This document shows positions 1 to 64,000 of a DNA stretch of 64,000 bases, piece by piece; within the stretch, counting starts at the first letter, position 1, and every line of letters starts with the position of its first letter. Under the pieces are notes generated by a model. That model had not been told where the DNA came from and ran no database searches. It saw only the letters and a list, made by a program, of their open reading frames with translations. Source of the DNA: a virus (taxonomy: Duplodnaviria; Caudoviricetes). The translations under genes were made by a program, and so were the position numbers. The stretch is from the IMG/VR virus record IMGVR_UViG_3300008740_000001, positions 139,860 to 203,859 of that record. One strand, 5' to 3'.

Positions 1-19
1 GGGCAAGGACATATCAGAA

Positions 20-1030
20 GTGTGTCCCGAAGGATTAAGAGAGGAGTGGGCTTTGTCTTCTGAACGCATGCGCGCTTATCTGAAATCCTTTACAATTGCA
101 AAGATATCCCTAGACGACAATTGTTTTTTCGACCTGATCCCGAAACGTCATTTAATGGAATTGTGCGAAGTTAAGAATAAGATAGCAGAGCATGTTTTCC
201 AGACATATGAGAGGCCAAGGAATTATGAACATCTCTTGGCAGTCACGAAACTTGTGGAAGACATCGCGCAACAGCCGTTGAAAGTAAACTCCGCGAACAT
301 AAAACACCTCAGAGCCAGCTTGCAGGCTCGAAATTTTTTAAAGAAAATTCAACGATCATCGTCGTATTGTAAATATGTCGTCGACGGAACTAAAACCGGC
401 AGGTTGACCGTAAGGCCAAACAGCTTTCCTATTTTGACAATGAATAAAGATTTTCGCTCTGTCCTAGAGCCTCAAAATGATTGGTTTGTCGAATTAGATT
501 ACAATGCCGCCGAATTGCGAGTATTGTTGGCCTTGCTTGAAAAGGAACAGCCAAAAGGCGATATCCACAAGTGGAACTTGGAAAATGTGTTCAAAGGAAT
601 GAATACCAGATCTGGGGCGAAAAAGAGGGCCTTTGCTTGGCTGTATAACCCAAATTCAGAAGATACGCTTATGGATCACTTCTACGAAAGAAACGTGGTT
701 GTGGATAAATTTTGGGACGGCTCTAACGTAAACACCTGTTTTGGCAGAACTATTCCGGCTGACTCCTTTCACGCACTAAACTATATTGTCCAAAGCACCT
801 GTGCGGATATGGTCTTGGAGCAAGCATGCAAAATACATCGATTGCTGGCTCATAAACGCTCCTCAATCGCGTTTGTGGTTCACGACAGTATAGTGCTCGA
901 CTTTGCGGACGAAGACCGTCAGACGCTAGCTGAGCTTGTTAGTGAATATTCCACTACAAGGTTAGGTCAGTTCATGGTAAACTTGAACGCAGGAAAAAAC
1001 TTTGGCAACCTTAAACCATTGAGGACGTAA
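20..1030 (+). CDS. polA: Family A DNA polymerase, polymerase domain (5' end probably outside the window)
   Basis: Motif A ELDYNAAELR, motif B RSGAKKRAFAWLY, LNYIVQSTCAD, motif C VHDS; frame is open back to base 2. Confidence 0.85.
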   Translation: MCPEGLREEWALSSERMRAYLKSFTIAKISLDDNCFFDLIPKRHLMELCEVKNKIAEHVFQTYERPRNYEHLLAVTKLVEDIAQQPLKVNSANIKHLRASLQARNFLKKIQRSSSYCKYVVDGTKTGRLTVRPNSFPILTMNKDFRSVLEPQNDWFVELDYNAAELRVLLALLEKEQPKGDIHKWNLENVFKGMNTRSGAKKRAFAWLYNPNSEDTLMDHFYERNVVVDKFWDGSNVNTCFGRTIPADSFHALNYIVQSTCADMVLEQACKIHRLLAHKRSSIAFVVHDSIVLDFADEDRQTLAELVSEYSTTRLGQFMVNLNAGKNFGNLKPLRT

Positions 1031-1876
1031 ATGGATAAAATCATCGGCCTAGGCGCCGCCGGCTGCAATGTGGTCAAAGAATTTCAGAAATTCCCACAAT
1101 ATACTGGATATCAGCTTGACGTTGGCCTTAAAGGTCTAAAGAAAAATGGAATATATTCTATAGAACCGCAGGAAACCCCAGAAGCATACGAATCTGGTTG
1201 TCCTTCTGTTAAAAATTTTCTGAAAGAGGCGAAGCCTACAGTAAAGTTCGTACTTGCTGGATCTGGCAAAATTGCAGGTGCGACACTTTCAATTTTAGAG
1301 CAAATCAAGGATAGAGATATCCACGTTTTGTTTGTGAAGTCTGACGAGCGGCGCCTGAGTGAACACGCACGGCTTACTGAACGTGCAACTTTTGGAATCT
1401 TGCAGGAATACGCCAGATCGGGGCTTTTGGGCTCTATTGAACTTGTTAGCAACAAAGCGGTCAGTGGTATTTTGGGGAAAGTTCCGGTTATGGGATATTA
1501 TCCAGCGATTAACGAACTAATGATCAACACCATGCACATGATTAACGTATTTGACAACTCAACTCCTATTATATCGGACTTTTCCCCGGTTTCAGAGATT
1601 AATAGAATTGCAACGTATGGGGTCTGCCCGTTCGAAGAAAAAAATAAAGAAAATTTGTTTTTTCCACTTGACAACGTTCGACAAATGAGGTATTATTTTG
1701 CTATAAATCAAAAACAATTAGAAGAAGACACAGAATTAAACTATAAAATTAATGAGTTTTTGGACGACTCACAAGAAGAAGAAATCGACACTTCATACGG
1801 AATTTATTCTACAAATTATGAACAAAATTTTGTATACTATAAACTATACACTAACGCAATACAGGAGTACAAATGA
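1031..1876 (+). CDS. Divergent tubulin/FtsZ-family protein
   Basis: N-terminal KIIGLGAAGCNV matches the FtsZ/tubulin T1 loop; signature-loop position reads AGSGKIAGA instead of GGGTG(S/T)G. Confidence 0.6.
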   Translation: MDKIIGLGAAGCNVVKEFQKFPQYTGYQLDVGLKGLKKNGIYSIEPQETPEAYESGCPSVKNFLKEAKPTVKFVLAGSGKIAGATLSILEQIKDRDIHVLFVKSDERRLSEHARLTERATFGILQEYARSGLLGSIELVSNKAVSGILGKVPVMGYYPAINELMINTMHMINVFDNSTPIISDFSPVSEINRIATYGVCPFEEKNKENLFFPLDNVRQMRYYFAINQKQLEEDTELNYKINEFLDDSQEEEIDTSYGIYSTNYEQNFVYYKLYTNAIQEYK

Positions 1877-2157
1877 AAGCGTATACGGGAACTTTTACCA
1901 AGGTGGATGGTAGCAAACGAACAATGAATTTTGTTCGCTTGACAGACTTGCCAGACAGCTTCCTCGCCGCGCAAATTAAGGGGCGAAATCTCTCAGAAAC
2001 ACGAATTCGAGCCAAGGCTAGGATGGTTGCTGAGGGGAAGGAGACTGTATGGGATCTAGAGAAGAACACGTTTCGTATTTTTAACTGGAAAACGACCACC
2101 GGTGAGGTTACAGAAATCGAGATCGAAAATAAAAACTTTTTTGAAAATAATACTTGA
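1873..2157 (+). CDS. Conserved phage protein, WYL/SH3-like (DUF2693-like)
   Basis: GTFTKVDGSKRTM and WDLEKNTFRIFNW pattern; ATGA-coupled to upstream gene. Confidence 0.5.
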   Translation: MKAYTGTFTKVDGSKRTMNFVRLTDLPDSFLAAQIKGRNLSETRIRAKARMVAEGKETVWDLEKNTFRIFNWKTTTGEVTEIEIENKNFFENNT

Positions 2158-2182
2158 CTTTTATATAAAGCGGTGTTATATT
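2154..2182 (+). promoter_or_regulatory. sigma70-type promoter
   Basis: TTGACT-17 bp-TATATT with TG extension, upstream of the SSB gene. Confidence 0.75.
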
Positions 2183-2248
2183 TAATAACAGAGGATCGGA
2201 ATATTTGCCGATTCTACTATAGCCAAGAGCAAAAAGGAGAAAAGACTA

Positions 2249-2989
2249 ATGGCAATTGATATGAAGGCTATGCGCGCCAAGTTAAGCGCACTCAAGAACG
2301 GGGGTCAGAGGAACACTTTCTGGCGCCCACAGGATGGGGATCAGACGATCCGCATTGTTACCCCGGAAGACGGAGATCCCTTTAAGGACTACTTCTTCCA
2401 CTATAACGTGGGCAACAATAGTGGGTTTTTGTGCCCAAAGAGAAACTACGGAGATGACTGCGCAGTTTGCAACTTTGTTCGTGCCCTTTATGATGAAGGC
2501 ACGGAGGAATCTGTAAAGATGGCAAAGTCCCTCACAGCCCGTCAGCGTTTCTTCAGTCCCGTCGTTGTACGTGGCGAGGAGAAGGAAGGGGTCCGCATTT
2601 GGGGTTATGGCAAGACCGCATATGAGACTCTTCTGAATCTGGTCCTTAACCCAGATTACGGTGATATCACCGATGTTGATGAGGGCACAGATCTTTCCGT
2701 TAACTACGGAAAGCCCGCCGGAGCTTCGTTCCCGCAAACGAAGATCCAACCTCGCCGTCGCACTAGTGCACTTGCGGATTCACCAGAGTTCGTGGCTGAG
2801 TTACTCAGCAATATTCCTGAGTTTGAAAGTCTCTTTGAAAAGAAGAGCACACAGGATGTTGAAGGACTCCTAGACGCTTTTTTGTCTGACGATGAAGATG
2901 TTGAAGAGCGCTCTAGTGAAACTGTTCGCTACACTTCAAAGAGTGAAACCTCAAGTGTTGATGAAGCGTTTGACTCGCTTCTAGCTTAA
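2249..2989 (+). CDS. Single-stranded DNA-binding protein, T4 gp32-like
   Basis: FWRP..G..IRI, H..CP..C..C zinc site, RIWGYGKT, acidic C-terminal tail; AGGAG RBS. Confidence 0.8.
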   Translation: MAIDMKAMRAKLSALKNGGQRNTFWRPQDGDQTIRIVTPEDGDPFKDYFFHYNVGNNSGFLCPKRNYGDDCAVCNFVRALYDEGTEESVKMAKSLTARQRFFSPVVVRGEEKEGVRIWGYGKTAYETLLNLVLNPDYGDITDVDEGTDLSVNYGKPAGASFPQTKIQPRRRTSALADSPEFVAELLSNIPEFESLFEKKSTQDVEGLLDAFLSDDEDVEERSSETVRYTSKSETSSVDEAFDSLLA

Positions 2990-3003
2990 CGACAGCGCCC
3001 ACA

Positions 3004-3034
3004 GGGAGGCACAGGGTTATCAGGTGCCTCACCC
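3004..3034 (+). other. Hairpin between SSB and tRNA-Met (terminator or processing site)
   Basis: GAGGCAC 3006-3012 pairs with GTGCCTC 3024-3030; weak T tract follows. Confidence 0.45.
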
Positions 3035-3069
3035 TTTATAGTAAATAGTATTGTAATTACCAATTTTAT

Positions 3070-3145
<76 letters not shown>

Positions 3146-3167
3146 TTTTTTTAAGGCCGGAGATAAC

Positions 3168-3449
3168 ATGTTTAAGAAAATCGCAATTTTGATTATGCTC
3201 ACCCTCACCGCCAGCAGTACTGCTATGGCTGCCGGGTTTGAAGCCGACACAAAGTTAACACGCGCTGAGGCAGTCAGTGGCTTGCACTTGCACCATCATC
3301 ATCCACCTCCACCAAAGCCTCGTCCACATCGAGCACCGCCACCGAAATACGTGGCACCAGTGGTTACTGCCGCAGTCGTCTTGGCTGTGGGAGCAATTAT
3401 CCTTGTGGATTCGCTCAATCACCACCCAACACACGCTCACGTACATTAG
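3168..3449 (+). CDS. Exported His/Pro-rich membrane protein
   Basis: Signal-peptide-like N-terminus (..AMA), HHHHPPPP tract, C-terminal hydrophobic helix; GGAG RBS. Confidence 0.6.
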   Translation: MFKKIAILIMLTLTASSTAMAAGFEADTKLTRAEAVSGLHLHHHHPPPPKPRPHRAPPPKYVAPVVTAAVVLAVGAIILVDSLNHHPTHAHVH

Positions 3450-3452
3450 GAA

Positions 3453-4580
3453 ATGCTTAGAATGGCGAAAAGAAAGAAGAGTGGCGCCGGCAAGATGTCT
3501 ATTGCCGATATGCGTTCAATTATCAACAAAAAGGCTGGAATGGAAGTCGCCCACAGCCTAGCCGGTGAGAATCCAACCGAAGTAAAAGATTGGATTCCCA
3601 CCGGTTCTCGTTGGCTGGATTCAATTATTGCCCGGGGCAAACGAGCCGGGATCCCCGTAGGCAAGGTCACGGAGATCGCAGGTCTCGAAGCTTCTGGCAA
3701 GTCTTTCTTGGCTGCACAAGTTGCCGCCAACGCGCAGAAGATGGGCATCGACGTAATCTATTTTGATTCTGAGTCTGCCATCGACCCAATGTTTTTGACA
3801 CGGGCAGGGTGTGATATTAATGATCTTCTATATGTTCAAGCCTCTTCTGTTGAGTTTGTTCTGGAGACTATCGAAGATTTGCTGGCCAATAATGAGAACA
3901 GGATGCTTTTCATCTGGGACTCTCTAGCACTGACGCCGGCTATATCGGACGTTGAAGGCGACTTTAACCCACAATCTTCTATGGCTATGAAGGCGCGCAT
4001 TCTCGCCAAGGGCATGAGTAAACTAACAGTTCCGATTGCCAACTCGCAGTCGACGTTTTTGGTCCTGAATCAGCTTAAGTCTAATATTACGCGCTCACCA
4101 TCTGAAGCCCTTGTTACGCCTTATATGACACCGGGCGGCAAGGCTATGATTTACGCCTATTCGCTTCGGATTTGGCTAACTCGCCGGAAGGCAAAAGCCA
4201 GCTTTATTACAGACGACAAGGGGTTCCGCATCGGTTCAGAAGTAAAGGTAAAGTTGGAGAAATCACGCTTTGGAACACAGGGCCGTCAGTGCAACTTCAA
4301 AATTTTGTGGGGCACGGAAGATGTTGGTGTGCAAGACCGGGAATCATGGTTTGAAGCCATCAAGGGATCAGAACATATCAAGCAGGCCGGCGCATGGTTT
4401 ACACTAATGTACGCTGACGGCACCGAAGAACGTTTTCAGGCGTCAAAGTGGGCGAAAAAGCTAGAAAATGAGAAGTTCCTTGCTAGGGTAGAAGAGCTTA
4501 TGGATATCGAAGTTGTGAGAAAATTCGATGCACGCGAAGGCACTGCCGAAGAATTTTACGGGGAAAAAGAAGAAAATTAA
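3453..4580 (+). CDS. recA: RecA recombinase (start may be 3462)
   Basis: WIPTGS..LD, Walker A GLEASGKS, FDSESAID, WDS, NQLK, TPGGKAM. Confidence 0.95.
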   Translation: MLRMAKRKKSGAGKMSIADMRSIINKKAGMEVAHSLAGENPTEVKDWIPTGSRWLDSIIARGKRAGIPVGKVTEIAGLEASGKSFLAAQVAANAQKMGIDVIYFDSESAIDPMFLTRAGCDINDLLYVQASSVEFVLETIEDLLANNENRMLFIWDSLALTPAISDVEGDFNPQSSMAMKARILAKGMSKLTVPIANSQSTFLVLNQLKSNITRSPSEALVTPYMTPGGKAMIYAYSLRIWLTRRKAKASFITDDKGFRIGSEVKVKLEKSRFGTQGRQCNFKILWGTEDVGVQDRESWFEAIKGSEHIKQAGAWFTLMYADGTEERFQASKWAKKLENEKFLARVEELMDIEVVRKFDAREGTAEEFYGEKEEN

Positions 4581-4589
4581 AAAAAACAC

Positions 4590-4618
4590 TTGACTACTTA
4601 TTGCAAAAGTGTTATATT
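4590..4618 (+). promoter_or_regulatory. sigma70-type promoter
   Basis: TTGACT-17-TATATT. Confidence 0.75.
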
Positions 4619-4639
4619 ATTAATACAAAAGGAGAAAAA

Positions 4640-4975
4640 ATGAGATTTTCATTAGTAGCACTGCTTGCGCTCCTAACTAGCGGCTGCGCAGCGCATGCCC
4701 ATCGACCCGTTTCTACGGTATATGTGGCAACCCCGCCTCCCACAACGAAGGTTGTGTATGTGGCGCCATCCCCGACAATCCGATACCACTACGTGTATAC
4801 AAACAGTACTTGGGTCCGTCGCACAGGCGCACCACCTGCAGGATCGCGGTATCATGCTCATCCAAGGCACAGTCACAGTGTGATTGTTCACCGTTCAACC
4901 AGCCCTAGGGCTAGCCATGGACACCAACCTCGTGCAAAGAGCACAACGAAGGTTGTCCGCCGCTCTACACGATAA
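4640..4975 (+). CDS. Lipoprotein, His/Pro/Thr-rich
   Basis: MRFSLVALLALLTSG-C lipobox; AGGAG RBS supports start at 4640. Confidence 0.65.
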   Translation: MRFSLVALLALLTSGCAAHAHRPVSTVYVATPPPTTKVVYVAPSPTIRYHYVYTNSTWVRRTGAPPAGSRYHAHPRHSHSVIVHRSTSPRASHGHQPRAKSTTKVVRRSTR

Positions 4976-4988
4976 CCAAGAGGTGTAT

Positions 4989-5513
4989 ATGCGCCACATC
5001 AGCGCTCTTTTCACGGCAGCTATTTTTTCAGGTTGTACTTTCCATGCCGACGCAGACGGCTGGATTTCACCCGGATACCCAGAAGACACCGGTACGACAA
5101 TTGTCGATACCAGCGGCCATTCTGGCAATCATTCTATGATCGTCGATACATACGCCGAATGCTGGCTTATGCAGAACAACACTAATGGAGAGTATGGTTG
5201 GTACTTTGAAGCAGTGGTGGACTACGCCAACCATCACTTGGAGGCAATTGACGAGGTGTGGGTTGATGTCTACGACGGCGGAGGCCTTCTATTTTCTCAA
5301 CTGATGTACGACGAGGTTGACTACGAAGCTTGGCTCCGACCACCTGCAGCAGCAACTTTCGGATATCAGACCGACGAGTTGGACGGTGTGTTCATGTACG
5401 CAAATGTTGAACAAAATGTAAACCTTAAGTGCAACTCTAACATCCCTTATGATGTGTATACTACGGTTTATGATATTTATGGGAATTACGAAACAACTGT
5501 AGAATATCTTTAA
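4989..5513 (+). CDS. Lipoprotein, acidic beta-rich
   Basis: MRHISALFTAAIFSG-C lipobox; GAGGTG RBS supports start at 4989. Confidence 0.65.
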   Translation: MRHISALFTAAIFSGCTFHADADGWISPGYPEDTGTTIVDTSGHSGNHSMIVDTYAECWLMQNNTNGEYGWYFEAVVDYANHHLEAIDEVWVDVYDGGGLLFSQLMYDEVDYEAWLRPPAAATFGYQTDELDGVFMYANVEQNVNLKCNSNIPYDVYTTVYDIYGNYETTVEYL

Positions 5514-5521
5514 ACTACTGC

Positions 5522-5567
5522 TTGACTCAGGCCCCTGTATCTGTTATATTATATGATATAGGGGCCT
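5522..5567 (+). promoter_or_regulatory. sigma70-type promoter overlapped by a 13-bp inverted repeat
   Basis: TTGACT-17-TATATT; AGGCCCCTGTATC / GATATAGGGGCCT flank the -10 box. Confidence 0.7.
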
Positions 5568-5589
5568 TTGTGTATATAAGGAGAAGACT

Positions 5590-6069
5590 GTGAATATCGG
5601 AATAGACTTTCATGATACAATTTCGTATGCACCCGAGTTTTTTAAAAAACTGATCAGAGATTGGCGCGGAAATGTTTATATTGTAACTGGTACCCCGCCT
5701 TCAAAGTCGAACGAACTAATCCGAGATTTAGAAAAATATGGTTTCACTCCAGATGATTTCAAAGGCATTCTTATGGGCTTTGAATACGACAAGAATAAAA
5801 TGAACTTGTCACACTTCAGGAAGATGGCTAAACACAAACTAAAACTCTTGCAAGAAAACGATATTCGGGTTTATTTCGACGATAATCCTTTTTATGTAGA
5901 CTATGTTAGAGACCACGGCATAGTCGCTATGCAGCCAATTTTGAATAAAGAGTACCTTGCACGCTTCGAAGAAGCCGACCCCTTTTTTACTTGTAACCTT
6001 CAAAAGATGCAATTCGATTATCTAGAGGATCTGGAAAATGATACCATGGTCCGATCAAAACACGAATGA
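5590..6069 (+). CDS. HAD-superfamily phosphatase-like protein
   Basis: IGIDFHDTI (motif I variant), IVTG, YFDDN (motif IV). Confidence 0.6.
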   Translation: MNIGIDFHDTISYAPEFFKKLIRDWRGNVYIVTGTPPSKSNELIRDLEKYGFTPDDFKGILMGFEYDKNKMNLSHFRKMAKHKLKLLQENDIRVYFDDNPFYVDYVRDHGIVAMQPILNKEYLARFEEADPFFTCNLQKMQFDYLEDLENDTMVRSKHE

Positions 6070-6299
6070 GGCTTGTAGATTGCGAAACTCCAGAAGTAAA
6101 ACACTTAAAGGTGGGAGACTTAGTAACCTTTGACCCAAAACACTGCGGCCCCGAGTGGGCCGAAAAGATTGCAATTATTCTCGATATTGACATGGATATG
6201 TTGACACTTTGGTGCGAATATGATATATTTGATAGACAACCATGGTGGGCCGTAACCATATTAAGCAAGGCAACAAATGAAACGAGTATTGATTATTGA
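6066..6299 (+). CDS. Small SH3/KOW-like family protein
   Basis: LKVGDLV...AIIL...W pattern shared with the 41-63 kb paralogs. Confidence 0.55.
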   Translation: MRLVDCETPEVKHLKVGDLVTFDPKHCGPEWAEKIAIILDIDMDMLTLWCEYDIFDRQPWWAVTILSKATNETSIDY

Positions 6300-7242
6300 C
6301 GCACTAAATATGTTTTTTAGAGCGTACATTGTAGACCCAAGTCTTTCCACTAACGGCCAACCCATTGGTGGTCTTAAAGGCTTTCTTAAGATTTTGCAGA
6401 AGCAGATCCGCGAGACAAAGCCAGACGAAGTGGTGATTGCTTGGGACGGCCAAGGTGGTTCCCGCAAGCGTAAGTCGGTTAACAAGAATTACAAAGAAGG
6501 ACGCAAGCCAATACGTTTGAATCGTTCCATTCGGAACATGACCGAGAACGAAGAAATGGAAAACAAGGTGTGGCAACAAACACGCCTATTCGACTATCTA
6601 AACGAGATGCCGATCTCTCAGGTGGTCTTGCCAGAGGTGGAGGCTGATGACGTGATTGCCGCTGTAAAGATTCTCGATTATTATCGCGGCTGGCAAAAGG
6701 TTATCGTTTCCAGCGATAAAGACTTTCTGCAATTGTGCGATCACGAAACCGTTTTGTTTCGTCCAATTCAGAAGGTGGTGATGAACCGAAATGATGTTGT
6801 GGAAGAATATGGAATCCACCCAGAGAATATGGCCCTCGCCCGCGCTATCGTTGGTGACAAGTCGGACAACTTGGCTGGCATTTCTGGCATTGGTTTGAAA
6901 ACTGTTGCTAAGAGATTTCCATTTTTGGCAAACGAGGAAAATTGTACAATCGATAACTTGATTGAACACTGCGAAAACCACGAAGAATCAAGCTTGAAGG
7001 TATACACTTCGATTGTTGAAAATAGAGAACTAATTGAGGAAAACTATAAGCTTATGCAGCTTTATGTTCCATCGATTTCCGTACAGGGAAGACAGAAGGT
7101 AAAGTACGCCGTAGAAAACTCCGAAAAGAGCTTTAATCAAACAGAAATTAATGTTATGATGCTACAAGATGGTATGGGAGTCTGGGATTGGACGACCCTA
7201 TTTACCACCATGAAACGAATCGTAGCAAACTCAAAGGAATAG
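6277..7242 (+). CDS. 5'-3' exonuclease / flap endonuclease (Pol I N-terminal-like, T4 RNase H-like)
   Basis: LIIDALN, AWDG, EADDVIA, SSDKDFLQL, GDKSDNLAGISGIGLKT. Confidence 0.92.
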   Translation: MKRVLIIDALNMFFRAYIVDPSLSTNGQPIGGLKGFLKILQKQIRETKPDEVVIAWDGQGGSRKRKSVNKNYKEGRKPIRLNRSIRNMTENEEMENKVWQQTRLFDYLNEMPISQVVLPEVEADDVIAAVKILDYYRGWQKVIVSSDKDFLQLCDHETVLFRPIQKVVMNRNDVVEEYGIHPENMALARAIVGDKSDNLAGISGIGLKTVAKRFPFLANEENCTIDNLIEHCENHEESSLKVYTSIVENRELIEENYKLMQLYVPSISVQGRQKVKYAVENSEKSFNQTEINVMMLQDGMGVWDWTTLFTTMKRIVANSKE

Positions 7243-7251
7243 GGGCGCCCA

Positions 7252-8610
7252 ATGGAAGAAAAGGTGGATTTCGGCCGCTACGGTAAGAGGTTTCAAGAGG
7301 GACTGTGCCAGCTGGTTTTGCAAGATAGGCCCTTTGCTGATCGTATCACTGAAGTGCTGGATTTAAACTTTTTGGAACTGGCATATTTGCAGACTTTCGT
7401 TAAGAAGATTGTAGAATATCGTGACAAGTATGGTGTTCACCCCGAATACGAAACCATGCTTACGATCTTGCGAACCGAAATAGAAGACGAGCCAGAAGTT
7501 GTCCAAAAGCAAGTACGCAGCTTCTTTGCGCGCATTCACAAGTCCGACGTTGAAGGGCCAGAGTATATCAAAGAAATTTCTCTAGATTTTTGCAGGAAGC
7601 AGAAATTGAAAGAAGCTATGTTGGAATCTGTGAAGCTTCTGAAGTCATCCTCATATGATGAGATTTCGCAAGTTATCAACGAGGCTCTTAAGCTCGGATC
7701 TGACAATAATTTTGGATATGACTATGTTGCTGATTTCGAGGAACGCTTTAAGTTTAAGGCCCGGGATCCGATCTCAACAGGCTGGGCCGAGATCGACGCG
7801 ATCTGTAAGACCGGTCTCGGCAAGGGCGAACTGGGCGTCGTCATTGCTCCCACGGGTACTGGAAAGTCGATGGTATTGGTACATTTAGGCGCGGAAGCCT
7901 TACGACAAGGCAAAACGGTAGTGCAGTATACATTGGAACTTCAGGACACAACCATCGCCACGCGCTATGATAGCTGCTTAACCAACATCCCACTAGATGA
8001 ACTAGTGGGGTTCAAGGAAGAGATCTTTGAATTGGTTCAAGATATCGAAGGGAAGTTAATTATTAAGGAATACCCGACAAAATCAGCCTCTCTTAAGACG
8101 ATTAACAACCATCTCGATGGCCTGAAGAAGAGAGATATTGATGTTGATGTGGTAATCGTTGATTATGCAGATCTTTTGCGACCAATTAATTCTCAAAGAG
8201 AGAAAAGAATGGAACTGGAGGCTATTTACGAAGGACTACGCGCAATTGCACAAGAGCGCAAATGCGCAGTATGGACGGCCTCGCAGACAAATCGCGGAGG
8301 TCTGAACGCAGAGGTGATTACAATGGAGTCAATTTCAGAGGCTTTTAACAAGTGTTTTGTTGCAGACTTTATTTTTTCGGTTTCTCGCACAGTGCAAGAC
8401 AAGGCCACCAATAGTGGGCGAGTATTCATTGCAAAAAACAGAAATGGCCCTGATGGTTTGATTTATCCTATATACATGGATACTAGCAGAGTCAAGATAA
8501 AAGTATTTCCCAGCCAAAACGAAACCATTGAGGGCATCGCTGCCGTATCAGCTAAAGAACAGCAACAGTCTCTAAAGGACAAGTACAAAAAATTTAAAAG
8601 GAAAGATTAA
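7252..8610 (+). CDS. DnaB-like replicative helicase
   Basis: Walker A APTGTGKS, TLE, IVDYADLL, WTASQTNR, KNRNGPDG. Confidence 0.9.
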   Translation: MEEKVDFGRYGKRFQEGLCQLVLQDRPFADRITEVLDLNFLELAYLQTFVKKIVEYRDKYGVHPEYETMLTILRTEIEDEPEVVQKQVRSFFARIHKSDVEGPEYIKEISLDFCRKQKLKEAMLESVKLLKSSSYDEISQVINEALKLGSDNNFGYDYVADFEERFKFKARDPISTGWAEIDAICKTGLGKGELGVVIAPTGTGKSMVLVHLGAEALRQGKTVVQYTLELQDTTIATRYDSCLTNIPLDELVGFKEEIFELVQDIEGKLIIKEYPTKSASLKTINNHLDGLKKRDIDVDVVIVDYADLLRPINSQREKRMELEAIYEGLRAIAQERKCAVWTASQTNRGGLNAEVITMESISEAFNKCFVADFIFSVSRTVQDKATNSGRVFIAKNRNGPDGLIYPIYMDTSRVKIKVFPSQNETIEGIAAVSAKEQQQSLKDKYKKFKRKD

Positions 8611-8614
8611 TACA

Positions 8615-10585
8615 ATGAGAGAGAACACAACAGTTAGAAAATTCCGGCTCTCCGATACTTTTATCGAGCCGTACAAAACAGCAGAGGTGCCGTGGGGCCC
8701 TTTAGGTTATGTAACCTTTAAAAGAACCTATTCGCGGCGCCTAGATGAATTTGATTCAAGTGCCACGGGGACTGAAGAGTGGTGGCAGACATGTCGACGT
8801 GTCATAGAGGGCATGTTTACAATCCAGAAGCGCCATGTTTATATGCTCGGATTAGAATGGAACGACGCCAAAGCCCAGCGAACGGCAAAAGACGCCTACG
8901 ATAGACTCTTTAGTCTTAAGTGGACCCCTCCCGGCCGTGGCCTGTGGATGATGGGCACAGATTTCGTTGAAACTCGCACTGGCGCTGGCTTGTTCAACTG
9001 CGCATTTCGTTCCACCAAGGAACTCTCGTCAAAGGGTGGATACCTTTTTAAGTGGATTATGGACGCTTTGATGGTAGGCATTGGTGTGGGTTTCGACACG
9101 CTCGGCGCCGGTTCAGTTACGATCAAGGAGCCAACATGGACAGACGAGATTTATCACATCGCAGATTCCAGAGAAGGTTGGGTCGAGAGTGTTGGCATAC
9201 TCCTCAATGGTTACTTTTTCGGAGAAAAGGTACCAGAGTTTGACTATTCGCGAATCCGCCCTCTTGGCGCCAAGATACGCGGCTTTGGAGGCACCTCCTC
9301 CGGTCCCGCACCGCTCATCGAACTACACAATAATCTTAAAATTATGTATTCAAACAGAATTGGGAAAACAATCACTTCTGTAGATATCGTGGATACAGAG
9401 AATCTTATTGGCCGCTGTGTTGTTGCTGGGAATGTCCGCCGGAGCGCAGCACTAGCGCTTGGCCAATATGATGATCGCGAATATCTTGAAATGAAGAACG
9501 ACGAAGACGCTCTCTATCACCACCGATGGGGTTCAAACAACTCTTTTGTGGCCGAAGTTGGTATGGACTATACTTGGCATGCCGAACAATCTCAAAAGAA
9601 TGGTGAGCCGGGATACATCTGGCTTGATCAGGCACGCTCAAAGGGGCGCTTTAAGGATCCGAATCGGTATGACGACAAAAACATTATGGGGTTCAACCCA
9701 TGCGTAGAGCAACAGCTTGAAGATGCGGAATTGTGCTGTTTGGTAGAAACATATCCAGCAAAGCACGACAGCTATGAAGATTATGTTAAAACGCTAAAGA
9801 TTGCGTATCTATATGGCAAAACAGTAACCTTGGTGAACACACACTGGCCAGAGACTAACGCAATCATGCTCAAAAACCGGCGCATCGGCCTCTCTCAAAG
9901 TGGCGTGATTCAGGCGTTCAACAAGCATGGTCGTCGACAAATGTATAATTGGTGCGACCGGGCCTATGATCACGTACAGGATTTGGATGAGCAGTATTCC
10001 GACTGGTTGTGTATCCCCAGATCTGTACGTATGACTTCGATTAAGCCATCAGGAACAGTATCTCTGCTGAACGGATCTACTCCCGGGATACACTTTCCAG
10101 AGGACGAATATTATATTCGGAGAATTAGATTTTCGAAAACTTCGGAATTAATTAAAACTTTGGAAGAAAACGGTTATAATGTAGAGGATGACAAGTATTC
10201 GCCTAATACTGTAGTCGTAGACTTTCCGGTACATGAGCCGTATTTTCATAAAGGCAAGAGGGATGCTAGCATGTGGGAACAGCTTGAAATAGCTGCACAA
10301 TATCAGCACTATTGGGCCGACAATTCGGTTTCAGTAACTGTATCGTTTAAGCCCGAAGAGGGCCCGCAAATTAAGTCTGCGTTGGAAATGTATGAAACGC
10401 GACTCAAGGCTGTCTCGTTTTTGAAGTATGAAAAGACGGGCTATGTCCAAGCGCCCTACGAGCCAATATCTAAAAAGAAGTATGAAAAGTTAATGGCGAA
10501 AATTACCCCATTCCAGCGGGCCGAAACAACCGACGCAGGCGCCGGAACCAAATTCTGTGATGGGGATACTTGTGTGATCAATTAG
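8615..10585 (+). CDS. nrdJ: Class II (adenosylcobalamin) ribonucleotide reductase, monomeric type
   Basis: PPGRGLW, FNCAF, GNVRRSA, FNPCVEQ, TSIKPSGTVS, C-terminal FCDGDTC. Confidence 0.92.
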   Translation: MRENTTVRKFRLSDTFIEPYKTAEVPWGPLGYVTFKRTYSRRLDEFDSSATGTEEWWQTCRRVIEGMFTIQKRHVYMLGLEWNDAKAQRTAKDAYDRLFSLKWTPPGRGLWMMGTDFVETRTGAGLFNCAFRSTKELSSKGGYLFKWIMDALMVGIGVGFDTLGAGSVTIKEPTWTDEIYHIADSREGWVESVGILLNGYFFGEKVPEFDYSRIRPLGAKIRGFGGTSSGPAPLIELHNNLKIMYSNRIGKTITSVDIVDTENLIGRCVVAGNVRRSAALALGQYDDREYLEMKNDEDALYHHRWGSNNSFVAEVGMDYTWHAEQSQKNGEPGYIWLDQARSKGRFKDPNRYDDKNIMGFNPCVEQQLEDAELCCLVETYPAKHDSYEDYVKTLKIAYLYGKTVTLVNTHWPETNAIMLKNRRIGLSQSGVIQAFNKHGRRQMYNWCDRAYDHVQDLDEQYSDWLCIPRSVRMTSIKPSGTVSLLNGSTPGIHFPEDEYYIRRIRFSKTSELIKTLEENGYNVEDDKYSPNTVVVDFPVHEPYFHKGKRDASMWEQLEIAAQYQHYWADNSVSVTVSFKPEEGPQIKSALEMYETRLKAVSFLKYEKTGYVQAPYEPISKKKYEKLMAKITPFQRAETTDAGAGTKFCDGDTCVIN

Positions 10586-10594
10586 GAGTATATT

Positions 10595-10840
10595 TTGCGT
10601 CTTACAAAATTAAATCATCTTCTGGATGAGAGGCAGGCAACTGGTAGGTGCCCAACGGGTAAACAGCACTGCTGGGTAGCGAGCGGGGAAGTCCGGTCGA
10701 CCGCAGGAGGACACGTTGTATTGCATTTGCGTTGCAACAACTGCAACAAGAGAGAAACGACCTTCTTAACCAACGAAGATTATAGAATACAAGAAACTGT
10801 TATCAACAATTCAATTAAAGAACACACCCATAGGAGTTGA
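10595..10840 (+). CDS. Small Cys-rich (zinc-ribbon-like) protein
   Basis: C..HC and CNNC motifs; AGGAG upstream. Confidence 0.5.
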   Translation: MRLTKLNHLLDERQATGRCPTGKQHCWVASGEVRSTAGGHVVLHLRCNNCNKRETTFLTNEDYRIQETVINNSIKEHTHRS

Positions 10841-10841
10841 G

Positions 10842-11159
10842 ATGAGTGATACAACCTTCATACCGTTCAACCGGTATATTTTAGTAAAGAGGCCTCCGCC
10901 TCTTGAGTCATCGGATTCAACAGGAATCCTTCTTCCAGACGAATACAAGAAAACACAGAGTCTTTATGAAACTGTGACTGTGGTGCGTACATCGCCAAAC
11001 TGCGCCTTCAAAGACAGGATCAAGCCGGGATCTCAGATCGTGGTTCTTACAAATTTTTTGGAAGAAATCGAAATAGCTGGCGATATTATCACAGTTGTTC
11101 TCGAAAATCATGTTTTTGGCAAGTTGTCTTGCCACCTAGGTGAGCAGCATGGACAGTAA
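10842..11159 (+). CDS. groES: Co-chaperonin GroES-like
   Basis: PFNRYILVKR, GILLPD mobile loop, KPGSQIV, V.E.HVFG pattern. Confidence 0.75.
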   Translation: MSDTTFIPFNRYILVKRPPPLESSDSTGILLPDEYKKTQSLYETVTVVRTSPNCAFKDRIKPGSQIVVLTNFLEEIEIAGDIITVVLENHVFGKLSCHLGEQHGQ

Positions 11160-11367
11160 CCAACGTGCCTCGCTAGACGACAATCAGATGCTTTTTACGC
11201 TTTTGGCTGCGCTTGTCAAGCGTTCTGGCGGCGAGATTCGAATTCCCGAAAACGAAATGGACGGGGTGACGAAGAAGGACATGGTGATGTTGTACTATGA
11301 TCAAGAACAGAAAGAATTGATTTTGGCTACACATTTCCTCACAAATAGAGAAGAGACAGAGCACTAG
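11140..11367 (+). CDS. Hypothetical protein
   Basis: In-operon ORF. Confidence 0.5.
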   Translation: MSSMDSNQRASLDDNQMLFTLLAALVKRSGGEIRIPENEMDGVTKKDMVMLYYDQEQKELILATHFLTNREETEH

Positions 11368-11376
11368 GGAGTAAAA

Positions 11377-11940
11377 ATGAGTAATGATTTGCCTTTACCA
11401 AAGGCTCGAAATCTATATTTAGCAAAGCAGGTAGACCAAGCATCTATGAATGCGCTGACAAAGGGCATTCTTGAAATTAATGATGACGATGAATATCTCA
11501 AAAAGCTATATGCAGTACATGACTTGGAATACAATCCAAAACCTATAAAAATCTATATTGATTCTTATGGTGGGGCAGTGTACCAATGTTTTGGTTTGCT
11601 CGGCGTGATCGAGAAGAGCGGAACTCCCGTTCACACTATTGTCACGGGAGCAGCAATGTCTTGCGGATTTATGATTCTCATCAGTGGCCACCATAGGATG
11701 GGATATCCGCTATCTACCCCTCTTTATCATCAGGTTTCTTCTGGATTTTGGGGGAAGGTGCAGGACATAGAAGAAAAGCTAGAAGAGACCAAGAGATTGC
11801 AGAAAAAGATTGAAGAGATAACAATTTCTAAAACACAGATTTCAAAGAAAAAGTTAACTGATATTCTAAAGAAAAAGACCGATTGGTACATGACCGCAGA
11901 GGAGGCTTTGGGTTTAGGCGTTATTGATGAGATTGTCTGA
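11377..11940 (+). CDS. clpP: ClpP-family protease subunit 1
   Basis: IYIDSYGG, GAAMSCG (Ser), LYHQ (His), TDWYMTAEEA (Asp). Confidence 0.9.
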   Translation: MSNDLPLPKARNLYLAKQVDQASMNALTKGILEINDDDEYLKKLYAVHDLEYNPKPIKIYIDSYGGAVYQCFGLLGVIEKSGTPVHTIVTGAAMSCGFMILISGHHRMGYPLSTPLYHQVSSGFWGKVQDIEEKLEETKRLQKKIEEITISKTQISKKKLTDILKKKTDWYMTAEEALGLGVIDEIV

Positions 11941-12775
11941 TAAGCACGTTTATCATTATGACAAGGTAATTGTTGGCAATTCTTTATCGGCATTATTATG
12001 CGGTTATCATACGGCCACACCGGTTCTTTCCTTGAATCCTCGACTGCCTCTGTTCTTTGAGAGATTCGAGCCAAATGTAAACTTGGAATTTTTGGGAATC
12101 AAAAACGAATCGCGTCAAATTCAAACCAATGTGGGTGAAGAAACTGTTGGAATAGAGAAAAGTAAAGTTTACCGCCGGCTCATTATGATTATGTCAATGG
12201 CCGGCCTGTTACCAATCGGCGCTAAAGCAAAATCGATGCGCCTCATGGAAGAAAAAAAGATAAGAGTAGTTTTGGACCATGCCAGAGCAGCCAACTTCGT
12301 TTGCGAGAATATAACAGTATTCGGAGATAATCTGTTAGAGCCAGAAATCCCTCCAGAACAATATATGGTTTTAGATTGGATGAATGTGCGCTCTGGCATG
12401 GTTCACCCTTATGACCGCATAAGTTCAGATTCAGACTTTGTTAACTGTATACATTTTTACCCTTCTAAGCGGATTGATGGCAGTCATTTGGACAAGAAAG
12501 ACTTGGTGTGCGTATCATATCTCACAAGAGAGCAAATGGAGAATTACGAGTACTCAGACACTTATGCAAGATTCGAGATATCTGATCGCATGAAGGCTTT
12601 AGGCATTCGTGGAGCCCGCAATGGCAGGGATCCATCCAACCCAGAGAGATACAAATACTATGCGCTAAAGATCGAATCTGACCGACGAGAAGCAATGCGA
12701 GTGCCTCGTTCCGTCATCTTTGAACCAAAGGCAACCACGGATTCATACTTGCAGTATTTGACAGAGAACTTGTGA
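11924..12775 (+). CDS. Hypothetical protein with degenerate Rossmann (FAD-binding-like) N-terminus
   Basis: YDKVIVGNSLSALL resembles the dinucleotide-binding beta-alpha-beta unit. Confidence 0.45.
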   Translation: MMRLSDKHVYHYDKVIVGNSLSALLCGYHTATPVLSLNPRLPLFFERFEPNVNLEFLGIKNESRQIQTNVGEETVGIEKSKVYRRLIMIMSMAGLLPIGAKAKSMRLMEEKKIRVVLDHARAANFVCENITVFGDNLLEPEIPPEQYMVLDWMNVRSGMVHPYDRISSDSDFVNCIHFYPSKRIDGSHLDKKDLVCVSYLTREQMENYEYSDTYARFEISDRMKALGIRGARNGRDPSNPERYKYYALKIESDRREAMRVPRSVIFEPKATTDSYLQYLTENL

Positions 12776-13653
12776 GATTACGCCAAAGACACATCGCTGG
12801 CATCATCCCGGTGGCCGGCCGCGAAGATATTTTCGGTTTCGAATGGCCAGACTGTGTAATGCCTTTATCCGAAGATTATACTTGCGTCGAACGAAGTGTG
12901 CTTGAGTGCGCTTATGCTGGTTGTAAGACAATTTGGGTAATTTGCAACGACGATGTGGCTCCCGTGTTAAAACACCGCATAGGCGAATATGTAAACGATC
13001 CAGTTTGGCAACATAGAAAAGACAAATATCCAAGTGATAGTCGCCGCATTATACCAGTCTTTTATGTCCCGACACATCCAAAAGATGTCAACAAGAGAGA
13101 TTGTATGGCTTGGAGTATTATCTATGGTGCCCTAACTGCTTTTAAGATTGGTTCATCTCTTAGTAAATGGGTGGCTCCGTATCGATATTACGTGTCTTTT
13201 CCATACGGGATATATGATCCTTCTGTTATCCGAGAGCACAGAAATAGTATTAAAAAAGAAGAGGTTTTCGCCCTATCTTACGAGCAAAACACAGCAAAAG
13301 AGAATAAGTATTTGGGCTTTACCTTTGGGAAAGAAGAATGGCTAGAGTTTAGGCGGGTCATCCGCTCGGGAACGGGCATGTTCACGTCAGACAACATGGC
13401 AGAGGGCAAGTATCCCAGAACATTGTTGCCACTAGCTGAAAGATATTCCGCCAAAAATTTTTCACTTAGTAAAGTTCTGGCAGCCCTACAACCTACAAAT
13501 TTAGTCGAGATTGATAGTTATAACTCAATAGACAGTTGGCAGGATTACGTCGATTATATGGCGTCCGAAAATATTTTAAAAAAACCACATAACTACTTGA
13601 CAAGTGGTAAGAAATTGAATACAATATATAAAGAAGATAAGGAGTCTCAATGA
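12772..13653 (+). CDS. Sugar-phosphate nucleotidyltransferase-like (GT-A fold) protein
   Basis: AGIIPVAG, ..MPL, VERSVLECAYAGCKTIWVI pattern. Confidence 0.55.
   Translation: MRLRQRHIAGIIPVAGREDIFGFEWPDCVMPLSEDYTCVERSVLECAYAGCKTIWVICNDDVAPVLKHRIGEYVNDPVWQHRKDKYPSDSRRIIPVFYVPTHPKDVNKRDCMAWSIIYGALTAFKIGSSLSKWVAPYRYYVSFPYGIYDPSVIREHRNSIKKEEVFALSYEQNTAKENKYLGFTFGKEEWLEFRRVIRSGTGMFTSDNMAEGKYPRTLLPLAERYSAKNFSLSKVLAALQPTNLVEIDSYNSIDSWQDYVDYMASENILKKPHNYLTSGKKLNTIYKEDKESQ
13597..13625 (+). promoter_or_regulatory. sigma70-type promoter for dnaE
   Basis: TTGACA-17-TACAAT. Confidence 0.65.
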
Positions 13654-16600
13654 AAACAAACCCCAACAGGAAGAAGGGAAGTCTTCCCTTCGTAAACCTT
13701 CATGCTCACAGTGTGGCCGGATCGATCTTCGATGCGATTGGGTACCCGCAAGATCATATGGATTTCGCATATGAAAACGGGCTTAACGCCTTGGCACTCA
13801 CAGATCATGGAAACATGAATGGATTGGCATATCAGGTCTTGCATGGTAAGAAAATGGCAGAAGAAGGAAGGGACTTCAAACCGATTTATGGTGTTGAGGC
13901 GTACTTCGTTCCGTCCCTTTCGCAATGGAGAACAGAGTATGAGAAGGTCATGGAGGATAAGAAGAAGGCACGCTCTTCTGCCAAGGGTCTTCAATCCGGC
14001 GCAACCGTAGAGGACTCTCATGAGTCGAAGCGAGCAATGAATAACGTTCTAAAGCGCCGCAGTCATTTGGTCCTGTTGGCTCAAAACCAAGAGGGCTTGA
14101 ATAATATTTTCAAACTTATTTCTGAAAGTTATAAGGCAGAAAACTTTTATCGATATCCGCGTATTGATTACGCGCTTCTGGAGAAATATAGTGATGGCAT
14201 TATTGCCTCATCTGCATGTCTGGGAGGTATTTATGCCGGAGATTACTGGCGTGCTAGCACCTATGACGAGGAGGGAAATCGCACCGGCGTCGACACTGAT
14301 GCTGCTTTGGAATCCATGAGGGAAACGACGCAGCGTATGCAGTCGATTTTCGGAGATAGGTGGTACGGAGAACTGCAGTGGAACAACATCAAGGAACAGC
14401 ATGAGTTGAACAACATGATCATTCAAATGGCTACAGAGTTTGACATGGACTTGATTTCTACGGCAGATAGTCATTATCCAAATCCCGATGCTTGGAAGGA
14501 TCGTGAACTCTATAATCGCCTAGGCTGGCTTGGCAAGGGGCGCCCATCGTGGGCCGAAGAAGATTCGGATCTACCTGTGGATGTCGATGAGATCGGGTAC
14601 GAACTATATCCCAAGAATGGTGATCAGATGTGGGATTCGTATAGAAAGTACTCCAAGCACTGCAATGTAGAATACGATGATACTGTGGTTCGCAACTCTA
14701 TTACAAACAGTTACGCCATTGCAGAGGAACGCATTGAGCGCTTCTTTCCCGATAACACAGTTAGGCTTCCAGACTTTGTTGTTCCGGTTGGAATGACCGC
14801 AACTCAAGCATTAGTAAAGTTGTCCATGGATGGCCTTAACGAACTTGGCTTGGCTGAAAATGAAGAGTATCTTGGAAGACTTAAGTCGGAACTAAAGGTC
14901 ATCGATGATCGAGGCTTCTCAAAGTACTTCTTGACTATGAAGGCGATCTCTGATCGTGCTACTGAGACGATGCTCACCGGGCCCGGTCGAGGCTCCGCTG
15001 CTGGCTCATTGGTGGCGTATGCTTTGAAGATTACACAAGTTGATCCGATTAAACACGGCTTGTTGTTCTCTAGATTTCTGCGTTCAGACGCAACGGACTA
15101 CCCAGATATTGATTACGATGTGGCCGATCCGATGGCCCTTAAGGAGCAGCTAATTGAAGAATGGGGAGAGGATACCGTTGCTCCAATCTCTAACTGGAAC
15201 ACGCTGCAGCTTCGCTCCTTGATCAAAGACATTTCCAAGCTGTATGGTGTCGAATTTACCGAGGTTAATAAGGTGACATCTACAATGATGTCAGAGGCAA
15301 CACCTGCTGCAAAGCAAAAGCATGGAATCAAGGCCGGCGTATACGCGCCAACTTGGCAAGAAGTTGTCGAGTTCAGTCCTACGTTGCGTGATTTTCTAAA
15401 CAAGTATCCAGATATCCGCACACACGTTGAAACTTTGGTTGGACAAGTCCGCTCGTGTTCCCGGCATGCCGGTGGTGTAGTGGTAGCCGAAAATCTTGAT
15501 CGGCATATGCCGCTGATCAACTCGGGAGGAGTTAGGCAGACCCCGTGGTCTGAGGGACAGAATGTCAGGCACCTTGAGCCCATGGGGTTCATTAAATTTG
15601 ATATTCTGGGTCTGGCTAGTCTTCGGATGATCGACGGAGCTATTCGCCACGTTCTCAAGAGGCACCATAACATAGAACAGCCCACATTCTCAGATGTGAA
15701 GGACTTTTATAATAAGCATCTCCATCCTGACACAATTGACTTTGATGATCAGGCAGTATATGAAAATGTTTTTCATGCAGCAAAGTGGGCCGGCGTGTTT
15801 CAGTTTACAGAGACTGGCTCACAGAACTTCTGTGTACGTGCACAGCCACGCAGCATTATTGATCTGTCTGCAATCACTTCGATCTTTCGACCGGGCCCAC
15901 TCTCGGCCGGCGTGGATACTGATTATGTGGACGCAAAAACTTCCCCGCAGTATATTAAGTATGCGCACCCGCTCGTGCAAGAGGTCACCGAGGAAACTTA
16001 TGGATTTCTGATCTTTCAAGAGCAGATTGCCCTCTTGGCACATAAGCTTGGCAAAGATTTGAGTCTGGATGAGGGCAACAAGTTGCGCAAACTCCTTACC
16101 AAGAAGGGCACTGGCAGTGCGGCCCGCGAGAAGAAGCGAATTCACAAGAAGTTTGTAGACGGTTGCACCGAAAAGGGAATGAAGAAGGATGTGGCGCAGA
16201 GACTCTGGGAGACATTTGAGTACTTCTCGGGATATGGCTTCAACAAGTCGCATGCAGTTTCATATAGTATTCTATCGTTCCAGTGCGCATGGTTGCTGAA
16301 CTACTACCCGTCTGAGTGGGTGGCAGCATTTCTTGACAAGGAGCCGGAGTCTCGCAAGGAAAAGGCAATTGGTATTGCCAAGAGTCTTGGCTTTGAGATT
16401 GAGCCGCTGAACGTCAACACATCTGGCAGGGTGTGGGAGATTACGGAATCTGGTACAACACTAGTCCAGCCGTTTAACTCGATTAAGGGTCTTGGTGATG
16501 CTGCGATTGATCAGATTTTAAACAATAGACCGTTTAATAACATTGAAGAGTTTTTGTTTAACGAAGAGATCTCTTATTCTAAGCTGAACAAGAAGGCTCT

Positions 16601-17129
16601 GGACGTATTGATCAGAAGTGAGGCCTTGGATACTCTCATGGATGAGCGCTTTACCGGGGCGAAGCACTTCTGGTCTGCGGTGGCTGTGGACCGACCGAAG
16701 AATAAGAAGAAGTTTCTAGAGAACGTTGAGCTTTATCGACCAGAGGGAGATTTTACAGAAGAAGAGAAGATCCAGTCTATTGTTGATTTGACAGGATCGT
16801 TCCCTATGAGTCGAGTCATCGACGAAGATGTGATGCAAAGGCTTGAGGAAAAGTGTATCCCGCCCATCGCGGAATACGATTCAGACTTGCAAGTAACTTG
16901 GTTCATTCCTCGCAAGGTTACAGCTAAGAAAACAAAGAACGGCAAGCTCTATTGGATTCTAGAAGTTATTGATTCAACCAATTCGCTTACCAAGATTCGT
17001 TGTTGGGGCGTAAAGCCGGAGCAAGATCGTATTCTTATGAACCGGCCCTATCTTGCTAGGTTGGACCACAATCAACAGTGGGGGTTCAGCACGCGCTCTA
17101 TTCGATACAATTTTCGACTACTGGGATAA
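13650..17129 (+). CDS. dnaE: DNA polymerase III alpha subunit (family C)
   Basis: PHP motifs LHAHS, LTDHG, GVEAY, TADSHY; GPGRGSAAGS; catalytic PDIDYD; GFNKSHA; C-terminal OB fold. Confidence 0.96.
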   Translation: MKTNPNRKKGSLPFVNLHAHSVAGSIFDAIGYPQDHMDFAYENGLNALALTDHGNMNGLAYQVLHGKKMAEEGRDFKPIYGVEAYFVPSLSQWRTEYEKVMEDKKKARSSAKGLQSGATVEDSHESKRAMNNVLKRRSHLVLLAQNQEGLNNIFKLISESYKAENFYRYPRIDYALLEKYSDGIIASSACLGGIYAGDYWRASTYDEEGNRTGVDTDAALESMRETTQRMQSIFGDRWYGELQWNNIKEQHELNNMIIQMATEFDMDLISTADSHYPNPDAWKDRELYNRLGWLGKGRPSWAEEDSDLPVDVDEIGYELYPKNGDQMWDSYRKYSKHCNVEYDDTVVRNSITNSYAIAEERIERFFPDNTVRLPDFVVPVGMTATQALVKLSMDGLNELGLAENEEYLGRLKSELKVIDDRGFSKYFLTMKAISDRATETMLTGPGRGSAAGSLVAYALKITQVDPIKHGLLFSRFLRSDATDYPDIDYDVADPMALKEQLIEEWGEDTVAPISNWNTLQLRSLIKDISKLYGVEFTEVNKVTSTMMSEATPAAKQKHGIKAGVYAPTWQEVVEFSPTLRDFLNKYPDIRTHVETLVGQVRSCSRHAGGVVVAENLDRHMPLINSGGVRQTPWSEGQNVRHLEPMGFIKFDILGLASLRMIDGAIRHVLKRHHNIEQPTFSDVKDFYNKHLHPDTIDFDDQAVYENVFHAAKWAGVFQFTETGSQNFCVRAQPRSIIDLSAITSIFRPGPLSAGVDTDYVDAKTSPQYIKYAHPLVQEVTEETYGFLIFQEQIALLAHKLGKDLSLDEGNKLRKLLTKKGTGSAAREKKRIHKKFVDGCTEKGMKKDVAQRLWETFEYFSGYGFNKSHAVSYSILSFQCAWLLNYYPSEWVAAFLDKEPESRKEKAIGIAKSLGFEIEPLNVNTSGRVWEITESGTTLVQPFNSIKGLGDAAIDQILNNRPFNNIEEFLFNEEISYSKLNKKALDVLIRSEALDTLMDERFTGAKHFWSAVAVDRPKNKKKFLENVELYRPEGDFTEEEKIQSIVDLTGSFPMSRVIDEDVMQRLEEKCIPPIAEYDSDLQVTWFIPRKVTAKKTKNGKLYWILEVIDSTNSLTKIRCWGVKPEQDRILMNRPYLARLDHNQQWGFSTRSIRYNFRLLG

Positions 17130-17166
17130 GTTATGCTCTAAATAAAGGTACGATTCTCTAAAAATT

Positions 17167-17182
17167 TACTATTTATAAATGC
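17167..17182 (+). promoter_or_regulatory. Candidate late-promoter motif (CTANTTA class)
   Basis: TACTATTTATAAATGC, identical to 31987-32002. Confidence 0.55.
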
Positions 17183-17203
17183 GAACCTGCAGGAGTCCCA
17201 AAT

Positions 17204-17650
17204 ATGTTTTTAACAGAAGACCTTTTGAAGAAGCTGATTTCAGAAATCAGAGATGAATATTTAACACAATTACCATCCACAGCGGATGCACCCATAAGCG
17301 ATACGGAAGCCTCAATGGATGCTTTCACTGCCGAACTGGAAGAGATTGAGATCGATCCCGGCGAAGGCGTGCACTTTATGGGCAAAGCTATGAATTATGA
17401 TGAGTTTTTGGCAATTCTTGGAAACTACATAGCAACCAGAGAGCAGCGTCGTCACGGAGGCCAGCCTGATAAGTATCTCCGAAAGGAAATTAAGGCTGCT
17501 GTGAGAGACGCCCTTGTTAGAGTCCCCCAGATGATAGCTGATGCTATCGCAGAAGTGCTCGAAGACCGTCTTGAAGATGACAGTTGGGAGTATGGCCCAG
17601 AATCTAGACGACCCATGACGCCCGAAGAGAAGGAGGATTGGGGATTATGA
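17204..17650 (+). CDS. Acidic putative virion internal protein
   Basis: N-terminal LTEDLLKKLISEIRDE motif. Confidence 0.55.
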   Translation: MFLTEDLLKKLISEIRDEYLTQLPSTADAPISDTEASMDAFTAELEEIEIDPGEGVHFMGKAMNYDEFLAILGNYIATREQRRHGGQPDKYLRKEIKAAVRDALVRVPQMIADAIAEVLEDRLEDDSWEYGPESRRPMTPEEKEDWGL

Positions 17651-18438
17651 AAATTACCAGAACAAGACTTAAGGAGATTCTCGCAGAGGAAATTACTCTT
17701 TATGAAAATTTCCGTGGCACTGCTGGTGGCTTACAATCACCGAGTGGGCTTACTCCGGAAGATATCGCCAATGAATTACTCCAGCAAGGAGTTAGCGACG
17801 AGGATGCCATAACGCAAGCAATCCTCGATGCCGGCGTCCAAGACGACAGCATACCAGATTTTGAAGATGCCGTTTGGGGAGAACTTGACAAGGCACAGAA
17901 TTTACCAGAGTCACTAGAAGCTGCAGCCGGCCTGATGTCACAAGCAGGTGTGTATACCAAACACCCCAAGGTACAGCAGCGACTGATGCGCGTGGTTCAG
18001 CAAGCGCGAGAGGCCGGATTGACCGACGAGGAAATCTTAGAGTTGACGCAGGGCCTTCTTGGGGCGGATATGATGCAGACTGCTGAAGAGGCACCCGATG
18101 AGGTGGGACTCGAAGAAGAACGCTTTATGGGCGGCCAAATCGATATCGAGCCTTTGTCCGACGAAGAGCAAGCTGCATCGACCGAGGCGTATTATGAGTT
18201 GTTTAACGTTCTCTTAGGCTCCAATCTTCCCGGCGACAAACCTTCGGAGAAGCTAAAGTATGCGCTCCGCTGGATTGCAAAATTTGAACAGAGTGGAGAG
18301 GAGGATAGAGCATATCGAGCCAAGCTTGATGATGCGCCTGCGATGGGCCGCTTCGTTCGTGGACTCAAAGAGGTAGAAGGGCGCAAGGAACAATTAATTG
18401 ATATTATTACGGAAGTGGTTCGAGATGAAATTTACTAA
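17647..18438 (+). CDS. Acidic putative virion internal protein
   Basis: MKITRTRLKEILAEE N-terminus; KEQLIDIITEVVRDE C-terminus. Confidence 0.6.
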   Translation: MKITRTRLKEILAEEITLYENFRGTAGGLQSPSGLTPEDIANELLQQGVSDEDAITQAILDAGVQDDSIPDFEDAVWGELDKAQNLPESLEAAAGLMSQAGVYTKHPKVQQRLMRVVQQAREAGLTDEEILELTQGLLGADMMQTAEEAPDEVGLEEERFMGGQIDIEPLSDEEQAASTEAYYELFNVLLGSNLPGDKPSEKLKYALRWIAKFEQSGEEDRAYRAKLDDAPAMGRFVRGLKEVEGRKEQLIDIITEVVRDEIY

Positions 18439-18832
18439 ATCGGACATAAGAGAAATCATCGCGGAAGAAATCGACAATATGCTGGCCGAAAGTCATGACG
18501 AAGAAAATGAAGGAGCTATGGCAGTTAACCAGCTGAACCAGATTGGACAAATGTCTGCAGAGTTGGGAGATATGATTTCCGATGCTACAGACTTGGAAGA
18601 ATGGGCAGAAGCGAAGATAACAAAGGCTCACGATTATCTCAATACGGTATTGAATCATCTCGCCTCCTCACAGGAGCTTCACTCTCAAATCCCCGAAGAG
18701 CCAGATCCACTGAAGGCAGATGATGGTGCTGTGGAACCAGATGCGGTTGAACCCCTGCGCTTAAAGACACCTACGCGTCAGAAAATTAATAGACTTAGAA
18801 GAAACTTGGCAACTGGGGATTGGTCAAGATGA
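18425..18832 (+). CDS. Putative virion internal protein
   Basis: MKFTKSDIREIIAEE; EGAMA..QL and LEEWAEAKITKAHDYL segments. Confidence 0.6.
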   Translation: MKFTKSDIREIIAEEIDNMLAESHDEENEGAMAVNQLNQIGQMSAELGDMISDATDLEEWAEAKITKAHDYLNTVLNHLASSQELHSQIPEEPDPLKADDGAVEPDAVEPLRLKTPTRQKINRLRRNLATGDWSR

Positions 18833-19785
18833 GGGTCTCCATGTCGCAACTGCAGAAGATTATTAAAGAAGAGCTTGACGAGGCCACCGCTCTGGGTACC
18901 TCTTGGGCGGACAAGATGGCTCGGGAGTATGGCGCATCGAGTCGCAAAGAAAAAGAGCGCGGCCGGAAGAGAAAAAAGGGCGACAAAGAAAAAGTCAAGG
19001 AAGAAGTCGAGGAACCGACCAGCTTTGCTCCAACAGCGGCAGAAGAGGCTCAAAAGATCAACGATCAAACTGGCTTGACTTATGTTACTGATCAATCGTA
19101 TTGGGAGAGCATGGGTGTGAAGACGGGTGAAGACTTGGCAAGAACGGTTTTGTTTCAAACATATTCAGATACATACAAAGAATTATACGGGCACCGGCCC
19201 AGAGGCATGCCGTGGAAAGAAATGACACCTCAAGAGATTCAAGACGCTCAGGCTGCACTTGACGATGAGTGGATGGAACATCGCCATCATGATGATCAAG
19301 CTTGGAAAGACGACGATCCCGAATATATTGCACGCGCCAAAGAAATAGAAGCAGAATACGAAGCAGAGAAAGAAGCAGCCGCCAGCGCCGCCGAAGAAGA
19401 GAGAATGAAAACTCCCGAACAAGGCGAAGAGTTTCCCAAACGCGCCGGGATGGGCAAAAGAATGAAGGAGACTAGCACAAGGAGAGGCACAGTGAAGATT
19501 ACAACAGCAAAGTTAGACGAGATTATCAAAGAAGAGACAGACTCGGCCATTAAAGAATGGGAAAATACCCGAGATTACCGCGAGGGCCTATATTCCGGCT
19601 TGGGCGAACCAGAACATGAAATGAGCGACGAGGGCAACAATGTATTTGTAACCTCTGGTGATACGCCACCAGAGAGAGAAGGTTACCTTGAAGCGCGCAT
19701 TATTGATGCGGTAACACTTTTGAAGCAGGGACACTCTGAAGAGGCGTTAGAAGAATTGATGAACGCCTTGACAACCAAGTTATAA
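18829..19785 (+). CDS. Putative virion internal protein
   Basis: MRVSMSQLQKIIKEE and internal VKITTAKLDEIIKEE. Confidence 0.6.
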   Translation: MRVSMSQLQKIIKEELDEATALGTSWADKMAREYGASSRKEKERGRKRKKGDKEKVKEEVEEPTSFAPTAAEEAQKINDQTGLTYVTDQSYWESMGVKTGEDLARTVLFQTYSDTYKELYGHRPRGMPWKEMTPQEIQDAQAALDDEWMEHRHHDDQAWKDDDPEYIARAKEIEAEYEAEKEAAASAAEEERMKTPEQGEEFPKRAGMGKRMKETSTRRGTVKITTAKLDEIIKEETDSAIKEWENTRDYREGLYSGLGEPEHEMSDEGNNVFVTSGDTPPEREGYLEARIIDAVTLLKQGHSEEALEELMNALTTKL

Positions 19786-19796
19786 TCTGTTATATT
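19768..19796 (+). promoter_or_regulatory. sigma70-type promoter (leaderless start at 19803)
   Basis: TTGACA-17-TATATT, 6 nt before the GTG. Confidence 0.7.
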
Positions 19797-19802
19797 ATAT
19801 AA

Positions 19803-20066
19803 GTGAAATACAAAGTAGGCGACATTGTACTAGTCGAGTCTTTTGCTGGGCCCCAAGTGCGTGTCCGACTAAAGACACGGATCATAAAGCCAAACAATGG
19901 CTGGGGTGCAGACGGCTGGGATGCTGTGATAATTTACAAGAAAGATGTAGACGCTCTCATTAGCAGTGGTGTGCCGTATAAGCGCGGCAGCAAACCCACT
20001 ACTTTTGTATTTGATGAAGACATCATCAAAAAGGTGATAAAAAAAAGACGCACAAAGCGTAAATAA
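19803..20066 (+). CDS. Small SH3/KOW-like family protein
   Basis: YKVGDIVLV N-terminus. Confidence 0.55.
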   Translation: MKYKVGDIVLVESFAGPQVRVRLKTRIIKPNNGWGADGWDAVIIYKKDVDALISSGVPYKRGSKPTTFVFDEDIIKKVIKKRRTKRK

Positions 20067-20069
20067 ATG

Positions 20070-20098
20070 TGGACAAACTACGATAAATGTAGTATATT
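20070..20098 (+). promoter_or_regulatory. sigma70-type promoter
   Basis: TGGACA-17-TATATT. Confidence 0.55.
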
Positions 20099-20120
20099 AA
20101 TAGAATAGCAAGGAGAAAAA

Positions 20121-20393
20121 ATGCTAAATCTAAATGATGACAAGAGGGCCAAGATTGTTGAATTCATTCGGTCACTTAAGGCTCTTGAAGATGCGATGGA
20201 ACCATATAAGGAACAGCGACGAGAATTGCGCTCTGAGTTTAAGCAACAGGGTTGGCTAAACGTTGATGAGCAGCGTCTGGCTGTAAAGGCTTACCGTCTC
20301 ATGCGCACTGACGTTAATTTGGACGACCTGTACGATGTCTATGAGACTCTTGTCAAGCCGCCCACTCTGCCTGCAGCGACGAGCGGAGAATAG
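20121..20393 (+). CDS. Small helical dsDNA-binding protein (T4 DsbA / GapR-like)
   Basis: IVEFIRSLKALED..EQRRELRSEFKQQG..LAVKAYRL coiled-coil pattern. Confidence 0.5.
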   Translation: MLNLNDDKRAKIVEFIRSLKALEDAMEPYKEQRRELRSEFKQQGWLNVDEQRLAVKAYRLMRTDVNLDDLYDVYETLVKPPTLPAATSGE

Positions 20394-20855
20394 ATGTTAC
20401 TTGAATACTACAAAGTCAGAGGGGATGCCGTATCTCCAACCCGCGCAAACCCCTCAGATGCAGGCTTAGATATTTATTTTTGCCCAGAAGATTCGATCCT
20501 TACTGGGAAGTGGCTTGAGCCCGGGGAATCTGGCCTTTTCCAGACCGGTCTCAAGTTTGGTGTGCCTCATGGATATATGCTAGAAGTAAAGAACCGATCA
20601 GGAAACGCTGCCAAGCGGCATCTTCTGGTCGGCGCATGCGTAATTGATTCTGGTTATGATGGTGAGGTGTTTGTTAACCTACACAACGTGGGCCATGACC
20701 GGCAGCTTATTGAGAAGAACATGAAGATTGCACAAGTAGTTCTTGTGCCCGTGGTCCATTTCCGGACAGCCGAGGTACAGCAGGATAGCCTGTATGCAGA
20801 TTATCCTATTACGATCAGCGGCCGAGGAGATGGGGCCTTGGGGAGCACCGGATGA
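20394..20855 (+). CDS. dut: Trimeric dUTPase
   Basis: AGLDIY, NRSG, VIDSGYDGE, KIAQ, RGDGALGSTG. Confidence 0.95.
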   Translation: MLLEYYKVRGDAVSPTRANPSDAGLDIYFCPEDSILTGKWLEPGESGLFQTGLKFGVPHGYMLEVKNRSGNAAKRHLLVGACVIDSGYDGEVFVNLHNVGHDRQLIEKNMKIAQVVLVPVVHFRTAEVQQDSLYADYPITISGRGDGALGSTG

Positions 20856-21343
20856 ACGATTCAACATTGAAATTGATGTTTTCGAGCAAAAAGGGCACAT
20901 GGTCGACTCCTCAAAAATTTTTCGACAAACTAAATTGGAGATTTGGGCCTTTTACATTGGATCCCTGCGCAGATTGCGTGAGTGCCAAGTGTGAACTTTA
21001 TTATACAGAAGCGGATGATGGGCTATCCAAGGACTGGGCGGGACACACAGTATATGTGAATCCGCCATATGGTCGTGGAATTGACAAGTGGATCAAGAAG
21101 GGCTTTGAAGAGGGCAAAAAGGATGACACAAGAGTTGTGATGTTGATTCCGGCCCGTACAGATACAAAATATTGGCACGATTATGTGATGAAAGCTGCAA
21201 GAGTCTACTTTGTGAAGGGTCGTCTTAAGTTCGGAGACAGCACTAACTGTGCTCCCTTCCCATCAGCAGTGGTAGTTTTTGATGGCTTGGCGAAGAAATA
21301 TGATTATGGACCCCTTCAGGTGTTTGCAGGGATGAATCGATAG
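20852..21343 (+). CDS. Phage N6-adenine DNA methyltransferase
   Basis: WSTPQ, LDPC, NPPYG, LIPARTDT, GRLKF, APFPS. Confidence 0.9.
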   Translation: MNDSTLKLMFSSKKGTWSTPQKFFDKLNWRFGPFTLDPCADCVSAKCELYYTEADDGLSKDWAGHTVYVNPPYGRGIDKWIKKGFEEGKKDDTRVVMLIPARTDTKYWHDYVMKAARVYFVKGRLKFGDSTNCAPFPSAVVVFDGLAKKYDYGPLQVFAGMNR

Positions 21344-21352
21344 AGGTAAAAG

Positions 21353-21580
21353 ATGACATTAGAAGAAAAAATGATTAACAGCTTGTTGGCTCGATACCAA
21401 GCACAGAAGCAAGAAGCGGCAGCAATGATAGAGCTTTACATCAAGAAAGCAGTTGGTGTTGGGGAGCATTCTCAAATTCTCGATGAAATTGATAAGTGGG
21501 TTGCTCTTGCTACTGAGGCGGACGATAAGCACGAAACGTTGTTATCGATGATAAACGTGGAAATTGTTGATGAACCGTAA
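21353..21580 (+). CDS. Conserved phage hypothetical protein
   Basis: AVGVGEHSQIL motif; GAGG RBS. Confidence 0.55.
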   Translation: MTLEEKMINSLLARYQAQKQEAAAMIELYIKKAVGVGEHSQILDEIDKWVALATEADDKHETLLSMINVEIVDEP

Positions 21581-21857
21581 AGACCGAAGAGCCCAGTCAG
21601 CCAAATACAGAAAAACAGTAAAGAAGGCCAAGGGCGCCGAGACACCAATCGGTGCCAAGATGTTGCTTTTCGGCCTTATTCCCGAAGAGTGCACTGCCTG
21701 CAGCGCGGCATTTGACAAAACAGATCGAGAAATGGTCATGTCGTGGAACGTCGTTGTGCGCGAAGAAGAAGAAAAAGTAAACTTATATTGCCCACCTTGC
21801 TGGCAGCAGGCGTTGGACGTTATTAATGGATTTTACGATAGAGTAGAGGAAGAATGA
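21564..21857 (+). CDS. Zinc-finger-like protein
   Basis: CTAC...YCPPC. Confidence 0.55.
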   Translation: MLMNRKDRRAQSAKYRKTVKKAKGAETPIGAKMLLFGLIPEECTACSAAFDKTDREMVMSWNVVVREEEEKVNLYCPPCWQQALDVINGFYDRVEEE

Positions 21858-22882
21858 AGCAGGCTCTCTCATATGACGATATCTTATTGGTTCCGCATTA
21901 TAGCGACATTTCAAGCCGGAAGATGATCGACATCTCAAACTCCCTAGACAAAAGCTTAAAACTAGAACTACCAGTGATTGCTAGCCCAATGGACACGGTG
22001 AGTAGTTTTGAAATGGCCACCGCTATCACGAAATTTGGCGGAGCAGCCATTATTCACAGATATATGGATGCCTTGGAACAGGTTAGAATTGTTGGAGATT
22101 TAAAAAATCAATTCGGCTCTATCGTTGGTGCCGCAATCGGCACCGGTTCTGATGCGAAACTCCGATCCCAGATGCTAGCCGCCGTTGGCGTGGATATCTT
22201 GTGCATCGATGTTGCGCACGGCCATCACGCACTGGTAGAGGAGACAATCAAGGAAATTAGGCAGATCCCGTCTGTTTCCAACATACACATTATGGCTGGA
22301 AACGTGGCCACCCCCCAAGGCGTAGCAGATTTACACGCATGGGGGGCCGACTCTATCCGCGTCGGCATTGGCGGCGGCTCGATTTGTTCAACTAGGCTTC
22401 AAACGGGCCATGGTATACCAACGTTGCAGTCTATTATGGATTGCGCCGCAGTTGCCGATGACCTCGGTGCGAAGCTAATTGCTGATGGTGGTATCAGAAA
22501 TTCGGGTGATATAGTAAAGTCCTATGCAGCCGGCGCCGACTTTGTTATGATTGGTTCGTTACTGGCTGGCACCACGGAAGCACCGGGCAAAATCATAACG
22601 ATGAACGGAAATAAATACAAAGAGTATAGAGGAATGGCGTCAGCCGAAGCACAGATGGATTGGCGTGGCCGAACCGCCTCTTTAGAGGGCGTCTCTACGA
22701 TGATACCATATAGGGGCTCCGTCGAGCCAATCTTGGAACAAATCGAAAACGGCATACGAAGCGGCTTTTCTTATTCAGGTGCCAGAACGTTCTCAGAATT
22801 TCAAAACGCCAGCACCATGATCCGCCAAACTTCAGCCGGCCAGTTGGAGAGTTCAACGCACATCCGAGTGCGATATGGATAA
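21854..22882 (+). CDS. IMP dehydrogenase / GMP reductase (no CBS domains)
   Basis: ASPMDTV, IDVAHGH, AGNVAT, RVGIGGGSICSTR, ADGGIR, YRGMAS. Confidence 0.92.
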   Translation: MKQALSYDDILLVPHYSDISSRKMIDISNSLDKSLKLELPVIASPMDTVSSFEMATAITKFGGAAIIHRYMDALEQVRIVGDLKNQFGSIVGAAIGTGSDAKLRSQMLAAVGVDILCIDVAHGHHALVEETIKEIRQIPSVSNIHIMAGNVATPQGVADLHAWGADSIRVGIGGGSICSTRLQTGHGIPTLQSIMDCAAVADDLGAKLIADGGIRNSGDIVKSYAAGADFVMIGSLLAGTTEAPGKIITMNGNKYKEYRGMASAEAQMDWRGRTASLEGVSTMIPYRGSVEPILEQIENGIRSGFSYSGARTFSEFQNASTMIRQTSAGQLESSTHIRVRYG

Positions 22883-23201
22883 TGTTAAAAACGAAAAAAA
22901 GATCATTTTTTATGATACAGAGAAAAGACACGCAAACTTAAAAGTGAGGTTGCAGCATGATAGTCTTTCCCAATCTGCTTTCTTCAGGATGATGATCACT
23001 GGATATTTAGAAAACAATGCAGGCATTTTAGAATATATGGATGAATACAAGGCAAATAACAATGTTCAGTCGAAGGCTCACCGAAAGGCGTCTAAGAAGA
23101 ACATAGAGGCTGGCAAGGTATTAGAAAATGCTTTGGGCCTAGGTAACGAAGAAGTAGAGAACATATTTGATTTAATTGAACAGGAGCATCCGGAATTATG
23201 A
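22875..23201 (+). CDS. Hypothetical protein (possibly ribbon-helix-helix-like)
   Basis: IIFY...SQSAFFRMMI; translationally coupled. Confidence 0.5.
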   Translation: MDNVKNEKKIIFYDTEKRHANLKVRLQHDSLSQSAFFRMMITGYLENNAGILEYMDEYKANNNVQSKAHRKASKKNIEAGKVLENALGLGNEEVENIFDLIEQEHPEL

Positions 23202-23476
23202 AAACAATAAAAAACAATATCGGAAGAGTAGTTTTACAAAACAAGGACGGGGTAACCAGATATGGCGTAATTACATTTCAGAGAATGCGTGAAGATTGGA
23301 TGTACTATACCGTTTACTGGATTAGCAGTGTACCGTCTGATTCACCATGGATCTCACAAATTGAGTGGCGATGCGATAAGGTCAAGATCATTGATGAGAA
23401 AACTCATCTAGCTGATCTACAGAGTGCCATCAACTTTCGTAATTCGCGCAAATTCAAGGAGGCGATGATGCCATGA
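23198..23476 (+). CDS. Hypothetical SH3-like protein
   Basis: IGRVV..YGVI..VYW pattern. Confidence 0.5.
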   Translation: MKTIKNNIGRVVLQNKDGVTRYGVITFQRMREDWMYYTVYWISSVPSDSPWISQIEWRCDKVKIIDEKTHLADLQSAINFRNSRKFKEAMMP

Positions 23477-23733
23477 AGAAACGACAAAATGCGGCGCCCT
23501 GCGGTGCGTGGATGAAGCTGATAGAGTGTGATAAGATATGCCACAAGGAAGACTGCCGATTATGGCAGAATTATCCAGAAGACAGAAACTGCACTAATGT
23601 GACGGTTTACGAGCACGGACCATTAACTTTGGCAGAAACAGCAAAAAGGGTTGGGTTGTCACTATCTAGAATTAAACAGATTGAACAAAAGGCCTTGGAG
23701 AAGTTGAAGAAAAATAAGAATTTCGATTTTTAG
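23473..23733 (+). CDS. Stand-alone sigma70 region-4-like HTH protein with Cys-rich N-terminus
   Basis: LTLAETAKRVGLSLSRIKQIEQKALEKLK matches sigma 4.2 (TL.E.G....SRERVRQIE.KAL.KL); five Cys upstream. Confidence 0.7.
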   Translation: MKKRQNAAPCGAWMKLIECDKICHKEDCRLWQNYPEDRNCTNVTVYEHGPLTLAETAKRVGLSLSRIKQIEQKALEKLKKNKNFDF

Positions 23734-23846
23734 ACCACATTAAAGCATTTAAAAAAAGTGGATACTATTTATTAATGTTGATTTTGGTACAAAACCAAAA
23801 ATGATTTAATTCATCAATTTTTTAAAATATGGGAGATTTGTAAAAG

Positions 23847-24449
23847 ATGAGCAAAAAGACACTTTTAAATGAAACACAGGTTAGGCGCTTCATGAAGTTG
23901 GCCAATGTTGGCACACTGTCAGACGGTTTCGTCGACGGACTTGAAGAGGCAGGATATTTTAGACCGGTAGCTGAGCAAGGCGAGGATGAGTTGGGCGAAC
24001 TGCCCGGCGACGAGGGTCCTGTTGAGGACGAAGTTGCCCTCGATGCGGAAGTTCCGGTTGAAGATGAGTTGGGCGACGATCTTGGAGGCGAAGAGGATCT
24101 TGGGCTGGACGATGCAGCCGGCGGAGCCGAGTTACCTCCCGAAGTTGTTGCACAAGTTGAGGACGCCCTTGCTAGCGCTTTAGGCGCAATGGAGCAAGAG
24201 CTTGAAGCCGCAATCCCCGAGTTGGACCTTTCGGTTGAGAGGGAAGGCGAAGAGGAATTGGGCGGCGAGGAAGACCTAGGTGGTGACGAAGAGTTGGCAG
24301 ACCTAGGCGGTGAAGAAGAGTTGGCCCCCGAGGATGACCTTGGTGGCGATGACTTAGGTGGCGACGAAGAGTTGGCCCCCGAAGATGAGCTTGTCGAGCG
24401 TATTGCTCGTAAGGTTGCCCTTAGATTGCGTAACGCAGTCAAAAAGTGA
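23847..24449 (+). CDS. Highly acidic putative scaffold/core protein
   Basis: LLNETQVRRFMKLA N-terminus, (E/D)LGG(D/E)E repeats, amphipathic C-terminal helix. Confidence 0.6.
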   Translation: MSKKTLLNETQVRRFMKLANVGTLSDGFVDGLEEAGYFRPVAEQGEDELGELPGDEGPVEDEVALDAEVPVEDELGDDLGGEEDLGLDDAAGGAELPPEVVAQVEDALASALGAMEQELEAAIPELDLSVEREGEEELGGEEDLGGDEELADLGGEEELAPEDDLGGDDLGGDEELAPEDELVERIARKVALRLRNAVKK

Positions 24450-24478
24450 TTTAATCCCTCCCATATGTGACCTGCTCC

Positions 24479-24506
24479 AAAGGCCGCTTCTGCGGCCTTT
24501 GTTTTT
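24479..24506 (+). terminator. Intrinsic terminator
   Basis: AAAGGCCGC-TTCT-GCGGCCTTT followed by GTTTTT. Confidence 0.8.
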
Positions 24507-24565
24507 ATGTGTGAAAACTTTTCTAAAAACTAGTTATAATATACAGACATTTATAAATAAGCGAG

Positions 24566-25240
24566 GTGTATATGAATGGAAAAAAGCCACATTTTGAAGA
24601 GGAATCTTCGGATAAAAACGAGGCTGAAAACAGCAAGATAATCGTTTTAGCCCAGCGTCCACCCTCAGACAATGCGACCTCTCGCAAGGTCAGGCTTTTC
24701 GGAGAAGTGACAGAAGAGAAGTCTGAAGAACTAATTGGCGAAATGTTGTCAATGGCAGATGAAGCCGAAGAGATGGTGCCTAAAAATCCTGAAGATCCAG
24801 AATGCAAAGAAACAGAACGAGTGGTTCACGGGATTGACTTTTTAATTTCAACATACGGCGGCAACGCGGATGACATGTTTGGTATTTATGATATGATGAA
24901 ACACGTTCAGCAGCAGTGCCCTATTTCTACGTATGGAATTGGTAAAGTTATGTCCGCAGGAGTGCTCTTGTTAGCCGCCGGAACGAAGGGAGAACGCAGA
25001 ATTGGAAAAAATTGTAGAGTGATGTTGCATCATGTGGCCGGAGGCCTTGAGGGTTCTTTACCTTCGATGGAGACAGACCTCGAATCTTTGAAGGTTATGG
25101 AAAAAAGATATTTGGAAATTATGGTTGAGGAAACCAAGTTTACAAAAAGATCGCTACAAAAACTGCTAGATAAGAAAGTAAACGTCTATTTAAATGCAGA
25201 GGAAGCGATTAAGCAAGGTATCGCGGATAAGTATATTTAA
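24566..25240 (+). CDS. clpP: ClpP-family protease subunit 2
   Basis: ISTYGG, GKVMSAG (Ser), MLHHV (His); Asp position reads VNVYLNAEEA. Confidence 0.85.
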   Translation: MYMNGKKPHFEEESSDKNEAENSKIIVLAQRPPSDNATSRKVRLFGEVTEEKSEELIGEMLSMADEAEEMVPKNPEDPECKETERVVHGIDFLISTYGGNADDMFGIYDMMKHVQQQCPISTYGIGKVMSAGVLLLAAGTKGERRIGKNCRVMLHHVAGGLEGSLPSMETDLESLKVMEKRYLEIMVEETKFTKRSLQKLLDKKVNVYLNAEEAIKQGIADKYI

Positions 25241-25254
25241 GAGAGAAACAGAAC

Positions 25255-25878
25255 ATGGCTAAAATAAGAGGTTTCCATGCGGAACTTATAAAAGAAAGGT
25301 ATCGTAAAATTTTAGAGAAAAAGGGCTATAAGTTCTTTGACAAGAATTTGCCGTACAATGTCAACATAATAGGCGTTCGAAATTCTGATGGAAAGGCGAA
25401 CGTGTTTGATGATATGATTTTGGTAATTTATCGTGACAGCTATAAGAGGTGGCTTGTCGAGACCTATCAGATTACAACCGATCCCGGCCTTTATTATTTA
25501 AAAAAGCCAATGAATGTTAACGGCACAGCAATCTTGTGCCCAGACCAGTATCGCAGCGCATATCAGATTGACAAGCATCGCGGTAAATATGACGCACTTT
25601 GCCAGCGCGGCGCAGAGGTTACTGTTTGGCGCGACACTAACCGGGATTCCAAGCATGATATGATCGACGAAAGTAAGATCACTGGCTGGTTTGGTATCAA
25701 TATCCACAAGGCCGGCAAAGAATCGACTCGTGTTGATAAATGGTCCGCCGGCTGTCAGGTTTTCAAAAACGATAGTGATTTCAAACAGTTCATGTCGGTA
25801 ATGCACGAAGCAGCCAAGCGGCTAGGAAATGGATTCACTTATACATTGATCGAAAGTGACGATCTAGAAGAGGATTAA
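25255..25878 (+). CDS. YkuD/L,D-transpeptidase-like protein (peptidoglycan hydrolase candidate)
   Basis: TTDPG, GINIHKAG...WSAGCQV (His...SxGC). Confidence 0.55.
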   Translation: MAKIRGFHAELIKERYRKILEKKGYKFFDKNLPYNVNIIGVRNSDGKANVFDDMILVIYRDSYKRWLVETYQITTDPGLYYLKKPMNVNGTAILCPDQYRSAYQIDKHRGKYDALCQRGAEVTVWRDTNRDSKHDMIDESKITGWFGINIHKAGKESTRVDKWSAGCQVFKNDSDFKQFMSVMHEAAKRLGNGFTYTLIESDDLEED

Positions 25879-25879
25879 A

Positions 25880-27559
25880 ATGTCAGATTTTGACAAACTA
25901 GTAGAAAGTTTTTTAAAGCCACGAAGCACATTAGACTTTGGAACTTTAACATCGTTAGTAGAGGAGGTCCTTGACGAATGGCCATTACGGCAATTAAACG
26001 AAGAGGACATACCAGATGGGTCTTCCGGTGGGCGCTTCAGTGTGCACATCCCCATCCCCAAATTAGTCCCCACGGAAGCGTGGGGAGATCCCAGTTCGAT
26101 GGCTCGCCAAGATATCGACAAGGTTTTCTCGGCAATTCGCCGTCAGGGATCGATTAAGGATCGCATTGCACATGTTAATTCTTTTCTAGATCCCGAACAG
26201 GCCCTAAAGAAAGCCCCCGGTGGAAAAGTAAACACCCTGCTTAGCATGATGCAGATCATTGAGTCTTTGCAAGCTACACTAAATGACTTCAACGAATCCT
26301 CTGCTGGGTTCGTTTTTGAAGGTTTTATGGCTGCGCTGACACAGGGCCGACAGGAGGCCGGCCGCGTCGGCGGCACCCTGCCAATTGAAGATTTCATTAC
26401 CAGTGATAACCGAAATGTAAGTTTGAAGCTGCTGAGTCCTAAGACTGCAATTCATGGCAGCTTTACCAACTTAGTTGACTATCTTTTTATTCGTGGAGGA
26501 TCGGGGGTTGATTCTATTGACTATCTGGTTGCCTACAAAGATAAGGAGGGAGATGATGTTTCACGTCTAGGAATTTGGGAATTTAAAATCAATCGTAAAA
26601 ACCTCGTACCCATGCTGTCCAATTCAGGTAAGAAGAATGAAGGATTGCTGGGCGATCAGGCCGAAGCCTTGAAGACACACATCGCCAACTGGCAGGACTC
26701 TCCAGAGTGGCGCGTCGGCATGGCCAATATTCTGGAACAGACCCCGGGCTATACATGGCAACGAGGCATGTTCAACAAGAACCTTGACTCTGCAGGAGCA
26801 TTCGACGCCGGCGAGTCAGTTGAGGTTGGCGATGAAGAAGCTGATGACAAGATCAGTCCGTTCGATGCTATGGTCGGACGCGGTGAAACAACTTTAAAAA
26901 TAAGACAGTTAGCAAACACAGCAGGCTTTGAACATTCTAGAGAAAACGGTCCAGATTTCGATGCATGGTGGGCAAGCATACCCTATGAAGAGAAATTGAA
27001 TGCAGGTTTCGCGTCAAAGAGCACTAAGATGACCGACGCTGCCCGCGCAAGGTCGGATAAGAAGTATGGCGAGAGGCTACGCCCGGACTTCGATAGGGGG
27101 GTCAAGAAGGCAGAGGATACAATGGCTGGTAACGACGAAATGGAGCAGGCGCCAGTTAGCGAATCTTATTTTGGCGAATTTCATGAAAGAGAAAAGCGGC
27201 TGATGGCTGAAGAGAACGCTTTGATGGAAAGCAACAAGGATGGCACCGAGGCCGGTTCACAGTGGGGCTTGTCTGGCACTCACATTGTTTCATTATCGTC
27301 CGTACTAGAAACAGATTTTTACGGGCAACTCAATTTGTCTAGCAAGAATATCGAAGCAGTTGCTAAGATCTACATTGAAAAGCTCGGCAAAGACATGATT
27401 ACTTTGTTACAGACAACCAAGGAATTTGCAGAGAACATCGGAGTTTACTTTACAGCAGAAGACCGCACAAGGGGCGCGGAAGCTAGTCGCCAAGCGCAGG
27501 ACCAAGGTACCGCGATTGTTACGGCCCTCGCACAACGCCCAGAAGAAGACTCGGAATAA
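25880..27559 (+). CDS. Putative virion protein with restriction-endonuclease-like segment
   Basis: GFVFEGFMAAL...IEDF...VSLKLL; N-terminal LVE/LNEE motifs. Confidence 0.55.
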   Translation: MSDFDKLVESFLKPRSTLDFGTLTSLVEEVLDEWPLRQLNEEDIPDGSSGGRFSVHIPIPKLVPTEAWGDPSSMARQDIDKVFSAIRRQGSIKDRIAHVNSFLDPEQALKKAPGGKVNTLLSMMQIIESLQATLNDFNESSAGFVFEGFMAALTQGRQEAGRVGGTLPIEDFITSDNRNVSLKLLSPKTAIHGSFTNLVDYLFIRGGSGVDSIDYLVAYKDKEGDDVSRLGIWEFKINRKNLVPMLSNSGKKNEGLLGDQAEALKTHIANWQDSPEWRVGMANILEQTPGYTWQRGMFNKNLDSAGAFDAGESVEVGDEEADDKISPFDAMVGRGETTLKIRQLANTAGFEHSRENGPDFDAWWASIPYEEKLNAGFASKSTKMTDAARARSDKKYGERLRPDFDRGVKKAEDTMAGNDEMEQAPVSESYFGEFHEREKRLMAEENALMESNKDGTEAGSQWGLSGTHIVSLSSVLETDFYGQLNLSSKNIEAVAKIYIEKLGKDMITLLQTTKEFAENIGVYFTAEDRTRGAEASRQAQDQGTAIVTALAQRPEEDSE

Positions 27560-27643
27560 TTTTAATAAACTTAGTTGCAAGTCATACAATACTAGGTTAT
27601 AATAAAAGCAGACACTTCAAGTGATTAAAACAATAAAAAATAC

Positions 27644-27672
27644 TTGAAAGTCGACTGATAACGTGTTATATT
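27644..27672 (+). promoter_or_regulatory. sigma70-type promoter for groEL
   Basis: TTGAAA-17-TATATT. Confidence 0.6.
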
Positions 27673-27693
27673 AAATTAAACTCGGAGGACTGA

Positions 27694-29271
27694 TTGTCAA
27701 CGTTTAAATATGATTCAAATACTTCTCTTCACCAGAAGATCTTAAGAGGAGTTAATACTCTGGCCGACAATGTGGCCACAACTCTTGGACCCAAGGGACG
27801 CAATGTAATCTTGAAAGAAAAAGACAAGGCGCCATTCATCACCAAAGATGGAGTAACAGTGGCCAGATTCGTCCATTTAGAAGACGCTTTTGAAGATGCG
27901 GCTGCACAAGTGATCAAGCAAGCCGCAATTGAAACAAACACTCATGCTGGCGATGGCACCACCACCGCTACCGTTCTATCGCGTGATATGCTCATGGAAG
28001 CGCAGAAGTATCTCATGGCAGGGTGCAGTCCTGTTGAACTCAAGCGCGGCATGGACAAGGCTTCTAGGGCGGCTATTGAGCATCTTAGGGAGGCAGCAAC
28101 TCCTGTCAAGACGATCAATGATGTAGAACAGATTGCAACAATCTCCGCAAACAATGACAAGTTCATAGGTAAGCTTATTGCCACCGCCGTTGATAAGGTG
28201 GGCAACGATGGCTCGATTACGATTGAGGAGTCTCGAACGATGGAAACTCATGTTGATATCATGGAGGGCTTTCGGTTTGATTCAGGTTATCGCGCCAACG
28301 CCTTTGTTACTGATGAGCGCCGAGCCACAATGAACTATAACGATCCTTTGATCTTGGTGACAGACTATAAGATTGAAATGGTAGATGATATCTTACCAAC
28401 ACTTGAATTGGTTGCCAGAGAATCACGCCCGCTTATTATTGTTGCTGATGATATCGAAGGTCAAGCTCTCGCCGCACTCATCATGAATACGATGCGCGGG
28501 ACCATGAAGGTTTCGGCAATCAAGGCGCCGAGATACGGCCAAGAGCGCCGAGATATACTGGGAGATCTGGCTCTGTCTGTGGGCGCCACAATGATTAGTC
28601 GCGCTTCAGGACTGAAACTCCGTGACGTTAAATTAACTCACTTGGGCGCCGCCAAGACTGCTGAAAGTAGCAAGACCCACACCACCATTGTTGGCGGGCA
28701 TGCCGATTACGCTGGAATTGAAACAAAGATCCAGTCCTTAAAGGCCGAGATGGAAGCAACCGAATCCCTTCCGGTATGCAAGACCATACAGGAGCGAATT
28801 ACAAGACTCTCAAGCGGCGTCGGCGTTATCTATGTAGGTGCTCCCACACAGGTTGAGATGATCGAGAAGAAGCACAGAATTGAAGATGCGCTGGAAGCTG
28901 TCAAATCAGCACAGGTCGATGGCATCGTCACCGGAGGCGGCACTGCTCTCCTTCGCGTTGCCAACGAGATCGCAGGCCAAATTGAGGTAGACAATGACGA
29001 TCAGCGCCTAGGCGTTGACATTGTGCTGAAGGCGATGACTGCTCCTATTAGGCAAATGGCTCTTAATGCAGGGGTATCTCCAGATTTGATCGTAGAAAAG
29101 GTAACGTCTGCCTCGTATACACACGGCTACGACTTCAGAAGTTTGAAGCAGGTTGATATGATGCAGAGTGGGATTATTGATCCCGTGAAAGTGACCACCA
29201 CTGCGCTGCAAAATGCAGTTTCGGCTACGGGCACGCTCATAACAACAAATTATGCCATTATTCAACGTTGA
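27694..29271 (+). CDS. groEL: Chaperonin GroEL
   Basis: TLGPKGRNV, ITKDGVTVA, AGDGTTTATV, GGGTAL, GIIDPVKV. Confidence 0.96.
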   Translation: MSTFKYDSNTSLHQKILRGVNTLADNVATTLGPKGRNVILKEKDKAPFITKDGVTVARFVHLEDAFEDAAAQVIKQAAIETNTHAGDGTTTATVLSRDMLMEAQKYLMAGCSPVELKRGMDKASRAAIEHLREAATPVKTINDVEQIATISANNDKFIGKLIATAVDKVGNDGSITIEESRTMETHVDIMEGFRFDSGYRANAFVTDERRATMNYNDPLILVTDYKIEMVDDILPTLELVARESRPLIIVADDIEGQALAALIMNTMRGTMKVSAIKAPRYGQERRDILGDLALSVGATMISRASGLKLRDVKLTHLGAAKTAESSKTHTTIVGGHADYAGIETKIQSLKAEMEATESLPVCKTIQERITRLSSGVGVIYVGAPTQVEMIEKKHRIEDALEAVKSAQVDGIVTGGGTALLRVANEIAGQIEVDNDDQRLGVDIVLKAMTAPIRQMALNAGVSPDLIVEKVTSASYTHGYDFRSLKQVDMMQSGIIDPVKVTTTALQNAVSATGTLITTNYAIIQR

Positions 29272-29299
29272 ATCGTTTCAGAAGACTACTTAAAGTGCC

Positions 29300-29596
29300 A
29301 TGCCAGATTTTAATGATCCAAATAACAAAGAAATCGAAATAGATCTTGTCCAATTGGGCGCCCAACTCCAGCGTTTAGTTGACGCAGTTGAGGTTGTCAA
29401 AGACCGGCAAGAACAGATGGCTGAAGACATAGGAAAGATAAAAGAGGCTGTGTACAATCCCGACCAAGGTCTCTACGCACGTCTAAAATCTTTAGAGGCT
29501 TGGAAGGAAACTAGCACGCGCTTAACGTGGATTATTGTTACCACTCTTGCTGGCCTTGCAACCGCCACTTTGTGGAATATGGTTATTAATCAATAA
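29300..29596 (+). CDS. Coiled-coil protein with C-terminal membrane anchor (holin/XhlA-like)
   Basis: Heptad region followed by LTWIIVTTLAGLATATLW. Confidence 0.5.
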   Translation: MPDFNDPNNKEIEIDLVQLGAQLQRLVDAVEVVKDRQEQMAEDIGKIKEAVYNPDQGLYARLKSLEAWKETSTRLTWIIVTTLAGLATATLWNMVINQ

Positions 29597-29602
29597 AAAG
29601 GC

Positions 29603-29631
29603 TTGACGCCTTGTTAACAATGTGTTATATT
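29603..29631 (+). promoter_or_regulatory. sigma70-type promoter
   Basis: TTGACG-17-TATATT. Confidence 0.7.
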
Positions 29632-29648
29632 AAATATTAGGAGTATAT

Positions 29649-30059
29649 ATGTCAACAAAACAACAAAGAGTCAATGTACAGTACTCGGTAAAACTGGAAG
29701 AAGTTCCTAAGTTGGTGTTGGAGTTACTTAGAGAAGTCCATTCTAACTTGGAGCAAGCCATCCCAGCCGATTGGTTTGAGGCAATTCAAACTCAGGCGAC
29801 AGATTATCAGAATTATTCATATGGAGCATCGAAGATCAACGAACTTAGGCTTTTGTTAGCAGAGGCCGATTACCGCTTGTCTGATTGTCAGGCAATGCTT
29901 ACGGGATTGGCCCAGCTAGAAGCCTCTGGAGACGCAGCCCAGCCTGAGCTACCAGACATCGAGAATCGAGTTTCGGATCTAGAAGCCGCTACTGCGGTAA
30001 CGGCTGAATATACGCAGCCGGGCGAGTTGGAAACCCACTCTGGTGATCTCAATGAATAG
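29649..30059 (+). CDS. Hypothetical protein
   Basis: AGGAG RBS. Confidence 0.55.
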   Translation: MSTKQQRVNVQYSVKLEEVPKLVLELLREVHSNLEQAIPADWFEAIQTQATDYQNYSYGASKINELRLLLAEADYRLSDCQAMLTGLAQLEASGDAAQPELPDIENRVSDLEAATAVTAEYTQPGELETHSGDLNE

Positions 30060-30342
30060 ACCACAGTGGACCACGGGTGATTTAGTATACATTCCCTCGA
30101 AGACTAGCTTAGTGAGCCTGACTCAAACTGCTGAAACGGGCATGCAGTCGGTCGAGACGTTTAAAGAGCTAGCGGTACCAGCAACAGTCTTGGTCACGGG
30201 CTATTCTACGCGCCACGATATGTACGAGGTGGTTTTTCAGGGTGCAAAGTGGCTTGTGGGGACCAAGGACACCTATCCCGCCCCAGAAATTAACAAGATT
30301 AAGGAACAGCATGATGGCAGCACAAATTGTCAAGTTCGTTGA
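30043..30342 (+). CDS. Small SH3/KOW-like family protein
   Basis: TGDLVYIP..YEVVF..W. Confidence 0.5.
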   Translation: MISMNRPQWTTGDLVYIPSKTSLVSLTQTAETGMQSVETFKELAVPATVLVTGYSTRHDMYEVVFQGAKWLVGTKDTYPAPEINKIKEQHDGSTNCQVR

Positions 30343-30610
30343 AATAGTACAGAATCATTCGGCAGTGGGGGACAGTTATAATCTGCGTGAAGTGTTCATC
30401 AACCCAAACCATATCGTATATATCCGAGATGAGCCGCATATGAAGCAAAGGCTAGCAGAGGGTAAGCTTGAAGGAATTGATCCGAGACAAGAGTTTACTC
30501 GGATTCATCTTAATCGAGGCAATTCGGGCCTAGACATCACAGTTGTTGGGGATGTAGCTGCTGTTAATGAGAAGATTCGACCCGGCCAGCAAGAATTGTT
30601 GCGAGGGTAG
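30311..30610 (+). CDS. Conserved phage hypothetical protein
   Basis: LREVFINPNHIV..ITVVGD; start inferred at 30311. Confidence 0.55.
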   Translation: MMAAQIVKFVEIVQNHSAVGDSYNLREVFINPNHIVYIRDEPHMKQRLAEGKLEGIDPRQEFTRIHLNRGNSGLDITVVGDVAAVNEKIRPGQQELLRG

Positions 30611-30905
30611 TGTGCTATATCACTATCATATATATGCAAAAGCCAAGTGTCCATACTGCGTAAAGGCAATTAACCTGTTACACGAGATGGGCTACGAGTT
30701 TGTATTAACATTAGTTGATAACTCCCCCGAATACTATCACAAGCTTAAACAGAAGTATGAACATCCGACTGTGCCAATGATAGTAGAGCGCTCCGTCGCG
30801 GGCGATGAGTGGTTTATTGGCGGTTGGTCGGATCTAGAAAAACATTTTGCGGATTACCTAAATGACGATAGCGATACAGAAGTCTCCCCTAACATACCCG
30901 TATGA
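30567..30905 (+). CDS. Glutaredoxin (real start probably 30612)
   Basis: CPYC, PTVPMI, FIGGWSDL. Confidence 0.9.
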   Translation: MRRFDPASKNCCEGSVLYHYHIYAKAKCPYCVKAINLLHEMGYEFVLTLVDNSPEYYHKLKQKYEHPTVPMIVERSVAGDEWFIGGWSDLEKHFADYLNDDSDTEVSPNIPV

Positions 30906-31638
30906 TCGCCCCCGCGTGGGCACTTTGTTATCCGAATATATTCCGACAGGCACAGCTAATATCATAACCCCATTTCTGGGTGGTGGCTCGCTAGAACTTT
31001 CGTTGGCCCATAGGGGCTACAGGGTCACTGGATGCACTGATTTTCGATTACTGTATGACTTTTGGAAGTGCGTGCAAACAGATCCTGAAAGGGTCTATGA
31101 GATGGCAAAGAACTTTCATCCTTTTGAGGATAGCAAGTTATTTTACGCACTCCAAAAGAAAGTGTATCAGCCGCATGATGAATTTCTCAGATCGGCTATT
31201 TTCTGTGTTTTGAATCTGTGCACAATAGAAGGCACTGCCACGTCCGGAGTGTTGGAAAAAAACACGCCTAGATTTAATGATTTGCGACTGATGCAGCTGG
31301 CCCAATATGCGTGTGAGAACTTTCAGGTCCGGTTTAGCCATTATGAAGAAACAATTTCTGCCACGGCAGAGCTTGCTAACACATATTTAATAGCTGCTCC
31401 TCCGCCACTAATATTGGGTGGGATGCCTGCAGCAGTCACAGTGCCAGAAAAGCCACAAATAGATCATATGAAGTTGTTTGAGTTATTGTCAAGCAGGAAC
31501 AACTGGCTTCTCTTATATGATTATCACGAAAAGCTTAGTAAACTCTACAAAGATCACAAGATCATTCTATTGAATGACGGCTACCGCGTTGTAACAAATC
31601 CACAGAAAGCAACGGGAGCCCTGATTGTTGGATCCTAG
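30862..31638 (+). CDS. Dam/D12-class adenine methyltransferase-like protein, catalytic motif degenerate
   Basis: PFLGGGS SAM-binding motif; DPPY position reads AAPPP; W.L.Y. Confidence 0.65.
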   Translation: MTIAIQKSPLTYPYDRPRVGTLLSEYIPTGTANIITPFLGGGSLELSLAHRGYRVTGCTDFRLLYDFWKCVQTDPERVYEMAKNFHPFEDSKLFYALQKKVYQPHDEFLRSAIFCVLNLCTIEGTATSGVLEKNTPRFNDLRLMQLAQYACENFQVRFSHYEETISATAELANTYLIAAPPPLILGGMPAAVTVPEKPQIDHMKLFELLSSRNNWLLLYDYHEKLSKLYKDHKIILLNDGYRVVTNPQKATGALIVGS

Positions 31639-31975
31639 AATAATTTATGGTATGCTGTGCTTTGTCGCAGGCCACACAATAGCGTGGTTCCAAATCAATT
31701 CTCAGTTTGTATGGGGCTGGTGGAAAGACCGGCCCTTATTGGCAGTTTGCCTCTACTCGATTCCAGCCGGCATTTGTTTCTGGCATGGAGCCAAATTCAT
31801 TTTTGAAGCTACGGATGAACTCTGGAGCGCTCGCTTCTTGGCGTTCACGGCATCTTATGTAAGTTTTCCGTTATTGACATGGTATATGTTGGGCGAGTCT
31901 TTTTTTACGCCAAAGACAATCGTTTGTAGTTTGTTGGCATTGACCATTGTATTACTTCAGGTCTTTTGGCGATAG
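31625..31975 (+). CDS. Four-TM membrane protein (DMT/SMR-like)
   Basis: Four hydrophobic helices. Confidence 0.55.
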   Translation: MLDPRIIYGMLCFVAGHTIAWFQINSQFVWGWWKDRPLLAVCLYSIPAGICFWHGAKFIFEATDELWSARFLAFTASYVSFPLLTWYMLGESFFTPKTIVCSLLALTIVLLQVFWR

Positions 31976-31986
31976 TTGACAAATTG

Positions 31987-32002
31987 TACTATTTATAAAT
32001 GC
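31987..32002 (+). promoter_or_regulatory. Candidate late-promoter motif (CTANTTA class)
   Basis: TACTATTTATAAATGC, identical to 17167-17182. Confidence 0.55.
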
Positions 32003-32026
32003 AGATTTATATCGGAGTTGCATTAG

Positions 32027-35000
32027 ATGAAAAGTATGAAGAAGATCCTCGCTGAGTTTCGCGAGTATACCCAAAAAGTAAACTCTCTTGAGAAAGTAAT
32101 CGAAGCCAGAAAAGCGAAACAAAAGCAACTGGGCGAAGATCGAGAAATTCTAGATGAAATTAGTTCGCAGTCCGCTGAGAAGATTTATGATTGGATGCGT
32201 GACACCGATGGCATGCCTTATGATTTCGAGGAGTTGTTTGACGGCGCCATGCGGGTTTACTTTCCGCTAGCCTCCGATGACCAGATGAAGCTGGCTAAGG
32301 TAGTAAAAGAACTGAAATCGGCAAACTGGGGAGTTCCAGAGATCGATATCGGCTATGGTCCACACAAGGCTTTCGAGACAAAAAAGGTAAAGCAAAAACT
32401 CCAGCGCCTTGCTGCAGATGGCGGCGGCGAATACGAAATTGAAGTCGATGTTGCTGACTTACGACTGGTGAGAAAGACGCAAAAAGTGATTCCTGCGGGC
32501 CCAAGAGCCGGCGAGACAGTTGAAAAGAAAGAAGAAACCACTATGAGCAAGGCAATCGCTCGCTTAGTAAAAGGCGGCCAGCTTGATAAGGGAATGTATG
32601 AGTGGTGGCAAGCTAAGCAGGTTTTGTACACTCGCGATGGCCAACACAAGCAGATTGAAAAGGCTTTCAGCGGTGAAGATGGTTCGTCATATTCGGTGGT
32701 CGTTTCACGTCATCCGATTGATGTACTCCGCATGTCTGACATCAGTAACATTCGCTCATGTCACTCTGAAGGCAGCGAATACTTCCACTGTGCGATTGCA
32801 GAAGCCAAGGGTCACGGCCCTATCGCGTATCTGGTGAAGACGGAGGATCTGGAGAATCACTTGATGGACAAAGCGGACGATAGGAATCCGGTTCAGCAGC
32901 TTGGTCATGACCTCACATATTTAGACAGAGATGAATACCGAGAAAAGATCACAACAGAATATGATTTGGATTCCGTTCAGGGCCGCATGTTATACTTGGA
33001 AACATGGGCGCACACTACAGAGGGTGCAAGATGGCTAGCTATGTTCGAACGAGATGTGAAAATGGCGTCTAAGCCAGATCAATTTCGTACTCAGAAATAT
33101 CAGGCTATGACAATAAGGCTGGGCATTTTTGATGGAGGCGAGGCATTACGCGCCTATCACAAGTGGTGGAAATCAGACCGCGCACCCGGTGGGGTTGCAA
33201 TTCATCTTGGTATGAACCAGCCTCCACCCGGCGTCTCAGAAAAAGATTGGAAAGAAGCATATGACGCGGTTTATAACAAGCCGGAAGAAAAGGATACCGG
33301 ACTTAAGCCCTTATCGAATTTCGATGATCAAGAACTGTTCCGAGACAGAGACAGGAGAATTCAAGGCATCGGTGCAGCAGCACGAGTGCGCCTTCGCAAG
33401 TTTGAAGAGCCTATGCGATTCGGCACCTTTGCTGTGCCCGAGGTTCGTGTGTATGGCGCAAATGTGCCCGGCTTTGTTGATTCTGTCAAGGAATGGGCGG
33501 TCGAAGGTCAGCGTGATCAGTTCGTTGGTGACGATGGAGACTTGGCATTTCCCCGCCGAGCAGATTTAACTCGACGCGGGGGCTCTTATGGAGATAATAG
33601 GGATGGAGATATCCTCAATAGGTTCTTTCGGAAAATGGCCAGCGCCGACGACGACGATAGCTGGCGGGAACCATACGATCCACATCAAGACGTATACAAA
33701 GACGACGACGATGAAGAGAACGAAATGGAACAGCGCTGGGAAGAATATGAGCGAGAAACAGAAGAGCTTAACGAGCATGCAAACAATACTCTTAAGCATT
33801 GTTACGCTAGCGGTCATGTTGACGGTGATGAAGAGCCCTATGTCCATGCTGATGGCGGAGTTGAATATGAAATTGATCTAGGCTGGAAGAATTATGTTGA
33901 GGAAGATGGCAAGTATTATCCGGCCGACGCGAATGAAAACATTATAGATGGCTTCGAGATCCCAAAGAGTTGGGGTGGAGACTGGGCAATCCGAAACGCT
34001 TTTGATGGCGCCCTTACAGATCCGGTGGATTATTACCCAGAGGAAACGGATTGGGAAATTGATTCCGGTGGAGATGGAGTGACTCTTCGCGTTCGCCATC
34101 GAATCTCCTGCGATGAATGTACCAATCCGCAGGAATTTGAGTACTTCATTGATATGATGGAGTCTGATATTGACGCCAACTATCGAGAAAATCTAGAGAA
34201 GATTCGCCGTAGCTTGGTCGAGGCAGAATATCTTGCCCCTAACGATTGGGATAATTTAGAAGATGACTTTTCCGAAATGGAAGAATCGCTGAAGAACTGG
34301 AGTGTCATTGGGGTTGGCGATGAAGATGGAGAGGTGATTTTCTCACTTAATCCTGTTGATAGTCTCCCGGGCAGCAATAAGCTATTCACTGGCATCAAGT
34401 GGCCATATCCTTCTGGCTCACACATGTCGAACTTAACCACCTTACAGGGCTTGTTTGGTGGAACAACGGCAACTTTTGGAATCGAAAGGTATGTAAGCCT
34501 CAGTCCAAACGCTAACGAAAGAGGGGGATACTCCAGTGGGCAACAGGGACGAGGCGGCATGTTGTTCGCAAAGCGATTCAGGGGCTTGCAGCAAGCAGCC
34601 AATGAATATGCAAAACGTCAGCTAGATTTAGATTTTGGTCCAGAATACGAGAGAAAGGCGGATCCTTTAGTTGGCCTAGCCAAGAATATTGAACTGGGCA
34701 TTACGCTGGGAACAAACGCTGCGAGCTATACTGAGTCAGACGAGACGCTAGAGCTAGCCTTTCACATGAGGGTCAAGGTGTTCTCAGATCACACATCTGA
34801 TGAGATTGAGGCCGCCTTTAATTTTGTGAAATATATTGATGCCAACATGTCTCTTCTAAAAGAGGTAGTTGTTGCTGCTTTTGACGACGAGATCATAGCA
34901 TGGCACGAACAGCGTAAGGCTGACGAACGTGCGATGACAGACGGCACAAAAATGAAACAACACGCTCGACAGATTAGGTTGCGATGGGATGAAGCCGCCT

Positions 35001-36277
35001 ACGCGGGCAACCAAACTGCCGAAGCTCTCATTATCTTAGTTGATTGGATAGAACAAAACTTTGAAAAGATGAAGACTGAAGCAGAAAGATGGGTGGCGAC
35101 AGATACACTTAGAGAACAAGCTGCGTCTCCCCGTGCAGGCATATGGGACCTTGATAAAGATTTGCCTCACGAATGGACCCAGAGAGTCAAACGCCAGATG
35201 GTGAACTTAGGCGCTACTTTTAGTCAAAAAGAAGCATACAATCCTAATTATCTAAAAGGCAGTCCCAATCCAGAGATTAGCTCTGATGAGTATGCGGCTA
35301 GCCGAGGTATCGATAGCGATGCAGAGATCAATGATGTGCCAGAATTGAAAGAAGAAATTTATAAGAGACTAGATAAAATTGTTATGAAGAAAAAAATAAA
35401 GTCACACCTCGAAGAGAAGTTCAGGCTTCGAAAAGATGAGCAGAGGGAAAAAGTAAAGTCTGAGCTGCAGAAAAAGCTCAGACTTCAGAAGGAAAAGCAG
35501 AAGCAAGATGTCCGGCAGCTGATCAAGAGTAAACTTACTGAGCTTGACACCGGATACACGCAGCGTACTTATAAAATTACGATGCGAATCGCTATGGCAA
35601 AAGAGCACGGCGGCAAGCGCGACGAGACGGAGAACGAGATCCGTGGCGTCCTCGGCGTGGGTACGGTAAAAATTCTTCCGGGTACCACTAGGCAGGACGG
35701 CAGCAACTACTACGCCGATGTTTTGGTCAAGTTCTCACTCCTTGGAAAACATTCAGTGACTCAATACATTCGAAGCCAACTACTTCCCTCAATGCGCAGT
35801 ATCGAGGGCCTTAGTGTGTTGCGGATGGATCGTTATGAGGAAGTAAACCCTCAATCACCGATAGCAGAAACCACTTCAACAAGATTTGCCTATTCCTCCG
35901 ACGCGCCTGACCGGTCCTCGGTGCGACCAACGCCTACGCCAACAATCGATCAGATCGCCCAAGATTGGATGACAACCGGAGAAGATCGAATGGGGATCAA
36001 TGTAAGTAATTTGGCAGCACAGGTGAGACAAGAGACGATGATTCCCGTGGAAGAGTTAATGAGATATTTGGGTACGAATTATTATAGCGCGACCATGACA
36101 GAGTTCGAGGATGCTAAAGAAAAATTGATTAATTATGGCCCCAAAGAGCCTGTTATGATAGCTGTGGGCCGAAATGGTCGAGTTAAGATAATTTCGGGCG
36201 ACGACATCGTAATGGCTGCAAAAGACATAGGCTTAGAAGAGTTGCCAGTTGTGTTCAGCCTGCAGTTACAAGTTTAA
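32027..36277 (+). CDS. 1416-aa multidomain putative virion protein, ParB/Srx-like C-terminus
   Basis: Long ORF; N-terminal ILAE/LEKVIE; C-terminal EPVMIAV..KIISGDDI..AAKDIGLEELPV. Confidence 0.7.
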   Translation: MKSMKKILAEFREYTQKVNSLEKVIEARKAKQKQLGEDREILDEISSQSAEKIYDWMRDTDGMPYDFEELFDGAMRVYFPLASDDQMKLAKVVKELKSANWGVPEIDIGYGPHKAFETKKVKQKLQRLAADGGGEYEIEVDVADLRLVRKTQKVIPAGPRAGETVEKKEETTMSKAIARLVKGGQLDKGMYEWWQAKQVLYTRDGQHKQIEKAFSGEDGSSYSVVVSRHPIDVLRMSDISNIRSCHSEGSEYFHCAIAEAKGHGPIAYLVKTEDLENHLMDKADDRNPVQQLGHDLTYLDRDEYREKITTEYDLDSVQGRMLYLETWAHTTEGARWLAMFERDVKMASKPDQFRTQKYQAMTIRLGIFDGGEALRAYHKWWKSDRAPGGVAIHLGMNQPPPGVSEKDWKEAYDAVYNKPEEKDTGLKPLSNFDDQELFRDRDRRIQGIGAAARVRLRKFEEPMRFGTFAVPEVRVYGANVPGFVDSVKEWAVEGQRDQFVGDDGDLAFPRRADLTRRGGSYGDNRDGDILNRFFRKMASADDDDSWREPYDPHQDVYKDDDDEENEMEQRWEEYERETEELNEHANNTLKHCYASGHVDGDEEPYVHADGGVEYEIDLGWKNYVEEDGKYYPADANENIIDGFEIPKSWGGDWAIRNAFDGALTDPVDYYPEETDWEIDSGGDGVTLRVRHRISCDECTNPQEFEYFIDMMESDIDANYRENLEKIRRSLVEAEYLAPNDWDNLEDDFSEMEESLKNWSVIGVGDEDGEVIFSLNPVDSLPGSNKLFTGIKWPYPSGSHMSNLTTLQGLFGGTTATFGIERYVSLSPNANERGGYSSGQQGRGGMLFAKRFRGLQQAANEYAKRQLDLDFGPEYERKADPLVGLAKNIELGITLGTNAASYTESDETLELAFHMRVKVFSDHTSDEIEAAFNFVKYIDANMSLLKEVVVAAFDDEIIAWHEQRKADERAMTDGTKMKQHARQIRLRWDEAAYAGNQTAEALIILVDWIEQNFEKMKTEAERWVATDTLREQAASPRAGIWDLDKDLPHEWTQRVKRQMVNLGATFSQKEAYNPNYLKGSPNPEISSDEYAASRGIDSDAEINDVPELKEEIYKRLDKIVMKKKIKSHLEEKFRLRKDEQREKVKSELQKKLRLQKEKQKQDVRQLIKSKLTELDTGYTQRTYKITMRIAMAKEHGGKRDETENEIRGVLGVGTVKILPGTTRQDGSNYYADVLVKFSLLGKHSVTQYIRSQLLPSMRSIEGLSVLRMDRYEEVNPQSPIAETTSTRFAYSSDAPDRSSVRPTPTPTIDQIAQDWMTTGEDRMGINVSNLAAQVRQETMIPVEELMRYLGTNYYSATMTEFEDAKEKLINYGPKEPVMIAVGRNGRVKIISGDDIVMAAKDIGLEELPVVFSLQLQV

Positions 36278-36355
36278 AGTTTTTTACCTATTCTCCTGAA
36301 AAACCGTTTTAAGCTCATAGTTACTTATGGGTAAAGAGGCTTTTGTCTCGATGGT

Positions 36356-37186
36356 GTGAGGGAGGATCTATTTTTGAAATGGGTAAAATATTTCGTAAGA
36401 ACAATAGTGTTGTCACTTCTAGCAGTGTTGGTTCTGCCAGTTGCAATACAAAACGACGGCCCGGGCCGCGTAATCGAAAGTGCGAGAGAGAGAACGTTTG
36501 AGACGGTAGAACAGACTACACGAGATCTTACAACAGCACAGATAGCAAGCTTGAGTCGATCACAGTTGGTGTCTAGAAGGACCGCTGTAAAAGTGTGGTG
36601 CGCAAACCCACTCAGCGATGACGTGCGCGGCAGCGGAACATATGTAAAATACAAGGGACGATACTTGGTCATCACGGCAGCACACGTCGTCTCGCCATCC
36701 TTTCTTCCGCCAGAATTGCAAAGCGCAAATGAGATATCTGTAGAGCCATCTTCGGGCCAGACTTTTGGCGCTGAAGTTGTCTATGTGGATAAGGATCAGG
36801 ATATTGCTATATTGTTACTGCCAAATCGCTTACCGGATATGATTCCCGTGAAGCTTGACTTGGCCAGTCCGTTTGATGTGAAGATCGGAGATCCAATTGT
36901 TTATACCGGCTCGCCTTCGCATCATGATAATTTAACTATTTTTGGCAGAGTCGCAGGAAATACCGATGGAGGCGACTTCTTAATGCATTCATACGCATGG
37001 CCCGGCGCTTCCGGCGCAGGAGTCTTCGATTCCCGAGGTCGCTTAGTAGGCGTATTATATGGCATAGATATGGGTGTCGGCCCCGGAGGTATTCCAACAA
37101 TGGTCGAGGATATAGTATACTTTACTCCTATTTGGAGAATCGCTCAAGATTTATTGAACACTAAGTTGGAGGAACAAGGTAAATAG
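36356..37186 (+). CDS. Trypsin-like serine protease with N-terminal membrane anchor
   Basis: ITAAHVV (His), QDIAIL (Asp), PGASGAGV (Ser). Confidence 0.85.
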   Translation: MREDLFLKWVKYFVRTIVLSLLAVLVLPVAIQNDGPGRVIESARERTFETVEQTTRDLTTAQIASLSRSQLVSRRTAVKVWCANPLSDDVRGSGTYVKYKGRYLVITAAHVVSPSFLPPELQSANEISVEPSSGQTFGAEVVYVDKDQDIAILLLPNRLPDMIPVKLDLASPFDVKIGDPIVYTGSPSHHDNLTIFGRVAGNTDGGDFLMHSYAWPGASGAGVFDSRGRLVGVLYGIDMGVGPGGIPTMVEDIVYFTPIWRIAQDLLNTKLEEQGK

Positions 37187-37203
37187 CTAGGAGGTGTGAG
37201 ACC

Positions 37204-38238
37204 GTGAAAAATATCATAAAATCAATTTTGTTCGCTATGTTGGCTGGGGTTACGACTACCGGCTGCATGCAGCCCGATTATGCCATAGTAGGCAAGGGCG
37301 AAACAGTATACGTAGAAGTACCGGGTGACGAGGTGATCGTCGAGGTAGAAGTGCCGGTGTATATTGAAGTAGAAGTGCCGGGTGAAACTGAGTACGGGGA
37401 GATATGGGTTGATCACTTTACTCAGCCTCTCAGTGTTGACGGAGTAGACATACTTTGGGTCATCGATACTTCTGGCTCAATGTATCGGTACGAAGATGAA
37501 CTAATGGCGGGGATCGAAGCAATGCTCGGAGCCTTGCCGGAATCAGGCTGGCGATTGGCCATGATTTCTAACGACCCCAGCAAAGCATTGATCGAAGCAC
37601 AATTTCCACTAGTGCCCGGAGATGATATTGACGACGCGACCGACATGTATAATGCAATGGGTCGCGGAGGATTTGAAGAAGGCTTCGACGCAGTGTACGA
37701 ATACATCGTTAATAATTCTTATGCAGCGACTTGGATGCGAACCGATGCGGCCCTACTAGTCGTGTTTGTATCAGACGAAGAAGAACAGAGCAACCAATAT
37801 ATGATCAATGTCAGTGACTTTACATCATGGTATGGTAGCTTGCGCGGCGGTTCTGCATTTACCTCTAGTATAGTAAATGTTGAGGCTGCAGACTCCGTGT
37901 GTCCTGCACCGCCTTCCACTATAAACATTGGACATCGCTATATGGAAGCCACCAATCATTTTGGCGGCATTATTGTGGATATCTGCGCCGAGGACTGGTC
38001 ACCGGGGGTTACAGACGCTTCCGCGCAAATAGAACCTCATGAGTTTTGGGAGCTTACCCATGTGCCTGCGCACGAAGCCACTATCCGTGTCTTTCATGAT
38101 GGAGTGCTGAATTGGGATTGGTACTATGAAGCTTCAGACAATACGGTTCAATTTACCGTTGTTCCATCGGGGAACGTGTTAGTTGAGATCGCTTATCATT
38201 ATGAGCCCGAGGAAGAAGACACGGGAGATACTGGGTAA
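37204..38238 (+). CDS. vWA-domain lipoprotein
   Basis: Lipobox TTTG-C; MIDAS DTSGS in DILWVIDTSGSM; FVSDEEE; EVPV/EVPG repeats. Confidence 0.8.
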   Translation: MKNIIKSILFAMLAGVTTTGCMQPDYAIVGKGETVYVEVPGDEVIVEVEVPVYIEVEVPGETEYGEIWVDHFTQPLSVDGVDILWVIDTSGSMYRYEDELMAGIEAMLGALPESGWRLAMISNDPSKALIEAQFPLVPGDDIDDATDMYNAMGRGGFEEGFDAVYEYIVNNSYAATWMRTDAALLVVFVSDEEEQSNQYMINVSDFTSWYGSLRGGSAFTSSIVNVEAADSVCPAPPSTINIGHRYMEATNHFGGIIVDICAEDWSPGVTDASAQIEPHEFWELTHVPAHEATIRVFHDGVLNWDWYYEASDNTVQFTVVPSGNVLVEIAYHYEPEEEDTGDTG

Positions 38239-38258
38239 ACCACTAGTTACACAATGTC

Positions 38259-38546
38259 ATGGAATTCTTTGTCCTCACTACTCTCTTTGGAGCCGGCGCA
38301 CTTTACTGTTTGGCTTTGTTCTTGATGGCCAAGGAGCGTGATCGTCGTGTCGAAACTTTGTTAACGAGTTATGCAAGAGATCTGGACGAGGTATATGCTC
38401 GCTATAATCACCCAGTAGTCATTGATAAAAATAACGTCATAAACGTGGATTTTACCGAAGTAGAGCCGTCAGATATAGAGTCCGCTTTAAAATACAAGCT
38501 GGTATATGACGAAGTTCTAGGCATCTACTATAAGACGCCGAGATAA
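38259..38546 (+). CDS. Membrane-anchored hypothetical protein
   Basis: N-terminal TM helix. Confidence 0.5.
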   Translation: MEFFVLTTLFGAGALYCLALFLMAKERDRRVETLLTSYARDLDEVYARYNHPVVIDKNNVINVDFTEVEPSDIESALKYKLVYDEVLGIYYKTPR

Positions 38547-38595
38547 AGATTAACCGTTTAGCGTACTATTTATTGCTGTACTTTGGGAGATTATT

Positions 38596-38823
38596 ATGTT
38601 ACAATGGTTAAGAGTAGATTCCAAAAGAATCCTGAAACTAGAATCTGAAGTTGAGGATCTAAAAAAAGAAGTGGACTATCTCAGGAATCAGAATAAAGCG
38701 ATGCTGGAGTACATCGAAAATATTAGTAAGTACGAAAAGCAATTGATAAACACAATAGAACAATTAACACAAGAATTATCAGGTAAATTAAATGATGCCG
38801 CAGGAGAAAAGTATGTCGGATGA
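38596..38823 (+). CDS. Coiled-coil hypothetical protein
   Basis: Heptad pattern; GGAG RBS. Confidence 0.5.
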   Translation: MLQWLRVDSKRILKLESEVEDLKKEVDYLRNQNKAMLEYIENISKYEKQLINTIEQLTQELSGKLNDAAGEKYVG

Positions 38824-39160
38824 GCCGAAATCAACAGAGGATGAGGTGCCCACCGATCCTGAAGATCTTAAACCAAAGCGCCCCTCCAAACGCGCTCCCG
38901 AGGGAATTCGTATGTTTACTGTGTGTAGGCAAAGCGACGAAACCGGAATTTCTGGAGAGGGCGTGGTGATCGAAGGCGTAACTTTCGCCACGGGACACAC
39001 GGTTATTCACTGGCTAACACCGGCTCCTCGCGGGTCTATCGCTTTCTTTGATGCTTACGATGATTTCATCAAGATACACGTCACTAGTCACCCGTCCAAC
39101 AATACGATCATCACTTTCGAAGACGGGGAGCAAACTCTGTATGAAGGGAAGGAGTTGTAG
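38792..39160 (+). CDS. Conserved phage hypothetical protein
   Basis: DETGISGEGVVIEGVTF..G..VIHW motif. Confidence 0.6.
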   Translation: MMPQEKSMSDEPKSTEDEVPTDPEDLKPKRPSKRAPEGIRMFTVCRQSDETGISGEGVVIEGVTFATGHTVIHWLTPAPRGSIAFFDAYDDFIKIHVTSHPSNNTIITFEDGEQTLYEGKEL

Positions 39161-40570
39161 ATGGCATACGGCTTTCGACATGGCCACCTTGATATTTCCG
39201 GTTCAGTGGCTTCCGATGACATATCCTACATGGACGACTCGGATACCCTCATCGACTTTGGCAGTGACAGGATCAAGCTTAAGACGAACAATACTAGCCG
39301 ACTAGAGGTTGGAAACAATCGAATATCGATTAAAGACCAGCTAGTTGTTGGCTCAGTTGACGTAGGTACATGGGCGCTAACTCCCCCAAGCGAAGATGTT
39401 CTTCACGTTCAAGATGGTACGGTCGTTTTTCAACGGAATAGTGCAGATGCTTTTGGCCTGACTCTAGCTTTTAACAAAAGTCGCAATGCCACAGACGGCT
39501 CCAACACCATTGTTCAAGACAACGACGCGATTGGATATATTCACTTTATGGGAAATGATGGCGCAGGGTACGAAGAACTAGCCTGCATCCAAGCGTCAGT
39601 CGATGGCACCCCCGGCAGCGATGACATGCCCGGTCGCCTTGAATTCAGCACCACACCAGATGGAGACAACGAGGTTGTCGAGAGAATGAGGATTGATTCA
39701 ACAGGTAAGGTTGGAATTGGTACGACTAACCCGACTAACAAACTTCACGTATACGGTAATTCATCAAACGAATATGTCGCGCTTATTGATAACGACCAAT
39801 CTGGTCAAGGACATGTCCTAAAGATTTCTTCAGATGGAGTGGGCACTGACACTGATATTTTCTTAGCGGAATCTGGAAACGGCACAGTATTCAAAATCAG
39901 AGGTGATGGAAGGGTTGGTATCGGTGTAGCCACCCCCGGCTCGACATTATCTGTAGATGATGAAATAGCCGTTGGCGAAAAACTGATTCACAGAGGAGAT
40001 CCTGACACATACCTCCAGTTTCCGGGGCAAAATCAAATAAACTTGGTTGCTAATGGACACTCTTTCCTAAAGTATGACGGCAACATTAAAATAAATAACG
40101 CAAATCGAGATCGCGACACACAAATCATGGCGGACGATGGCGCAGTTGTATTGCATGTTGACGCTGGAGATAACACAGTTGGTATCGCAACGACTTCCCC
40201 GAAGTCTACTTTGTCTGTCGCTGGCTCACTAGCAATAAACGTTACTGGTATAAACTCTAGCAATGATCCCGGCACCACGTATTCAATGGCGGCTACCGAC
40301 TGTGTATTGCTGATCAACACTCGCGCCGCCAACGAGGGCGGGATTGACAGCGCGATAACAGTAACCTTGCCGGCGGCCGCAAGTTTCCCCGGCAGAGTGG
40401 TTACGATCAAGGATGCGGCAGGCAACGCAGACAATAATGCCATCACCATTTCCCGTGCTGGAAGTGACACGATCAATGGAATCGATCAGACTGTTACTTT
40501 ATCTACGCCATCTAGTTATAAGACACTTATATCGGACGGCGTGGATTCATGGCAGGAAATTGGAAGCTAA
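39161..40570 (+). CDS. Tail-fibre-like structural protein
   Basis: Three VGI(G/A)(T/V)(T/A).P repeats; C-terminal VTLPAAA..IKDAAG..DTING domain. Confidence 0.65.
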   Translation: MAYGFRHGHLDISGSVASDDISYMDDSDTLIDFGSDRIKLKTNNTSRLEVGNNRISIKDQLVVGSVDVGTWALTPPSEDVLHVQDGTVVFQRNSADAFGLTLAFNKSRNATDGSNTIVQDNDAIGYIHFMGNDGAGYEELACIQASVDGTPGSDDMPGRLEFSTTPDGDNEVVERMRIDSTGKVGIGTTNPTNKLHVYGNSSNEYVALIDNDQSGQGHVLKISSDGVGTDTDIFLAESGNGTVFKIRGDGRVGIGVATPGSTLSVDDEIAVGEKLIHRGDPDTYLQFPGQNQINLVANGHSFLKYDGNIKINNANRDRDTQIMADDGAVVLHVDAGDNTVGIATTSPKSTLSVAGSLAINVTGINSSNDPGTTYSMAATDCVLLINTRAANEGGIDSAITVTLPAAASFPGRVVTIKDAAGNADNNAITISRAGSDTINGIDQTVTLSTPSSYKTLISDGVDSWQEIGS

Positions 40571-40587
40571 CAAGGATACTTATAGAT

Positions 40588-41547
40588 ATGGAAGACTGGA
40601 ATGATTTTAAGCGCATGATACGAGAGGTGGCGGAACCTACCCCCTTCAAGAGCGCAGCACAAAAGAGATATAAGAAGCTAAGAAAGAAGAACGATATTTA
40701 CTCGTCACCGGCTGGACACAAGAATCTGAGCAGTGGAAGTCCGTTTAGCGGAAAAACCCAACGAGCCGGAACTGACAGGCTGCGCTTCGAAGAAGAAGTT
40801 GATCCAAGCAGTATCGACTTGTCTAGCTTTGAAATTCAGGATGATTTGGAACGAAACTTGTGGTCTGCGAAAGATGAACTTAAACCACTGATGCGCGAGT
40901 ATATGCTGAAGATCGCACTAGACTTTATCGAAAGTTTGGATATCCCAGTCAAGGTTACTGATATAAGGCTGACTGGTTCTATCGCAAATTTTAACTGGTC
41001 AAAGTATTCTGATGTTGATCTTCACATTATTGTAGACTTTTCAGATTATGGCGACGAGGAAGAACTTGTGCGAGGCTATTTCGATGGCAAGCGCATTGTC
41101 TGGAACAACAATCATGATATTAAATTAGCTGGCTATGATGTCGAACTTTACGTTGAAGGCGACGACGATGTGCATATTTCAACCGGCATGTATTCGGTTA
41201 TTCACAACAAGTGGTTAACGAAGCCAACAAAAGAAGAGAAGGCTATAGAGTATGACTTGATCCGACAGAAGGCTGCTGGCTTAATGGATATGATCGAAGC
41301 TGCACAAGAAACCTTGCAGCGCAAAGATTACAAAGCCGCACATTTGTTTTCTGAAAAACTAAAAGAGAAGATTCGCAATATGAGAAAGTGCGGCTTGGAA
41401 AAGGCTGGCGCCTACTCCGTTGAGAACTTGTCTTTCAAGGTACTAAGAAGAAACGGATACCTAGGCATGCTATCGGATGTTAAGAATAAGGCGTATGATG
41501 GACTGCACACGCACGATCCCCAAGGGGGCATAGTGATTAAGGTGTGA
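40588..41547 (+). CDS. DNA-polymerase-beta-superfamily nucleotidyltransferase
   Basis: LTGSIANFNWSKYSDVDLH (GS..DxD) and DVELYVE; start inferred at 40588. Confidence 0.75.
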   Translation: MEDWNDFKRMIREVAEPTPFKSAAQKRYKKLRKKNDIYSSPAGHKNLSSGSPFSGKTQRAGTDRLRFEEEVDPSSIDLSSFEIQDDLERNLWSAKDELKPLMREYMLKIALDFIESLDIPVKVTDIRLTGSIANFNWSKYSDVDLHIIVDFSDYGDEEELVRGYFDGKRIVWNNNHDIKLAGYDVELYVEGDDDVHISTGMYSVIHNKWLTKPTKEEKAIEYDLIRQKAAGLMDMIEAAQETLQRKDYKAAHLFSEKLKEKIRNMRKCGLEKAGAYSVENLSFKVLRRNGYLGMLSDVKNKAYDGLHTHDPQGGIVIKV

Positions 41548-41819
41548 GGTATAGCTATAAAATTGGCGACTTAGTAGAGATTCGGCACCCTTACGGTAGT
41601 GAGGAGTGCAGCTATACGATAGGGCTAATTTTAGCTGTCAATAGAATACCTATTGAGTCGCCTCTTAATTCCGAGCGTACAAAATATAAAATTTATTGGT
41701 TGACAAGTGCCGGAAAATATGTTAAAAATTGGATAGACGCTGAAAAGATTTCACTGATTGTTGCCGTGGAGGGCAACGAAGCAAGATACGCACAATATAG
41801 AGCAAAAGATGAGCGATGA
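41544..41819 (+). CDS. Small SH3/KOW-like family protein
   Basis: YKIGDLVEI..IGLIL..IYW. Confidence 0.6.
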   Translation: MRYSYKIGDLVEIRHPYGSEECSYTIGLILAVNRIPIESPLNSERTKYKIYWLTSAGKYVKNWIDAEKISLIVAVEGNEARYAQYRAKDER

Positions 41820-42147
41820 ATTTACAGTAGATGATAGACTCCTGACAATACAATTCTTGGGCGTACTACACACATGGCTGCAAGAGACGAAAGCAGAAAA
41901 AGAAAGAGAATTGGAACTATTGCAGTTGCAAGAGGGAATAGTAAAGATCATGTTCGCAAGAATTTCAAGGCCGGAGGATTTCCACACCGAAGAAGTCATT
42001 GAGGCCGGCGAGAAAGTATTCTCAGAGAACTGGGAAGAAATGCTAGAGCAAGAAATAAAGAAGCTGAATGAATCAGAGCCTCTCCCCGAAACCGAGAGGG
42101 ACAACATTATTGATTTTTCAGCATGGAAAAAAAAGGATGAGGACTGA
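41809..42147 (+). CDS. Hypothetical protein
   Basis: C-terminal NIIDFSAWKKK; start inferred. Confidence 0.55.
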   Translation: MSDEFTVDDRLLTIQFLGVLHTWLQETKAEKERELELLQLQEGIVKIMFARISRPEDFHTEEVIEAGEKVFSENWEEMLEQEIKKLNESEPLPETERDNIIDFSAWKKKDED

Positions 42148-42380
42148 TGACAATTAGAATAGGCGACTTGGTAGAGCACTGTGAATATCCGGGCTACCGA
42201 GGTATAGTGAGAGAGGTTCTCGCAACACGCGGGAATGGCAAGGCTCGTACCATAAAGGTTAGTTGGTTCCCTCCCCTGTCTGATGCATCTCCTAAGCAAC
42301 GCTGGCAAACAATGCACGTTGAAGGCACAACAAGCGTGTCGGTGTTGGATGTAAGGCAGATTTCAGCCTTGGGCACTTAA
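42147..42380 (+). CDS. Small SH3/KOW-like family protein
   Basis: IRIGDLV..RGIV..VSW. Confidence 0.6.
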   Translation: MTIRIGDLVEHCEYPGYRGIVREVLATRGNGKARTIKVSWFPPLSDASPKQRWQTMHVEGTTSVSVLDVRQISALGT

Positions 42381-42664
42381 TGATGGCTGGCATCGTCGGC
42401 GCCCTAGTACAACTTAAGAACTGGCAATCGTCAAAAGACGGGAAGTCTCAAAGTGGGATAATCCTCTCAAAGCCTTTGCCTGCATCGCGGTTGTATCATC
42501 ATGACTTTCTGGATGGTTATCGTCCAGATTGGGATCGATTTGGGTTCATGGAGCCGCACCACCCGGCCAACACTATGGATAACATGGTGCTTGTTTATTG
42601 GCCAAGCAATTCAACTGAGCGTTGGCACTTGATGAAAGATTTAGAATTTTTAAGTATGCCGTGA
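42380..42664 (+). CDS. Small SH3/KOW-like family protein
   Basis: VGALV..SGII..VYW..LEFLS. Confidence 0.6.
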   Translation: MMAGIVGALVQLKNWQSSKDGKSQSGIILSKPLPASRLYHHDFLDGYRPDWDRFGFMEPHHPANTMDNMVLVYWPSNSTERWHLMKDLEFLSMP

Positions 42665-42674
42665 TAGTTACTAT

Positions 42675-42971
42675 GTGGGTGACTGTGAGACTATCAAGCC
42701 AAAGAAGGGCGATTTAGTAAGGTGGATTTATGATTATGCTTTGTATGCAGCTGACGACAAAGGCAACGCTTGGCCTCACGATCCACAATATGAATACGGC
42801 GTGATCATGGAAGTTTCACACTCAGACCCACATGCCATAATAGTTTTTAGTACAACGACTAAGATGTGGCATGTTGCTCATATGGTTGACGACGACATCG
42901 AAATCATCAGCGAGTCCAGAAACAAGGTGGTGATTCCCACCGCCGAGGAGATCAAGAAGTATGAAAAGTAA
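42675..42971 (+). CDS. Small SH3/KOW-like family protein
   Basis: KKGDLV..YGVI..IEIISESR. Confidence 0.6.
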   Translation: MGDCETIKPKKGDLVRWIYDYALYAADDKGNAWPHDPQYEYGVIMEVSHSDPHAIIVFSTTTKMWHVAHMVDDDIEIISESRNKVVIPTAEEIKKYEK

Positions 42972-43047
42972 ACTTTTCGACGAGATCAGGGGCGAGAATG
43001 AGTTAAAAACTTTGCGCCAAAATTTTCCTCTTTGGCAGACAGGTAGG

Positions 43048-43076
43048 TTGACATGAACGCACAGGCGGGTTATAAT
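43048..43076 (+). promoter_or_regulatory. sigma70-type promoter (leaderless start at 43083)
   Basis: TTGACA-17-TATAAT. Confidence 0.75.
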
Positions 43077-43082
43077 AATGGT

Positions 43083-43271
43083 ATGAATTGGGATAGAATC
43101 ATAGAAGTGGGTGATTTGGTGAAGGTTGTGCCAAGCAGTTATACGCTTAGGGATGAAATACTTACAGGCATCGTGATAAAAAAGATGAAAACCTGCGGGT
43201 TTTTTATCGTTTATCATAATGGTATTTATCACCAAAACGTCCACCTTGAAGAAATGGAGAAGTATCCTTAA
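43083..43271 (+). CDS. Small SH3/KOW-like family protein
   Basis: EVGDLVKV..TGIV. Confidence 0.6.
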   Translation: MNWDRIIEVGDLVKVVPSSYTLRDEILTGIVIKKMKTCGFFIVYHNGIYHQNVHLEEMEKYP

Positions 43272-43456
43272 TGTGGGAAGAAGTGTTTTACAAAGTAAAG
43301 TATCTAGACAAGAGCACAAACGCTTCTATGCAGGCACTCATAAGTGCACCACCATCAAAAACTATTGAGAGAGTACGCGAAATATTATCAGAAGTATATC
43401 CTCGATGGGAAATCGAGAGCATTACGGTGACTCTATATACGCCGATAGACAAGTAA
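43271..43456 (+). CDS. Hypothetical protein
   Basis: TAATG-coupled ORF. Confidence 0.45.
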   Translation: MWEEVFYKVKYLDKSTNASMQALISAPPSKTIERVREILSEVYPRWEIESITVTLYTPIDK

Positions 43457-43483
43457 AATCGTTCCCGCGCCTCTACTTAGTGC

Positions 43484-43801
43484 GTGGGCGATTCAAACAT
43501 AAAAAAGGGCGTGCTTGTGCGCCCTGTGGTATTTTTTAGTCAATGGCTGGGAGTAGTGTTGACCGACCCTGTGCAGTATGTGCCAACCGATAATGAACTG
43601 GAAATGGCCGGTTACGCGCCAACTCAAGAGTTTTATTGGGAAGGGGTCGAAGTTGTCAACGTATATTGGTTTACTGAGGGGATGGCCTCCGAAGAATTTA
43701 TAGACTTTCTGGAGGTAGTGTCGCCACCTGTTGACCACCTCGATGACCCCGATTTTGCTGAAAAAATGTTCAATTTTTACTGGACAGACGACGATGATTA
43801 G
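43484..43801 (+). CDS. SH3/KOW-like family protein
   Basis: KKGVLV..LGVV..VYW..LEVVS. Confidence 0.55.
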   Translation: MGDSNIKKGVLVRPVVFFSQWLGVVLTDPVQYVPTDNELEMAGYAPTQEFYWEGVEVVNVYWFTEGMASEEFIDFLEVVSPPVDHLDDPDFAEKMFNFYWTDDDD

Positions 43802-43834
43802 GTTATAATATACTATGTAATCTAGGAGAGCTTT

Positions 43835-44323
43835 GTGAAAATTGTTTTTTTGCATGGACTGGAATCAAGTCCCAACTCGGCAAAGGTAAAATTTCTGCGC
43901 GAACAAGGTCACGAGGTGCTGGCACCCCGTCTTGATCGAAACGATTGGGAACAGTCTGTTATGGCGGCTCGTGATGCTATCACTGCTTTCCAACCCGATG
44001 TGGTCGTTGGCTCGTCTAGGGGCGGTGCTGTTGCTATGGTCGCAAGAGTCTCACCCATTCCAACAATCCTAATCGCACCTGCATGGAAGAAATACGCGCC
44101 TTGGGCCACCATCAGCGGGAGCACAGTGATTCTTCATTCTTCACAAGACTGGATTGTGCCCTTTGCAGACTCGGAAGAACTCGCCCGTACTTTCGGTGCT
44201 AAACTTTATGACGTTGGCGAGGACCATCGCATGAACGACCCAGAGGCACTTAGTGCCTTGGCTGTGGGCCTTGATTGGCAGGGACATGGCTGGTTTAGTA
44301 AAAATCTTCAAGATAACACTTGA
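43835..44323 (+). CDS. Alpha/beta hydrolase (YqiA-like esterase)
   Basis: FLHGLES, GSSRGG nucleophile elbow, D..VP, DH. Confidence 0.85.
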   Translation: MKIVFLHGLESSPNSAKVKFLREQGHEVLAPRLDRNDWEQSVMAARDAITAFQPDVVVGSSRGGAVAMVARVSPIPTILIAPAWKKYAPWATISGSTVILHSSQDWIVPFADSEELARTFGAKLYDVGEDHRMNDPEALSALAVGLDWQGHGWFSKNLQDNT

Positions 44324-44348
44324 CATTTGAATCTATCTGATATATATT
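44320..44348 (+). promoter_or_regulatory. sigma70-type promoter
   Basis: TTGACA-17-TATATT. Confidence 0.7.
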
Positions 44349-44356
44349 ATAGGTGA

Positions 44357-44623
44357 GTGACAAAAGATATGTCTGACCAACTGATAAATCACGCTAGCGG
44401 ATCGATGCCGCAGCTTACCCTTTTTGAGAGTGCCCAACTAGGACTAATGGCCTTCGTCGGAGGGCTAGCGATGGATGCCCAACTCGATGCCATTATCCCG
44501 ACTATCCGCGAATCAGAGCGTTTGAAGTTGGATGGCACTGTAACCCAACATGAAGTAGCTTTGCTAGACGCCTTTATTGCACAGGCGCTGCGCGATCTGC
44601 CTCCCGTTGCAGAGGATGTATAA
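44357..44623 (+). CDS. Hypothetical protein
   Basis: Downstream of promoter. Confidence 0.5.
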   Translation: MTKDMSDQLINHASGSMPQLTLFESAQLGLMAFVGGLAMDAQLDAIIPTIRESERLKLDGTVTQHEVALLDAFIAQALRDLPPVAEDV

Positions 44624-44898
44624 TGAAAACCGTTATTGTCGTTGACACTGACGATCCAAAGGGGATGGAGAGTACCCGGCGTATTGTGGACAACCTGTTG
44701 ACCACCTATCATCACCGCAGTATTGAAGCCGGTGATCCATTCTCTGGCAAGATCCAGTTCATCAAGCACTTGCGAGCATATGTAAAGTTCTGTGAGGAAA
44801 ACTGGCCCGATGACTGGCAAAATCAGATCGGCAACCTTAAGACCTCGAAGGGATACGCGGATACCCTCAAACTTTTCCAACGTGCAGGTAACCTGTGA
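44623..44898 (+). CDS. Hypothetical protein
   Basis: TAATG-coupled; GAGG RBS. Confidence 0.55.
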   Translation: MKTVIVVDTDDPKGMESTRRIVDNLLTTYHHRSIEAGDPFSGKIQFIKHLRAYVKFCEENWPDDWQNQIGNLKTSKGYADTLKLFQRAGNL

Positions 44899-45116
44899 GT
44901 CAGAGCCAGCACTACTATAATCCGCAAGTGGGCGATTTGGTGCGAATCATCGAGGGTACACACGATCCGAGCATGCCCGAAGATCGTATTGGTCTGATCG
45001 TGGAGATTCTGCAACAGGAACCGGGAGACGCCCCGCGCAGTCACGATACTTTTATGGTCAAGTTTGGCACCCGTACCTTGAAGTTCCACAAGATGTGGCT
45101 TGAAAAAGTCTCTTGA
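44895..45116 (+). CDS. Small SH3/KOW-like family protein
   Basis: QVGDLVRI..IGLIV..LEKVS. Confidence 0.65.
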   Translation: MSQSQHYYNPQVGDLVRIIEGTHDPSMPEDRIGLIVEILQQEPGDAPRSHDTFMVKFGTRTLKFHKMWLEKVS

Positions 45117-45167
45117 CATCTTTTTGACAAAAAACCCCTTGCACCTCGCGCTAGCCTGTGCTATATT
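45113..45167 (+). promoter_or_regulatory. Triple-box promoter copy 1
   Basis: TTGACA-5-TTGACA-9-TTGCAC-17-TATATT. Confidence 0.8.
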
Positions 45168-45192
45168 ATATACATGATTTACGGAGAGTGTC

Positions 45193-45525
45193 ATGTCTGA
45201 TTTTTATGTGAGCCGAATCGACGTTCGGGCTGGTGATCCTACTGCTGGCGAGCCCGCTGTTGTTGCAGAGGAGGTCGTCCTGACCCTCAAAGCGCCATAT
45301 CATGCTGCGGAGCGTAGTTACCAAAAGTTCCGCGCTTTGGGCATTGAGAACATTGGGCTGTACGAGTATTCTTTGAACAAAAAGTCTTACGCGGCTAGCC
45401 TCAAAGCGCAGAAGCGCAGGAAGTTCAAGAAGATCACGCTGGCTGACGTGGCAAAGGATTTGCAAGAGTTTATGGAGGAAGGCAAGCCCGATGCCGATCA
45501 AGAAACACACACTGAAAAGGGGTGA
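45193..45525 (+). CDS. Hypothetical protein
   Basis: GGAG RBS. Confidence 0.55.
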   Translation: MSDFYVSRIDVRAGDPTAGEPAVVAEEVVLTLKAPYHAAERSYQKFRALGIENIGLYEYSLNKKSYAASLKAQKRRKFKKITLADVAKDLQEFMEEGKPDADQETHTEKG

Positions 45526-45715
45526 TCTTGTTCGGCTTCGCACAGGCTGGCCCGAACATTGGCGTTATGGAATCGTGTTGCGAGTGAACAACCACAACCC
45601 TGAATGGCCACACTGTGATATACACTTTTTTCAAACACCAACATCAGAATCAAAACAATCTAACATCAATCAATATCTAACTGGACTGGAGAAGATAAAT
45701 GAGCAACACATTTGA
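45491..45715 (+). CDS. Small SH3/KOW-like family protein
   Basis: KRGDLVRL..YGIV. Confidence 0.6.
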   Translation: MPIKKHTLKRGDLVRLRTGWPEHWRYGIVLRVNNHNPEWPHCDIHFFQTPTSESKQSNINQYLTGLEKINEQHI

Positions 45716-45929
45716 AATCGGTGAGGCTGTCGTGGTCGATACCCGCAACTATTTGCAACACACAGAAGGCATCGTGATTGACGCATCATCGTCGGTCGAT
45801 GGGTGCAGCGAGGATATGTATACGGTCGAGGTCGAAAACCACGGTACGCATTTCTTCTATGGGTCTGATCTCCGAGCGGCAGCACCGGATGAACCTGAAG
45901 AAGAACCGGAGTGGAGGATTGCACTGTGA
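45699..45929 (+). CDS. Small SH3/KOW-like family protein
   Basis: EIGEAV..EGIV..YTVEV. Confidence 0.55.
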   Translation: MSNTFEIGEAVVVDTRNYLQHTEGIVIDASSSVDGCSEDMYTVEVENHGTHFFYGSDLRAAAPDEPEEEPEWRIAL

Positions 45930-46183
45930 AGTTGTCAAGCAAACAGATGCGCTCGCTCCACCAGCTTGTAAAGCACGAGGTGGAAACAATGGGCGCAGCG
46001 TGGAACATTGACGAGGAGGAGTACCAGCAGGACATTCGGGAAGTGTTGGGAGTGATCGAGGCTACGCAATCGCAAAGTAAACTTGTAGCTCAGGCTGCTG
46101 AGACAAGACGAGCCAGAGTTAGTGCAACGTCTGCACCCGAGCAGGTGTGGCCCAAACCAATAAATGATCCCGCCGACTGGTAG
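45911..46183 (+). CDS. Hypothetical protein
   Basis: GGAGG upstream of an internal GTG. Confidence 0.45.
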   Translation: MEDCTVKLSSKQMRSLHQLVKHEVETMGAAWNIDEEEYQQDIREVLGVIEATQSQSKLVAQAAETRRARVSATSAPEQVWPKPINDPADW

Positions 46184-46505
46184 GAGGCAAAAGAATATGC
46201 CAATGTGGAAACTAAACGAGAAGGTTGTTTGTCGTGATGGGTTTGAAGCCAGCATCCAAGCAAATGAAGGTGCATACTGTACGCCAAGAGTCACAGATGC
46301 AGATAACTATACAGCAGTCGAGATCGGCTTTCCAAGCCAGCGAGAAGAACTGATTATAGAATGGGCCGAAGATCCTCACCGCCCGACCGAGACTGTGTAT
46401 GGCTGGGTTCCTGTCGATAGGGCCTCGCTTATGATCGCCAAACATGGAGGCATCGTATCTGGTGAGGTTCCACCCGGTGTCATTCGACTGGAGGCCAAAA
46501 AGTAA
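46164..46505 (+). CDS. Conserved phage hypothetical protein (start probably 46197)
   Basis: C.DGF..SIQA..YC.PR..VEIGFPS..TVYGWVP. Confidence 0.65.
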   Translation: MIPPTGRRQKNMPMWKLNEKVVCRDGFEASIQANEGAYCTPRVTDADNYTAVEIGFPSQREELIIEWAEDPHRPTETVYGWVPVDRASLMIAKHGGIVSGEVPPGVIRLEAKK

Positions 46506-46541
46506 ACTTTGGCATTTCTCAAAGTTGTGAGATTAGATTAT

Positions 46542-46626
46542 GGCGCGGTGGTGGAATCGGTATACACAGCAGACTTAAAATCTGCCGCTTTTTAGCTTGC
46601 GGGTTCGAGTCCCGCCCGCGCTACCA
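46542..46626 (+). tRNA. tRNA-Leu(TAA)
   Basis: Acceptor GGCGCGG/CCGCGCT, anticodon arm GCAGA-CTTAAAA-TCTGC, long variable arm, T arm GCGGG-TTCGAGT-CCCGC, CCA. Confidence 0.95.
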
Positions 46627-46631
46627 TTTTT

Positions 46632-46730
46632 CGCTGCCCTGTTCAGCGGCGGGACTTGCGACCCGCCTTGAAGTGCAGACCGTCACTAGGAGCAGAGGCG
46701 AAGTCTACGGGCTTCGACCTAACCGCTGCT
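46632..46730 (+). ncRNA. Structured RNA in the tRNA-Leu 3' trailer (HDV/theta-ribozyme-like candidate)
   Basis: CAGCGG/CCGCTG, CGGG/CCCG, C(UACG)G-capped 10-bp hairpin, CUAA junction. Confidence 0.5.
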
Positions 46731-46801
46731 GCCACGAATCGGTGCTGGGGGTTTCTTTTTATTCGCTTCTAGTTATTATAGTATAGCTTGGAGGCTTTAT
46801 C

Positions 46802-46984
46802 ATGATTATCATTCCACTTGACAAACTTGAAAAACTACGAATCGAACAAGGCAAGGAGAGGCCAACCGACCGGCCCGCGCTGCAGTTGCCCGTGCCGGAG
46901 CATATGCCAGAAGCAATACACAGCGGGTCGGTTGAGCCGACCGAGGACGAAACCGGTGCTGCAATCATAGATTTCACCCTTTGA
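46802..46984 (+). CDS. Hypothetical protein
   Basis: GGAGG RBS; CTAGTTA upstream. Confidence 0.55.
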   Translation: MIIIPLDKLEKLRIEQGKERPTDRPALQLPVPEHMPEAIHSGSVEPTEDETGAAIIDFTL

Positions 46985-47035
46985 CATTCTCTTGACAACT
47001 TGGCTATTGACGCCACACCTCTCGCATGTTATATT
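46981..47035 (+). promoter_or_regulatory. Triple-box promoter copy 2
   Basis: TTGACA-5-TTGACA-9-TTGACG-17-TATATT; ATG 6 nt later. Confidence 0.8.
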
Positions 47036-47041
47036 ATATAC

Positions 47042-47212
47042 ATGAAACGAAGAAAGACAAAGGCACCGAAGTCGCGCAACTGGCTTGCGGTACATGCACG
47101 AATGGACTTGGCCACTGGTGGCGAGCGCAAAGGCGCTGGACCGCACGGAGGCCGGAAGCAGCGTTATAGCCGCAAGGTAAAGCACAAGGGGCGTACTAAT
47201 GAAAGTCGGTGA
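47042..47212 (+). CDS. Small basic protein
   Basis: K/R-rich; leaderless start at 47042. Confidence 0.55.
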   Translation: MKRRKTKAPKSRNWLAVHARMDLATGGERKGAGPHGGRKQRYSRKVKHKGRTNESR

Positions 47213-47360
47213 TCTGATCATGTCGAAAGACGGATACCATACTGCGCTAGTGGTGAGTATTGTCGGAGCCGCTGCTTTCAACCGCATCAAAGTGCTGGTT
47301 GTTGGCAGCGACACGCCCGAAATGTGCGATCCGAGAATGTGGGAGGTTATAAGTGGATAG
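47199..47360 (+). CDS. Small SH3/KOW-like family protein (53 aa, not in ORF track)
   Basis: MKVGDLIMS..ALVV..WEVISG. Confidence 0.65.
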   Translation: MKVGDLIMSKDGYHTALVVSIVGAAAFNRIKVLVVGSDTPEMCDPRMWEVISG

Positions 47361-47481
47361 CCTGCCTCAAACTCCCTTGGTGGCTTTTCTTTACATCTTT
47401 GCCTTCATAGGTCTTGGCATATTGATTAGTCAGGCCAGTCATATTTTATACGACATTTGGGAAGATTGGAGGAAGAAGTGA
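47353..47481 (+). CDS. Small membrane peptide (42 aa)
   Basis: Hydrophobic core; GGAGG upstream; overlaps both neighbours. Confidence 0.45.
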   Translation: MDSLPQTPLVAFLYIFAFIGLGILISQASHILYDIWEDWRKK

Positions 47482-47561
47482 GAAGTATATTGGTAACTAT
47501 TGGAATCGTGGTAACGATTTTCGTGCTTTCGTTTGCTATTACATTGGCGCTAACAGCATGA
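47478..47561 (+). CDS. Small membrane peptide (27 aa)
   Basis: GTGA/ATGA coupling; GGAGG upstream; almost entirely hydrophobic. Confidence 0.45.
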   Translation: MRSILVTIGIVVTIFVLSFAITLALTA

Positions 47562-47758
47562 AAGTCGGTGATTTGGTGCGCCCAACAGACAGAAACCTTC
47601 TATCGGGAAGCCGACGAGTTGGCATTGTTGTGCATGTGGATACCGGATGGGATAACAAACAAGTAAGAGTAAAGTGGGACATCCCCTCGTGGATGGACGA
47701 TGAGGGTTTGGCGTCTGAATCTCCCGAGAACCTAGAGGTGATCAGTGAAAGTCGGTGA
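47558..47758 (+). CDS. Small SH3/KOW-like family protein
   Basis: MKVGDLV..VGIV..VKW..LEVISESR. Confidence 0.75.
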   Translation: MKVGDLVRPTDRNLLSGSRRVGIVVHVDTGWDNKQVRVKWDIPSWMDDEGLASESPENLEVISESR

Positions 47759-47906
47759 CTTGGTTCGACATTGGTTGACAGAACAACTCGGTATTATCCT
47801 CGATGTTGGGTTTCACAATATCAGGGTTCAGTGGCTAGATGAGATCGTCTTTGGTGTTGAAGAACTTGATCCTCGCAACGTGGAGGTGGTCAGTGAAGCC
47901 CGGTGA
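47745..47906 (+). CDS. Small SH3/KOW-like family protein (53 aa, not in ORF track)
   Basis: MKVGDLVRH..LGII..VQW..VEVVSEAR. Confidence 0.7.
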   Translation: MKVGDLVRHWLTEQLGIILDVGFHNIRVQWLDEIVFGVEELDPRNVEVVSEAR

Positions 47907-48081
47907 TCTGGTAAGGCATTCCGAGCCTGTGGACCGGGCTGAGTTTGATGCTGTTGGTGTTGTTGTTGAGATTCAAGAAGATTGGATGAAGAACTGGTCA
48001 AAAGTAAAAGTAATGTGGACCGGCCTTCAGGTTCCAGTATGGGAACCAATCCGCTGCGTCAAACTCTTTACATCCTCTTGA
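47893..48081 (+). CDS. Small SH3/KOW-like family protein
   Basis: MKPGDLVRH..VGVV..VMW. Confidence 0.7.
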   Translation: MKPGDLVRHSEPVDRAEFDAVGVVVEIQEDWMKNWSKVKVMWTGLQVPVWEPIRCVKLFTSS

Positions 48082-48121
48082 CAAGATTCTTGTTGACAGC
48101 CACAAACCCTTGTGCTATAAT
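48067..48121 (+). promoter_or_regulatory. Triple-box promoter copy 3
   Basis: TTTACA-5-TTGACA-9-TTGACA-17-TATAAT. Confidence 0.8.
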
Positions 48122-48146
48122 ACATAGGTAAATCGGAGAACACACC

Positions 48147-48485
48147 ATGAATATCGAACTAACCGAAGATGAGATTATCATGATCCTTGACTGCATTGGA
48201 GCACGGATTGAGGATCTTCAAGAAACCTTGGCATGGACACCTGATTGCGGCGAATCTGCCGATCAGCTATCCGCATTGGCCGATCTGGATATGGACTTGC
48301 GCGAGCAGTCCAACCGGCGGGACGATGGCTGGAATGACGAAGTGACTGAAACCTTTACGACGAACCTAGTCCAGTCTGCCATCGACGACTGGCAATCAAA
48401 AGTAACCTCTAGCTCGAAGGCCGCCAGCAGGCGGCAGGCCCGGTGGCTAGGACTGAACCGAACAACCAACAAAGGGAATGAATAG
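48147..48485 (+). CDS. Hypothetical protein
   Basis: GGAG RBS. Confidence 0.55.
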   Translation: MNIELTEDEIIMILDCIGARIEDLQETLAWTPDCGESADQLSALADLDMDLREQSNRRDDGWNDEVTETFTTNLVQSAIDDWQSKVTSSSKAASRRQARWLGLNRTTNKGNE

Positions 48486-48486
48486 C

Positions 48487-48681
48487 ATGGCGATTTGCAT
48501 CGAATGTGAAGAAGAATACAACGACAAGCGGAAAGCCTTGGGCTACCGCACTTGCTTGGACTGTGGAGGTCGAGCAGCAAACAGGACCATCCGGGCCCGA
48601 AACGCTGCCAGCTTGCGGGCTATGACCCCGAACCACTACGAAGGCAGCGTGGAGGATATGTTTGACAAGCGCCCCTCTTGA
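48487..48681 (+). CDS. DksA/TraR-type C4 zinc-finger-like protein
   Basis: CIECEEEY..KRKALGYRTCLDCG. Confidence 0.55.
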   Translation: MAICIECEEEYNDKRKALGYRTCLDCGGRAANRTIRARNAASLRAMTPNHYEGSVEDMFDKRPS

Positions 48682-48685
48682 AGCC

Positions 48686-48740
48686 TTGACATTTACTTGA
48701 CAAGAAATGCCTTGCCATCTAGTGCAGGGCATGATATATT
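48686..48740 (+). promoter_or_regulatory. Triple-box promoter copy 4
   Basis: TTGACA-5-TTGACA-9-TTGCCA-17-TATATT; ATG 6 nt later. Confidence 0.8.
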
Positions 48741-48746
48741 ATATAC

Positions 48747-49031
48747 ATGAGCCAAAGGAGAAATCTCATGATGCCTGACTACGATCCAGATTTTCAAGTC
48801 TACACCGATATGGAGCAGTGTAACCGCTTTGAAGCCTCGTACTTTGATCACGAGGCCGAGTTGGTTGTTGCAGCATCTACCCTTCTGGAGTCGAAAGGAC
48901 CGGGCGGCTATGATGCTTCGCATACCGAGTTTTTGTCACAGTTTGGTTCAGGCACACTGGTGCTTCGTCGCACTAGCGAACAGTGCCCCGGCTGGTGGCG
49001 TGTTCACAACTTTATCCCGACGAGGTGGTAA
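48747..49031 (+). CDS. Hypothetical protein
   Basis: Downstream of promoter. Confidence 0.55.
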   Translation: MSQRRNLMMPDYDPDFQVYTDMEQCNRFEASYFDHEAELVVAASTLLESKGPGGYDASHTEFLSQFGSGTLVLRRTSEQCPGWWRVHNFIPTRW

Positions 49032-49337
49032 ATGGAACTTTGGGTCATGACAGGTACATATAACGGCGAACATTTCGCCACAACCCACTTGACCGAAGTC
49101 GGAGCATTGAAATCAATGATCTTCGACGTACTCCAGTTTCTTGGCATCGAGGAAGAAGAACATGCGAGAGCAGATCCCGACGCAGCAGAAAAGCCAGACT
49201 TGGAGTGGAGCCCGCAAGTGATTGGAGAAATGGAAGTTGATGAACTGCGGTCCCTAATGCGTAAGTACCACCAATACACTTGGGACAACTGCGAAGGGTA
49301 CTCCATAGAAATATGCCGGTGCCAACTGGAAGCATGA
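49032..49337 (+). CDS. Hypothetical protein
   Basis: GAGGTG RBS. Confidence 0.6.
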   Translation: MELWVMTGTYNGEHFATTHLTEVGALKSMIFDVLQFLGIEEEEHARADPDAAEKPDLEWSPQVIGEMEVDELRSLMRKYHQYTWDNCEGYSIEICRCQLEA

Positions 49338-49564
49338 TTAGTAAACTTAGCCGACAACCACGGCGCAGCTTTGCGCCCCGACGCAGCAAGGCCCCGAGAA
49401 TGGGGGATGTGGTGATCCATAAAGTTGATAAGTCTCTCGGTGTGGGTCTGGTTATGGAATGCTGGGGGATCGATTGCTTGGTTCAATGGGCCAAAACAAT
49501 CGTGGAGCCAGATCCATGCTGGCATCGCCGCGTCAAGCTAGAGGTGATTAGTGAAAGTCGGTGA
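49334..49564 (+). CDS. Small SH3/KOW-like family protein
   Basis: MGDVV..VGLV..VQW..LEVISESR. Confidence 0.7.
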   Translation: MISKLSRQPRRSFAPRRSKAPRMGDVVIHKVDKSLGVGLVMECWGIDCLVQWAKTIVEPDPCWHRRVKLEVISESR

Positions 49565-49748
49565 TTTGGTGATTATGCCGGGGTCGGGTATTGTTCCTGA
49601 AAGGCCAGCAATCGGCATTATAGTAACGCCCCGTGTCAACAGGGGAAAGACCCGCAGGACTGCCCGAATCGGTGTCATGTGGTCGGATGGCGATGGCGTG
49701 GATATGGAACCTTGTCACTGGCTGGAGGTGATTAGTGAAAGTCGGTGA
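49551..49748 (+). CDS. Small SH3/KOW-like family protein
   Basis: MKVGDLV..IGII..VMW..LEVISESR. Confidence 0.75.
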   Translation: MKVGDLVIMPGSGIVPERPAIGIIVTPRVNRGKTRRTARIGVMWSDGDGVDMEPCHWLEVISESR

Positions 49749-50019
49749 TTTAGTGGTTCAAGGCAATCGAGTCTTGATGATAAAGGGCAGTAAGCGCAAG
49801 TCGAAAATGATTGGTGTTGTTGTAGCGATCCGTGACATGCCGCCCGCCCGACCGGAAGAAACTGAAGTGTTGAGACAAATGATGGCTATGCTAGGGCGTC
49901 AGGTTGATGTGCTTTGGCCTAATGGCCATGTGTCTAAAAACTTTGCCGAGAACGGTTTAGAGGTTGTAACGTCCAAAGAAGAATGGCTGGAGGCTGTTAG
50001 TGACGTACAAGAAGGGTGA
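49735..50019 (+). CDS. Small SH3/KOW-like family protein
   Basis: MKVGDLV..IGVV..VLW..LEVV. Confidence 0.75.
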   Translation: MKVGDLVVQGNRVLMIKGSKRKSKMIGVVVAIRDMPPARPEETEVLRQMMAMLGRQVDVLWPNGHVSKNFAENGLEVVTSKEEWLEAVSDVQEG

Positions 50020-50206
50020 TTTGGTCGAAGTTAGGCGTATTCTGGGTGTGGGCGATGGGTTTCATCCACGGCGACGGGGCATAGTTCTGCAAACGACAGC
50101 GGCGATTTCTGACAACGATCCCAAAGGTGTTCTGGTGATGATCAACGACGGAGTTGAGGCTAGCGAGTGGTATGCTTGGCAACTTGAAATGATTAGTGAA
50201 AAGTAA
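50000..50206 (+). CDS. Small SH3/KOW-like family protein
   Basis: KKGDLVEV..RGIV..LEMISEK. Confidence 0.7.
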   Translation: MTYKKGDLVEVRRILGVGDGFHPRRRGIVLQTTAAISDNDPKGVLVMINDGVEASEWYAWQLEMISEK

Positions 50207-50260
50207 ACTTTGACATCTGAGTTTCTCCGCCGAGACTACTTACAAGCGACGAGGTGAAAA

Positions 50261-50437
50261 ATGAAAGAAGTTGATGTAAAGCTGAACACCGGGCAGATTG
50301 AGATGATCGAAGAAGCCTTGCAGCTATTGCGAGTAACTTATGACGGCAGCACTATCATTGGCAAGATCCGCCTGCGCGATGTGAAGTCGCTAGCAAGGAA
50401 GATGCACGAGGCGAAAGAGGACGCAGAAACGCCTTGA
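50261..50437 (+). CDS. Small hypothetical protein (58 aa, not in ORF track)
   Basis: GAGGTG RBS; CTACTTA upstream; stop inside the next promoter. Confidence 0.55.
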   Translation: MKEVDVKLNTGQIEMIEEALQLLRVTYDGSTIIGKIRLRDVKSLARKMHEAKEDAETP

Positions 50438-50488
50438 CACACTCTTGACAACTGAACTCTTGACAGGCTAGCCCGCAGATGGTATATT
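50434..50488 (+). promoter_or_regulatory. Triple-box promoter copy 5
   Basis: TTGACA-5-TTGACA-9-TTGACA-17-TATATT; ATG 6 nt later. Confidence 0.85.
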
Positions 50489-50494
50489 ATAGGC

Positions 50495-50725
50495 ATGATG
50501 ATTGGTGATCTAGTGCTGGTTCATTGGGGCAACAGCGACTATTCCGGCGCAGAGGGTGTCGATTGGGGTCGTTCCCCCGGCATCGTCATTGGCGAGGTCC
50601 GGTACTGGAATGAGGACGCCCGAGCCAGCAACTCGCCCGTGTGTGGCGATGTTGATCTATGGTTTCGTAACGAAAGAATCTCATACAATATCGGACGATG
50701 CGAGGTGATCAATGAAAGTGCCTAG
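50495..50725 (+). CDS. Small SH3/KOW-like family protein
   Basis: MIGDLV..PGIV..CEVINESA. Confidence 0.7.
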   Translation: MMIGDLVLVHWGNSDYSGAEGVDWGRSPGIVIGEVRYWNEDARASNSPVCGDVDLWFRNERISYNIGRCEVINESA

Positions 50726-50894
50726 CCTAAAGATTGGTGATCTGGTTGTTCGCACCTATGGAGAAGGACAAAGGCCGATGGCGCTCGTCGTTGGCCGGTT
50801 CAATGCGTTGATCGTAAAAGTAAAGTGGCTGGGCTCTGACATGATCGAAGATGTGAACAGTCAATATCTGGAGGTAATCAATGAAAGTCGGTGA
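50712..50894 (+). CDS. Small SH3/KOW-like family protein
   Basis: KIGDLV..VKW..LEVINESR. Confidence 0.75.
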   Translation: MKVPSLKIGDLVVRTYGEGQRPMALVVGRFNALIVKVKWLGSDMIEDVNSQYLEVINESR

Positions 50895-51078
50895 CTTGAT
50901 AACTCTCACATATGAGGGTGAACCACTTGATGATCGGGCTGTGGGCATTGTTACCTGTATTGATCCCGAAGAACTTGGCGACGACGAAGAAGTTGAAGTA
51001 TGGTGGATCGGTCATTTCACCGGCCACAGCAATCACTCAACATGGAATCTGGAGGTTATTAGTGATGCAAGTAGGTGA
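50881..51078 (+). CDS. Small SH3/KOW-like family protein
   Basis: MKVGDLI..VGIV..VWW..LEVISDASR. Confidence 0.75.
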   Translation: MKVGDLITLTYEGEPLDDRAVGIVTCIDPEELGDDEEVEVWWIGHFTGHSNHSTWNLEVISDASR

Positions 51079-51295
51079 CATAGTTCAGGGCGAAGCATGC
51101 AGCAACTTGGATGCTGTTGGCATCATTATATCGAAATCAACATCACCACCGTGGGCTGGAGGTCCAGACCGAATCGTGGTGTGCATAACAAAGAGCGCCG
51201 CGAACAATCATACAGACAAGTTTCAAGCAGGTAGTCACGCATCAACAAAGGTCAGTTATAATCTTTGGAAGGTCATTAGTCATGCAAGTCGGTGA
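51065..51295 (+). CDS. Small SH3/KOW-like family protein
   Basis: MQVGDIV..VGII..WKVISHASR. Confidence 0.7.
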   Translation: MQVGDIVQGEACSNLDAVGIIISKSTSPPWAGGPDRIVVCITKSAANNHTDKFQAGSHASTKVSYNLWKVISHASR

Positions 51296-51494
51296 TTTGG
51301 TGAGAAACTACATGACGGAACAACTGGGTACTGTTGTTGCTGAGTCGTGTCGCGTTACTGGTGGTAACGATACTGACGAGCCTCATAGTTTTCAAGTGCT
51401 GTGGACTACTACGGGCGATTTTGGAGGCGAAGTTGGGTCTAAAGAATGGACAGGCCCGACGTTTGTGGAGATATTGGATGATGATCGGTCTTGA
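51282..51494 (+). CDS. Small SH3/KOW-like family protein
   Basis: MQVGDLV..LGTV..VLW..VEIL. Confidence 0.75.
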   Translation: MQVGDLVRNYMTEQLGTVVAESCRVTGGNDTDEPHSFQVLWTTTGDFGGEVGSKEWTGPTFVEILDDDRS

Positions 51495-51545
51495 CATTTA
51501 CTTGACAAAGAACCTCTTGACAGCGACCGAGGCATATGGTATATT
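51491..51545 (+). promoter_or_regulatory. Triple-box promoter copy 6
   Basis: TTGACA-5-TTGACA-9-TTGACA-17-TATATT. Confidence 0.85.
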
Positions 51546-51569
51546 ATAGGCACAATCAAGGAGATCCCT

Positions 51570-51917
51570 GTGGGTTATAGATCAGAAGTTTTGCTAGCAG
51601 TCAGCGCGAAGGCTTACGCGCTGCTTACCACCAAAATCGCCAAAGGCGGGCCATTCGCGGAGTTGTTTAGTGATGAGTGCACATCGGACCAGCGCGATTA
51701 TGACAACGATGGCAGCAAGATGTTTCTTTGGGGAAGTGTCAAGTGGTACGACAGTTATCCAGAGGTCGCTGCCGTCGAGCAGTTTATGTCAACTCTTGAT
51801 GAAAACGATATGGAAGAAGAATACAAGTTTGTCCGTGTCGGTGAGGACATGGACGACAACGAAGGACGAGGCTGGGGTTTTGATGACATCTATATCACCC
51901 GCTCAATCAACTACTAA
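51570..51917 (+). CDS. Conserved phage hypothetical protein
   Basis: MGYRSEV..KWYDSY..FVRVGED; AGGAG RBS. Confidence 0.7.
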   Translation: MGYRSEVLLAVSAKAYALLTTKIAKGGPFAELFSDECTSDQRDYDNDGSKMFLWGSVKWYDSYPEVAAVEQFMSTLDENDMEEEYKFVRVGEDMDDNEGRGWGFDDIYITRSINY

Positions 51918-52106
51918 TCGAGGCTGTCACGCGAGACACCAATAACTATAAGTGAGGGCTCATTGTCTCTAACGAGCCCATGCGTCAGGATAGGCTCACT
52001 AACTATGAGCATGGCGCGAACCCGCAAGGGAGTGATAGAGAGACTAGCGAGGGCAACGCGGCGAGAACAGCGCAGCCTGTGGTGTCCGTGATGGGCAACC
52101 TCGATT
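51916..52106 (+). ncRNA. Candidate structured non-coding RNA (~190 nt)
   Basis: Three-segment closing helix plus internal hairpins and a possible pseudoknot. Confidence 0.6.
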
Positions 52107-52142
52107 AGTAAACTTTATAGCAACCAAAAACAGGATCATAAC

Positions 52143-52397
52143 ATGACCGACGAAACTTATTCACACGTTGACTTGACACCCGAAGAACTCCGATTTTTGC
52201 TGATGATGCGCGAACTGGCAACTAACTGGGTTGAACTAGATTTGACTGAACGTGGCCGCGCATGTATTGACATGCTGGTGCTTGAAGGCTTGGCAGAACG
52301 CAGGAGTGAACAAGGCGCATGGGTGAACCAATGGCGTCTGACCCCATATGGTCAGATCGAAGCAGATAACCGTACTTGGCCTTCGGCGTTTGCTTGA
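52143..52397 (+). CDS. Small winged-helix-like hypothetical protein
   Basis: L..EGLAE...WRLTPYG pattern. Confidence 0.5.
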   Translation: MTDETYSHVDLTPEELRFLLMMRELATNWVELDLTERGRACIDMLVLEGLAERRSEQGAWVNQWRLTPYGQIEADNRTWPSAFA

Positions 52398-52448
52398 CAA
52401 ACACTTGACAATGATTCCGTTGACAACTGTACTCACAGATGCTATATT
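52394..52448 (+). promoter_or_regulatory. Triple-box promoter copy 7
   Basis: TTGACA-5-TTGACA-9-TTGACA-17-TATATT; ATG 6 nt later. Confidence 0.85.
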
Positions 52449-52454
52449 ATAGAT

Positions 52455-52634
52455 ATGAAGGTCGGAGATTTAGTCAAAAGCTATTCTGATGGTCGTATCG
52501 GAATGGTAATGGAAGAAGAAATATATCAAGGGCTTCCCGGTCAGTGGGTCGAATACTTTGATGACCGAAATGATTGGAAATGGTATTCTTATGATGAGCG
52601 TTTCGACGTGGAGGTGATCAGTGAAAGTCGGTGA
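52455..52634 (+). CDS. Small SH3/KOW-like family protein (59 aa, not in ORF track)
   Basis: MKVGDLVKS..IGMV..VEVISESR. Confidence 0.7.
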   Translation: MKVGDLVKSYSDGRIGMVMEEEIYQGLPGQWVEYFDDRNDWKWYSYDERFDVEVISESR

Positions 52635-52836
52635 TCTGATTGCATGGACTTGGCAACTCAAAGCGGATAGCTGGGAGTCTCACAGGTTCACAGGAGTAGT
52701 CTTAGAAGTGGAAGAAATCACCGACTCTATTGACGAGTTTCTGTATACGATCCTCCGCGTGGTGGATAACACAGGCATGGCGACTACTGTTCGTAGCGAT
52801 ACGACGAATCTGGAGGTGGTCAGTGAAAGTCGGTGA
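52621..52836 (+). CDS. Small SH3/KOW-like family protein
   Basis: MKVGDLI..TGVV..LEVVSESR. Confidence 0.75.
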   Translation: MKVGDLIAWTWQLKADSWESHRFTGVVLEVEEITDSIDEFLYTILRVVDNTGMATTVRSDTTNLEVVSESR

Positions 52837-52999
52837 TTTAGTACAGATTAGAGGCACTAGCATCGTGGATCTTGTTACGCGGGTTGAGACTGTCCCTAAC
52901 TTTTACAAGACGCTGCCACCTACATTATGGGTGATTCTGAATGGTCAGCCCGTGCCGTACAAAGCTAGCAAGCTAGAGGTCATCAATGCAACCCGGTGA
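52823..52999 (+). CDS. Small SH3/KOW-like family protein
   Basis: MKVGDLVQI..LEVINATR. Confidence 0.7.
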   Translation: MKVGDLVQIRGTSIVDLVTRVETVPNFYKTLPPTLWVILNGQPVPYKASKLEVINATR

Positions 53000-53249
53000 T
53001 CTTGTCGAAATCACGCGAGCATCGGTCGGCATCCCAGCCGGAACGGTTGCTCTGATCATTGAGAAGTACGAAACAGGCGCGTCATTGGATGACTGGCAGG
53101 CGACGATCTTTGTCGTTTGGCCGACTGGCGAAGTTGGCAAGCGTGGAGCGCGACGATACCTTGCGCGGGATCTAGATGTGATCAGCAGACCCTTGAAAAG
53201 TAAACTTGTAGCTCCGCTTCAGACAGAGGTTCCGGGCAAAAATGCTTGA
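52986..53249 (+). CDS. Small SH3/KOW-like family protein
   Basis: MQPGDLVEI..ALII..VVW..LDVIS. Confidence 0.7.
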   Translation: MQPGDLVEITRASVGIPAGTVALIIEKYETGASLDDWQATIFVVWPTGEVGKRGARRYLARDLDVISRPLKSKLVAPLQTEVPGKNA

Positions 53250-53300
53250 CATTCTCTTGACACCATTTTCCTTGACAAACGCCCCCCAGCATGATACATT
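53246..53300 (+). promoter_or_regulatory. Triple-box promoter copy 8
   Basis: TTGACA-5-TTGACA-9-TTGACA-17-TACATT. Confidence 0.85.
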
Positions 53301-53323
53301 ATAGATGTAGCAACGGAGAAGTA

Positions 53324-53452
53324 ATGCTTGAACTTATGACCCCCCTATTTTGGATGTGCGCTTGCTGGGCATGCGGCATCTTTACTGGCCTTGGCCTTGG
53401 TGCCGCGATGGGCCGCGAACAGATGGCTCGCGTTATGCGAGAGGAGTGCTAA
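53324..53452 (+). CDS. Small membrane peptide (42 aa, not in ORF track)
   Basis: GGAG RBS; hydrophobic core. Confidence 0.5.
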   Translation: MLELMTPLFWMCACWACGIFTGLGLGAAMGREQMARVMREEC

Positions 53453-53453
53453 A

Positions 53454-53798
53454 ATGGCATATTTGACAAAAGACGATATTGTGATCATCAAGAACGGATC
53501 TGACACTTTGCAATCGCGGGTGATGGATGTTCGCTTTCGCCGCTACCGTAGTAGCTACAAGGATCGCAAGACCGGCAAGAAGAAAACTCGAATGAAATCA
53601 ATGCCTTACGCTGTTTGTTCAGTGTTCATTGGCACATCCGTCCCGGCTGGGACCGAGTTTCTGATCCCCGGCTACAAGCTGCGGAACGAGGTCAAGGATG
53701 GAGAAAAGCTGTTGCTGCTCCGCGACCAGTACGCCGCCGAGTTTGATGGCGCATGGGTCGAGAAGATTCTGACCGAAAGCAAGGAAAAGCGAGTATGA
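53454..53798 (+). CDS. Basic hypothetical protein
   Basis: GAGGAG RBS supports start at 53454. Confidence 0.6.
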   Translation: MAYLTKDDIVIIKNGSDTLQSRVMDVRFRRYRSSYKDRKTGKKKTRMKSMPYAVCSVFIGTSVPAGTEFLIPGYKLRNEVKDGEKLLLLRDQYAAEFDGAWVEKILTESKEKRV

Positions 53799-54007
53799 TC
53801 GTCGGTGGCTTGTATAAGTTTGAGTGCACTGCTGCGGTGACCGTGAATGGTCGGATGGCTCTTTACTTGGGCGAGGATTTCATCCATCGAGACGATGGCG
53901 TAACTGTCGAGAATCACAAGGTTTTGTTGGTTGGCGAGTCAGGCCCCACAATCATTGATCGTGGCCTGTTGAAGCACATGAGTCCAATCGCACGGGAGCA
54001 AGAGTAA
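53795..54007 (+). CDS. Small SH3-like protein
   Basis: ATGA-coupled; MIVGGLYK. Confidence 0.55.
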   Translation: MIVGGLYKFECTAAVTVNGRMALYLGEDFIHRDDGVTVENHKVLLVGESGPTIIDRGLLKHMSPIAREQE

Positions 54008-54011
54008 ACTT

Positions 54012-54305
54012 ATGAGATGTTGCAACGATGCCGTCATCGAGAAATGGGCCAATGGTTTGCCCGCGAAGAACCATCGAGGTAGCCTGACCGCTGACGAGGA
54101 TGGAGCACTGTGGAGTTACGATCTGAAGATCGGCCAACGTACCGGCGATGCCTGTATCGTTGCAGACTTTACCGCGCCCGCTGGCGGGTTTCGGAGTATG
54201 ACCACAAGCCAGCACATCGGCAAGGCTCGTTTCCATGCGGATCTGGTGATGCACCCGACCGTATGGGCCACCTCGCCTCTGTCCAACAGGTTCTATCAGG
54301 CTTGA
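54012..54305 (+). CDS. Conserved hypothetical protein
   Basis: LWSYDLKIG..SMTTSQH. Confidence 0.6.
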   Translation: MRCCNDAVIEKWANGLPAKNHRGSLTADEDGALWSYDLKIGQRTGDACIVADFTAPAGGFRSMTTSQHIGKARFHADLVMHPTVWATSPLSNRFYQA

Positions 54306-54356
54306 CATTCTCTTGACAAAGAACCTGTTGACATGATGCCTCCTGCATGGTATATT
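54302..54356 (+). promoter_or_regulatory. Triple-box promoter copy 9
   Basis: TTGACA-5-TTGACA-9-TTGACA-17-TATATT. Confidence 0.85.
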
Positions 54357-54386
54357 ATAGGGGTAAATGAGGCAAAGGAGTAAGCC

Positions 54387-54593
54387 ATGAACGAGAACGT
54401 ACCGACCCCGACCCCCTTTGAGGCGACCGCACTGGCGTGCGAGAACATGATCACGTCGTTTGGTGTGCTGTCTAGCATGCTCGCAGCGCAAGAAGGTGCT
54501 CGCAGTAATGTGGAGGTTCAGACGATGATCTCAACCATGCTTGAAGCCTCGGCTAGCATCTTCGCCGCGATGGGCGCGGCAGCGGAGGCATAG
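54387..54593 (+). CDS. Hypothetical helical protein
   Basis: AGGAG RBS. Confidence 0.55.
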   Translation: MNENVPTPTPFEATALACENMITSFGVLSSMLAAQEGARSNVEVQTMISTMLEASASIFAAMGAAAEA

Positions 54594-54636
54594 AGTGTAC
54601 TCAAAATCAAGATATGTAGTACCCGAAGCGGTAGGC

Positions 54637-54804
54637 ATGATCGGAGCATTGGTCAAGCCGAAGATCGCATCGAAGGGTTGTCGCACCGGGATCCATATCG
54701 TGATGGAATACCGGGTCAGCAAGTCAGGCGAGCGAGTAAACTTTGCCGGGAACCCCGACGAGTGGCACAACCTAGAAAACTTTGAGATCGTGAGTCGAAA
54801 GTGA
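54637..54804 (+). CDS. Small SH3/KOW-like family protein
   Basis: MIGALV..FEIVS. Confidence 0.5.
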   Translation: MIGALVKPKIASKGCRTGIHIVMEYRVSKSGERVNFAGNPDEWHNLENFEIVSRK

Positions 54805-54807
54805 TGC

Positions 54808-54862
54808 TTGACATTCTCTTGACAAAGATTCTGTTGACATTGAAACAACCACCTGCTATAAT
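54808..54862 (+). promoter_or_regulatory. Triple-box promoter copy 10
   Basis: TTGACA-5-TTGACA-9-TTGACA-17-TATAAT. Confidence 0.85.
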
Positions 54863-54905
54863 GTATATGTAAGGTTGAGAAACACCCGAGACTAGAGAGG
54901 TAATC

Positions 54906-55772
54906 ATGGGAAACTACGCTGGAACCGTCCGATGTGGACACTGCTATCAACGAGGCCACAACAAGGCTGGCTGTCCAAAGCGCAAAGAGCGCGTGGAGAA
55001 ACTTCGGGAGACTGACCCCGGTAACTGGCAGGTTCAGCGTGCTGATCAAGAACGAGAAGCGCGGGTTGCGCGAGCAAAGAAGCCTCGGACCTGCACCTAT
55101 TGCAAGGCTAACCGGAAAACTGTTTCTTACTATCGTTATGACGATCTGGATGACGCCGAGAAAAACGCACTGGTCCGTGCCAGTGAAGATTCATACGATG
55201 ACTGGATCGAGAAAGACACGCTCTATGGCACAGGCAGCGAGCGCGGCCTAAGCCACTCAATCCGTGCGTGTAAGTATCGGAAGCGCGACCTTGCCGAAGC
55301 TACCGAGAGCACGGCAAAGATGCGTCAGGCGATTCTGGAGCGCATGAAGGCGACCGGGCTGGGCCTAGGCGCAGGTATCGACTTTGCGGAAGATTCCCAC
55401 GCTGCTAGCAGCTATGGTCAAGGTGGACAGATGGTTGTCACTGGAATCCAGTGGGATCGAATCACCAGCGTCATCGAGAGCAGTATCCACAATCAAGAAC
55501 TTGTAGACCTGACTAATGTTCGCTATCTCATGAGCCACAACAAGCCATACGATGCGGTCTGCCGCGCCATCCTACCGAACAATGTCACGGGTTCCGACAC
55601 CCAGCACAGCCGCTACTCTGAATACATCGACCGGGTTGCACATCCGGTCAGTGCCGAGAAGATCGATAGTCAAGTGCCCGATGGTTGGCTTGAAGCAACA
55701 TCTGATGCCACTCAATCGTTCATCGGTCAGTACCTTGATCGGAACGTCAAGAGTCGGCACCGTAACAACTGA
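54906..55772 (+). CDS. Zinc-knuckle-containing protein
   Basis: CGHCYQRGHNKAGC (CX2CX4HX4C), plus CTYC and H..RAC. Confidence 0.65.
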   Translation: MGNYAGTVRCGHCYQRGHNKAGCPKRKERVEKLRETDPGNWQVQRADQEREARVARAKKPRTCTYCKANRKTVSYYRYDDLDDAEKNALVRASEDSYDDWIEKDTLYGTGSERGLSHSIRACKYRKRDLAEATESTAKMRQAILERMKATGLGLGAGIDFAEDSHAASSYGQGGQMVVTGIQWDRITSVIESSIHNQELVDLTNVRYLMSHNKPYDAVCRAILPNNVTGSDTQHSRYSEYIDRVAHPVSAEKIDSQVPDGWLEATSDATQSFIGQYLDRNVKSRHRNN

Positions 55773-55790
55773 TTAGTAAACTTTCACAAT

Positions 55791-55812
55791 GCTCGCCCCG
55801 AGAGGGGCGGGC
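55791..55812 (+). terminator. GC-rich GNRA hairpin (terminator or processing element)
   Basis: GCTCGCCCC-GAGA-GGGGCGGGC. Confidence 0.5.
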
Positions 55813-55867
55813 TTGACATTCTCTTGACAAGAAATCTCTTGATCTTTCAGACTGCCTATGGTACTAT
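55813..55867 (+). promoter_or_regulatory. Triple-box promoter copy 11
   Basis: TTGACA-5-TTGACA-9-TTGATC-17-TACTAT. Confidence 0.8.
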
Positions 55868-55894
55868 GTATAGGTAATCGAGAGGAACACACAC

Positions 55895-56737
55895 ATGGCC
55901 CGAATCACCTACCGCACTCGCCTTCAAGACTTGCTAGCCAAGCCCTACCTGCCTTCGGGCGAACGGCGCTTTGCCCAATCGTTGCTCGACCACTACAATC
56001 GCAAGGGCTACATGAGCGCAGGCCGCGCCCGTTGTGTGCGTCAGATGGAGGAGCGTTATGCGACTGCGCCTGTGGTCAATAGTAACCTTGTGGCGGAACT
56101 CGATAATCTGCGGAATCGGATCGAGGCTGGCAATCCGGGCTACGAGGCTAGCTGGGATCACAACTTTGTAAAGTCTCTGACCGAGCAGGCGCAAGCTGGC
56201 CGCGATCTGTCCGAACGTCAGAAAGAGATTCTTGAAAAACTCAAAGGTCGGTGGAGCGAGGAGGCAACCGCTAGCGCAGCAGCATGGCGCACCGGGTTCA
56301 CCTCCGAGCAGCGCGAGCGATTCAACGTGATGGTTGACTACTACGCGACAAGTGGATATTATGGGAGCATTGTCGAGGCTAGCAAGAGTAACCCTAGCTT
56401 CACCCCGACCGAGAAGCAGTATCGCGCTGTGACCGAAAACAAGTACGCGATGAAGATTCTCGCAGGTTGGGAGGGCGCTCAAAAGTACGCGACTGGCAGC
56501 ATGGTTGCAGTCCGTAAGGGTGCGCCAATGGCTCTCAGGCTGGCTTGTGGCGGGAACGCGGCACCTAACCCGGTCGTCATCGTAGGAGCCAACACAAGGG
56601 CCCCCACCAGTGCTTGCCGAGGCAACAAGATTTACAAGGTGCTGCCGGTTGGCAACGCCCAGACTTTCGAGGTAGAGGAACGCCATCTGAAGCGCGTCCC
56701 AGCTTCAATCACCAAGCGGAAGAAAAAGAGGGCTTGA
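55895..56737 (+). CDS. Conserved phage hypothetical protein with C-terminal SH3-like domain
   Basis: FVKSLTEQ..LSERQKEIL; C-terminal TGSMV..YKVLP..EERHLK; GAGG RBS. Confidence 0.7.
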   Translation: MARITYRTRLQDLLAKPYLPSGERRFAQSLLDHYNRKGYMSAGRARCVRQMEERYATAPVVNSNLVAELDNLRNRIEAGNPGYEASWDHNFVKSLTEQAQAGRDLSERQKEILEKLKGRWSEEATASAAAWRTGFTSEQRERFNVMVDYYATSGYYGSIVEASKSNPSFTPTEKQYRAVTENKYAMKILAGWEGAQKYATGSMVAVRKGAPMALRLACGGNAAPNPVVIVGANTRAPTSACRGNKIYKVLPVGNAQTFEVEERHLKRVPASITKRKKKRA

Positions 56738-56788
56738 CATACTCTTGACAAGAAACCCCTTGATCTTTTCCCCCCCGCATGCTATATT
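56734..56788 (+). promoter_or_regulatory. Triple-box promoter copy 12
   Basis: TTGACA-5-TTGACA-9-TTGATC-17-TATATT. Confidence 0.8.
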
Positions 56789-56845
56789 ATATATGTAAGG
56801 TGAGAGAACGCCTCCCACCCACTTCAACAAAGAGAGAGAGAAAAA

Positions 56846-57919
56846 ATGGCTGTTGACTTCAAAACCTTCCTCGCGTGTGTCCGTCCTGTGATTGATGCTC
56901 GCTTCCCTATCCTCGTTCGCGGTCGTCATGGCGTCGGCAAGTCGCAAGTCGTCTATCAAGTGGCTGGCGATCTTGGCCTGCCTGTGGTCGAGCGACGAGC
57001 CAGCCAGATGACCGAAGGCGACCTGCTGGGTCTGCCCGACAATCGTGATGTGCTGGTGAATGGCCGCAAGGCTACCACCTTCAACCCGCCGGAGTGGTTC
57101 CTGACCGCTTGTACCGAGCCTGTCGTCCTGTTCTTGGATGAGGTTGATCGTGCGACCACGGAGGTCCGTCAGGGTATCTTTGAGTTGTGCGACAGCCGCA
57201 AGATTGCGGGTAACTCGCTGCACGAGGGTACGATCATCATCGCAGCCGTCAACGGCGGCGAGCACGGTGCCCAGTATCAGGTGGGCGAAATGGACCCTGC
57301 CGAGTTGGACCGCTACACGGTGTTTGATGTTGAGCCTTCCGTCGAGGACTGGCTGACATGGGCAAAGGATAATGTTGATTCTGTCCTGTGGGACTTCATC
57401 AACACCAACCGCCCTCACTTGGAGCATGGCGGCGACTTTGAGCCAAACAAGGTCTACCCTTCCCGACGCTCTTGGGACCGTCTGAACCAGACTGTGACCC
57501 CGCTGGGCGTGTTTGAGGAAGGTGGCGACCTTGATGTGCTGTTCAACCTCTCTAGCGCGTTCTGCGGCTTTGAGGCTGCGGTAGCGATTCGTGACTTTGT
57601 TGCTTCCTATGACCGTCAGGTGACTATCGAGGACATTCTTGACGATGGTAAGATCGACAAGACTACTGATTGGACGATCAACGAGCACTCTGCACTGGTC
57701 GAGAAGATGGAAGCATCTGAAACCTTCAAGGCAGAACTGACCGACGATCAGATCGTCAACCTTGCCCGCTGGTTTGTAACCTTGCCGAGTGAGGTAGCCA
57801 TGAAGCTGTGGACCGTCCTTGGTGATGGTGATGTTCAGAACGTCATCCGCACCCACCAGTCCACCACTCCCGAAGGTGTTGCGATCAGCGATCACCTCGT
57901 GACCATCCTTGGGGGCTAA
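56846..57919 (+). CDS. MoxR-like AAA+ ATPase
   Basis: Walker A GRHGVGKS, EGDLLGLP, Walker B LFLDEVDRA, AVN, DPAELDR, PSRRSW. Confidence 0.9.
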   Translation: MAVDFKTFLACVRPVIDARFPILVRGRHGVGKSQVVYQVAGDLGLPVVERRASQMTEGDLLGLPDNRDVLVNGRKATTFNPPEWFLTACTEPVVLFLDEVDRATTEVRQGIFELCDSRKIAGNSLHEGTIIIAAVNGGEHGAQYQVGEMDPAELDRYTVFDVEPSVEDWLTWAKDNVDSVLWDFINTNRPHLEHGGDFEPNKVYPSRRSWDRLNQTVTPLGVFEEGGDLDVLFNLSSAFCGFEAAVAIRDFVASYDRQVTIEDILDDGKIDKTTDWTINEHSALVEKMEASETFKAELTDDQIVNLARWFVTLPSEVAMKLWTVLGDGDVQNVIRTHQSTTPEGVAISDHLVTILGG

Positions 57920-57933
57920 ACACCCCCGTAAGG

Positions 57934-58017
57934 GCCTCAAGGTGGTCGTTCAGGGCTCTCTCTCTCAACAACCATACCCTGACACCACCTTGAGGCTCCT
58001 TGCCCTAGAAGGGCAAA
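57934..58017 (+). other. Long intergenic hairpin with CU-repeat loop plus second hairpin
   Basis: 13-bp GCCTCAAGGTGGT/ACCACCTTGAGGC + 6-bp TCAGGG/CCCTGA; TTGCCCT-AGA-AGGGCAA. Confidence 0.65.
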
Positions 58018-58052
58018 GAGTAACCTTTCTGAGAACTGAGAGAGAAAAACGC

Positions 58053-58107
58053 TTTACACATTCTTGACAACTTTTCCCTTGATCTTTGCTCCCGAGCATG
58101 CTATATT
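58053..58107 (+). promoter_or_regulatory. Triple-box promoter copy 13
   Basis: TTTACA-5-TTGACA-9-TTGATC-17-TATATT. Confidence 0.8.
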
Positions 58108-58146
58108 ATATATGTAAGGTTGAGCTACACCCTCTAGGAGATTTCT

Positions 58147-59442
58147 ATGACCACGCCCGCGAAAACTACTGCCCTTCCAGACGCCATCGACGCGGAGATC
58201 AACGCGGAGAACGAGGAAACTCCCGTGTTTGATCTCAACATGCACGCGGCAAGGCTGCTGATGAAGGAACCTTTCTTTGCTGCCCTCTCACGGCGGATCA
58301 ACAAGAAGGCAACCCGTGCGATCCCGACTGCTGGCGTGACTGTCACTGAAGATGGTCAGTTTGAGTTGCTTTATAACCCCGACTTCATGGGCAAGCTGGA
58401 AGATCCTCACAAGCTGGGCGTGCTGAAGCACGAGTTTTACCACTTGATCTTTGAGCATGTGACGGGCAACCGCTTCGCACACTTCCGCGACTTGTCTGGT
58501 CCCGAACGTCGCTTGCACAATATCGGTATGGATCTTGCGATCAACAGTCACCTTCGCGGCGAGTTGCCCAAAGAGTGCTGCATGCCCGGTGAAGGCCCAT
58601 TCGCAGAGTATGAATCTTTCTTGTCTGCCGAGCAGTATATTGCGAAGCTGCGCGAGAAGCAGGAGGAAAATGAAGGCGGCGAGGGTGACGAAGGCGAGGG
58701 CGAAGGACAGCCCGGTGATGGCGAGGGATCTGGTCAAGGTCAGGGCGACGGTCAGTTTGACAGCCATGACGGTTGGGGCGAAGCAGGATCGGGCTCCGAG
58801 CAGATCGCACAAGAGCGATTGAAGGACACGATCCGCAAGGCTGCCGAGGAAGCTGATCGCTCGCGCTCTTGGGGCACGGTGTCTAGCAGTGTCCGAGAGG
58901 AGATCCGTAAGGCTCTCTCGACTCATGTAGACTGGAAAAAGGTTCTTCGATACTTCATCAAGACCAGCCAGCGAGCCAACAAGCGGAGCACGGTGCGCCG
59001 ACTCAACCGACGTTACCCACGCATCCACGCTGGCAGCAAGGTCAACCGTCAAGCGAAGATCGCGATCAGCATCGATCAGTCTGGTTCTGTTGATGACGCT
59101 ATGCTCTCCGCTTTCTATGCCGAGCTTGATAAGCTGGCGCAGCTTGCCGAGTTTACTGTGATCCCATTCGATACCGAGGTTGCAGTGGATCATGTATACG
59201 TCTGGAAGAAAGGCGAGCGTCGGAAGGCCGAGCGTGTGCGCTACGGTGGCACCGACTTCAACCCGCCAACGAAATACGTCAACGAACTGAACTTTGACGG
59301 TCACATCGTGCTGACTGATCTTTGCGCTCCGAAGCCGATTTCTTCCACTTGTCAACGGATGTGGATGACCACTCGCTACTATGCCGAACACCCCTACTTC
59401 AAGACCAACGAAATGATCGTTGCGATTGACACGGAACAGTAA
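58147..59442 (+). CDS. Metallopeptidase-like (DUF2201-type) plus vWA domain protein
   Basis: TAGV, HEFYH (HExxH), DLAIN, acidic Gly linker, DSHDGW, MIDAS IDQSGS, GGTDF, LTD. Confidence 0.88.
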   Translation: MTTPAKTTALPDAIDAEINAENEETPVFDLNMHAARLLMKEPFFAALSRRINKKATRAIPTAGVTVTEDGQFELLYNPDFMGKLEDPHKLGVLKHEFYHLIFEHVTGNRFAHFRDLSGPERRLHNIGMDLAINSHLRGELPKECCMPGEGPFAEYESFLSAEQYIAKLREKQEENEGGEGDEGEGEGQPGDGEGSGQGQGDGQFDSHDGWGEAGSGSEQIAQERLKDTIRKAAEEADRSRSWGTVSSSVREEIRKALSTHVDWKKVLRYFIKTSQRANKRSTVRRLNRRYPRIHAGSKVNRQAKIAISIDQSGSVDDAMLSAFYAELDKLAQLAEFTVIPFDTEVAVDHVYVWKKGERRKAERVRYGGTDFNPPTKYVNELNFDGHIVLTDLCAPKPISSTCQRMWMTTRYYAEHPYFKTNEMIVAIDTEQ

Positions 59443-59812
59443 AGTGTCGAGAACAGAGATCGAGACGTTTATGACACCGGGCAAGTTATATATGCTTCGC
59501 GGTGTCAACAAAAACAAGAAATGGAACAGAATGGTGGTACATAAGGGATACGGCGACAAGGCCCAGCTATTCCTAGGCGAGTATCGTAGCTACCACAACT
59601 GTGACTTTTATGGTGATGGCGAGGTATTTCTTTGTGTATCAGTCACCCCGTCCGAAAAGCTGTCAGGCTCTCCGAGCAGCTATACACAGTATTGGACACA
59701 GGCATATGCAGACCTGCTAGCACCGAACGGGAAGATCGTCACCCTGCAACTAGCAGGAAACAAGACAAAGTTCCGAGAGGTCAAGAGCAAGAAGCCGAGG
59801 ACACAAGAGTAA
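59420..59812 (+). CDS. Hypothetical protein (start probably 59471)
   Basis: MTPGKLY..GEVFLCV. Confidence 0.55.
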   Translation: MRLTRNSKVSRTEIETFMTPGKLYMLRGVNKNKKWNRMVVHKGYGDKAQLFLGEYRSYHNCDFYGDGEVFLCVSVTPSEKLSGSPSSYTQYWTQAYADLLAPNGKIVTLQLAGNKTKFREVKSKKPRTQE

Positions 59813-59818
59813 ACTTAT

Positions 59819-60076
59819 ATGCAAGTTGGAGACTACATCGAGGACAGGTATAGAAATGAATCGGGTGAGATTGTATTGATCACCAGTGGTTTTATTGTCG
59901 AGACTAATGATAATGAAATAACATATTTTTGTACCAGTCATTCCGACGAACGCTATGCCATGTCAGGTAAAGTAGTCACACGCAACAAGAGAGCGTGTAG
60001 AGTCATATCAGATATTGGTGGTAAAGTGGATCGTAGTGGAGTAGAGTGGGATAAGGTGGATTTACAAAATGAGTAA
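59819..60076 (+). CDS. Small SH3/KOW-like family protein
   Basis: MQVGDYI..GEIV. Confidence 0.55.
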   Translation: MQVGDYIEDRYRNESGEIVLITSGFIVETNDNEITYFCTSHSDERYAMSGKVVTRNKRACRVISDIGGKVDRSGVEWDKVDLQNE

Positions 60077-60328
60077 ACAGTCTGCCCGCCTGCAAGTGCC
60101 TGTAATAAGTGATAAATATGACACTAAACAGAGGATGTACCTTATATACCCTCCCTGCTCGTGTGTCAATAACGCAAATATCATGCCAACTATTGCAACC
60201 GGACATATAATGACCGTAACAAATAGATGTGACAGATGTGACAGGCGTGAGCCCGTAACTCCCTGTTATCACTAAGGAAACCCGACCGTGAGTCACGTTG
60301 TAGCATATAGTGTTACACAAAGTAATGC

Positions 60329-60357
60329 TTGACATTGAGTTGTAAATGTGTTATATT
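60329..60357 (+). promoter_or_regulatory. sigma70-type promoter
   Basis: TTGACA-17-TATATT. Confidence 0.7.
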
Positions 60358-60368
60358 AGGAGTATAGG

Positions 60369-60527
60369 ATGAGTGATGTAGAGTTGTTATACCATTGTAG
60401 TGCTAAGTTGTTTACCTACTGGTGGCCCTTGCTGCTAGTGGCAATGGGTTATTGCGTCTACGAGTCGCAAGTATTGACACCAAGATGGAAAAAGGCCAAG
60501 ATCAAAAAGGACAATGATTTCAGGTAG
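60369..60527 (+). CDS. Small membrane protein (52 aa, not in ORF track)
   Basis: AGGAG/AGGA upstream; TM segment then basic tail. Confidence 0.45.
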   Translation: MSDVELLYHCSAKLFTYWWPLLLVAMGYCVYESQVLTPRWKKAKIKKDNDFR

Positions 60528-60557
60528 TTAGTTCAACTATCGCTTAGGGAAGATAAA

Positions 60558-60890
60558 ATGAAACAAGGAAGGATGTACCGGATCAAGAATCTGGACACGA
60601 ATAAAGTAAACACTTGCATGACTGTGTGTGAGCGTTACGTTTCAAACCAACCTAACTACCAAGAGTTGGCAACACAAAACCCACGTTACCTATCGTATAG
60701 AAACAATATGGGTACACGTCATAACGAAAGCTATGAGAATGGTGCACTAGTTGTCTGCGTTGGCAAGGTCATGCGTGAGACTCATCACTACGAACTGCAG
60801 CCATTCTATAGGGTGCTCCTACCTAATGGGACAGTGGCCGAGGTGAGCAAGGGCACAAGAGGTAAGTACTTTGAACTGGTCCGACCGTAA
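60558..60890 (+). CDS. SH3-like hypothetical protein
   Basis: MKQGRMY..GALVVCV..YFELV. Confidence 0.55.
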   Translation: MKQGRMYRIKNLDTNKVNTCMTVCERYVSNQPNYQELATQNPRYLSYRNNMGTRHNESYENGALVVCVGKVMRETHHYELQPFYRVLLPNGTVAEVSKGTRGKYFELVRP

Positions 60891-60931
60891 CACTCACGAT
60901 ACTCACGCGAGAGTAATAATATATAAATGTA

Positions 60932-60960
60932 TTGACTAGGTTACCAGTATGTGTTATAGT
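60932..60960 (+). promoter_or_regulatory. sigma70-type promoter
   Basis: TTGACT-17-TATAGT. Confidence 0.55.
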
Positions 60961-61078
60961 AATAGAGTAAGAGTAGTAAACAAACTAAGGAGTGTAGCAT
61001 GGAATGCAACTGACAAAGTAGGTAGTGTAATATATTGGGTGCCTATTGTAACATTATTGTATGGAATGATACTACTAA

Positions 61079-61263
61079 ATGTGACAAATGTGACAAGGAA
61101 ACCTCAATGATTACAGACACTTAGGGGTGGTCCCCCTACCCCCCTACTACCCCCGGAGAGTATGTCCCATAGGCAGGAGTGGCACAAATCTTGCCCAGAT
61201 ACATTCACGCTACACACAGAAAAATCGCAGATTTAAAAAATACGCAGATAATTATTTGCAGAT
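61079..61263. repeat. Non-coding repeat cluster
   Basis: ATGTGACA x2, C5/C6/C5 tracts 61132-61154, GCAGAT x3 in AT-rich DNA. Confidence 0.55.
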
Positions 61264-61422
61264 ATGAAAGAGGCAGACTGGGCTTATACGATGGTTGAGT
61301 GGTTGTGGAGCAACGTCCCGGGATTGAGAAGGATGCCAGATGATTCGAAGGCAATTGCGTCACTACTAGCGCTTAACGCGGCCCTATTGGCTGGGTTGGC
61401 GTTAATTGCGTATGGGATCTAG
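61264..61422 (+). CDS. Small membrane protein (52 aa, not in ORF track)
   Basis: C-terminal TM helix. Confidence 0.4.
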   Translation: MKEADWAYTMVEWLWSNVPGLRRMPDDSKAIASLLALNAALLAGLALIAYGI

Positions 61423-61431
61423 TTACAGTGT

Positions 61432-61665
61432 ATGGTCAAGAAGCTGTATACTATAGAACCCGGTCAATTCCGCTGCCCAAAATGCGCGGCGGTAATTCAA
61501 TGGCAATGTGGATTTGGTCGAGGCGAGAGAGGTTATGCGTATTGTAGCCGGTCAATATATGCTTCCCAGCAATTTAAGAAGGGTAGCCGTAGGTTTTTTT
61601 GTACATGGAAAGGAAGGTCAGTTCGTAAAGACAATAATTCGATAGAAATAAGCTATATGGAGTAG
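61432..61665 (+). CDS. Zinc-ribbon protein
   Basis: CPKC..C..C..C; CTAGTTA 6 nt upstream. Confidence 0.5.
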   Translation: MVKKLYTIEPGQFRCPKCAAVIQWQCGFGRGERGYAYCSRSIYASQQFKKGSRRFFCTWKGRSVRKDNNSIEISYME

Positions 61666-61675
61666 TAATGTTAAT

Positions 61676-61924
61676 ATGCCAATGGACAAACTGTACGTAA
61701 AGATTAAATGTTCCATGTGCAGTGGTACCCGGGTATTCAACCATAATGGTTATCATGACCCGTTAAATCCACTTAAATGGAAAAGTTGCCCGTACTGTGA
61801 CCATGACGGCTTAATTCTTATCGAGGCTGTAGCTCAGACAATAGTAGAACACATAAATGAAGCCGATGAAGAAACAAAGAAATACATATTGGATAACATT
61901 GCCAACAGGGGTGAGGGAAGCTAG
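61676..61924 (+). CDS. DnaJ-type zinc-finger-like protein
   Basis: CSMCSGT..CPYCDHDG. Confidence 0.55.
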   Translation: MPMDKLYVKIKCSMCSGTRVFNHNGYHDPLNPLKWKSCPYCDHDGLILIEAVAQTIVEHINEADEETKKYILDNIANRGEGS

Positions 61925-62198
61925 CGACGAATTTGGCGGCTTTCCACCGGTGTCAAGTTACTACTTTTATGGAGGCGGAGGGAAGACGGCTTCCTATATT
62001 CGTCGAGAGCAAGTAGTTGAACTTCTGGGAGAGGATTCTAATCTTATTGGCCTTCTCAACCCTGCTATGGAACTAACACTGCCTGCCTGCGCGCTAACGG
62101 AAGAAGTAGAGCGCGTTCCGGTCTACGATTGGCAAGACGTATTTAAATTACTCACGGATTTAGGACGTGTTGCTACTACAAAAGAAGAGCTATTATGA
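61857..62198 (+). CDS. Hypothetical protein (start uncertain)
   Basis: In-operon ORF. Confidence 0.4.
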   Translation: MKPMKKQRNTYWITLPTGVREASDEFGGFPPVSSYYFYGGGGKTASYIRREQVVELLGEDSNLIGLLNPAMELTLPACALTEEVERVPVYDWQDVFKLLTDLGRVATTKEELL

Positions 62199-62419
62199 GC
62201 ATAGTCTACGTGAAAACAGGAAAAAATTTAGGTAAAAATTTTGGCGGAAATAATTTTCGCGATTTTGAGGGTCTTATTATGAAAAAGCGATTTCAATACA
62301 CATGTGCTCACTGCATGACCGGTATGGTTGCCGATTTGCCTGCTCGGTGTCCTGAGTGCCATCGGCTTTTATCGGTACCGGTTGAATCTAAAACAAAAAG
62401 GATGCCTAAAAAGACCTAA
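62195..62419 (+). CDS. Zinc-ribbon protein
   Basis: CAHC..CPEC. Confidence 0.5.
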   Translation: MSIVYVKTGKNLGKNFGGNNFRDFEGLIMKKRFQYTCAHCMTGMVADLPARCPECHRLLSVPVESKTKRMPKKT

Positions 62420-62774
62420 TTTCTCTCTATTTAAAAATGTGAGTGGGTCATGTGATATATCGGGTAGTCAGAAAAGTGCGTGGACGTTCCGTCAGGGCGA
62501 CCTAGTGGGCTTTGCTCCCAGTCGAGTGCGTCACTGGAATTATGATGATGGTTATATGTCATATGGATTGCCAGTGGTGCCCGGACCTAATCGTTCTAAA
62601 ACCAGCAATAAAGAATGTGTTGGCATCATTATCGAAGTATATGAAAAATATGGATATTATTCTTCTCGGTATTACAAGATCAAGTGGTCAGATACAGCAT
62701 ATTTTTCAAACGAAAAGCATGAAGATTTAATATTAATTTCTCACGGATATCAGCATAAGAAGACAGAAGATTAA
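62328..62774 (+). CDS. SH3/KOW-like family protein (start probably downstream)
   Basis: RQGDLV..VGII..IKW..LILIS. Confidence 0.6.
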   Translation: MPICLLGVLSAIGFYRYRLNLKQKGCLKRPNFSLFKNVSGSCDISGSQKSAWTFRQGDLVGFAPSRVRHWNYDDGYMSYGLPVVPGPNRSKTSNKECVGIIIEVYEKYGYYSSRYYKIKWSDTAYFSNEKHEDLILISHGYQHKKTED

Positions 62775-62794
62775 ATTTGCAAGCTAGTTAGTAT

Positions 62795-63037
62795 ATGGAC
62801 AACTGTATACCATCTGAGCAATATGCGAACTCATATCGAGTGGGCGATCTAGTGCAAAGTACTGTCAAGGGATTAGTAGACTTTGAATATAATTCTTATG
62901 GCAAAATTGGTATATTACTTGAATTGATTGCTTCGAAAGGCGCCGCTAAAGTTTGGTGGATCGGGGAATCGGGCTCAAAAACCGTTTTATGCCACACTTT
63001 TAAACTATTATCGAGGACAAATTCAGTAAAAAGCTAA
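62795..63037 (+). CDS. SH3/KOW-like family protein
   Basis: RVGDLV..IGIL..VWW. Confidence 0.6.
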   Translation: MDNCIPSEQYANSYRVGDLVQSTVKGLVDFEYNSYGKIGILLELIASKGAAKVWWIGESGSKTVLCHTFKLLSRTNSVKS

Positions 63038-63046
63038 TTAACGGGT

Positions 63047-63337
63047 ATGAGGCCAATTGGTGGGTGCCCTAGTGTTAGATTAGGGATTGGCGATTTGATC
63101 GTTAACCGAAAAACAAAAGAAATGGGAATTTTGCTACAAAAACACAAAGTTTTAGCAAACACTCCTCCAGATCAAGAACCAGACGAAAGGTGGTTCTGGG
63201 CTTGGAGAATCAAATGGAGTAAGGCCGGCCAGAAGACCGGAAACAAATGGGTCGATCAGTTGGATAAAACTAGGCCTGAAGAAACTATAATATCTGATAT
63301 CATGGAAGGAATTGTAGAACACTATAGTGCAGAATAA
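63047..63337 (+). CDS. SH3/KOW-like family protein
   Basis: IGDLI..MGIL..IKW. Confidence 0.6.
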   Translation: MRPIGGCPSVRLGIGDLIVNRKTKEMGILLQKHKVLANTPPDQEPDERWFWAWRIKWSKAGQKTGNKWVDQLDKTRPEETIISDIMEGIVEHYSAE

Positions 63338-63734
63338 TATGGATCTTATATCGACTCACATTTGCAAAGCCAGCAATTTAGGAGTCTCTGGTAATTTATT
63401 TGGCGGCACAATGTTAGGATGGTTGGATGAGGCCGGCGCAGCGTTCGCAGCGCAGTTTTGTGACACACCTCGCATGGTAACAGTCAAAATGTCCGAAACT
63501 TTATTCAAGAAGCCGGTCCGTCAGGGGCATTTGATCAAGATTTATGGCAAAATACAGGATGTAGGCACATGTTCAGTAACAGTTTTACTGGAAGCTCGGC
63601 GTCATTCAGTGTATAATGGTACTCAGAGAACTGTCTGCACCACTGAAATCACTTTTGTTCGTGTAGACGGCGATGGAGAAGCAATCCCCATCGGTGAAAA
63701 AGTAAAGAAGAAAATGAAATTCCCAAAGGAGTAA
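63327..63734 (+). CDS. Hotdog-fold acyl-CoA thioesterase (YciA-like)
   Basis: GNLFGGTMLGWLDEAG, FKKPV, VGTCS, FVRVD. Confidence 0.85.
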   Translation: MQNNMDLISTHICKASNLGVSGNLFGGTMLGWLDEAGAAFAAQFCDTPRMVTVKMSETLFKKPVRQGHLIKIYGKIQDVGTCSVTVLLEARRHSVYNGTQRTVCTTEITFVRVDGDGEAIPIGEKVKKKMKFPKE

Positions 63735-63736
63735 CA

Positions 63737-63967
63737 ATGGGTGATAATAACAACAAAAACATGAATCCAGCGCACTTTGAGGCTTGGATTAGAGAGTTAG
63801 CCTCTAGAATGGGCGAACTTGAAGTTAGTAACGCACAAACTGTTGATTTTTTCAACGAAGCGATTAGGCACCTCAACCTAACCAACCCTGAAGTTGAGGA
63901 TATTGAGGAACTTGAGGTACCCGAAGAAGAGGACCGTCCGTGGATTACTCAAGAAAAAGAAAAATAA
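63737..63967 (+). CDS. Hypothetical protein
   Basis: AGGAG RBS. Confidence 0.5.
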   Translation: MGDNNNKNMNPAHFEAWIRELASRMGELEVSNAQTVDFFNEAIRHLNLTNPEVEDIEELEVPEEEDRPWITQEKEK

Positions 63968-63970
63968 TGC

Positions 63971-63999
63971 TTGACTATTGAACTAAAGTAGGTTAATAT
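63971..63999 (+). promoter_or_regulatory. sigma70-type promoter at window end
   Basis: TTGACT-17-TAATAT. Confidence 0.5.
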
Positions 64000-64000
64000 A

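Follow-up and report, generated by a model that had tools for sequence, protein, structure and literature searches.

Small genes and their junctions

The 64,000-nucleotide stretch of DNA analysed here (the window) belongs to the complete, circular-mapping 203,859-bp (~204-kb) genome of an uncultured marine myovirus, and its positions 41.5-63.3 kb lie in a variable part of that genome with predicted early promoters. An HMM iterated over all six-frame stop-to-stop ORFs of the entire genome recovered 22 related ORFs at E<1e-7; every one of them was on the plus strand and none on the minus strand. An independent profile, built from 322 sequences taken solely from other genomes and metagenomes, identified 25 family ORFs in the complete genome at E<1e-4, of which 24 were in the window (23 at 41.5-63.3 kb, plus 6066) and one lay just beyond the window end on the circular map (Table 1). 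The best minus-strand match of this profile had E=1.1. The motif family reported for 41.5-63.3 kb in the preliminary description is present there and stands far above chance. Seven further ORFs scored between E 1e-3 and 6e-2 (43053, 51065, 42380, 59819, 43484, 63047 and 23198); 51065, flanked by canonical junctions on both sides, is clearly a member, and 54637 (E 0.9) looks like one. An honest count from these scores would be 25 solid members and up to about 33 with about 8 borderline ones, slightly fewer than the 'about 35' paralogs first proposed. The three short ORFs included in that proposal (47199, 47745 and 52455; 53, 53 and 59 aa) were strong matches (E 1e-13 to 1e-15), and among its four outliers 6066 was confirmed and 23198 was borderline. 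The other two, 19803 and 30043, had only the N-terminal GD[IL]V word in common with the family (E about 3-10 against the HMM; hhalign probabilities of 19% and 1%, respectively), and their membership was unsupported.

Table 1. Family genes, predicted promoter modules and junction copies in the window ("external profile" is the independent profile).
Feature	Coordinates	Strand	Evidence
Family gene, isolated outlier, 77 aa	6066..6299	+	HMM E 1e-14; external profile E 3e-7
Family gene, 91 aa, divergent tail	41544..41819	+	HMM E 3e-16; external profile E 1e-7
Family gene, 77 aa	42147..42380	+	external profile E 1.7e-5
Family gene, 98 aa, long loop, internal IEIISESR retained	42675..42971	+	HMM E 4e-15; L022 ortholog 46% identical
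Family gene, 73 aa, THD..MP..R.G / LKFH subfamily	44895..45116	+	external profile E 7e-6; AF2 pLDDT 86.8, 5 strands; orthologs in 5 relatives
Family gene, 74 aa	45491..45715	+	HMM E 7e-15
Family gene, 53 aa	47199..47360	+	HMM E 3e-15; L019 ortholog 63% identical
Family gene, 66 aa, opens 3-gene run	47558..47758	+	HMM E 1e-18
Family gene, 53 aa, GTG start, 14-nt overlap	47745..47906	+	HMM E 3e-14; junction
Family gene, 62 aa, GTG start, 14-nt overlap	47893..48081	+	HMM E 6e-14; homologs P0019, P0220 60% identical
Family gene, 54 aa from ATG 49400; ATG 49334 also possible	49400..49564	+	external profile E 4.5e-7
Family gene, 65 aa; cassette 90.7% nt to Tara contig L023	49551..49748	+	HMM E 7e-19; AF2 pLDDT 85.7
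Family gene, 94 aa, inserted segment	49735..50019	+	HMM E 6e-11
Family gene, 68 aa, closes its run	50000..50206	+	HMM E 3e-15
Family gene, 76 aa, -10 box 6 nt before ATG	50495..50725	+	HMM E 7e-13
Family gene, 60 aa, 14-nt overlap	50712..50894	+	HMM E 1e-14
Family gene, 65 aa, IDPEE[LI]GD / NHS subfamily	50881..51078	+	HMM E 4e-18; subfamily n=16, loops conserved
Family gene, 76 aa, interior diverged, canonical junction either side	51065..51295	+	external profile E 3.7e-3; junction copies
Family gene, 70 aa, closes its run	51282..51494	+	HMM E 2e-13
Family gene, 59 aa, -10 box 6 nt before ATG; L012 match 81% nt, cassette-limited	52455..52634	+	HMM E 3e-13
Family gene, 71 aa, 14-nt overlap	52621..52836	+	HMM E 8e-16
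Family gene, 58 aa, 14-nt overlap	52823..52999	+	HMM E 3e-12
Family gene, 87 aa, long-tailed, TRAS.G.P.GT / RRYL.RDL subfamily	52986..53249	+	HMM E 2e-14
Family gene, long loop, start uncertain (62328-62505)	62439..62774	+	external profile E 7e-5
Family gene, 80 aa	62795..63037	+	HMM E 3e-14
Borderline candidate	42380..42664	+	external profile E 1.2e-2
Borderline candidate, N-terminal half only	43053..43271	+	external profile E 1.4e-3
Borderline candidate	43484..43801	+	external profile E 2.3e-2
Possible member, C-terminus FEIVSRK	54637..54804	+	external profile E 0.9 only; by eye
Borderline candidate	59819..60076	+	external profile E 1.8e-2
Borderline candidate	63047..63337	+	external profile E 3.6e-2; hhalign probability 6%
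Borderline outlier	23198..23443	+	external profile E 5.5e-2; hhalign probability 0.2%
Predicted promoter module, three -35-like boxes + TATATT, heads run 47042-48081	46980..47035	+	
Predicted promoter module, heads operon ending in run 49400-50206	48685..48740	+	
Predicted promoter module, heads run 50495-51494	50433..50488	+	
Predicted promoter module, heads run 52455-53249	52393..52448	+	
Junction, non-family basic 56-aa gene (ends NESR-stop) to family gene 47199	47185..47222	+	
Junction copy (SD + GTG start + upstream stop); extra-cassette site in strain L026	47731..47768	+	
Junction copy	47879..47916	+	
Junction copy	49537..49574	+	
Junction copy	49721..49758	+	
Junction copy, ATG variant	50867..50904	+	
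Junction copy, degenerate	51268..51305	+	
Junction copy, exact 25-mer	52607..52644	+	
Junction copy	52809..52846	+	
Junction copy, ATG variant	52972..53009	+	

The members, about 25-32 in the region, are single-domain proteins of 53-98 aa. A conserved junction of 25-38 nt links neighbouring genes within runs and carries three overlaid readings: the upstream protein's final strand and tail (L-E-V-I-S-E-S-R-stop), a near-perfect Shine-Dalgarno sequence (SD; G-GAG-GTG-ATC) about 6 nt upstream of the next start, and the GTG/ATG start and first four codons of the next gene (M-K-V-G-D). Because the junction holds the next start and first codons, neighbours overlap by exactly 14 nt, as was found for 72 of 97 adjacent family pairs (7 loci). 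The junction 25-mer occurred 6 times versus 0 expected, and there were ten 38-nt copies. Its Glu codon was GAG in 36/36 copies versus 39% genome-wide (p 2e-15) and its Val codon GTG in 23/35 versus 21% (p 1.5e-8), while the synonymous sites of MKVGD vary where there is no upstream gene (AAG and GGA at 52455). The conserved C-terminal (L/V)EV(I/V)S(ESR) is thus largely a nucleotide-level signal, namely the SD and the overlapping next start, and such a DNA signal accounts for much of the constant scaffold originally described.

Since the most strongly conserved alignment columns are exactly the junction-coded ones, the family could itself be largely an artefact of dual coding, with unrelated ORFs alike only in the first 7 and last 8 residues that the junction encodes. 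When these ends were removed, the interiors of 7 of 21 window members scored below 10 bits against the relatives' profile, 3 of 21 being at noise level; the other 14, however, scored 10 bits or more, as did only 2 of 1050 shuffles, and the family resemblance therefore exceeds the shared termini. Strong HMM matches that lack the junction (6066, 41544 and 62795), the G-D, G-[IV]-[IV], V-x-W and final-strand pattern retained where genes do not overlap, and a common fold predicted for two divergent subfamilies (pLDDT about 86) also argue against an artefact, which we consider very improbable.

Predicted sigma-70-type promoter sites numbered 52 versus 21 expected, in support of the strong promoters claimed earlier, with about 10 near-perfect ones in 47-55 kb and a strong one at the head of each run; the promoter modules with three -35-like boxes form a second repeat class in the region. 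The region turned up in no RNA run. Judged from these signals, each run would be transcribed early by the host RNA polymerase as one message, and ribosomes finishing one gene would restart on the next (translational coupling), such that any cassette dropped into a run would be expressed.

Predicted fold, age and turnover

AF2 models of two divergent subfamilies (pLDDT 85.7 and 86.8) had an identical five-stranded topology, and structure prediction thus supports the suggested SH3/KOW/Tudor-like barrel as the family fold. Fold matches included Spt5/NusG KOW, Tudor/chromo, R67 DHFR, NdhS, PsaE and Mind bomb (VIA Z 6-7.2); ribosomal eS4/eL14/uL24 KOW domains and an ssDNA-bound PWWP were, with Spt5/NusG KOW, among the best. 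The scores (Foldseek E>0.06, VIA Z about 7) are of the order expected for any small and common fold. The PDB sequences nearest to the family profile were MIB1 (E 0.0013), uL24 and NusG, and in a large library the profile matched multi-repeat SH3_15 and KOW proteins. Pfam and PHROG gave 0 matches for the family; the Pfam models for KOW, the Mind bomb SH3-repeat and UBE2O SH3-C were not reached by any member even at E 1. Grouped at 50% identity, the family falls into 909 clusters, every one of metagenomic origin and without a name. It is undescribed, with no named homolog or solved structure; a degenerate form of the junction occurs in at least 119 IMG/VR stretches.

Several of these fold matches, and the basic character of 6 of 21 members (pI>8), would suit an alternative in which the architecture is the same and the barrels are nucleic-acid or translation/transcription factors, not protein binders. 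They would then be stand-alone KOW/Sm-like modules binding RNA, the ribosome, Rho or RNA polymerase, and might for instance compete with the NusG C-terminal domain. We regard this as unlikely, given that acidic proteins (pI 4.1-6) make up 12 of 21 members, with net charges as low as -12, that Pfam KOW and Sm models found nothing in the family, that both AF2 models lack the Sm-type N-terminal helix, and that the very different loops of the subfamilies argue against one common ligand class.

Paralogs within the genome were at most 39% identical, so the copies are not recent duplicates, and the 'expansion' of the preliminary description was not a recent one. They represent old, distinct subfamilies that evolve under purifying selection, each keeping conserved loops of its own: subfamily-specific loop motifs are retained at 45-60% overall identity, and the sole measurable ortholog pair gave a dN/dS of 0.07 at a dS of 0.39, both of which indicate that the genes are real. 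The loops are variable in that they differ among subfamilies; being conserved inside each, they do not show hypervariability of the arms-race kind.

The family was not static across relatives. Genomes with DnaE 65-73% identical held 10-28 family matches apiece, and when interiors alone were compared across seven genomes the 143 members fell into 23 shared subfamilies and 73 singletons, with shuffled order. Individual cassettes are common to otherwise far more diverged genomes, with their edges at the junction: cassette 49541-49755 was 90.7% identical in contig L023, in which the remaining shared DNA was at most 82% identical and the shared modules were in a different order. Such identity could stem from unusually strong constraint and not from transfer. 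A strain contig (L026), 99.97% identical over 20 kb, carried an additional cassette, a novel one of 58 aa, placed precisely between two junction copies, although this variant is a single metagenome scaffold with a small chance of being a chimeric join through the 26-nt repeat; the Logan contigs show no more than that assemblies break at junctions. The phage encodes a RecA/UvsX-like recombinase and an SbcCD-like nuclease, and neither a reverse transcriptase nor a tyrosine integrase (IntI-type tyrosine recombinase) was found in the complete genome.

The free variation in content among relatives, the preponderance of singletons (over half of the members in seven genomes) and the near-identical strain that manages with or without one cassette raise the possibility that the cassettes are chiefly passengers, selfish or neutral, spread and kept expressed by the junction while their proteins do little for the phage. 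The low dN/dS of the ortholog pair, the retained loop motifs, the intact reading frames of all copies, and strong promoters and SDs that would make expression of useless proteins costly all speak against such passengers, and we think this quite improbable.

Proposed role and comparison with known systems

On balance we favour, as somewhat probable, junction-chained, early-expressed and recombining barrel cassettes that serve as binding modules. The junction may act as a portable homology patch for the recombination system of the phage itself, with its RecA/UvsX-like recombinase and SbcCD-like nuclease, at which recombination would delete, insert and exchange whole genes in frame, supplied by a pan-genomic reservoir of at least 900 subfamilies. 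By analogy, each barrel would be a small binding module acting early in infection, the weakest step of the proposal, and subfamily-specific loops would recognise one host or phage macromolecule each. The modules might help in host takeover or counter-defence and form an accessory repertoire that depends on the host; the earlier idea of a binder library directed against defence systems, ribosomes or RNAP is plausible.

Integrons likewise have arrays of small genes that move individually, mostly lack promoters of their own and are expressed from a common upstream promoter, a conserved recombination sequence bounding each gene, and a large environmental pool. The phage, however, has no attC hairpin or IntI-type recombinase; its exchange would be general homologous recombination, and the translation signal that forms its repeat is located within coding sequence.

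The host-takeover module of Bacillus phage SPO1 is a cluster of about 24-26 small early genes whose small proteins act on host machinery, several having known targets. Both are dense blocks of small early genes with many strong host-type promoters and ribosome-binding sites (predicted in the phage), but the SPO1 genes are mostly mutually unrelated and have no common junction, whereas the phage array reuses one fold (the SPO1 module is mentioned in bioRxiv 10.1101/569657). The LSm-like fold early proteins GoF, MotB.1 and Frd.2 of Tevenvirinae (Kim et al. 2025, PMC12152347) are also small, very dissimilar in sequence, of largely unknown function and alike in a predicted SH3/Sm-type barrel. The N-terminal helix typical of Sm proteins is missing from the phage models, and the Tevenvirinae proteins number three, as against tens of copies per genome in junction-linked arrays. 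KOW domains (NusG/Spt5, uL24, eS4; PF00467) and the Mind bomb SH3-repeat and UBE2O SH3-C domains (PF18346, PF23044) are similar-sized five-stranded SH3-like barrels with a first strand K-x-G-D-x-V and later strands G-x-V ... V-x-W; unlike these domains, the phage proteins are stand-alone, viral, and outside NusG or ribosomal proteins.

In the hyperplastic regions of T4-type phages, modules are shuffled through the PeSL (promoter-early stem-loop; Arbiol et al. 2010, PMC2839356; Comeau et al. 2014, PMC4122927). There too, a short conserved regulatory motif recurs among early genes that are small, variable and mostly unknown. Close relatives differ by indels and replacements whose ends fall at the motif, and homologous recombination at it has been proposed. 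The PeSL is an intergenic terminator and promoter, whereas the phage junction is an in-coding translation signal (SD, start, stop and fixed 14-nt overlap) and so would exchange genes one at a time, in frame, inside one operon; the genes swapped at it, unlike those at PeSLs, are members of a single protein family. A closer counterpart of PeSLs than the junction could be the promoter modules with three -35-like boxes.

Family membership, spread and predicted fold

The ORF listing contained a dense series of plus-strand ORFs of 53 to 98 aa that start with M-K-V-G-D-L-V or a close variant and mostly end in L-E-V-I-S-E-S-R. Starting from 13 copies, an HMM iterated across all stop-to-stop frames of the complete genome settled on 22 ORFs at E < 1e-7, every one of them on the plus strand. 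An external profile, for which only other genomes and metagenomes supplied the 322 sequences, retrieved 25 ORFs at E < 1e-4 (24 in the window and one 2 kb past its end on the circle), seven further ORFs at E 1e-3 to 6e-2, and its earliest minus-strand match at E 1.1. The preliminary description had counted about 35 paralogs; 25 are solid and the total may reach about 33, a large family if not quite of the size first given. Three short ORFs that had been included (47199, 47745 and 52455) proved to be strong members. Among four proposed outliers, 6066 was confirmed, 23198 was borderline, and 19803 and 30043 were unsupported, having only the opening GD[IL]V word in common with the family; hhalign against the family gave 19803, 30043, 23198 and 63047 a probability of <=19%, so none of the four is accepted as a member on sequence. 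Because a repeated DNA junction encodes the termini that members share, relatedness was tested on the interiors alone: a profile of relatives' interiors gave at least 10 bits for 14 of the 21 window interiors versus 2 of 1050 shuffles, and the family alignment held no conserved stretch of 7-10 columns. Judged by sequence, the family homology is real, though thin in the middle of the protein, and the HMM, the external profile and the interior test bear out the array as first observed.

Among the candidates scored from a set of 5.8 billion sequences, over 1157 proteins matched the family profile at E <= 0.01, and the family amounted to 909 representative clusters at 50% identity, metagenomic and mostly marine. 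Its homologs were all metagenomic and unnamed, and the ESM Atlas clusters were 100% viral; among the small homologs, an MKVGDLV-like start was present in 199 of 237 and an E-h-h-[SN]-E-x-R end in 148 of 237. In 50,697 GenBank phage records no counterpart emerged, either with two consensus-like members in tblastn (nothing at E 1e-3, only noise at E 10) or with 5 kb of the region in blastn. Pfam and PHROG scans of 10 members returned nothing meaningful (no PHROG match at E < 0.006), and a full-text literature search with the N-terminal word and related descriptions found no paper on the barrel family.

The proposal that these proteins form a five-stranded SH3/KOW/Tudor barrel is supported by the predicted structures and their fold matches. 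AlphaFold2 modeled gene 49551 from the family alignment at pLDDT 85.7; a second alignment, with the divergent 44895 subfamily at its head, gave a model at pLDDT 86.8. In both models the elements come in the same order, with four long strands leading to a helix of one turn and a short final strand, and DSSP assigned to both a 3-residue turn before the last strand and no N-terminal helix; the two divergent subfamilies are thus predicted to be alike, and the fold appears homogeneous as far as tested. Foldseek and VIA-align matched exclusively SH3-like small barrels (TM-scores 0.55-0.65, Z 6-7.2), including Spt5/NusG KOW (TM 0.5-0.6, VIA Z up to 7.2), Tudor, chromo, R67 dihydrofolate reductase, PWWP, UBE2O SH3-C, NdhS, PsaE, HspQ and Mind bomb repeats, scores that are typical of a common small fold and have no bearing on function. 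The KOW motif would share the five-stranded SH3-like barrel with the phage family, but it lies within NusG/Spt5 or ribosomal proteins, whereas the phage proteins stand alone at 53-98 aa. The T4 LSm-like proteins GoF, MotB.1 and Frd.2 combine a bent five-strand sheet with an N-terminal alpha-helix that is absent from both phage-family models.

By sequence, the nearest solved protein was Mind bomb 1 (MIB1; E 0.0013), followed by uL24, eL21 and NusG. Matches of the family profile in a library of 1.84 billion proteins also included multi-repeat SH3_15 and KOW proteins, among them a 1319-aa protein with 8 SH3_15 stretches (E 5.6e-21 over 14 stretches). Three library proteins matched by the profile (P0121, P0127 and P0141) are long cellular proteins of many SH3_15 (Mind bomb-type), KOW or UBE2O SH3-C repeats. 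These matches hint at a distant link between the phage family and such repeats; in Pfam scans of 10 members, the Mind bomb SH3 repeat (PF18346) went unmatched, and hmmscan of 10 members against Pfam-A gave zero matches to KOW (PF00467) at E up to 1. If these results hold, a very large protein family with a predictable fold has no entry in Pfam or PHROGs and no counterpart in cultured-phage records or the literature searched, and would make up a substantial, structured part of viral dark matter.

A coding junction between neighboring genes

Alignment of the DNA upstream of the starts showed that adjacent family genes are joined by a junction that reads, with small variations, CTG GAG GTG ATC AGT GAA AGT CGG TGA in the upstream frame and GTG AAA GTC GGT GAT in the downstream frame. 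The upstream E-V-I codons are GAGGTGATC, complementary to the 16S rRNA 3' end and about 6 nt before the next start; that start (GTG or ATG) falls inside the upstream S-E codons, and the downstream G-D codons supply the upstream stop TGA, for an overlap of exactly 14 nt. Six matches to the 25-mer form, with up to 3 mismatches, lay in the window versus 0 in 100 shuffles, and a repeat search returned ten 38-nt copies. Exact and degenerate junction patterns were used as queries for related loci, and at least 119 IMG/VR stretches, many of them on contigs of 185-203 kb, carried the degenerate form. The window and six related loci together contain 97 adjacent family pairs, of which 72 had the exact 14-nt overlap and 11 an ATGA overlap.

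Codon choice at the junction was fixed: the Glu of LEVIS was GAG in 36/36 copies versus 39% genome-wide (p 2e-15), the Val was GTG in 23/35 copies versus 21% genome-wide (p 1.5e-8), and the second Glu was GAA in every copy. Where there is no upstream gene (52455, 50495 and 41544), the MKVGD codons vary at their synonymous positions (AAG, GGA, GGC) and the residues G-D-L-V are kept. Synonymous sites frozen at junctions and drifting without an upstream gene indicate that the constant scaffold of the preliminary description is part translation signal and part protein: its protein component stands, but the conserved C-terminus is better described as a DNA junction in triple use, and the E-S-R tail is probably carried along by the M-K-V-G-D of the following gene. 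Two genes outside the family carry the same joint, so the junction is not confined to barrel genes (see table).

The geometry matches the general pattern of translationally coupled overlapping genes, with a Shine-Dalgarno (SD) sequence in the upstream ORF and a fixed start-stop overlap, which suggests that translation of a downstream cassette (one family gene between junctions) may be coupled to that of the upstream one. A conserved hairpin at the start codon was rejected, since a 5-bp form could be drawn by eye in some junction copies but was not conserved. If this account is correct, the arrangement is a compact form of gene modularity in which one short sequence serves as gene end, ribosome-binding site, next start and recombination homology; because the junction carries all four, any cassette inserted there would automatically be in frame and expressed. 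Both protein termini would then look conserved because the junction encodes them, a caution for motif-based annotation, as part of the family signature would be DNA-level.

Table. Coordinates of promoter modules, recombination genes and non-family genes sharing the junction (window positions unless marked)
Feature	Position	Remark
Promoter module	46980-47035	three TTGACA-like boxes
Promoter module	48066-48121	three TTGACA-like boxes
Promoter module	48685-48740	three TTGACA-like boxes
Promoter module	50433-50488	three TTGACA-like boxes
Promoter module	51490-51545	three TTGACA-like boxes
Promoter module	52393-52448	three TTGACA-like boxes
Promoter module	53245-53300	three TTGACA-like boxes
Promoter module	about 54301-54356	three TTGACA-like boxes
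Promoter module	about 54807-54862	three TTGACA-like boxes
RecA/UvsX-like recombinase and fused SbcD/SbcC-like nuclease	3516-4316; locus L003, 1-3150	phage's own recombination machinery
Non-family basic 56-aa protein	47042-47212	ends N-E-S-R-stop on start of 47199
Non-family 42-aa predicted membrane protein	47353-47481	starts inside E-V-I-S-G-stop

Cassette turnover among related phages

Within the genome, the best paralog of a member was 28-39% identical over at least 43 residues, with higher values only over stretches of up to 21 residues. Recent tandem duplication is ruled out by this divergence (<=39%), and what had been described as an expansion is instead a shuffled collection of old cassettes. 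Old subfamilies keep their own loop signatures across phages at 45-60% overall identity (IDPEE[LI]GD with NHS; VIMPGS with EP..W; QEDWMKNWSKVKV; THD..MP..R.G with LKFHEM; TRAS.G.P.GT with RRYL.RDL), and the sole ortholog pair with DNA in hand gave dS 0.39 and dN 0.028 (dN/dS 0.07). Family matches numbered 10, 15, 19, 21 and 28 in five relatives whose DnaE is 65-73% identical. When 143 members of seven genomes were classed on interiors only, they fell into 23 shared subfamilies and 73 singletons; the order of the shared subfamilies differed among the genomes, and few were present twice in one genome.

Single cassettes may also have been exchanged or gained intact. A related Tara contig (L023/L024) has nine modules in common with the window, in shuffled order and at 69-82% DNA identity, with the exception of a 215-nt block at 90.7% that is exactly cassette 49551, from the SD to just past the stop, and is flanked on both sides by unrelated cassettes. 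Cassette 52455 had an 81% match over 182 nt in another contig, where the best core match was 75%; both cassette-limited matches (215 and 182 nt) terminate at junctions. A 203,939-bp strain scaffold (L026) was 99.97-99.98% identical to the window over 20 kb with one indel, an extra intact 58-aa family gene (best match among the genome copies 41%) seated exactly between two 26-nt junction copies at 47735-47764; this variant was present in that scaffold only. A third assembly of the same phage terminates at the same junction, and Logan contigs of four DNA runs break at junctions, the sides of these joints being only 20-34 nt; the Logan joints may come from other phages with the same junction and were left out of the evidence. 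By its differing counts, shuffled order, cassette indel and single-cassette sharing, the family is not static, as the preliminary description required, and these comparisons point to the junction as a place of whole-gene loss, gain and exchange. The initial observation is confirmed, with both the fold and the dynamism of the family supported.

Specialized diversification systems did not account for the arrays. A diversity-generating retroelement was rejected: no reverse transcriptase (PF00078) was found in the genome, the arrays hold no long near-identical repeats, and the paralogs are at most 39% identical. An integron cassette array was rejected as well, since no IntI-type tyrosine recombinase (PF00589) was found in the complete genome (the control was positive in 14/14 genomes) and the only repeat classes were the junction and the promoter module. 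Given a RecA/UvsX-like recombinase and an SbcCD-like nuclease in place of these enzymes, cassette loss, gain and exchange would likely proceed by general homologous recombination on the short junction repeat. The model for such recombination is the PeSL-mediated shuffling of T4-type phages (PMC2839356, PMC4122927). A PeSL is a stem-loop terminator plus early promoter between genes, whereas the junction lies inside overlapping coding sequence, without hexamers or terminator; both mark the ends of indels or replacements between close relatives, as at the L026 cassette and the 215- and 182-nt matches. If correct, PeSL-type shuffling would be extended from transcription signals to translation signals.

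Promoters, genome setting and possible role

A consensus scan found 52 sigma-70-like sites in 41-61 kb against 21 expected; on the plus strand three were perfect and seven more matched 11/12 positions; every one had a 17-nt spacer, and an extended -10 was present in most. A module of 60-70 nt is common to about ten promoters in 47-55 kb; in it, three TTGACA-like boxes precede TATA(A/T)T, the third lying 17 nt before it and usually accompanied by TG, and 19 of 20 genome-wide matches to the core pattern fell inside the window. One module precedes each family run (47042-48081, 49400-50206, 50495-51494 and 52455-53249), the run at 49400-50206 being separated from its promoter by two other genes. 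These promoter sequences suggest early transcription by the host polymerase. The ATG starts at 47042, 48747, 50495 and 52455 lie exactly 6 nt past the -10 hexamer, without an SD, and may represent leaderless first operon genes, in contrast to the very strong SD of internal genes.

The IMG/VR record (203,859 bp, rated 100% complete) has the window as its last 64 kb (139,860-203,859) and, because its first 119 bases are repeated at its end, a circular map as assembled. Its long ORFs are nearly all on the plus strand. It encodes a tail sheath, portal, large terminase, major head protein, tape measure, DnaE-type polymerase, class II ribonucleotide reductase, GroEL-type chaperonin and RecA/UvsX-like recombinase, and is therefore a large uncultured myovirus; near-identical contigs came from marine metagenomes. 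The exact junction also occurs in MAG contigs labeled Halobacteriovorax sp. and Flavobacteriales (L032 and L034, PBIO01000016.1 and PBIO01000025.1; L033, DQKQ01000147.1), probably phage contigs binned in and no reliable clue to the host.

The family genes encode real proteins that are predicted to fold, are conserved individually, lie downstream of strong promoters of host type, and vary in repertoire. The simplest reading would make the barrels early binding modules, with a separate target for each subfamily, that act in host takeover or counter-defence, in keeping with other accessory early genes of large lytic phages. The main alternative is a nucleic-acid, ribosome or RNA polymerase role; predicted charge is diverse (pI 4.1-9.7; 12/21 acidic, 6/21 basic). 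Read as binding modules, the arrays would form a naturally occurring collection of small, stable, early-expressed barrels whose loops are specific to each subfamily; they would supply candidates for inhibiting host machinery or anti-phage defence, and some might be useful as scaffolds. A broader proposal, which we hold tentatively and would sooner doubt than accept, is that the junction is a dedicated integrase-free exchange system with which a clade of ~185-205-kb marine phages draws on a pool of more than 900 subfamilies of SH3-like binders for always-on early operons, each binder disabling one host defence or function, the whole forming a recombination-shuffled counter-defence repertoire.

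Several other features of the region were noted. The array region (44000-60000) had a G+C of 0.49-0.56, compared with 0.41-0.46 for its flanks (40-44 kb and 62-64 kb) and the greater part of the window. Between arrays, positions 48478-48681 encode a zinc-ribbon protein of 67 aa with four cysteines, which is conserved in the Tara relative L023 (69% nt) and reached threshold for no Pfam family. A 122-aa ORF (38792-39160) was 67% identical over 81 aa to an L023 gene with a precomputed Pfam match to PF26761 (Acb5), and itself had no Acb5 match in the Pfam copy searched; the name Acb5 is reportedly also used in a study of how viral proteins sequester nucleotide immune signals or cleave them. A MoxR-like AAA ATPase (AAA_5) and, after it, a DUF2201 metallopeptidase-like/VWA-like protein are encoded at 56846-59442, within the early region, and both are kept in the strain contigs.

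Follow-up and report, generated by a model that had tools for sequence, protein, structure and literature searches.

A strand-polar nine-nucleotide word with lineage-specific versions at cistron ends in the early block of a 204-kb phage genome

The region examined here lies in the window (the whole 64-kb stretch of DNA that was analysed, part of a 204-kb phage genome) and belongs to an early, hyperplastic block made up of arrays of small paralogous genes and carrying about 15 strong, co-directional sigma-70-type promoters. No canonical terminators were found in this block: terminator-like sites did not exceed the shuffle expectation, and none was located at the word AGTAAACTT described below. 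In the Rfam search, the gathering threshold was reached by two tRNAs only. The replication genes of the phage include a UvsX-like recombinase, and a metagenome scan recovered three short contigs of this lineage only. The exact copies of AGTAAACTT in the window are listed below, together with its variant, partial and degenerate forms.

21776..21784, + strand: exact copy outside the cluster, within an ORF
35528..35536, + strand: exact copy outside the cluster, in frame within a 1416-aa gene
42967..42975, + strand: exact copy; provides the TAA stop of gene 42675-42971 (98 codons); promoter -35 box 72 nt downstream
46076..46084, + strand: exact copy within gene 45926-46183, translated Ser-Lys-Leu
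46501..46509, + strand: exact copy; provides the TAA stop of gene 46198-46505; tRNA-Leu(UAA) begins at 46542, 33 nt downstream
49340..49348, + strand: exact copy starting 2 nt past the TGA of gene 49032-49337; a hairpin follows, then a paralog array
50202..50210, + strand: exact copy; provides the TAA stop of 50000-50206, the final gene of the paralog array; next gene start 50 nt downstream
52107..52115, + strand: exact copy at the 3' edge of a 190-nt structured RNA; ATG of gene 52143 27 nt downstream
53199..53207, + strand: exact copy in the lineage-specific C-terminal extension of paralog 52986-53249; promoter box 1 38 nt downstream
54003..54011, + strand: exact copy; provides the TAA stop of gene 53795-54007; directly adjoins the ATG of gene 54012-54305
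54735..54743, + strand: exact copy within paralog 54595-54804 (frame +1), 21 codons ahead of the stop; promoter 64 nt downstream
55775..55783, + strand: exact copy starting 2 nt past the TGA of gene 54906-55772 (288 aa, CCHC knuckle); a GC hairpin comes next, then a promoter
57917..57921, + strand: partial copy TAAAC at the stop of the AAA-ATPase gene
58019..58027, + strand: variant AGTAACCTT in the AAA-ATPase/DUF2201 spacer, directly past a hairpin, 25 nt ahead of a promoter
59438..59446, + strand: degenerate copy AGTAAAGTG at the stop of the DUF2201 gene
59808..59816, + strand: exact copy; provides the TAA stop of gene 59446-59812; ATG of 59819 2 nt downstream
60886..60894, + strand: degenerate copy CGTAACACT at the stop of gene 60558-60890

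Counting on both strands of the window gave 13 exact copies on the + strand and 0 on the - strand, whereas the shuffled window, with both strands pooled, contained a mean of 0.51 and a maximum of 3. Eleven of these copies fall between 42967 and 59816, in agreement with the preliminary description, where Markov models of orders 1-4 predict 0.05-0.6, corresponding to a 20- to 200-fold enrichment. The single further copy mentioned in that description turned out to be one of two, at 21776 and 35528, both intragenic; the former is probably a chance or codon-driven occurrence and the latter probably a chance one. The two-strand k-mer count of the entire 204-kb genome that had been proposed beforehand returned 17 copies on the + strand and 3 on the - strand. 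The remark that no reverse-strand copy was noticed is correct for the window; the genome holds three, all of them outside it. The cluster covers ~17 kb, or ~8% of the genome, yet it contains 11 of the 17 genomic + copies. The remainder of the genome carries 6 + copies against about 1 expected, and the word is not avoided there on the sense strand. The variant AGTAACCTT is present at 58019 as described, and a second AGTAACCTT is found at 56081, inside a gene. The quasi-palindromic arrangement AAGT-AA-ACTT, previously attributed to the word as a whole, applies to 5 of the 11 clustered copies; it is absent from the others and is not kept in the versions of relatives.

The suggestion that the word marks module boundaries was borne out, since 8 of the 11 clustered copies are located at cistron ends: five provide the TAA stop, as had been noted (ORFs of 98, 113, 68, 84 and 130 codons), two begin 2 nt past a TGA, and one is at the end of the 190-nt RNA. 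Boundaries of this kind account for 12% of positions (P ~5e-6 with the analyst's own gene list, or ~7e-5 once the frame excluded by the TAA is allowed for). The three other copies (46076, 53199 and 54735) lie inside ORFs. The neighbouring features reported earlier were likewise found in place, namely the copy just before tRNA-Leu (46501, 33 nt upstream), the copy at the end of the 190-nt RNA, whose first four bases (52107-52110) complete the perfect 12-bp closing stem of that RNA, and the copies ahead of promoters. The latter, 5 of 12 with the variant included, precede promoter boxes by 25-72 nt (42967, 53199, 54735, 55775 and 58019). Between a promoter -10 element and the first ATG no copy occurs, the distance from the word to the next start codon varies from 0 to 51 nt, and more than half of the copies sit within operons, distant from promoters.

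The exact 9-mer is at background level in relatives, and the word could therefore be taken as unique to this phage; this view was overturned once k-mers were searched without bias in the early blocks of those relatives. In the same block and on the same strand, versions of the word occupy orthologous places in G002 (AAGTTAAACCTT), G003 (AATAAACCTT), G004 (CGTTAAACTT) and G001 (ATTAACCTT), all sharing the core WAAMCTT, with TAA always within. A loose consensus, KWAAMCTT, was too permissive, as it also catches codon-driven GAAACCTT matches, and a 14-nt extended pattern compared with IMG/VR gave single chance matches only. The 20-kb early block of G002 holds 15 TAAACCTT, compared with 8 on the + strand and 11 on the - strand over the other 185 kb, while in G003 nine TAAACCTT are found on the gene strand of the early block. 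Nothing specific on the word or on comparable motifs of T4-like phages turned up in the literature searches.

Orthologous copies follow the AAA, DUF2201, 49032-like and 288-aa genes in G002, G003 and G004, and the clades sharing them have AAA proteins 60-74% identical. The adjacency of AAA to DUF2201 is the best conserved of the block, and the word is retained there in every word-using lineage. At the AAA-ATPase stop, where this phage has the partial copy, a full TAAACCTT is present in G002 and TAA-a-TAAACCTT in G003. The DUF2201 orthologues in G002, G003, L248 and G004 carry the full motif 0-15 nt past the stop, and among five close genomes the spelling at site 58019 is AGTAACCTT in four (the present one, L212, L213 and L214) and AGTAAACTT in the fifth (G006), with flanks that differ between them. 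The place aligned to 60886 bears an exact AGTAAACTT in G006 (L198:4887). The site orthologous to 59808 shows AGTAAAGTT in L213, AGTAAAGTA in G006 and a plain ATGA overlap in L214; likewise, the orthologue of gene 49032-49337 is followed by AGTTAAACCTT in G002 and ends in a plain ATGA overlap without the motif in G004. In G002, the orthologue of the 288-aa gene ends in GGT-TAAACCTT followed by a promoter, and the junction matching 52107 lacks the 190-nt RNA and has AGTTAAAGGTT. The site of the 53199 copy corresponds to a standard paralog junction in relatives, and genes 53795-54007 and 54012-54305, which the 54003 copy joins, are not neighbours in G001-G004. Orthologous copies change in place through point substitutions, which, together with the retention between AAA and DUF2201, argues for selection on the word itself. 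Conservation at orthologous seams in lineage-specific versions indicates that the word is functional; judged from these sequence comparisons, it is a maintained, lineage-tuned control or punctuation element rather than a product of chance, paralogy or scarring.

The absence of any function is accordingly very improbable. Under that explanation the copies would be chance or codon-driven occurrences, or remnants of duplicated gene ends or promoter fragments, and certain features are in keeping with it: the copies outside the cluster are intragenic, and subgroups share extra flanking bases (46076 and 53199 have the 18-nt tract AAAGTAAACTTGTAGCTC in common, whereas 49340, 52107 and 55775 share GATT), which implies some copy-paste history. 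The enrichment over chance, the occurrence of copies in different reading frames beside unrelated genes, and the preservation of orthologous sites despite diverged flanks, in five genomes and across clades, speak against it. A coding explanation (Ser-Lys-Leu, or a downstream N-terminus) was discarded, as the frames differ and only some copies are in frame with the neighbouring gene. The word might instead act in translation, as a stop with a favoured 3' context uncoupling cistrons and/or as an A/U-rich, G-poor enhancer or standby site, an explanation that we regard as distinctly unlikely. The TAA is invariant in every version and works as a stop in 5 of 11 copies here and in about 4-5 of 15 in G002; inside operons, the word occupies junctions devoid of the usual ATGA/GTGA overlap; many copies in G002 and G003 stand 11-41 nt ahead of a start codon with a normal SD; and the letters recall the epsilon element of T7 gene 10. 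Nevertheless, copies ahead of promoters, tRNAs or hairpins, or in the non-coding spacer at 58019, have no cistron to serve, the interval of 0-51 nt to the next start is variable, and half of the copies have their TAA out of frame or behind another stop. Translational bypass of the gene-60 type over 50-nt gaps was rejected, as the frames do not fit.

Two further explanations concern the DNA itself. The word is polar, non-random and situated at the seams of expression units, and the earlier option of a regulator site remains viable; a phage or host DNA-binding protein could use the word as an insulator or roadblock at unit ends and as an operator wherever a -35 box is overlapped, much as Cluster A mycobacteriophages use stoperators and operators, although we consider this unlikely. 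Its orientation strictly follows that of transcription, and this, with junction placement and one version per lineage, is a property of stoperators (PMC6550527, PMC9283540). Moreover, in relatives the same 8-13-nt word is found inside at least 20 promoters, upstream of several different genes, where it overlaps the start of the -35 box (TTGACAACT-TAAACCTT-GAC), and two free-standing copies of G002 match this promoter version over 13 nt (CAACTTAAACCTT). None of the about 15 promoters of the present phage bears the word, however; promoter-less tRNAs 1-7 nt downstream demand read-through and argue against a tight block; the sense strand of later genes shows no avoidance of the word; no candidate repressor emerged, and signs of a temperate lifestyle are absent. 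The word is not itself a promoter (late, middle, -10-only or MotA-box), because the distances to starts (0-51 nt) and to tRNA 5' ends (1-2 nt in relatives) vary or are near zero, and there is neither a -10 element 11-13 nt downstream nor a -35 partner. An origin from truncated promoters was also dismissed: free-standing copies have no upstream TTGACA boxes, though the word forms a promoter spacer in relatives. The other DNA-level explanation is a recombination joint, with the word as microhomology or recognition site for the exchange of early cassettes, one copy per cassette, in a PeSL- or integron-core-like fashion; this too appears improbable. Gene order of the early block is thoroughly shuffled among relatives, junctions of the types A|word|X, D|word|X and D|word|Y are present, each joint having a single copy, and the AAA-DUF2201 spacer is filled differently between its two copies, with hairpins in this phage and G002 but three tRNAs in G003 and L248. 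At several gene ends, homology with relatives stops 0-5 nt from the word, the downstream flank AGCCGACA is common to the 49340 copy and to G002 8048 beside different genes, and the phage encodes its UvsX-like recombinase. On the other hand, nearly every junction is rearranged whether the word is present or absent, and in the breakpoint comparison of G002 with G003 the visible exchange points are longer promoter and paralog-junction repeats, where block ends overlap by 17-24 nt and appear to be the true exchange substrates. The best-conserved adjacency holds the word in all word-using lineages, and orthologous copies mutate in place. No site-specific recombinase was seen in a non-systematic integrase search, and the comparison of indels at the word is limited by close relatives (G006, L212-L214) lacking the 43-56 kb part. 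A Chi-like cue, as also proposed at the outset, fits poorly with a word limited to ~17 kb of early genes and tied to stop codons rather than spread genome-wide.

Our best guess for a word with the enrichment, polarity, gene-end placement, orthologous conservation and lineage versions observed here, tentatively held, is an end-of-cistron signal read in early transcripts. Under this RNA-level reading, AGTAAACTT would be the form taken in this lineage by a conserved cis element (core WAAMCTT) of a clade of ~200-kb marine phages, placed in sense orientation at the 3' margins of cistrons or expression units in the early hyperplastic block. Many strong promoters without terminators between them would give rise to long read-through transcripts, in which the word, single-stranded and free of structure, would offer a docking site to an endoribonuclease or RNA-binding factor of phage or host origin; by cleavage or binding, the docked factor would separate or inactivate parts of these transcripts, in a way perhaps comparable to the RNase III sites of the T7 early transcript or the RegB sites in T4 early mRNAs. 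The copies have no common RNA fold, and hairpins often flank the word. Promoter-less tRNA genes lie 1-33 nt downstream of the word, some at 1-7 nt; in G003 and L248, a block of three tRNAs lacking a promoter is flanked by the word, and in L217, G001 and this genome the word comes ahead of tRNAs. Since read-through into such tRNAs is required, a processing site fits and a transcription stop does not. Of the RNA cleavage or termination signal envisaged previously, an efficient terminator is therefore unlikely, and the copies have neither a shared GC-rich hairpin nor a U-tract, while an RNA-level signal remains viable. A mini-hairpin AAG-UAAA-CUU is possible in some copies only and is lost in other versions, and guide-RNA pairing was set aside because the non-coding RNAs of the window contain no complementary 8-9-mer, even with G:U allowed.

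Several observations weigh against RNA-level reading at cistron ends. Three copies are inside ORFs, and the overlap with promoter -35 boxes in relatives is easier to explain by a DNA-level reader. As sense-strand copies are not avoided elsewhere (6 here, 8 in G002), a nuclease guided by sequence only would also hit later mRNAs, unless restrained by context or timing. The RegB family (Pfam PF10715) had no match in G000, G001, G002, G003 and G005, nor in the control genomes, and a RegA family search run without a positive control gave no homologue.

Early hyperplastic regions are home to the fastest-evolving host-takeover genes of large lytic phages, and to our knowledge the expression and reshuffling of such gene sets are known for a few coliphages only. 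In marine phages that are abundant but uncultured, the word offers a signal that is simple and easy to search for; it marks where early cistrons, tRNA blocks and small RNAs end, and could serve as a marker of unit boundaries when metagenomic phage genomes are annotated. Its orthologous retention, combined with respelling between lineages, suggests a specific, co-evolving reader, whose identity would show how early transcription is cut, shut off or insulated without the known tools of T4; RegA, RegB and canonical terminators all went undetected in this analysis. It is conceivable, albeit doubtful, that a widespread marine T4-like clade uses a dedicated, lineage-tuned punctuation code (WAAMCTT with embedded TAA) read by a phage factor, which would constitute a new regulatory system. 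That factor could be an RNA endonuclease or binder with 8-9-nt specificity, or a DNA-binding gatekeeper also acting at -35 boxes. If so, cassettes of early genes, tRNAs and small RNAs would be delimited, insulated and perhaps also mobilised through this code, which would not be a variant of RegB sites, PeSLs or stoperators; if the word is merely a stop-codon context, it would amount to a useful annotation rule and little more.

Among known systems, Chi sites are spread genome-wide and are not tied to gene ends. The word resembles them as a short, over-represented, strand-polar and lineage-specific sequence, but here, as in G002 and G003, it is limited to part of the genome (~8% in this phage) and to stop-codon contexts. 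Integron attC sites are imperfect palindromes of 57-141 bp with core and inverse core, acting with an integrase, whereas flanks of the word are unrelated past about 12 nt and share no extended inverted repeat. The T7 gene-10 epsilon translational enhancer is UUAACUUUA, to which the word seems similar in letters (UUAAACUU, GUAAACUUU), in its G-poor, A/U-rich composition and in the position of some copies upstream of an SD; many copies, however, have no downstream cistron. The RNase III sites of the T7 early transcript punctuate the cistrons of a long transcript made by host RNA polymerase from strong promoters, a role that the word would share, but they are double-stranded hairpins, while the word has no conserved structure.

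In T4, RegB cuts an 11-nt consensus (GG*AGRAYARAA), long for a nuclease, in intergenic regions of early mRNAs (PMC3014915). Like the word, RegB sites are short, unstructured sense-strand sequences, mostly intergenic in early transcripts; in contrast, they are Shine-Dalgarno sequences at cistron starts (GGAG/U), whereas the word is of unrelated sequence, stands at cistron ends and contains a stop codon, and neither AGTAAACTT nor the TAAACCTT of relatives includes GGAG. The stoperators of Cluster A mycobacteriophages are asymmetric, have one orientation relative to transcription and lie in short intergenic spaces or over stop codons (PMC6550527, PMC9283540). They double as operators that overlap an early promoter, and their cognate repressor is a phage-encoded monomer blocking elongation. 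Asymmetry, single orientation (13+/0- in the window) and gene-junction placement (8 of 11) are equally found here, as are many copies, lineage-specific versions and, in relatives, the -35 overlap. Stoperators differ in their core of 12-14 bp against 8-9 for the word, which is limited to one genome block, in apparently lytic phages with no known repressor and with tRNAs directly downstream that need read-through. The PeSLs of T4-type hyperplastic regions combine a sigma-70 early promoter and a stem-loop, while the word has no promoter hexamers, stem-loop or common fold, and an exact 8-9-mer with lineage versions is not described for them in PMC2839356 and PMC4122927. Both share the hyperplastic early block with its many sigma-70 promoters and shuffled ORFan cassettes. 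A PeSL begins at the upstream stop codon, within AT-rich sequence that precedes the promoter (PMC2839356, PMC4122927), a description that agrees with the 8 of 11 copies at stops or unit ends and with the five copies located 25-72 nt ahead of promoters.

An exact count across the 64-kb window gave 13 + strand copies of the 9-mer AGTAAACTT and no - strand copy, against 0.51 matches on both strands combined in dinucleotide shuffles. Eleven of these copies fall within 42967-59816, where 0.05-0.6 are predicted by Markov models (orders 1-4) fitted to the same interval. Counting on both strands of the whole 203,859-bp record gave 17 + and 3 - copies, which upholds the polarity claimed in the preliminary description and adds three reverse copies, all lying outside the window. 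That description was accurate apart from two missed copies: beside the single one placed outside the cluster there is a second at 35528, and the AGTAACCTT variant, reported once (58019), recurs inside a gene at 56081. All six + copies beyond the cluster are intra-ORF and look like background. The pattern holds up and extends further than first described.

The window is the final 64 kb of the virus record, which has a terminal repeat of 119 bp, and replication functions (DNA polymerase, DnaB-like helicase, ribonucleotide reductase, UvsX-like recombinase and GroEL) are encoded upstream of the cluster. The block coinciding with the cluster has 50-54% G+C, about 15 promoters of the sigma-70 type, in which TTGACA boxes recur, small paralogous genes in tandem arrays with a conserved overlapping junction (MKVGDLV ... 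LEVISESR*), a tRNA-Leu(UAA) and a 190-nt structured RNA; terminator-like sites within it show no excess over shuffles. A region of this kind has been named hyperplastic in T4-type phages (PMC2839356, PMC4122927). At promoters in 44319-58107 and in relatives (stretches L217-L291 and genomes G001-G003), two extra TTGACA-like boxes lie upstream of the real -35 box. The tandem paralogs number more than 20 in 47199-53249, are ~60-90 aa long and share the overlapping junction GTGATTAGTGAAAGTCGGTGA. When the relatives' genomes G002 and G003 are compared, their homologous blocks have changed order, with block ends that overlap by 17-24 nt precisely at these junctions, and because of this coincidence GTGATTAGTGAAAGTCGGTGA looks like a recombination substrate. 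Directly 3' of tRNA-Leu, a structured stretch (46627-46760) ends in a U-run; G003 and contig L248 lack it and carry tRNA-Lys and tRNA-Met after tRNA-Leu instead.

The cluster copies are placed as follows:

42967, 46501, 50202, 54003 and 59808, + strand: AGTAAACTT provides the TAA that ends the preceding gene
49340 and 55775, + strand: AGTAAACTT starts 2 nt past a TGA stop, as TGAttAGTAAACTT
52107, + strand: AGTAAACTT at the 3' edge of the 190-nt RNA, completing its 12-bp closing stem
46076, 53199 and 54735, + strand: intra-ORF copies of AGTAAACTT

Cistron boundaries, taken from a hand-made gene list, hold 8 of the 11 copies against 12% of positions (P ~5e-6, or ~7e-5 once the frame excluded by TAA is allowed for). 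Downstream of the word lies a promoter (25-72 nt), a start codon (0-51 nt), a tRNA (33 nt) or a hairpin; because this feature varies, the constant partner is the end of the upstream unit rather than the start of the following one. Inside operons, the word occupies junctions lacking the usual ATGA/GTGA overlap, and no copy falls between a promoter -10 box and the first ATG. No secondary structure common to the copies was found, and their flanks are unrelated beyond ~3 nt except in small sub-groups: 18 nt are shared by 46076 and 53199, an upstream GATT by 49340, 52107 and 55775, and CAAG upstream with AT downstream by 54003 and 59808.

Two neighbours of the copies deserve description. The 190-nt RNA (51912-52110) is an insertion relative to G002, where the next gene's conserved leader AACAGGATCATAACATG comes immediately after the homologue of gene 51570-51917; a perfect inverted repeat of 12 bp (TACTAATCGAGG / CCTCGATTAGTA) bounds the insert and takes in both the stop codon upstream and the motif's first 4 nt. 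A 288-aa protein (54906-55772), without a family match and conserved in relatives at 27-41% identity, has an N-terminal retroviral-type zinc knuckle, C-X2-C-X4-H-X4-C (CGHCYQRGHNKAGC); encoded in the block rich in the motif, it is a candidate for binding single-stranded nucleic acid.

Relatives were represented by 66 IMG/VR stretches with the same promoter word and five complete ~200-kb genomes (G001-G005; AAA ATPase 60-74% identical); in these and in 80 metagenome loci, exact AGTAAACTT was present at background numbers only. The closest genome, G006 (~78% nucleotide identity), is a contig without an equivalent of window 18.6-56.6 kb, and the lineage also includes three short contigs, L212-L214. 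In the part shared by this close lineage, the motif occupies orthologous sites that have drifted through point substitutions:

Motif sites in the close lineage
58019: AGTAACCTT in this genome, L212, L213 and L214; AGTAAACTT in G006; flanks unalignable
59808: AGTAAACTT in this genome; AGTAAAGTT in L213; AGTAAAGTA in G006; plain ATGA overlap in L214
60886: CGTAACACT in this genome; exact AGTAAACTT in G006

An unbiased k-mer count over the 20-kb early blocks of G001-G005 found that these genomes, G005 excepted, have word versions of their own:

Lineage versions of the word in early blocks
G001: ATTAACCTT; TAACCTTG 8x
G002: (A)AGTTAAACCTT; TTAAACCTT 14x, TAAACCTT 15 on +
G003: (A/T)AATAAACCTT; 9 copies, on the gene strand
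G004: CGTTAAACTT; not enriched, loose consensus 7+/7-
G005: no version evident

Ungapped alignment of the versions gives W-A-A-M-C-T-T in common, with TAA in all. The 15 + copies in the G002 early block compare with 8+/11- in the remaining 185 kb. Word positions in relatives are orthologous to those in this genome: 3' of the homologue of gene 49032-49337, G002 has ATGAagtTAAACCTT and this genome ATGAttAGTAAACTT, and in G002 the 288-aa gene's homologue ends with TAAACCTT. From the AAA-ATPase (AAA) stop to the promoter of the downstream gene, DUF2201, G002 reads TAAACCTT - hairpin - TAAACCTT - promoter and this genome TAAAC - hairpins - AGTAACCTT - promoter; DUF2201 is itself followed by the word in G002, G003, L248 and G004, and by a degenerate AGTAAAGTG here. 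In G003 and L248, a promoter-less three-tRNA block (Leu, Lys, Met) stands between words, 1 nt before and 3 nt after; the word is 2 nt ahead of tRNA-Thr in contig L217 and 7 nt ahead of tRNA-Lys in G001.

The AAA-DUF2201 spacer behaves as a variable slot (window 57917-58146; L198:1824-2190, the G006 locus; L212-L214; G002 16907-17030; G003 13085-13830). Hairpins occupy it in this genome and in G002; G006 and L212 have a small ORF there, and G003 and L248 a small gene together with three tRNAs. The five close genomes all keep a hairpin loop CTCTCTCTC and, further downstream, a GAGAGAG, a conservation suggestive of a pseudoknot or of long-range pairing. Between window 42000-60500 and the early blocks of G001-G004, most early genes have homologues in completely different order, AAA to DUF2201 being the sole constant adjacency.

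On these comparisons, AGTAAACTT is one of several spellings of a polar element conserved at gene ends in the early blocks of a clade of abundant marine phages; a literature search found no paper describing it. Chance, codon usage and simple paralogy are ruled out by the enrichment, the differing frames and neighbours, and orthologous conservation despite diverged flanks. A promoter is excluded, since distances to starts and to tRNA 5' ends vary or come close to zero and partner hexamers are absent, and an intrinsic terminator is excluded as the word has no hairpin plus U-tract. An efficient transcription stop is hard to reconcile with tRNAs that need transcription through the word, and the word's local distribution and link to gene ends make Chi-like behaviour unlikely.

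We tentatively favour an RNA-level end-of-cistron signal, given the sense-only polarity of the word, its unstructured setting amid hairpins and its placement beside tRNAs and the small RNA, even though later genes of this genome and G002 show no avoidance of the word, which counts against it. A DNA-binding site is an unlikely alternative that draws on promoters: in many relatives the word follows the second TTGACA box and precedes the -35 box (TTGACAACT-TAAACCTT-GAC), upstream of AAA, DUF2201, 280-aa, 288-aa and other genes. The 9-nt spacer ahead of the -35 box reads ACTTAAACC in these relatives, so that TAAACCTT, the gene-end word, doubles as part of their promoters. This promoter version has 13 nt in common with two free-standing G002 copies, yet none of this genome's promoters has the word. 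We give just as little credence to a recombination joint, for which shuffled gene order, joints of the forms A-word-X, D-word-X and D-word-Y, and differing inserts between two word copies in the slot-like AAA-DUF2201 spacer would speak; against it, visible G002/G003 exchange points are the 17-24-nt paralog junctions and promoters, nearly all junctions are rearranged with or without the word, and the most stable adjacency retains it. A translational role, somewhat less probable again, suits copies serving as stops or preceding SD sequences but not copies that precede promoters or tRNAs or lie in non-coding spacers; absence of any function is very improbable. These readings are not mutually exclusive, as a functional unit-end signal would also be where viable recombinants join.

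Under the RNA-level reading, a block with many strong promoters and no terminators would yield long read-through transcripts needing punctuation. In T7, early read-through transcripts are punctuated by RNase III sites. The word can be likened to RegB sites, where other phages' read-through transcripts are inactivated; an 11-nt consensus is common to the strong ones, which lie in early intergenic regions (PMC3014915). Family searches, run without a positive control, found no RegA or RegB homologue, which counts against this reading. For the DNA-binding reading, the parallel is with operators and stoperators, which, like the word, come in lineage versions (PMC6550527, PMC9283540).

Follow-up and report, generated by a model that had tools for sequence, protein, structure and literature searches.

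Predicted PeSL-like early promoter cassettes with a putative new two-hexamer upstream element in an uncultured marine T4-superfamily phage

In T4-type phages, PeSL (promoter-early stem-loop) cassettes carry a strong sigma-70-like early promoter with an SD and a start codon on its 3' side, and what defines them is a stem-loop terminator directly 5' of the promoter together with an AT-rich upstream region (PMC2839356, PMC4122927). Mini-circles that arise when adjacent PeSLs recombine are a further feature. The stretch of DNA analysed here (the window, 64,000 nt) belongs to a 203,859-bp phage genome with T4-superfamily markers, namely a gp23-family capsid protein (199 bits) and a match to the PHROG 'late sigma transcription factor'. 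Judged by sequence, 13 sites in the window appear to be PeSL-like early promoter cassettes combined with a new upstream element. As with PeSLs, a strong sigma-70-type early promoter (predicted here) is repeated and followed by an SD and a start codon. Both kinds of cassette head ORFans in hyperplastic regions of T4-superfamily phages, and both coincide with places where relatives differ by an insertion, deletion or replacement. Unlike PeSLs, the present cassettes have no hairpin, two position-locked TTGACA boxes take the place of the AT-rich region, and the cassettes abut the upstream coding sequence, usually supplying its stop codon.

Other systems use the same part of the promoter. UP elements, as in rrnB P1 and the T4 and T5 early promoters, are A/T tracts read by the alpha-CTD in the minor groove. 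They share with the present sites the zone directly 5' of a strong -35 (about -40 to -60), whereas here this zone contains two copies of a specific hexamer, whose conservation is base-specific and whose period is 11 bp. Activator sites in the form of tandem direct repeats next to the -35 are known for lambda CII (TTGC-N6-TTGC), for PhoB and PhoP (Pho boxes) and for RpaB (HLR1). The likeness lies in short direct repeats with a 10-11-bp period and a fixed register, and in one regulator for many promoters; however, such sites usually overlap or replace the -35 of weak promoters, while the present repeats lie 15 and 26 bp 5' of a near-consensus promoter. In the temperate cluster A mycobacteriophages, the prophage repressor (gp71 in L5) binds single 13-bp sites called stoperators, most of them outside promoters. 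They too are short asymmetric motifs that include a -35-like TTGACA and occur in many copies and one orientation in a co-oriented gene block, but the boxes described here form fixed triplets within the promoters of a T4-like phage.

Cassette sites and their gene modules

The sequence TTGACA-N5-TTGACA-N9-TTGnnn-N17-TGnTATAtT was found 13 times in the window, always on the + strand, and all 13 starting positions given in the initial annotation were correct. When the boxes were searched as TTGACA-N5-TTGACA-N9-TTG with up to 2 mismatches, 13 sites were observed versus 0.19 expected from shuffles. With 3 mismatches allowed, no credible cassette beyond the 13 was found in the whole 203,859-bp genome. 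The cassettes, the modules behind them and the flanking promoters are as follows.

44320..44348, + strand: single-box consensus promoter on the left flank of the cluster, TTGACA-17-TATATT, no upstream boxes
45113..45167, + strand: cassette 1, boxes TTGACA, TTGACA and TTGCAC, 17-bp spacer, TGc TATATT; gene with SD from 45193
46981..47035, + strand: cassette 2, box 3 TTGACG; ATG at 47042 without SD, 7 nt past the -10, candidate leaderless mRNA
48067..48121, + strand: cassette 3, box 1 TTTACA, box 3 TTGACA, -10 TATAAT; the upstream ORF stops at the TGA of box 2
48686..48740, + strand: cassette 4, box 3 TTGCCA
50434..50488, + strand: cassette 5, box 3 TTGACA; ATG at 50495, 7 nt past the -10, candidate leaderless mRNA
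51491..51545, + strand: cassette 6, three perfect boxes
52394..52448, + strand: cassette 7, three perfect boxes; ATG at 52455, 7 nt past the -10, candidate leaderless mRNA
53246..53300, + strand: cassette 8, three perfect boxes, -10 TACATT
54302..54356, + strand: cassette 9, three perfect boxes
54808..54862, + strand: cassette 10, three perfect boxes, -10 TATAAT; heads a 288-aa ORF
55813..55867, + strand: cassette 11, box 3 TTGATC; heads a 280-aa ORF
56734..56788, + strand: cassette 12, box 3 TTGATC; heads a MoxR/CobS-like AAA ATPase gene (56846-57919)
58053..58107, + strand: cassette 13, box 1 TTTACA, box 3 TTGATC; heads a DUF2201/VWA gene (58147-59442)
45193..59442, + strand: 13 co-oriented modules of 1-7 genes each, mostly tiny
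60329..60357, + strand: single-box extended -10 promoter on the right flank of the cluster

All 13 cassettes have the sequence of a sigma-70-type extended -10 promoter, with a 17-bp spacer, TG and a TATAtT-type -10 (TATAtT/TATAAT). Box 2 is TTGACA in 13/13 and box 1 in 11/13 (TTTACA in the other two), and the period between them is 11 bp at every site. Box 3 was found as five different hexamers (TTGACA, TTGACG, TTGCAC, TTGCCA and, three times, TTGATC), so that the earlier contrast of an invariant box 2 with a variable box 3 held. Keeping TTG and varying in ACA, box 3 behaves as the normal -35 of a predicted near-consensus sigma-70-type promoter.

That promoters elsewhere have a single box proved right for the strong promoters of this genome. 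The single-box promoters carry A-tracts upstream of the -35, where the cassettes have boxes 1 and 2 (-45 to -61). While a UP element would present A/T tracts at about -38 to -59 and no base-specific hexamer, this zone of the cassettes holds C-TTGACA twice. The 9-bp spacer between boxes 2 and 3 has an AT content of 71% in its first 6 nt and 28% in its last 3 nt.

No Pfam family was found for 42 of the 44 module proteins, and the G+C content is 50-56% in the module region versus 42-48% in the remaining window. Each -10 is followed 20-45 nt later by an SD and a start codon or, at cassettes 2, 5 and 7, by an ATG at a distance of exactly 7 nt. The gene of cassette 7 (MKVGDLV...) is also present in a relative (L115). 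No terminator recurs at the cassettes between the modules, and hairpins are not in excess (16 versus 13.3 in shuffles). The stop codon of the previous gene lies in box 1 at eight cassettes, as initially annotated, and at two more on the TGA of box 2, giving 10/13 here; in the relatives, 203 of 322 cassettes (63%) hold the stop codon of the upstream ORF in one of these two boxes.

Conservation of the boxes in the phage clade

The geometry was sought in related phages and was found clade-wide despite divergence to about 70% nucleotide identity with the present genome, conserved genes included. In IMG/VR, 88 viral loci show this geometry; they are spread over at least 64 contigs, and 86 of them link to a single clade of marine phages of about 185-205 kb. 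In a whole-genome search of 10 relatives in which the core promoter was not demanded, 103 pairs of TTGACA were found at most 20 bp apart, with a gap of 5 in 69, of 9 in 7 and of 20 in 7. These pairs lie on a single strand in a single cluster, and reversed controls gave 3. When only the core promoter was used as anchor, upstream TTGACA was located at -15 (232) and -26 (196), with few 1-bp shifts. The claim of never-changing spacer lengths is thus correct for the present genome (13/13) but not for the clade, where about 5% of the copies are off by 1 bp. The triple-box design is kept in the whole marine phage clade, and it also marks the points at which modules are swapped.

The boxes were profiled in 341 unique cassettes. 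In boxes 1 and 2, T2, A4, C5 and A6 are conserved at about 100% and positions 1 and 3 are variable (CTGACA, TTTACA, TTAACA), with G preferred as the third base, whereas box 3 keeps TTG at about 97-100% and varies in ACA. The profile is partly biased since the collection search demanded exact boxes 1 and 2; the contrast between positions 1 and 3 and ACA persists in sites outside that selection, which in turn exclude perfect ones. The base before boxes 1 and 2 is C, as before box 3, and no -10-like element was found in the profile 17 bp past either upstream box. These two boxes are nearer to consensus than box 3 and under selection of their own, which agrees with the proposal that they are more conserved than the -35 and, with the clade-wide geometry, with that of a dedicated regulatory architecture. 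A profile so unlike that of box 3 argues against reading in the -35 manner and suggests a different reader for boxes 1 and 2.

Candidate mechanism and readers of boxes 1 and 2

We give a probability of roughly 0.55 to the reading that the sites are portable early-promoter cassettes, in which a promoter for the host RNA polymerase is joined to a clade-specific element of two protein-bound hexamers (boxes 1 and 2) and which serve as module joints. From the sequence we infer that the cassettes are transcribed, that a protein binds boxes 1 and 2, and which kind of protein this would be; the phage turned up in no RNA run. In the hypervariable accessory region of this uncultured marine T4-superfamily phage, a host sigma-70-type RNA polymerase would use box 3 as -35 together with the 17-bp spacer, TG and TATAtT, and would start 7 nt past the -10. 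The upstream element would consist of two hexamers with the -35 consensus, always placed at -61 to -56 and -50 to -45, which by their 11-bp period would form a head-to-tail pair on one helix face. Its reader would be a factor different from the sigma region 4 with which the polymerase occupies box 3, and would contact that polymerase from a class-I-like position; the first 6 bp of the 9-bp spacer, being AT-rich, could serve the alpha-CTD. The 13 modules would in this way be placed under common control apart from the UP-type promoters of the phage, either for recruitment or for timed shut-off. Since the core promoter is near consensus and needs no activator, a positive role of boxes 1 and 2 is not required. 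The reader is probably encoded by the host, or else is a phage protein other than the sigma-4-like one at 23473.

23473..23733, + strand: 86-aa protein, N-terminal half Cys-rich, helix-turn-helix of sigma-70 region 4.2; candidate reader

This 86-aa protein is the sole Sigma70_r4 match in the genome (Pfam, 42 bits). Its PDB profile matches are region 4 of RpoD/SigA, its helix-turn-helix is closest to housekeeping sigma region 4.2, and its AF2 model (pLDDT 83) has 1ku3 as top fold match. The gene lies in the replication-gene block and not behind a cassette. Of 12 near-complete relatives with cassettes, 9 have it; in the other three (G001, G007 and G012), it is absent by protein, Pfam, family-profile and synteny searches, and normal cassettes are kept. 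Therefore, the protein is not an obligatory reader. In an alignment to E. coli sigma70, its recognition helix has Phe and Ala instead of R584 and E585, and R588 corresponds to Lys. R584 of sigma70 contacts the C of TTGACA.

Several alternatives were weighed against this reading. The 86-aa protein itself, named initially as a candidate box reader, might bind the boxes in phase, either to boost the early cassettes or to silence all of them once later transcription begins. It is a genuine region 4 homologue with a region 4.2-like helix-turn-helix, is kept in most relatives and is predicted to be expressed independently of the cassettes, and that part of the proposal stands. The reader role is unlikely, as it does not fit the three genomes with normal cassettes and no such protein, neither R584 nor E585 has an equivalent, R584 being the residue that reads the C in the best-conserved part of boxes 1 and 2, and the phage has its own late sigma, so that the protein may serve late transcription instead. 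It is also rather improbable, if a little less so, that region 4 of the host sigma-70 holoenzyme reads the extra boxes, docking there either to raise polymerase capture, the 'RNAP trapping' proposed initially, or to hold the enzyme near the true promoter, as a sequence-specific stand-in for a UP element. Boxes 1 and 2 match the -35 consensus exactly, down to the C that also precedes box 3, they stand where the other promoters have the A-tract, and the genomes do not all share a dedicated phage reader. On the other hand, region 4 occurs once per holoenzyme, there is no room for three polymerases on boxes 11 and 15 bp apart, plain docking sites need no spacing fixed to the base pair, neither upstream box has a -10 partner, and their profile, in which ACA never changes while G3 and T1 do, is the opposite of that of box 3.

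Boxes 1 and 2 could also be the tandem site of a host OmpR/PhoB-type winged-helix response regulator that puts the accessory modules under a host signal, e.g. phosphate or light. Their direct repeat, 11-bp period and fixed place 5' of the -35 fit such a site. The preserved T-n-A-C-A core may resemble the TTnACA half-sites of Bacillus PhoP and cyanobacterial RpaB and, read on the opposite strand, the TGTCA of the Pho box in E. coli. No Trans_reg_C domain was found in the phage genome, and since the phage encodes no regulator of this type, a host factor would be needed. This explanation is quite doubtful: among 185,579 bacterial and archaeal species (one genome each), no genome has multiple cassette sites except for mis-binned phage fragments, and the preferred G at the third base is atypical of PhoP/RpaB-type half-sites. 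Least probable, boxes 1 and 2 would have no DNA-binding role and be kept by copying between cassettes, by supplying stop codons or as a substrate for shuffling. The cassettes are indeed recombination joints and often provide the stop codon of the upstream gene (63%), but copying would homogenise the spacers too, while the spacers vary and the boxes and their spacing are kept in genomes with only about 70% identity to the present one, and a stop codon constrains TGA in one frame only, which would explain neither the 11/15 spacing nor why both boxes keep T2 and ACA.

Against the preferred reading of the boxes, a sigma-region-4-type reader is still the simplest idea because the boxes are the exact -35 consensus including the preceding C. 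We tentatively propose, as a minor possibility, that boxes 1 and 2 are a new upstream promoter element read by such a domain outside the normal -35 contact. In most genomes the domain could belong to a free region-4-like protein, with a functional substitute elsewhere; alternatively, the host transcription machinery could make a second contact. If true, the element would be a sequence-specific replacement of the UP element, independent of the alpha-CTD and hence of takeover enzymes that modify alpha.

Cassettes as joints between modules

As a joint, each cassette would usually give the stop codon to the preceding gene and a promoter with a leader or a leaderless start to the next, and the cassettes would supply homology for the gain, loss and exchange of modules. 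Homology endpoints between relatives fall at cassettes 379 times versus 92 +/- 9 expected, an enrichment of about 4-fold which may partly come from the lower conservation of any non-coding joint. One-sided homology breaks at cassettes numbered 25. The suggestion that the boxes offer homology for shuffling modules is borne out by these endpoints and by a pair of relatives (L012 and L058) that differ by a clean insertion or deletion of one gene with cassettes on both flanks. This one-gene difference parallels that of ORFan192 between RB49 and phi1 (PMC2839356, PMC4122927).

Sequence, geometry and conservation of the cassettes

The initial annotation had described 13 promoters with three tandem TTGACA-type boxes in invariant geometry, and it proved right in every particular when coordinates, geometry and boxes were rechecked.

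Window 45113-58107, plus strand: cluster of 13 promoter cassettes, numbered 1-13 from left to right

At all 13 sites box 1 is followed by 5 bp, box 2, 9 bp, box 3 (the working -35), 17 bp and the extended -10 TGnTATAtT. A pattern search for the three boxes allowing at most 2 mismatches returned exactly these 13 sites against 0.19 expected, and with at most 3 mismatches no further credible copy was found on either strand of the whole genome. Box 2 reads TTGACA in 13/13 cassettes, box 1 reads TTGACA in 11/13 and TTTACA in 2/13, and box 3 occurs as TTGACA, TTGACG, TTGCAC, TTGCCA or TTGATC. The stop codon of the upstream ORF is the TGA of box 1 in eight cassettes and the TGA of box 2 in two. With high confidence the core of the cassette is a host-type extended -10 promoter. 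Since every cassette element matches the general bacterial consensus, ordinary sigma-70 holoenzyme can be used for tests in vitro. The -35/-10 spacer of the cassettes is GC-rich (AT 0.42 versus 0.60 in single-box promoters), and G+C is 50-56% across the cluster (window 44001-60000) versus 41-48% in the rest of the window.

The scan of IMG/VR was performed with the exact pattern and required the geometry, hence further tests were run without this requirement. The scan returned 88 stretches, distributed over at least 64 contigs; many of the contigs measure 185-205 kb and contain several copies. Protein comparisons place 86 of the 88 loci in a single clade, with direct matches to this genome for 82. 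The relatives share about 70% nucleotide identity with this genome, even in the conserved AAA/VWA genes. Using the core promoter as sole anchor, TTGACA was found upstream of box 3 at -15 (232 times) and -26 (196 times), with about 10 cases per 1-bp shift and almost none elsewhere. When any two TTGACA within 20 bp were collected from ten whole relatives, 103 pairs were obtained, with a gap of 5 in 69, of 9 in 7 and of 20 in 7, on the same strand and confined to a single cluster spanning about 13-20 kb, and the reversed-pattern controls in relatives gave 3 matches in total. As these geometry-free tests recovered the 5-bp gap and the -15 and -26 positions, the geometry set out in the initial annotation is kept in the relatives.

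For the question of a host origin, one genome per species was scanned for 185,579 prokaryotic species, which yielded 18 loci. Three of these come from pieces of this phage clade that were binned into metagenome-assembled genomes (MAGs); the remaining 15 are single sites, each in an unrelated taxon, at about the chance expectation. One of the three is the WOR-3 'chromosome' CP070664.1, over which 8 box pairs and 5 full cassettes are dispersed. Native use by this host, with the phage mimicking a host promoter, was rejected, since the genes flanking these cassettes (PolIII alpha, AAA ATPase) show 70-85% protein identity to the phage clade and the sites are so binned phage fragments, not host promoters. 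One contig of a Neomarinimicrobiota MAG and one of a Legionellales MAG likewise derive from the phage clade. The phage-clade fragments at no fewer than 5 dispersed places of CP070664.1, a MAG deposited as a 2.85-Mb 'chromosome', suggest concatenated bin contigs. The compared sequences with such MAG-binned fragments are L113, L125-L130 (CP070664.1), L105 (NZIV01000080.1) and L115, and they are unreliable host hints.

Boxes 1 and 2 as an upstream element and their possible reader

The conservation profile was built from 341 unique cassettes, for which the reversed control gave one match. Box 3 retains T, T and G in 97-100% of copies, followed by A and C in about 80%, with no constraint on the sixth base; a kept TTG with a looser ACA is what is usually seen in a -35 that sigma region 4 reads. 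In boxes 1 and 2, T2, A4, C5 and A6 are kept at about 100%; variation is seen at position 1, which is T or C, and at position 3, where G is sometimes replaced by T or A. The original collection had required exact boxes 1 and 2, and the profile was repeated on sites that it had not selected. The variants there were CTGACA, TTTACA, TTAACA and CTAACA, so again positions 1 and 3 had changed and ACA was almost always intact. When sites were anchored on the extended -10 alone, fidelity to TTGACA was highest in box 2, lower in box 1 and lowest in box 3. The spacer sequences vary, so the boxes are selected for themselves and were not carried along by copying. Boxes 1 and 2 are a separate, selected element in fixed register; one of several rival explanations gives them no binding role at all.

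Two other readings were rejected. No -10-like element was found 17 bp past box 1 or box 2 in the profile of the 341 cassettes, therefore neither box is the -35 of an overlapping promoter. In twelve copies boxes 1 and 2 are perfect and box 3 seemed 'lost', which might have marked the -35 as dispensable; all 12 retain TTG and are mostly orthologous, and so give no information on that point.

About 20 other strong promoters of the type TTGACw-17-TGTTATATTA are scattered through the genome, typically with A-tracts of the UP-element kind in the upstream 30 bp.

Whole genome (G000) 28833, 95502, 142013, 144449, 153456, 167503 and 169462 (the last five at window 2154, 4590, 13597, 27644 and 29603): TTGACw-17-TGTTATATTA promoters

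In the cassettes, boxes 1 and 2 occupy the zone from -45 to -61 in place of the A-tract, and only the first 6 bp past box 2 are AT-rich (71%), followed by a C-rich triplet. The genome therefore has two host-type promoter classes which differ in the upstream element. The class with long upstream A-tracts heads tRNA and DNA-metabolism genes.

The 11-bp period, which places both boxes on one helix face, the rigid 15-bp distance to box 3, the profile unlike that of a -35 and the location in the UP-element zone together suggest a factor that would bind boxes 1 and 2 as a tandem pair and meet the polymerase from a class-I-like position. As a rival reader, the host holoenzyme would make a second contact here. 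A host response regulator is another candidate, since the direct repeat T-n-A-C-A recalls response-regulator sites; the phage itself encodes no winged-helix regulator. The candidate named in the initial annotation is a small phage protein, and the genome has a late sigma as well.

Window 23473-23733, plus strand: 86-aa sigma-region-4-like protein
G000 52813-53517 (= L090 1342-2046), outside the window: 234-aa late sigma

The homology of the 86-aa protein was upheld, as it matches Pfam Sigma70_r4 with 42 bits (cut-off 24.1) and is the sole such match in the genome, but three observations speak against a role as reader of the boxes. Its gene was not found in G001, G007 and G012, relatives that are 95-100% complete and carry normal cassettes, by protein search, the Pfam model, the family profile (positive control E = 3e-42) or inspection of the syntenic region. 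In the sigma70 alignment it has Phe and Ala at the positions of E. coli R584 and E585, and Lys at R588; R584 of sigma70 reads the C of TTGACA, and this C lies in the most conserved part of boxes 1 and 2. The 234-aa protein matches PHROG 234 'late sigma transcription factor' (E = 2e-7), a family annotated for T4 gp55-type late sigmas, with a weak Sigma70_r2 match and a C-terminal helix-turn-helix of its own that is apparent by eye only. Since the phage has its own late sigma, the 86-aa protein may serve late transcription instead. A split sigma, in which the 86-aa protein completes a sigma with region 2 only, was set aside as not needed, because the late sigma seems to have its own helix-turn-helix.

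Ten homologues of the 86-aa protein were recovered, nine of them from 12 near-complete relatives. The family (window 23473-23733 and L091-L100, about 80-90 aa) shows the cysteine pattern C-x(3-5)-C ... C-x4-CR-x-W ... NC followed by the region 4.2 helix-turn-helix, whose consensus is SFARIKQIExKAL. In the N-terminal half four cysteines are invariant and a fifth nearly so. The family profile matches RpoD/SigA region 4.2 in the PDB (E ~7e-6), and the best fold match of the AlphaFold model (pLDDT 83) is Taq sigma-A region 4, weakly, as expected for so small a domain; the Cys-rich half gave no fold match. One possibility is that these proteins bind zinc and act as free-standing region-4 proteins within the transcription machinery that the phage itself encodes.

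Few natural promoters are as strong as phage early promoters, which have been used both as models and as tools. In the upstream element described here, two hexamers match the -35 consensus exactly, their positions are fixed to the single base pair, and a diverged clade has preserved them better than the working -35; this points either to a new regulator or to a new way of engaging RNA polymerase. A limited search of the open-access full-text literature found no account of TTGACA boxes that are repeated or in tandem ahead of a promoter, and the Felix O1 genome paper makes no mention of doubled boxes.

Gene modules and their exchange at cassettes

Each cassette is followed by a gene on the same strand, usually with a Shine-Dalgarno sequence (SD) and a start codon 20-45 nt past the -10. 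Behind cassettes 2, 5 and 7 the ATG (window 47042, 50495 and 52455, respectively) lies exactly 7 nt past the -10 with no SD, so these mRNAs are candidates for leaderless ones, predicted from this spacing, which fits transcription start at that distance. The MK(V/I)GDLV... gene of one candidate leaderless cassette recurs behind a cassette in the relative L115. Past the -10 a conserved T-R-R, mostly TAA or TAG, leads into the SD; ORFs stop there in only 4/322 cases, and a role of the cassette as stop codons in all three frames was rejected.

The 13 modules hold 1-7 genes each, mostly tiny, and 42 of the 44 genes have no Pfam family, the exceptions being a MoxR/CobS-like AAA ATPase and a DUF2201/VWA protein. 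Terminator-like hairpins occur only at chance level (16 versus 13.3), therefore the modules run into one another. Several smaller features were observed inside the modules.

Window 46542-46626: tRNA-Leu(UAA) gene among small ORFs of module 1
Window 47199, 47745, 47893, 49551, 50712, 51282, 52621, 52823 and 52986: nine gene junctions with a fixed 14-nt start/stop overlap

At most of these junctions a GGAGGTGA-type SD lies within the terminal part of the upstream gene, the weaker SDs being those at 47199 and 51282. Besides the tRNA no Rfam match was found in the cluster. Many of the tiny proteins (window 45193-54804) share the loose pattern M..(I/V)GDLV...G...W...E.I.E at no more than 36% pairwise identity, which suggests that small proteins of one paralogous family, possibly SH3- or KOW-like, have multiplied in the modules.

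The cassettes had also been proposed to offer homology for the shuffling of modules, and this is supported by the related loci, in which internal ends of nucleotide homology lie within 30 bp of a cassette in 379 cases, against 92 +/- 9 at random positions. In 25 cases homology of at least 80% ends at the cassette in both genomes and the following 700 bp are unrelated. The loci L012 and L058 differ by one gene: L058 has the order flank, cassette, 66-aa gene, cassette, next gene, and in L012 the same flank leads through a single cassette directly to that next gene, with flanks about 90% identical and the joint inside the cassette. Of 322 cassettes from relatives, 151 supply the upstream gene's stop codon with the TGA of box 1 and 52 with the TGA of box 2. 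By ending one gene and starting the next, the cassette forms a complete joint.

Among known systems, the promoter-early stem-loop cassette (PeSL) of T4-type phages comes closest; the present cassettes resemble it in early-promoter function, genomic setting and role in module exchange, and a PeSL-mediated event of the L012/L058 kind has been described in RB49 and phi1 (PMC2839356, PMC4122927). We call the cassettes PeSL-like, a new variant and not members of the PeSL family. The present data extend cassette-mediated module shuffling to a marine branch that lies far out in the T4 superfamily, and they show that shuffling by cassettes works without a stem-loop.

Affiliation of the phage and late-promoter motifs

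The window is the final 64 kb of a single-contig IMG/VR virus record of 203,859 bp, with terminal repeats present and completeness rated 100%. The last 100 bases of the contig are repeated exactly from base 20, with an overlap up to base 119; this is an assembly overlap, as fits a circular or circularly permuted assembly. Marine metagenomes contain the phage, and no RNA runs with it were found. Its genes include a PolIII alpha subunit, a class II ribonucleotide reductase, GroEL and ClpP, and its capsid protein belongs to the T4 gp23 family (199 bits). Nucleotide and protein searches of 50,697 phage records gave no close cultured relative. In our reading the phage is marine, uncultured and a distant member of the T4 superfamily.

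The T4-type late-promoter consensus TATAAATAG occurs in 8 copies, all on the minus strand and 0 on the plus strand, 7/8 of them as tTATAAATAgt.

G000 171856 (window 31997), 157036 (window 17177), 116779, 108768, 89494, 89478, 67377 and 29686, minus strand: copies of TATAAATAG

Most long ORFs lie on the plus strand, opposite to all of these copies. The motif may mark late promoters in antisense orientation, or it may be a signal of the plus strand, where it reads TACTATTTATA.
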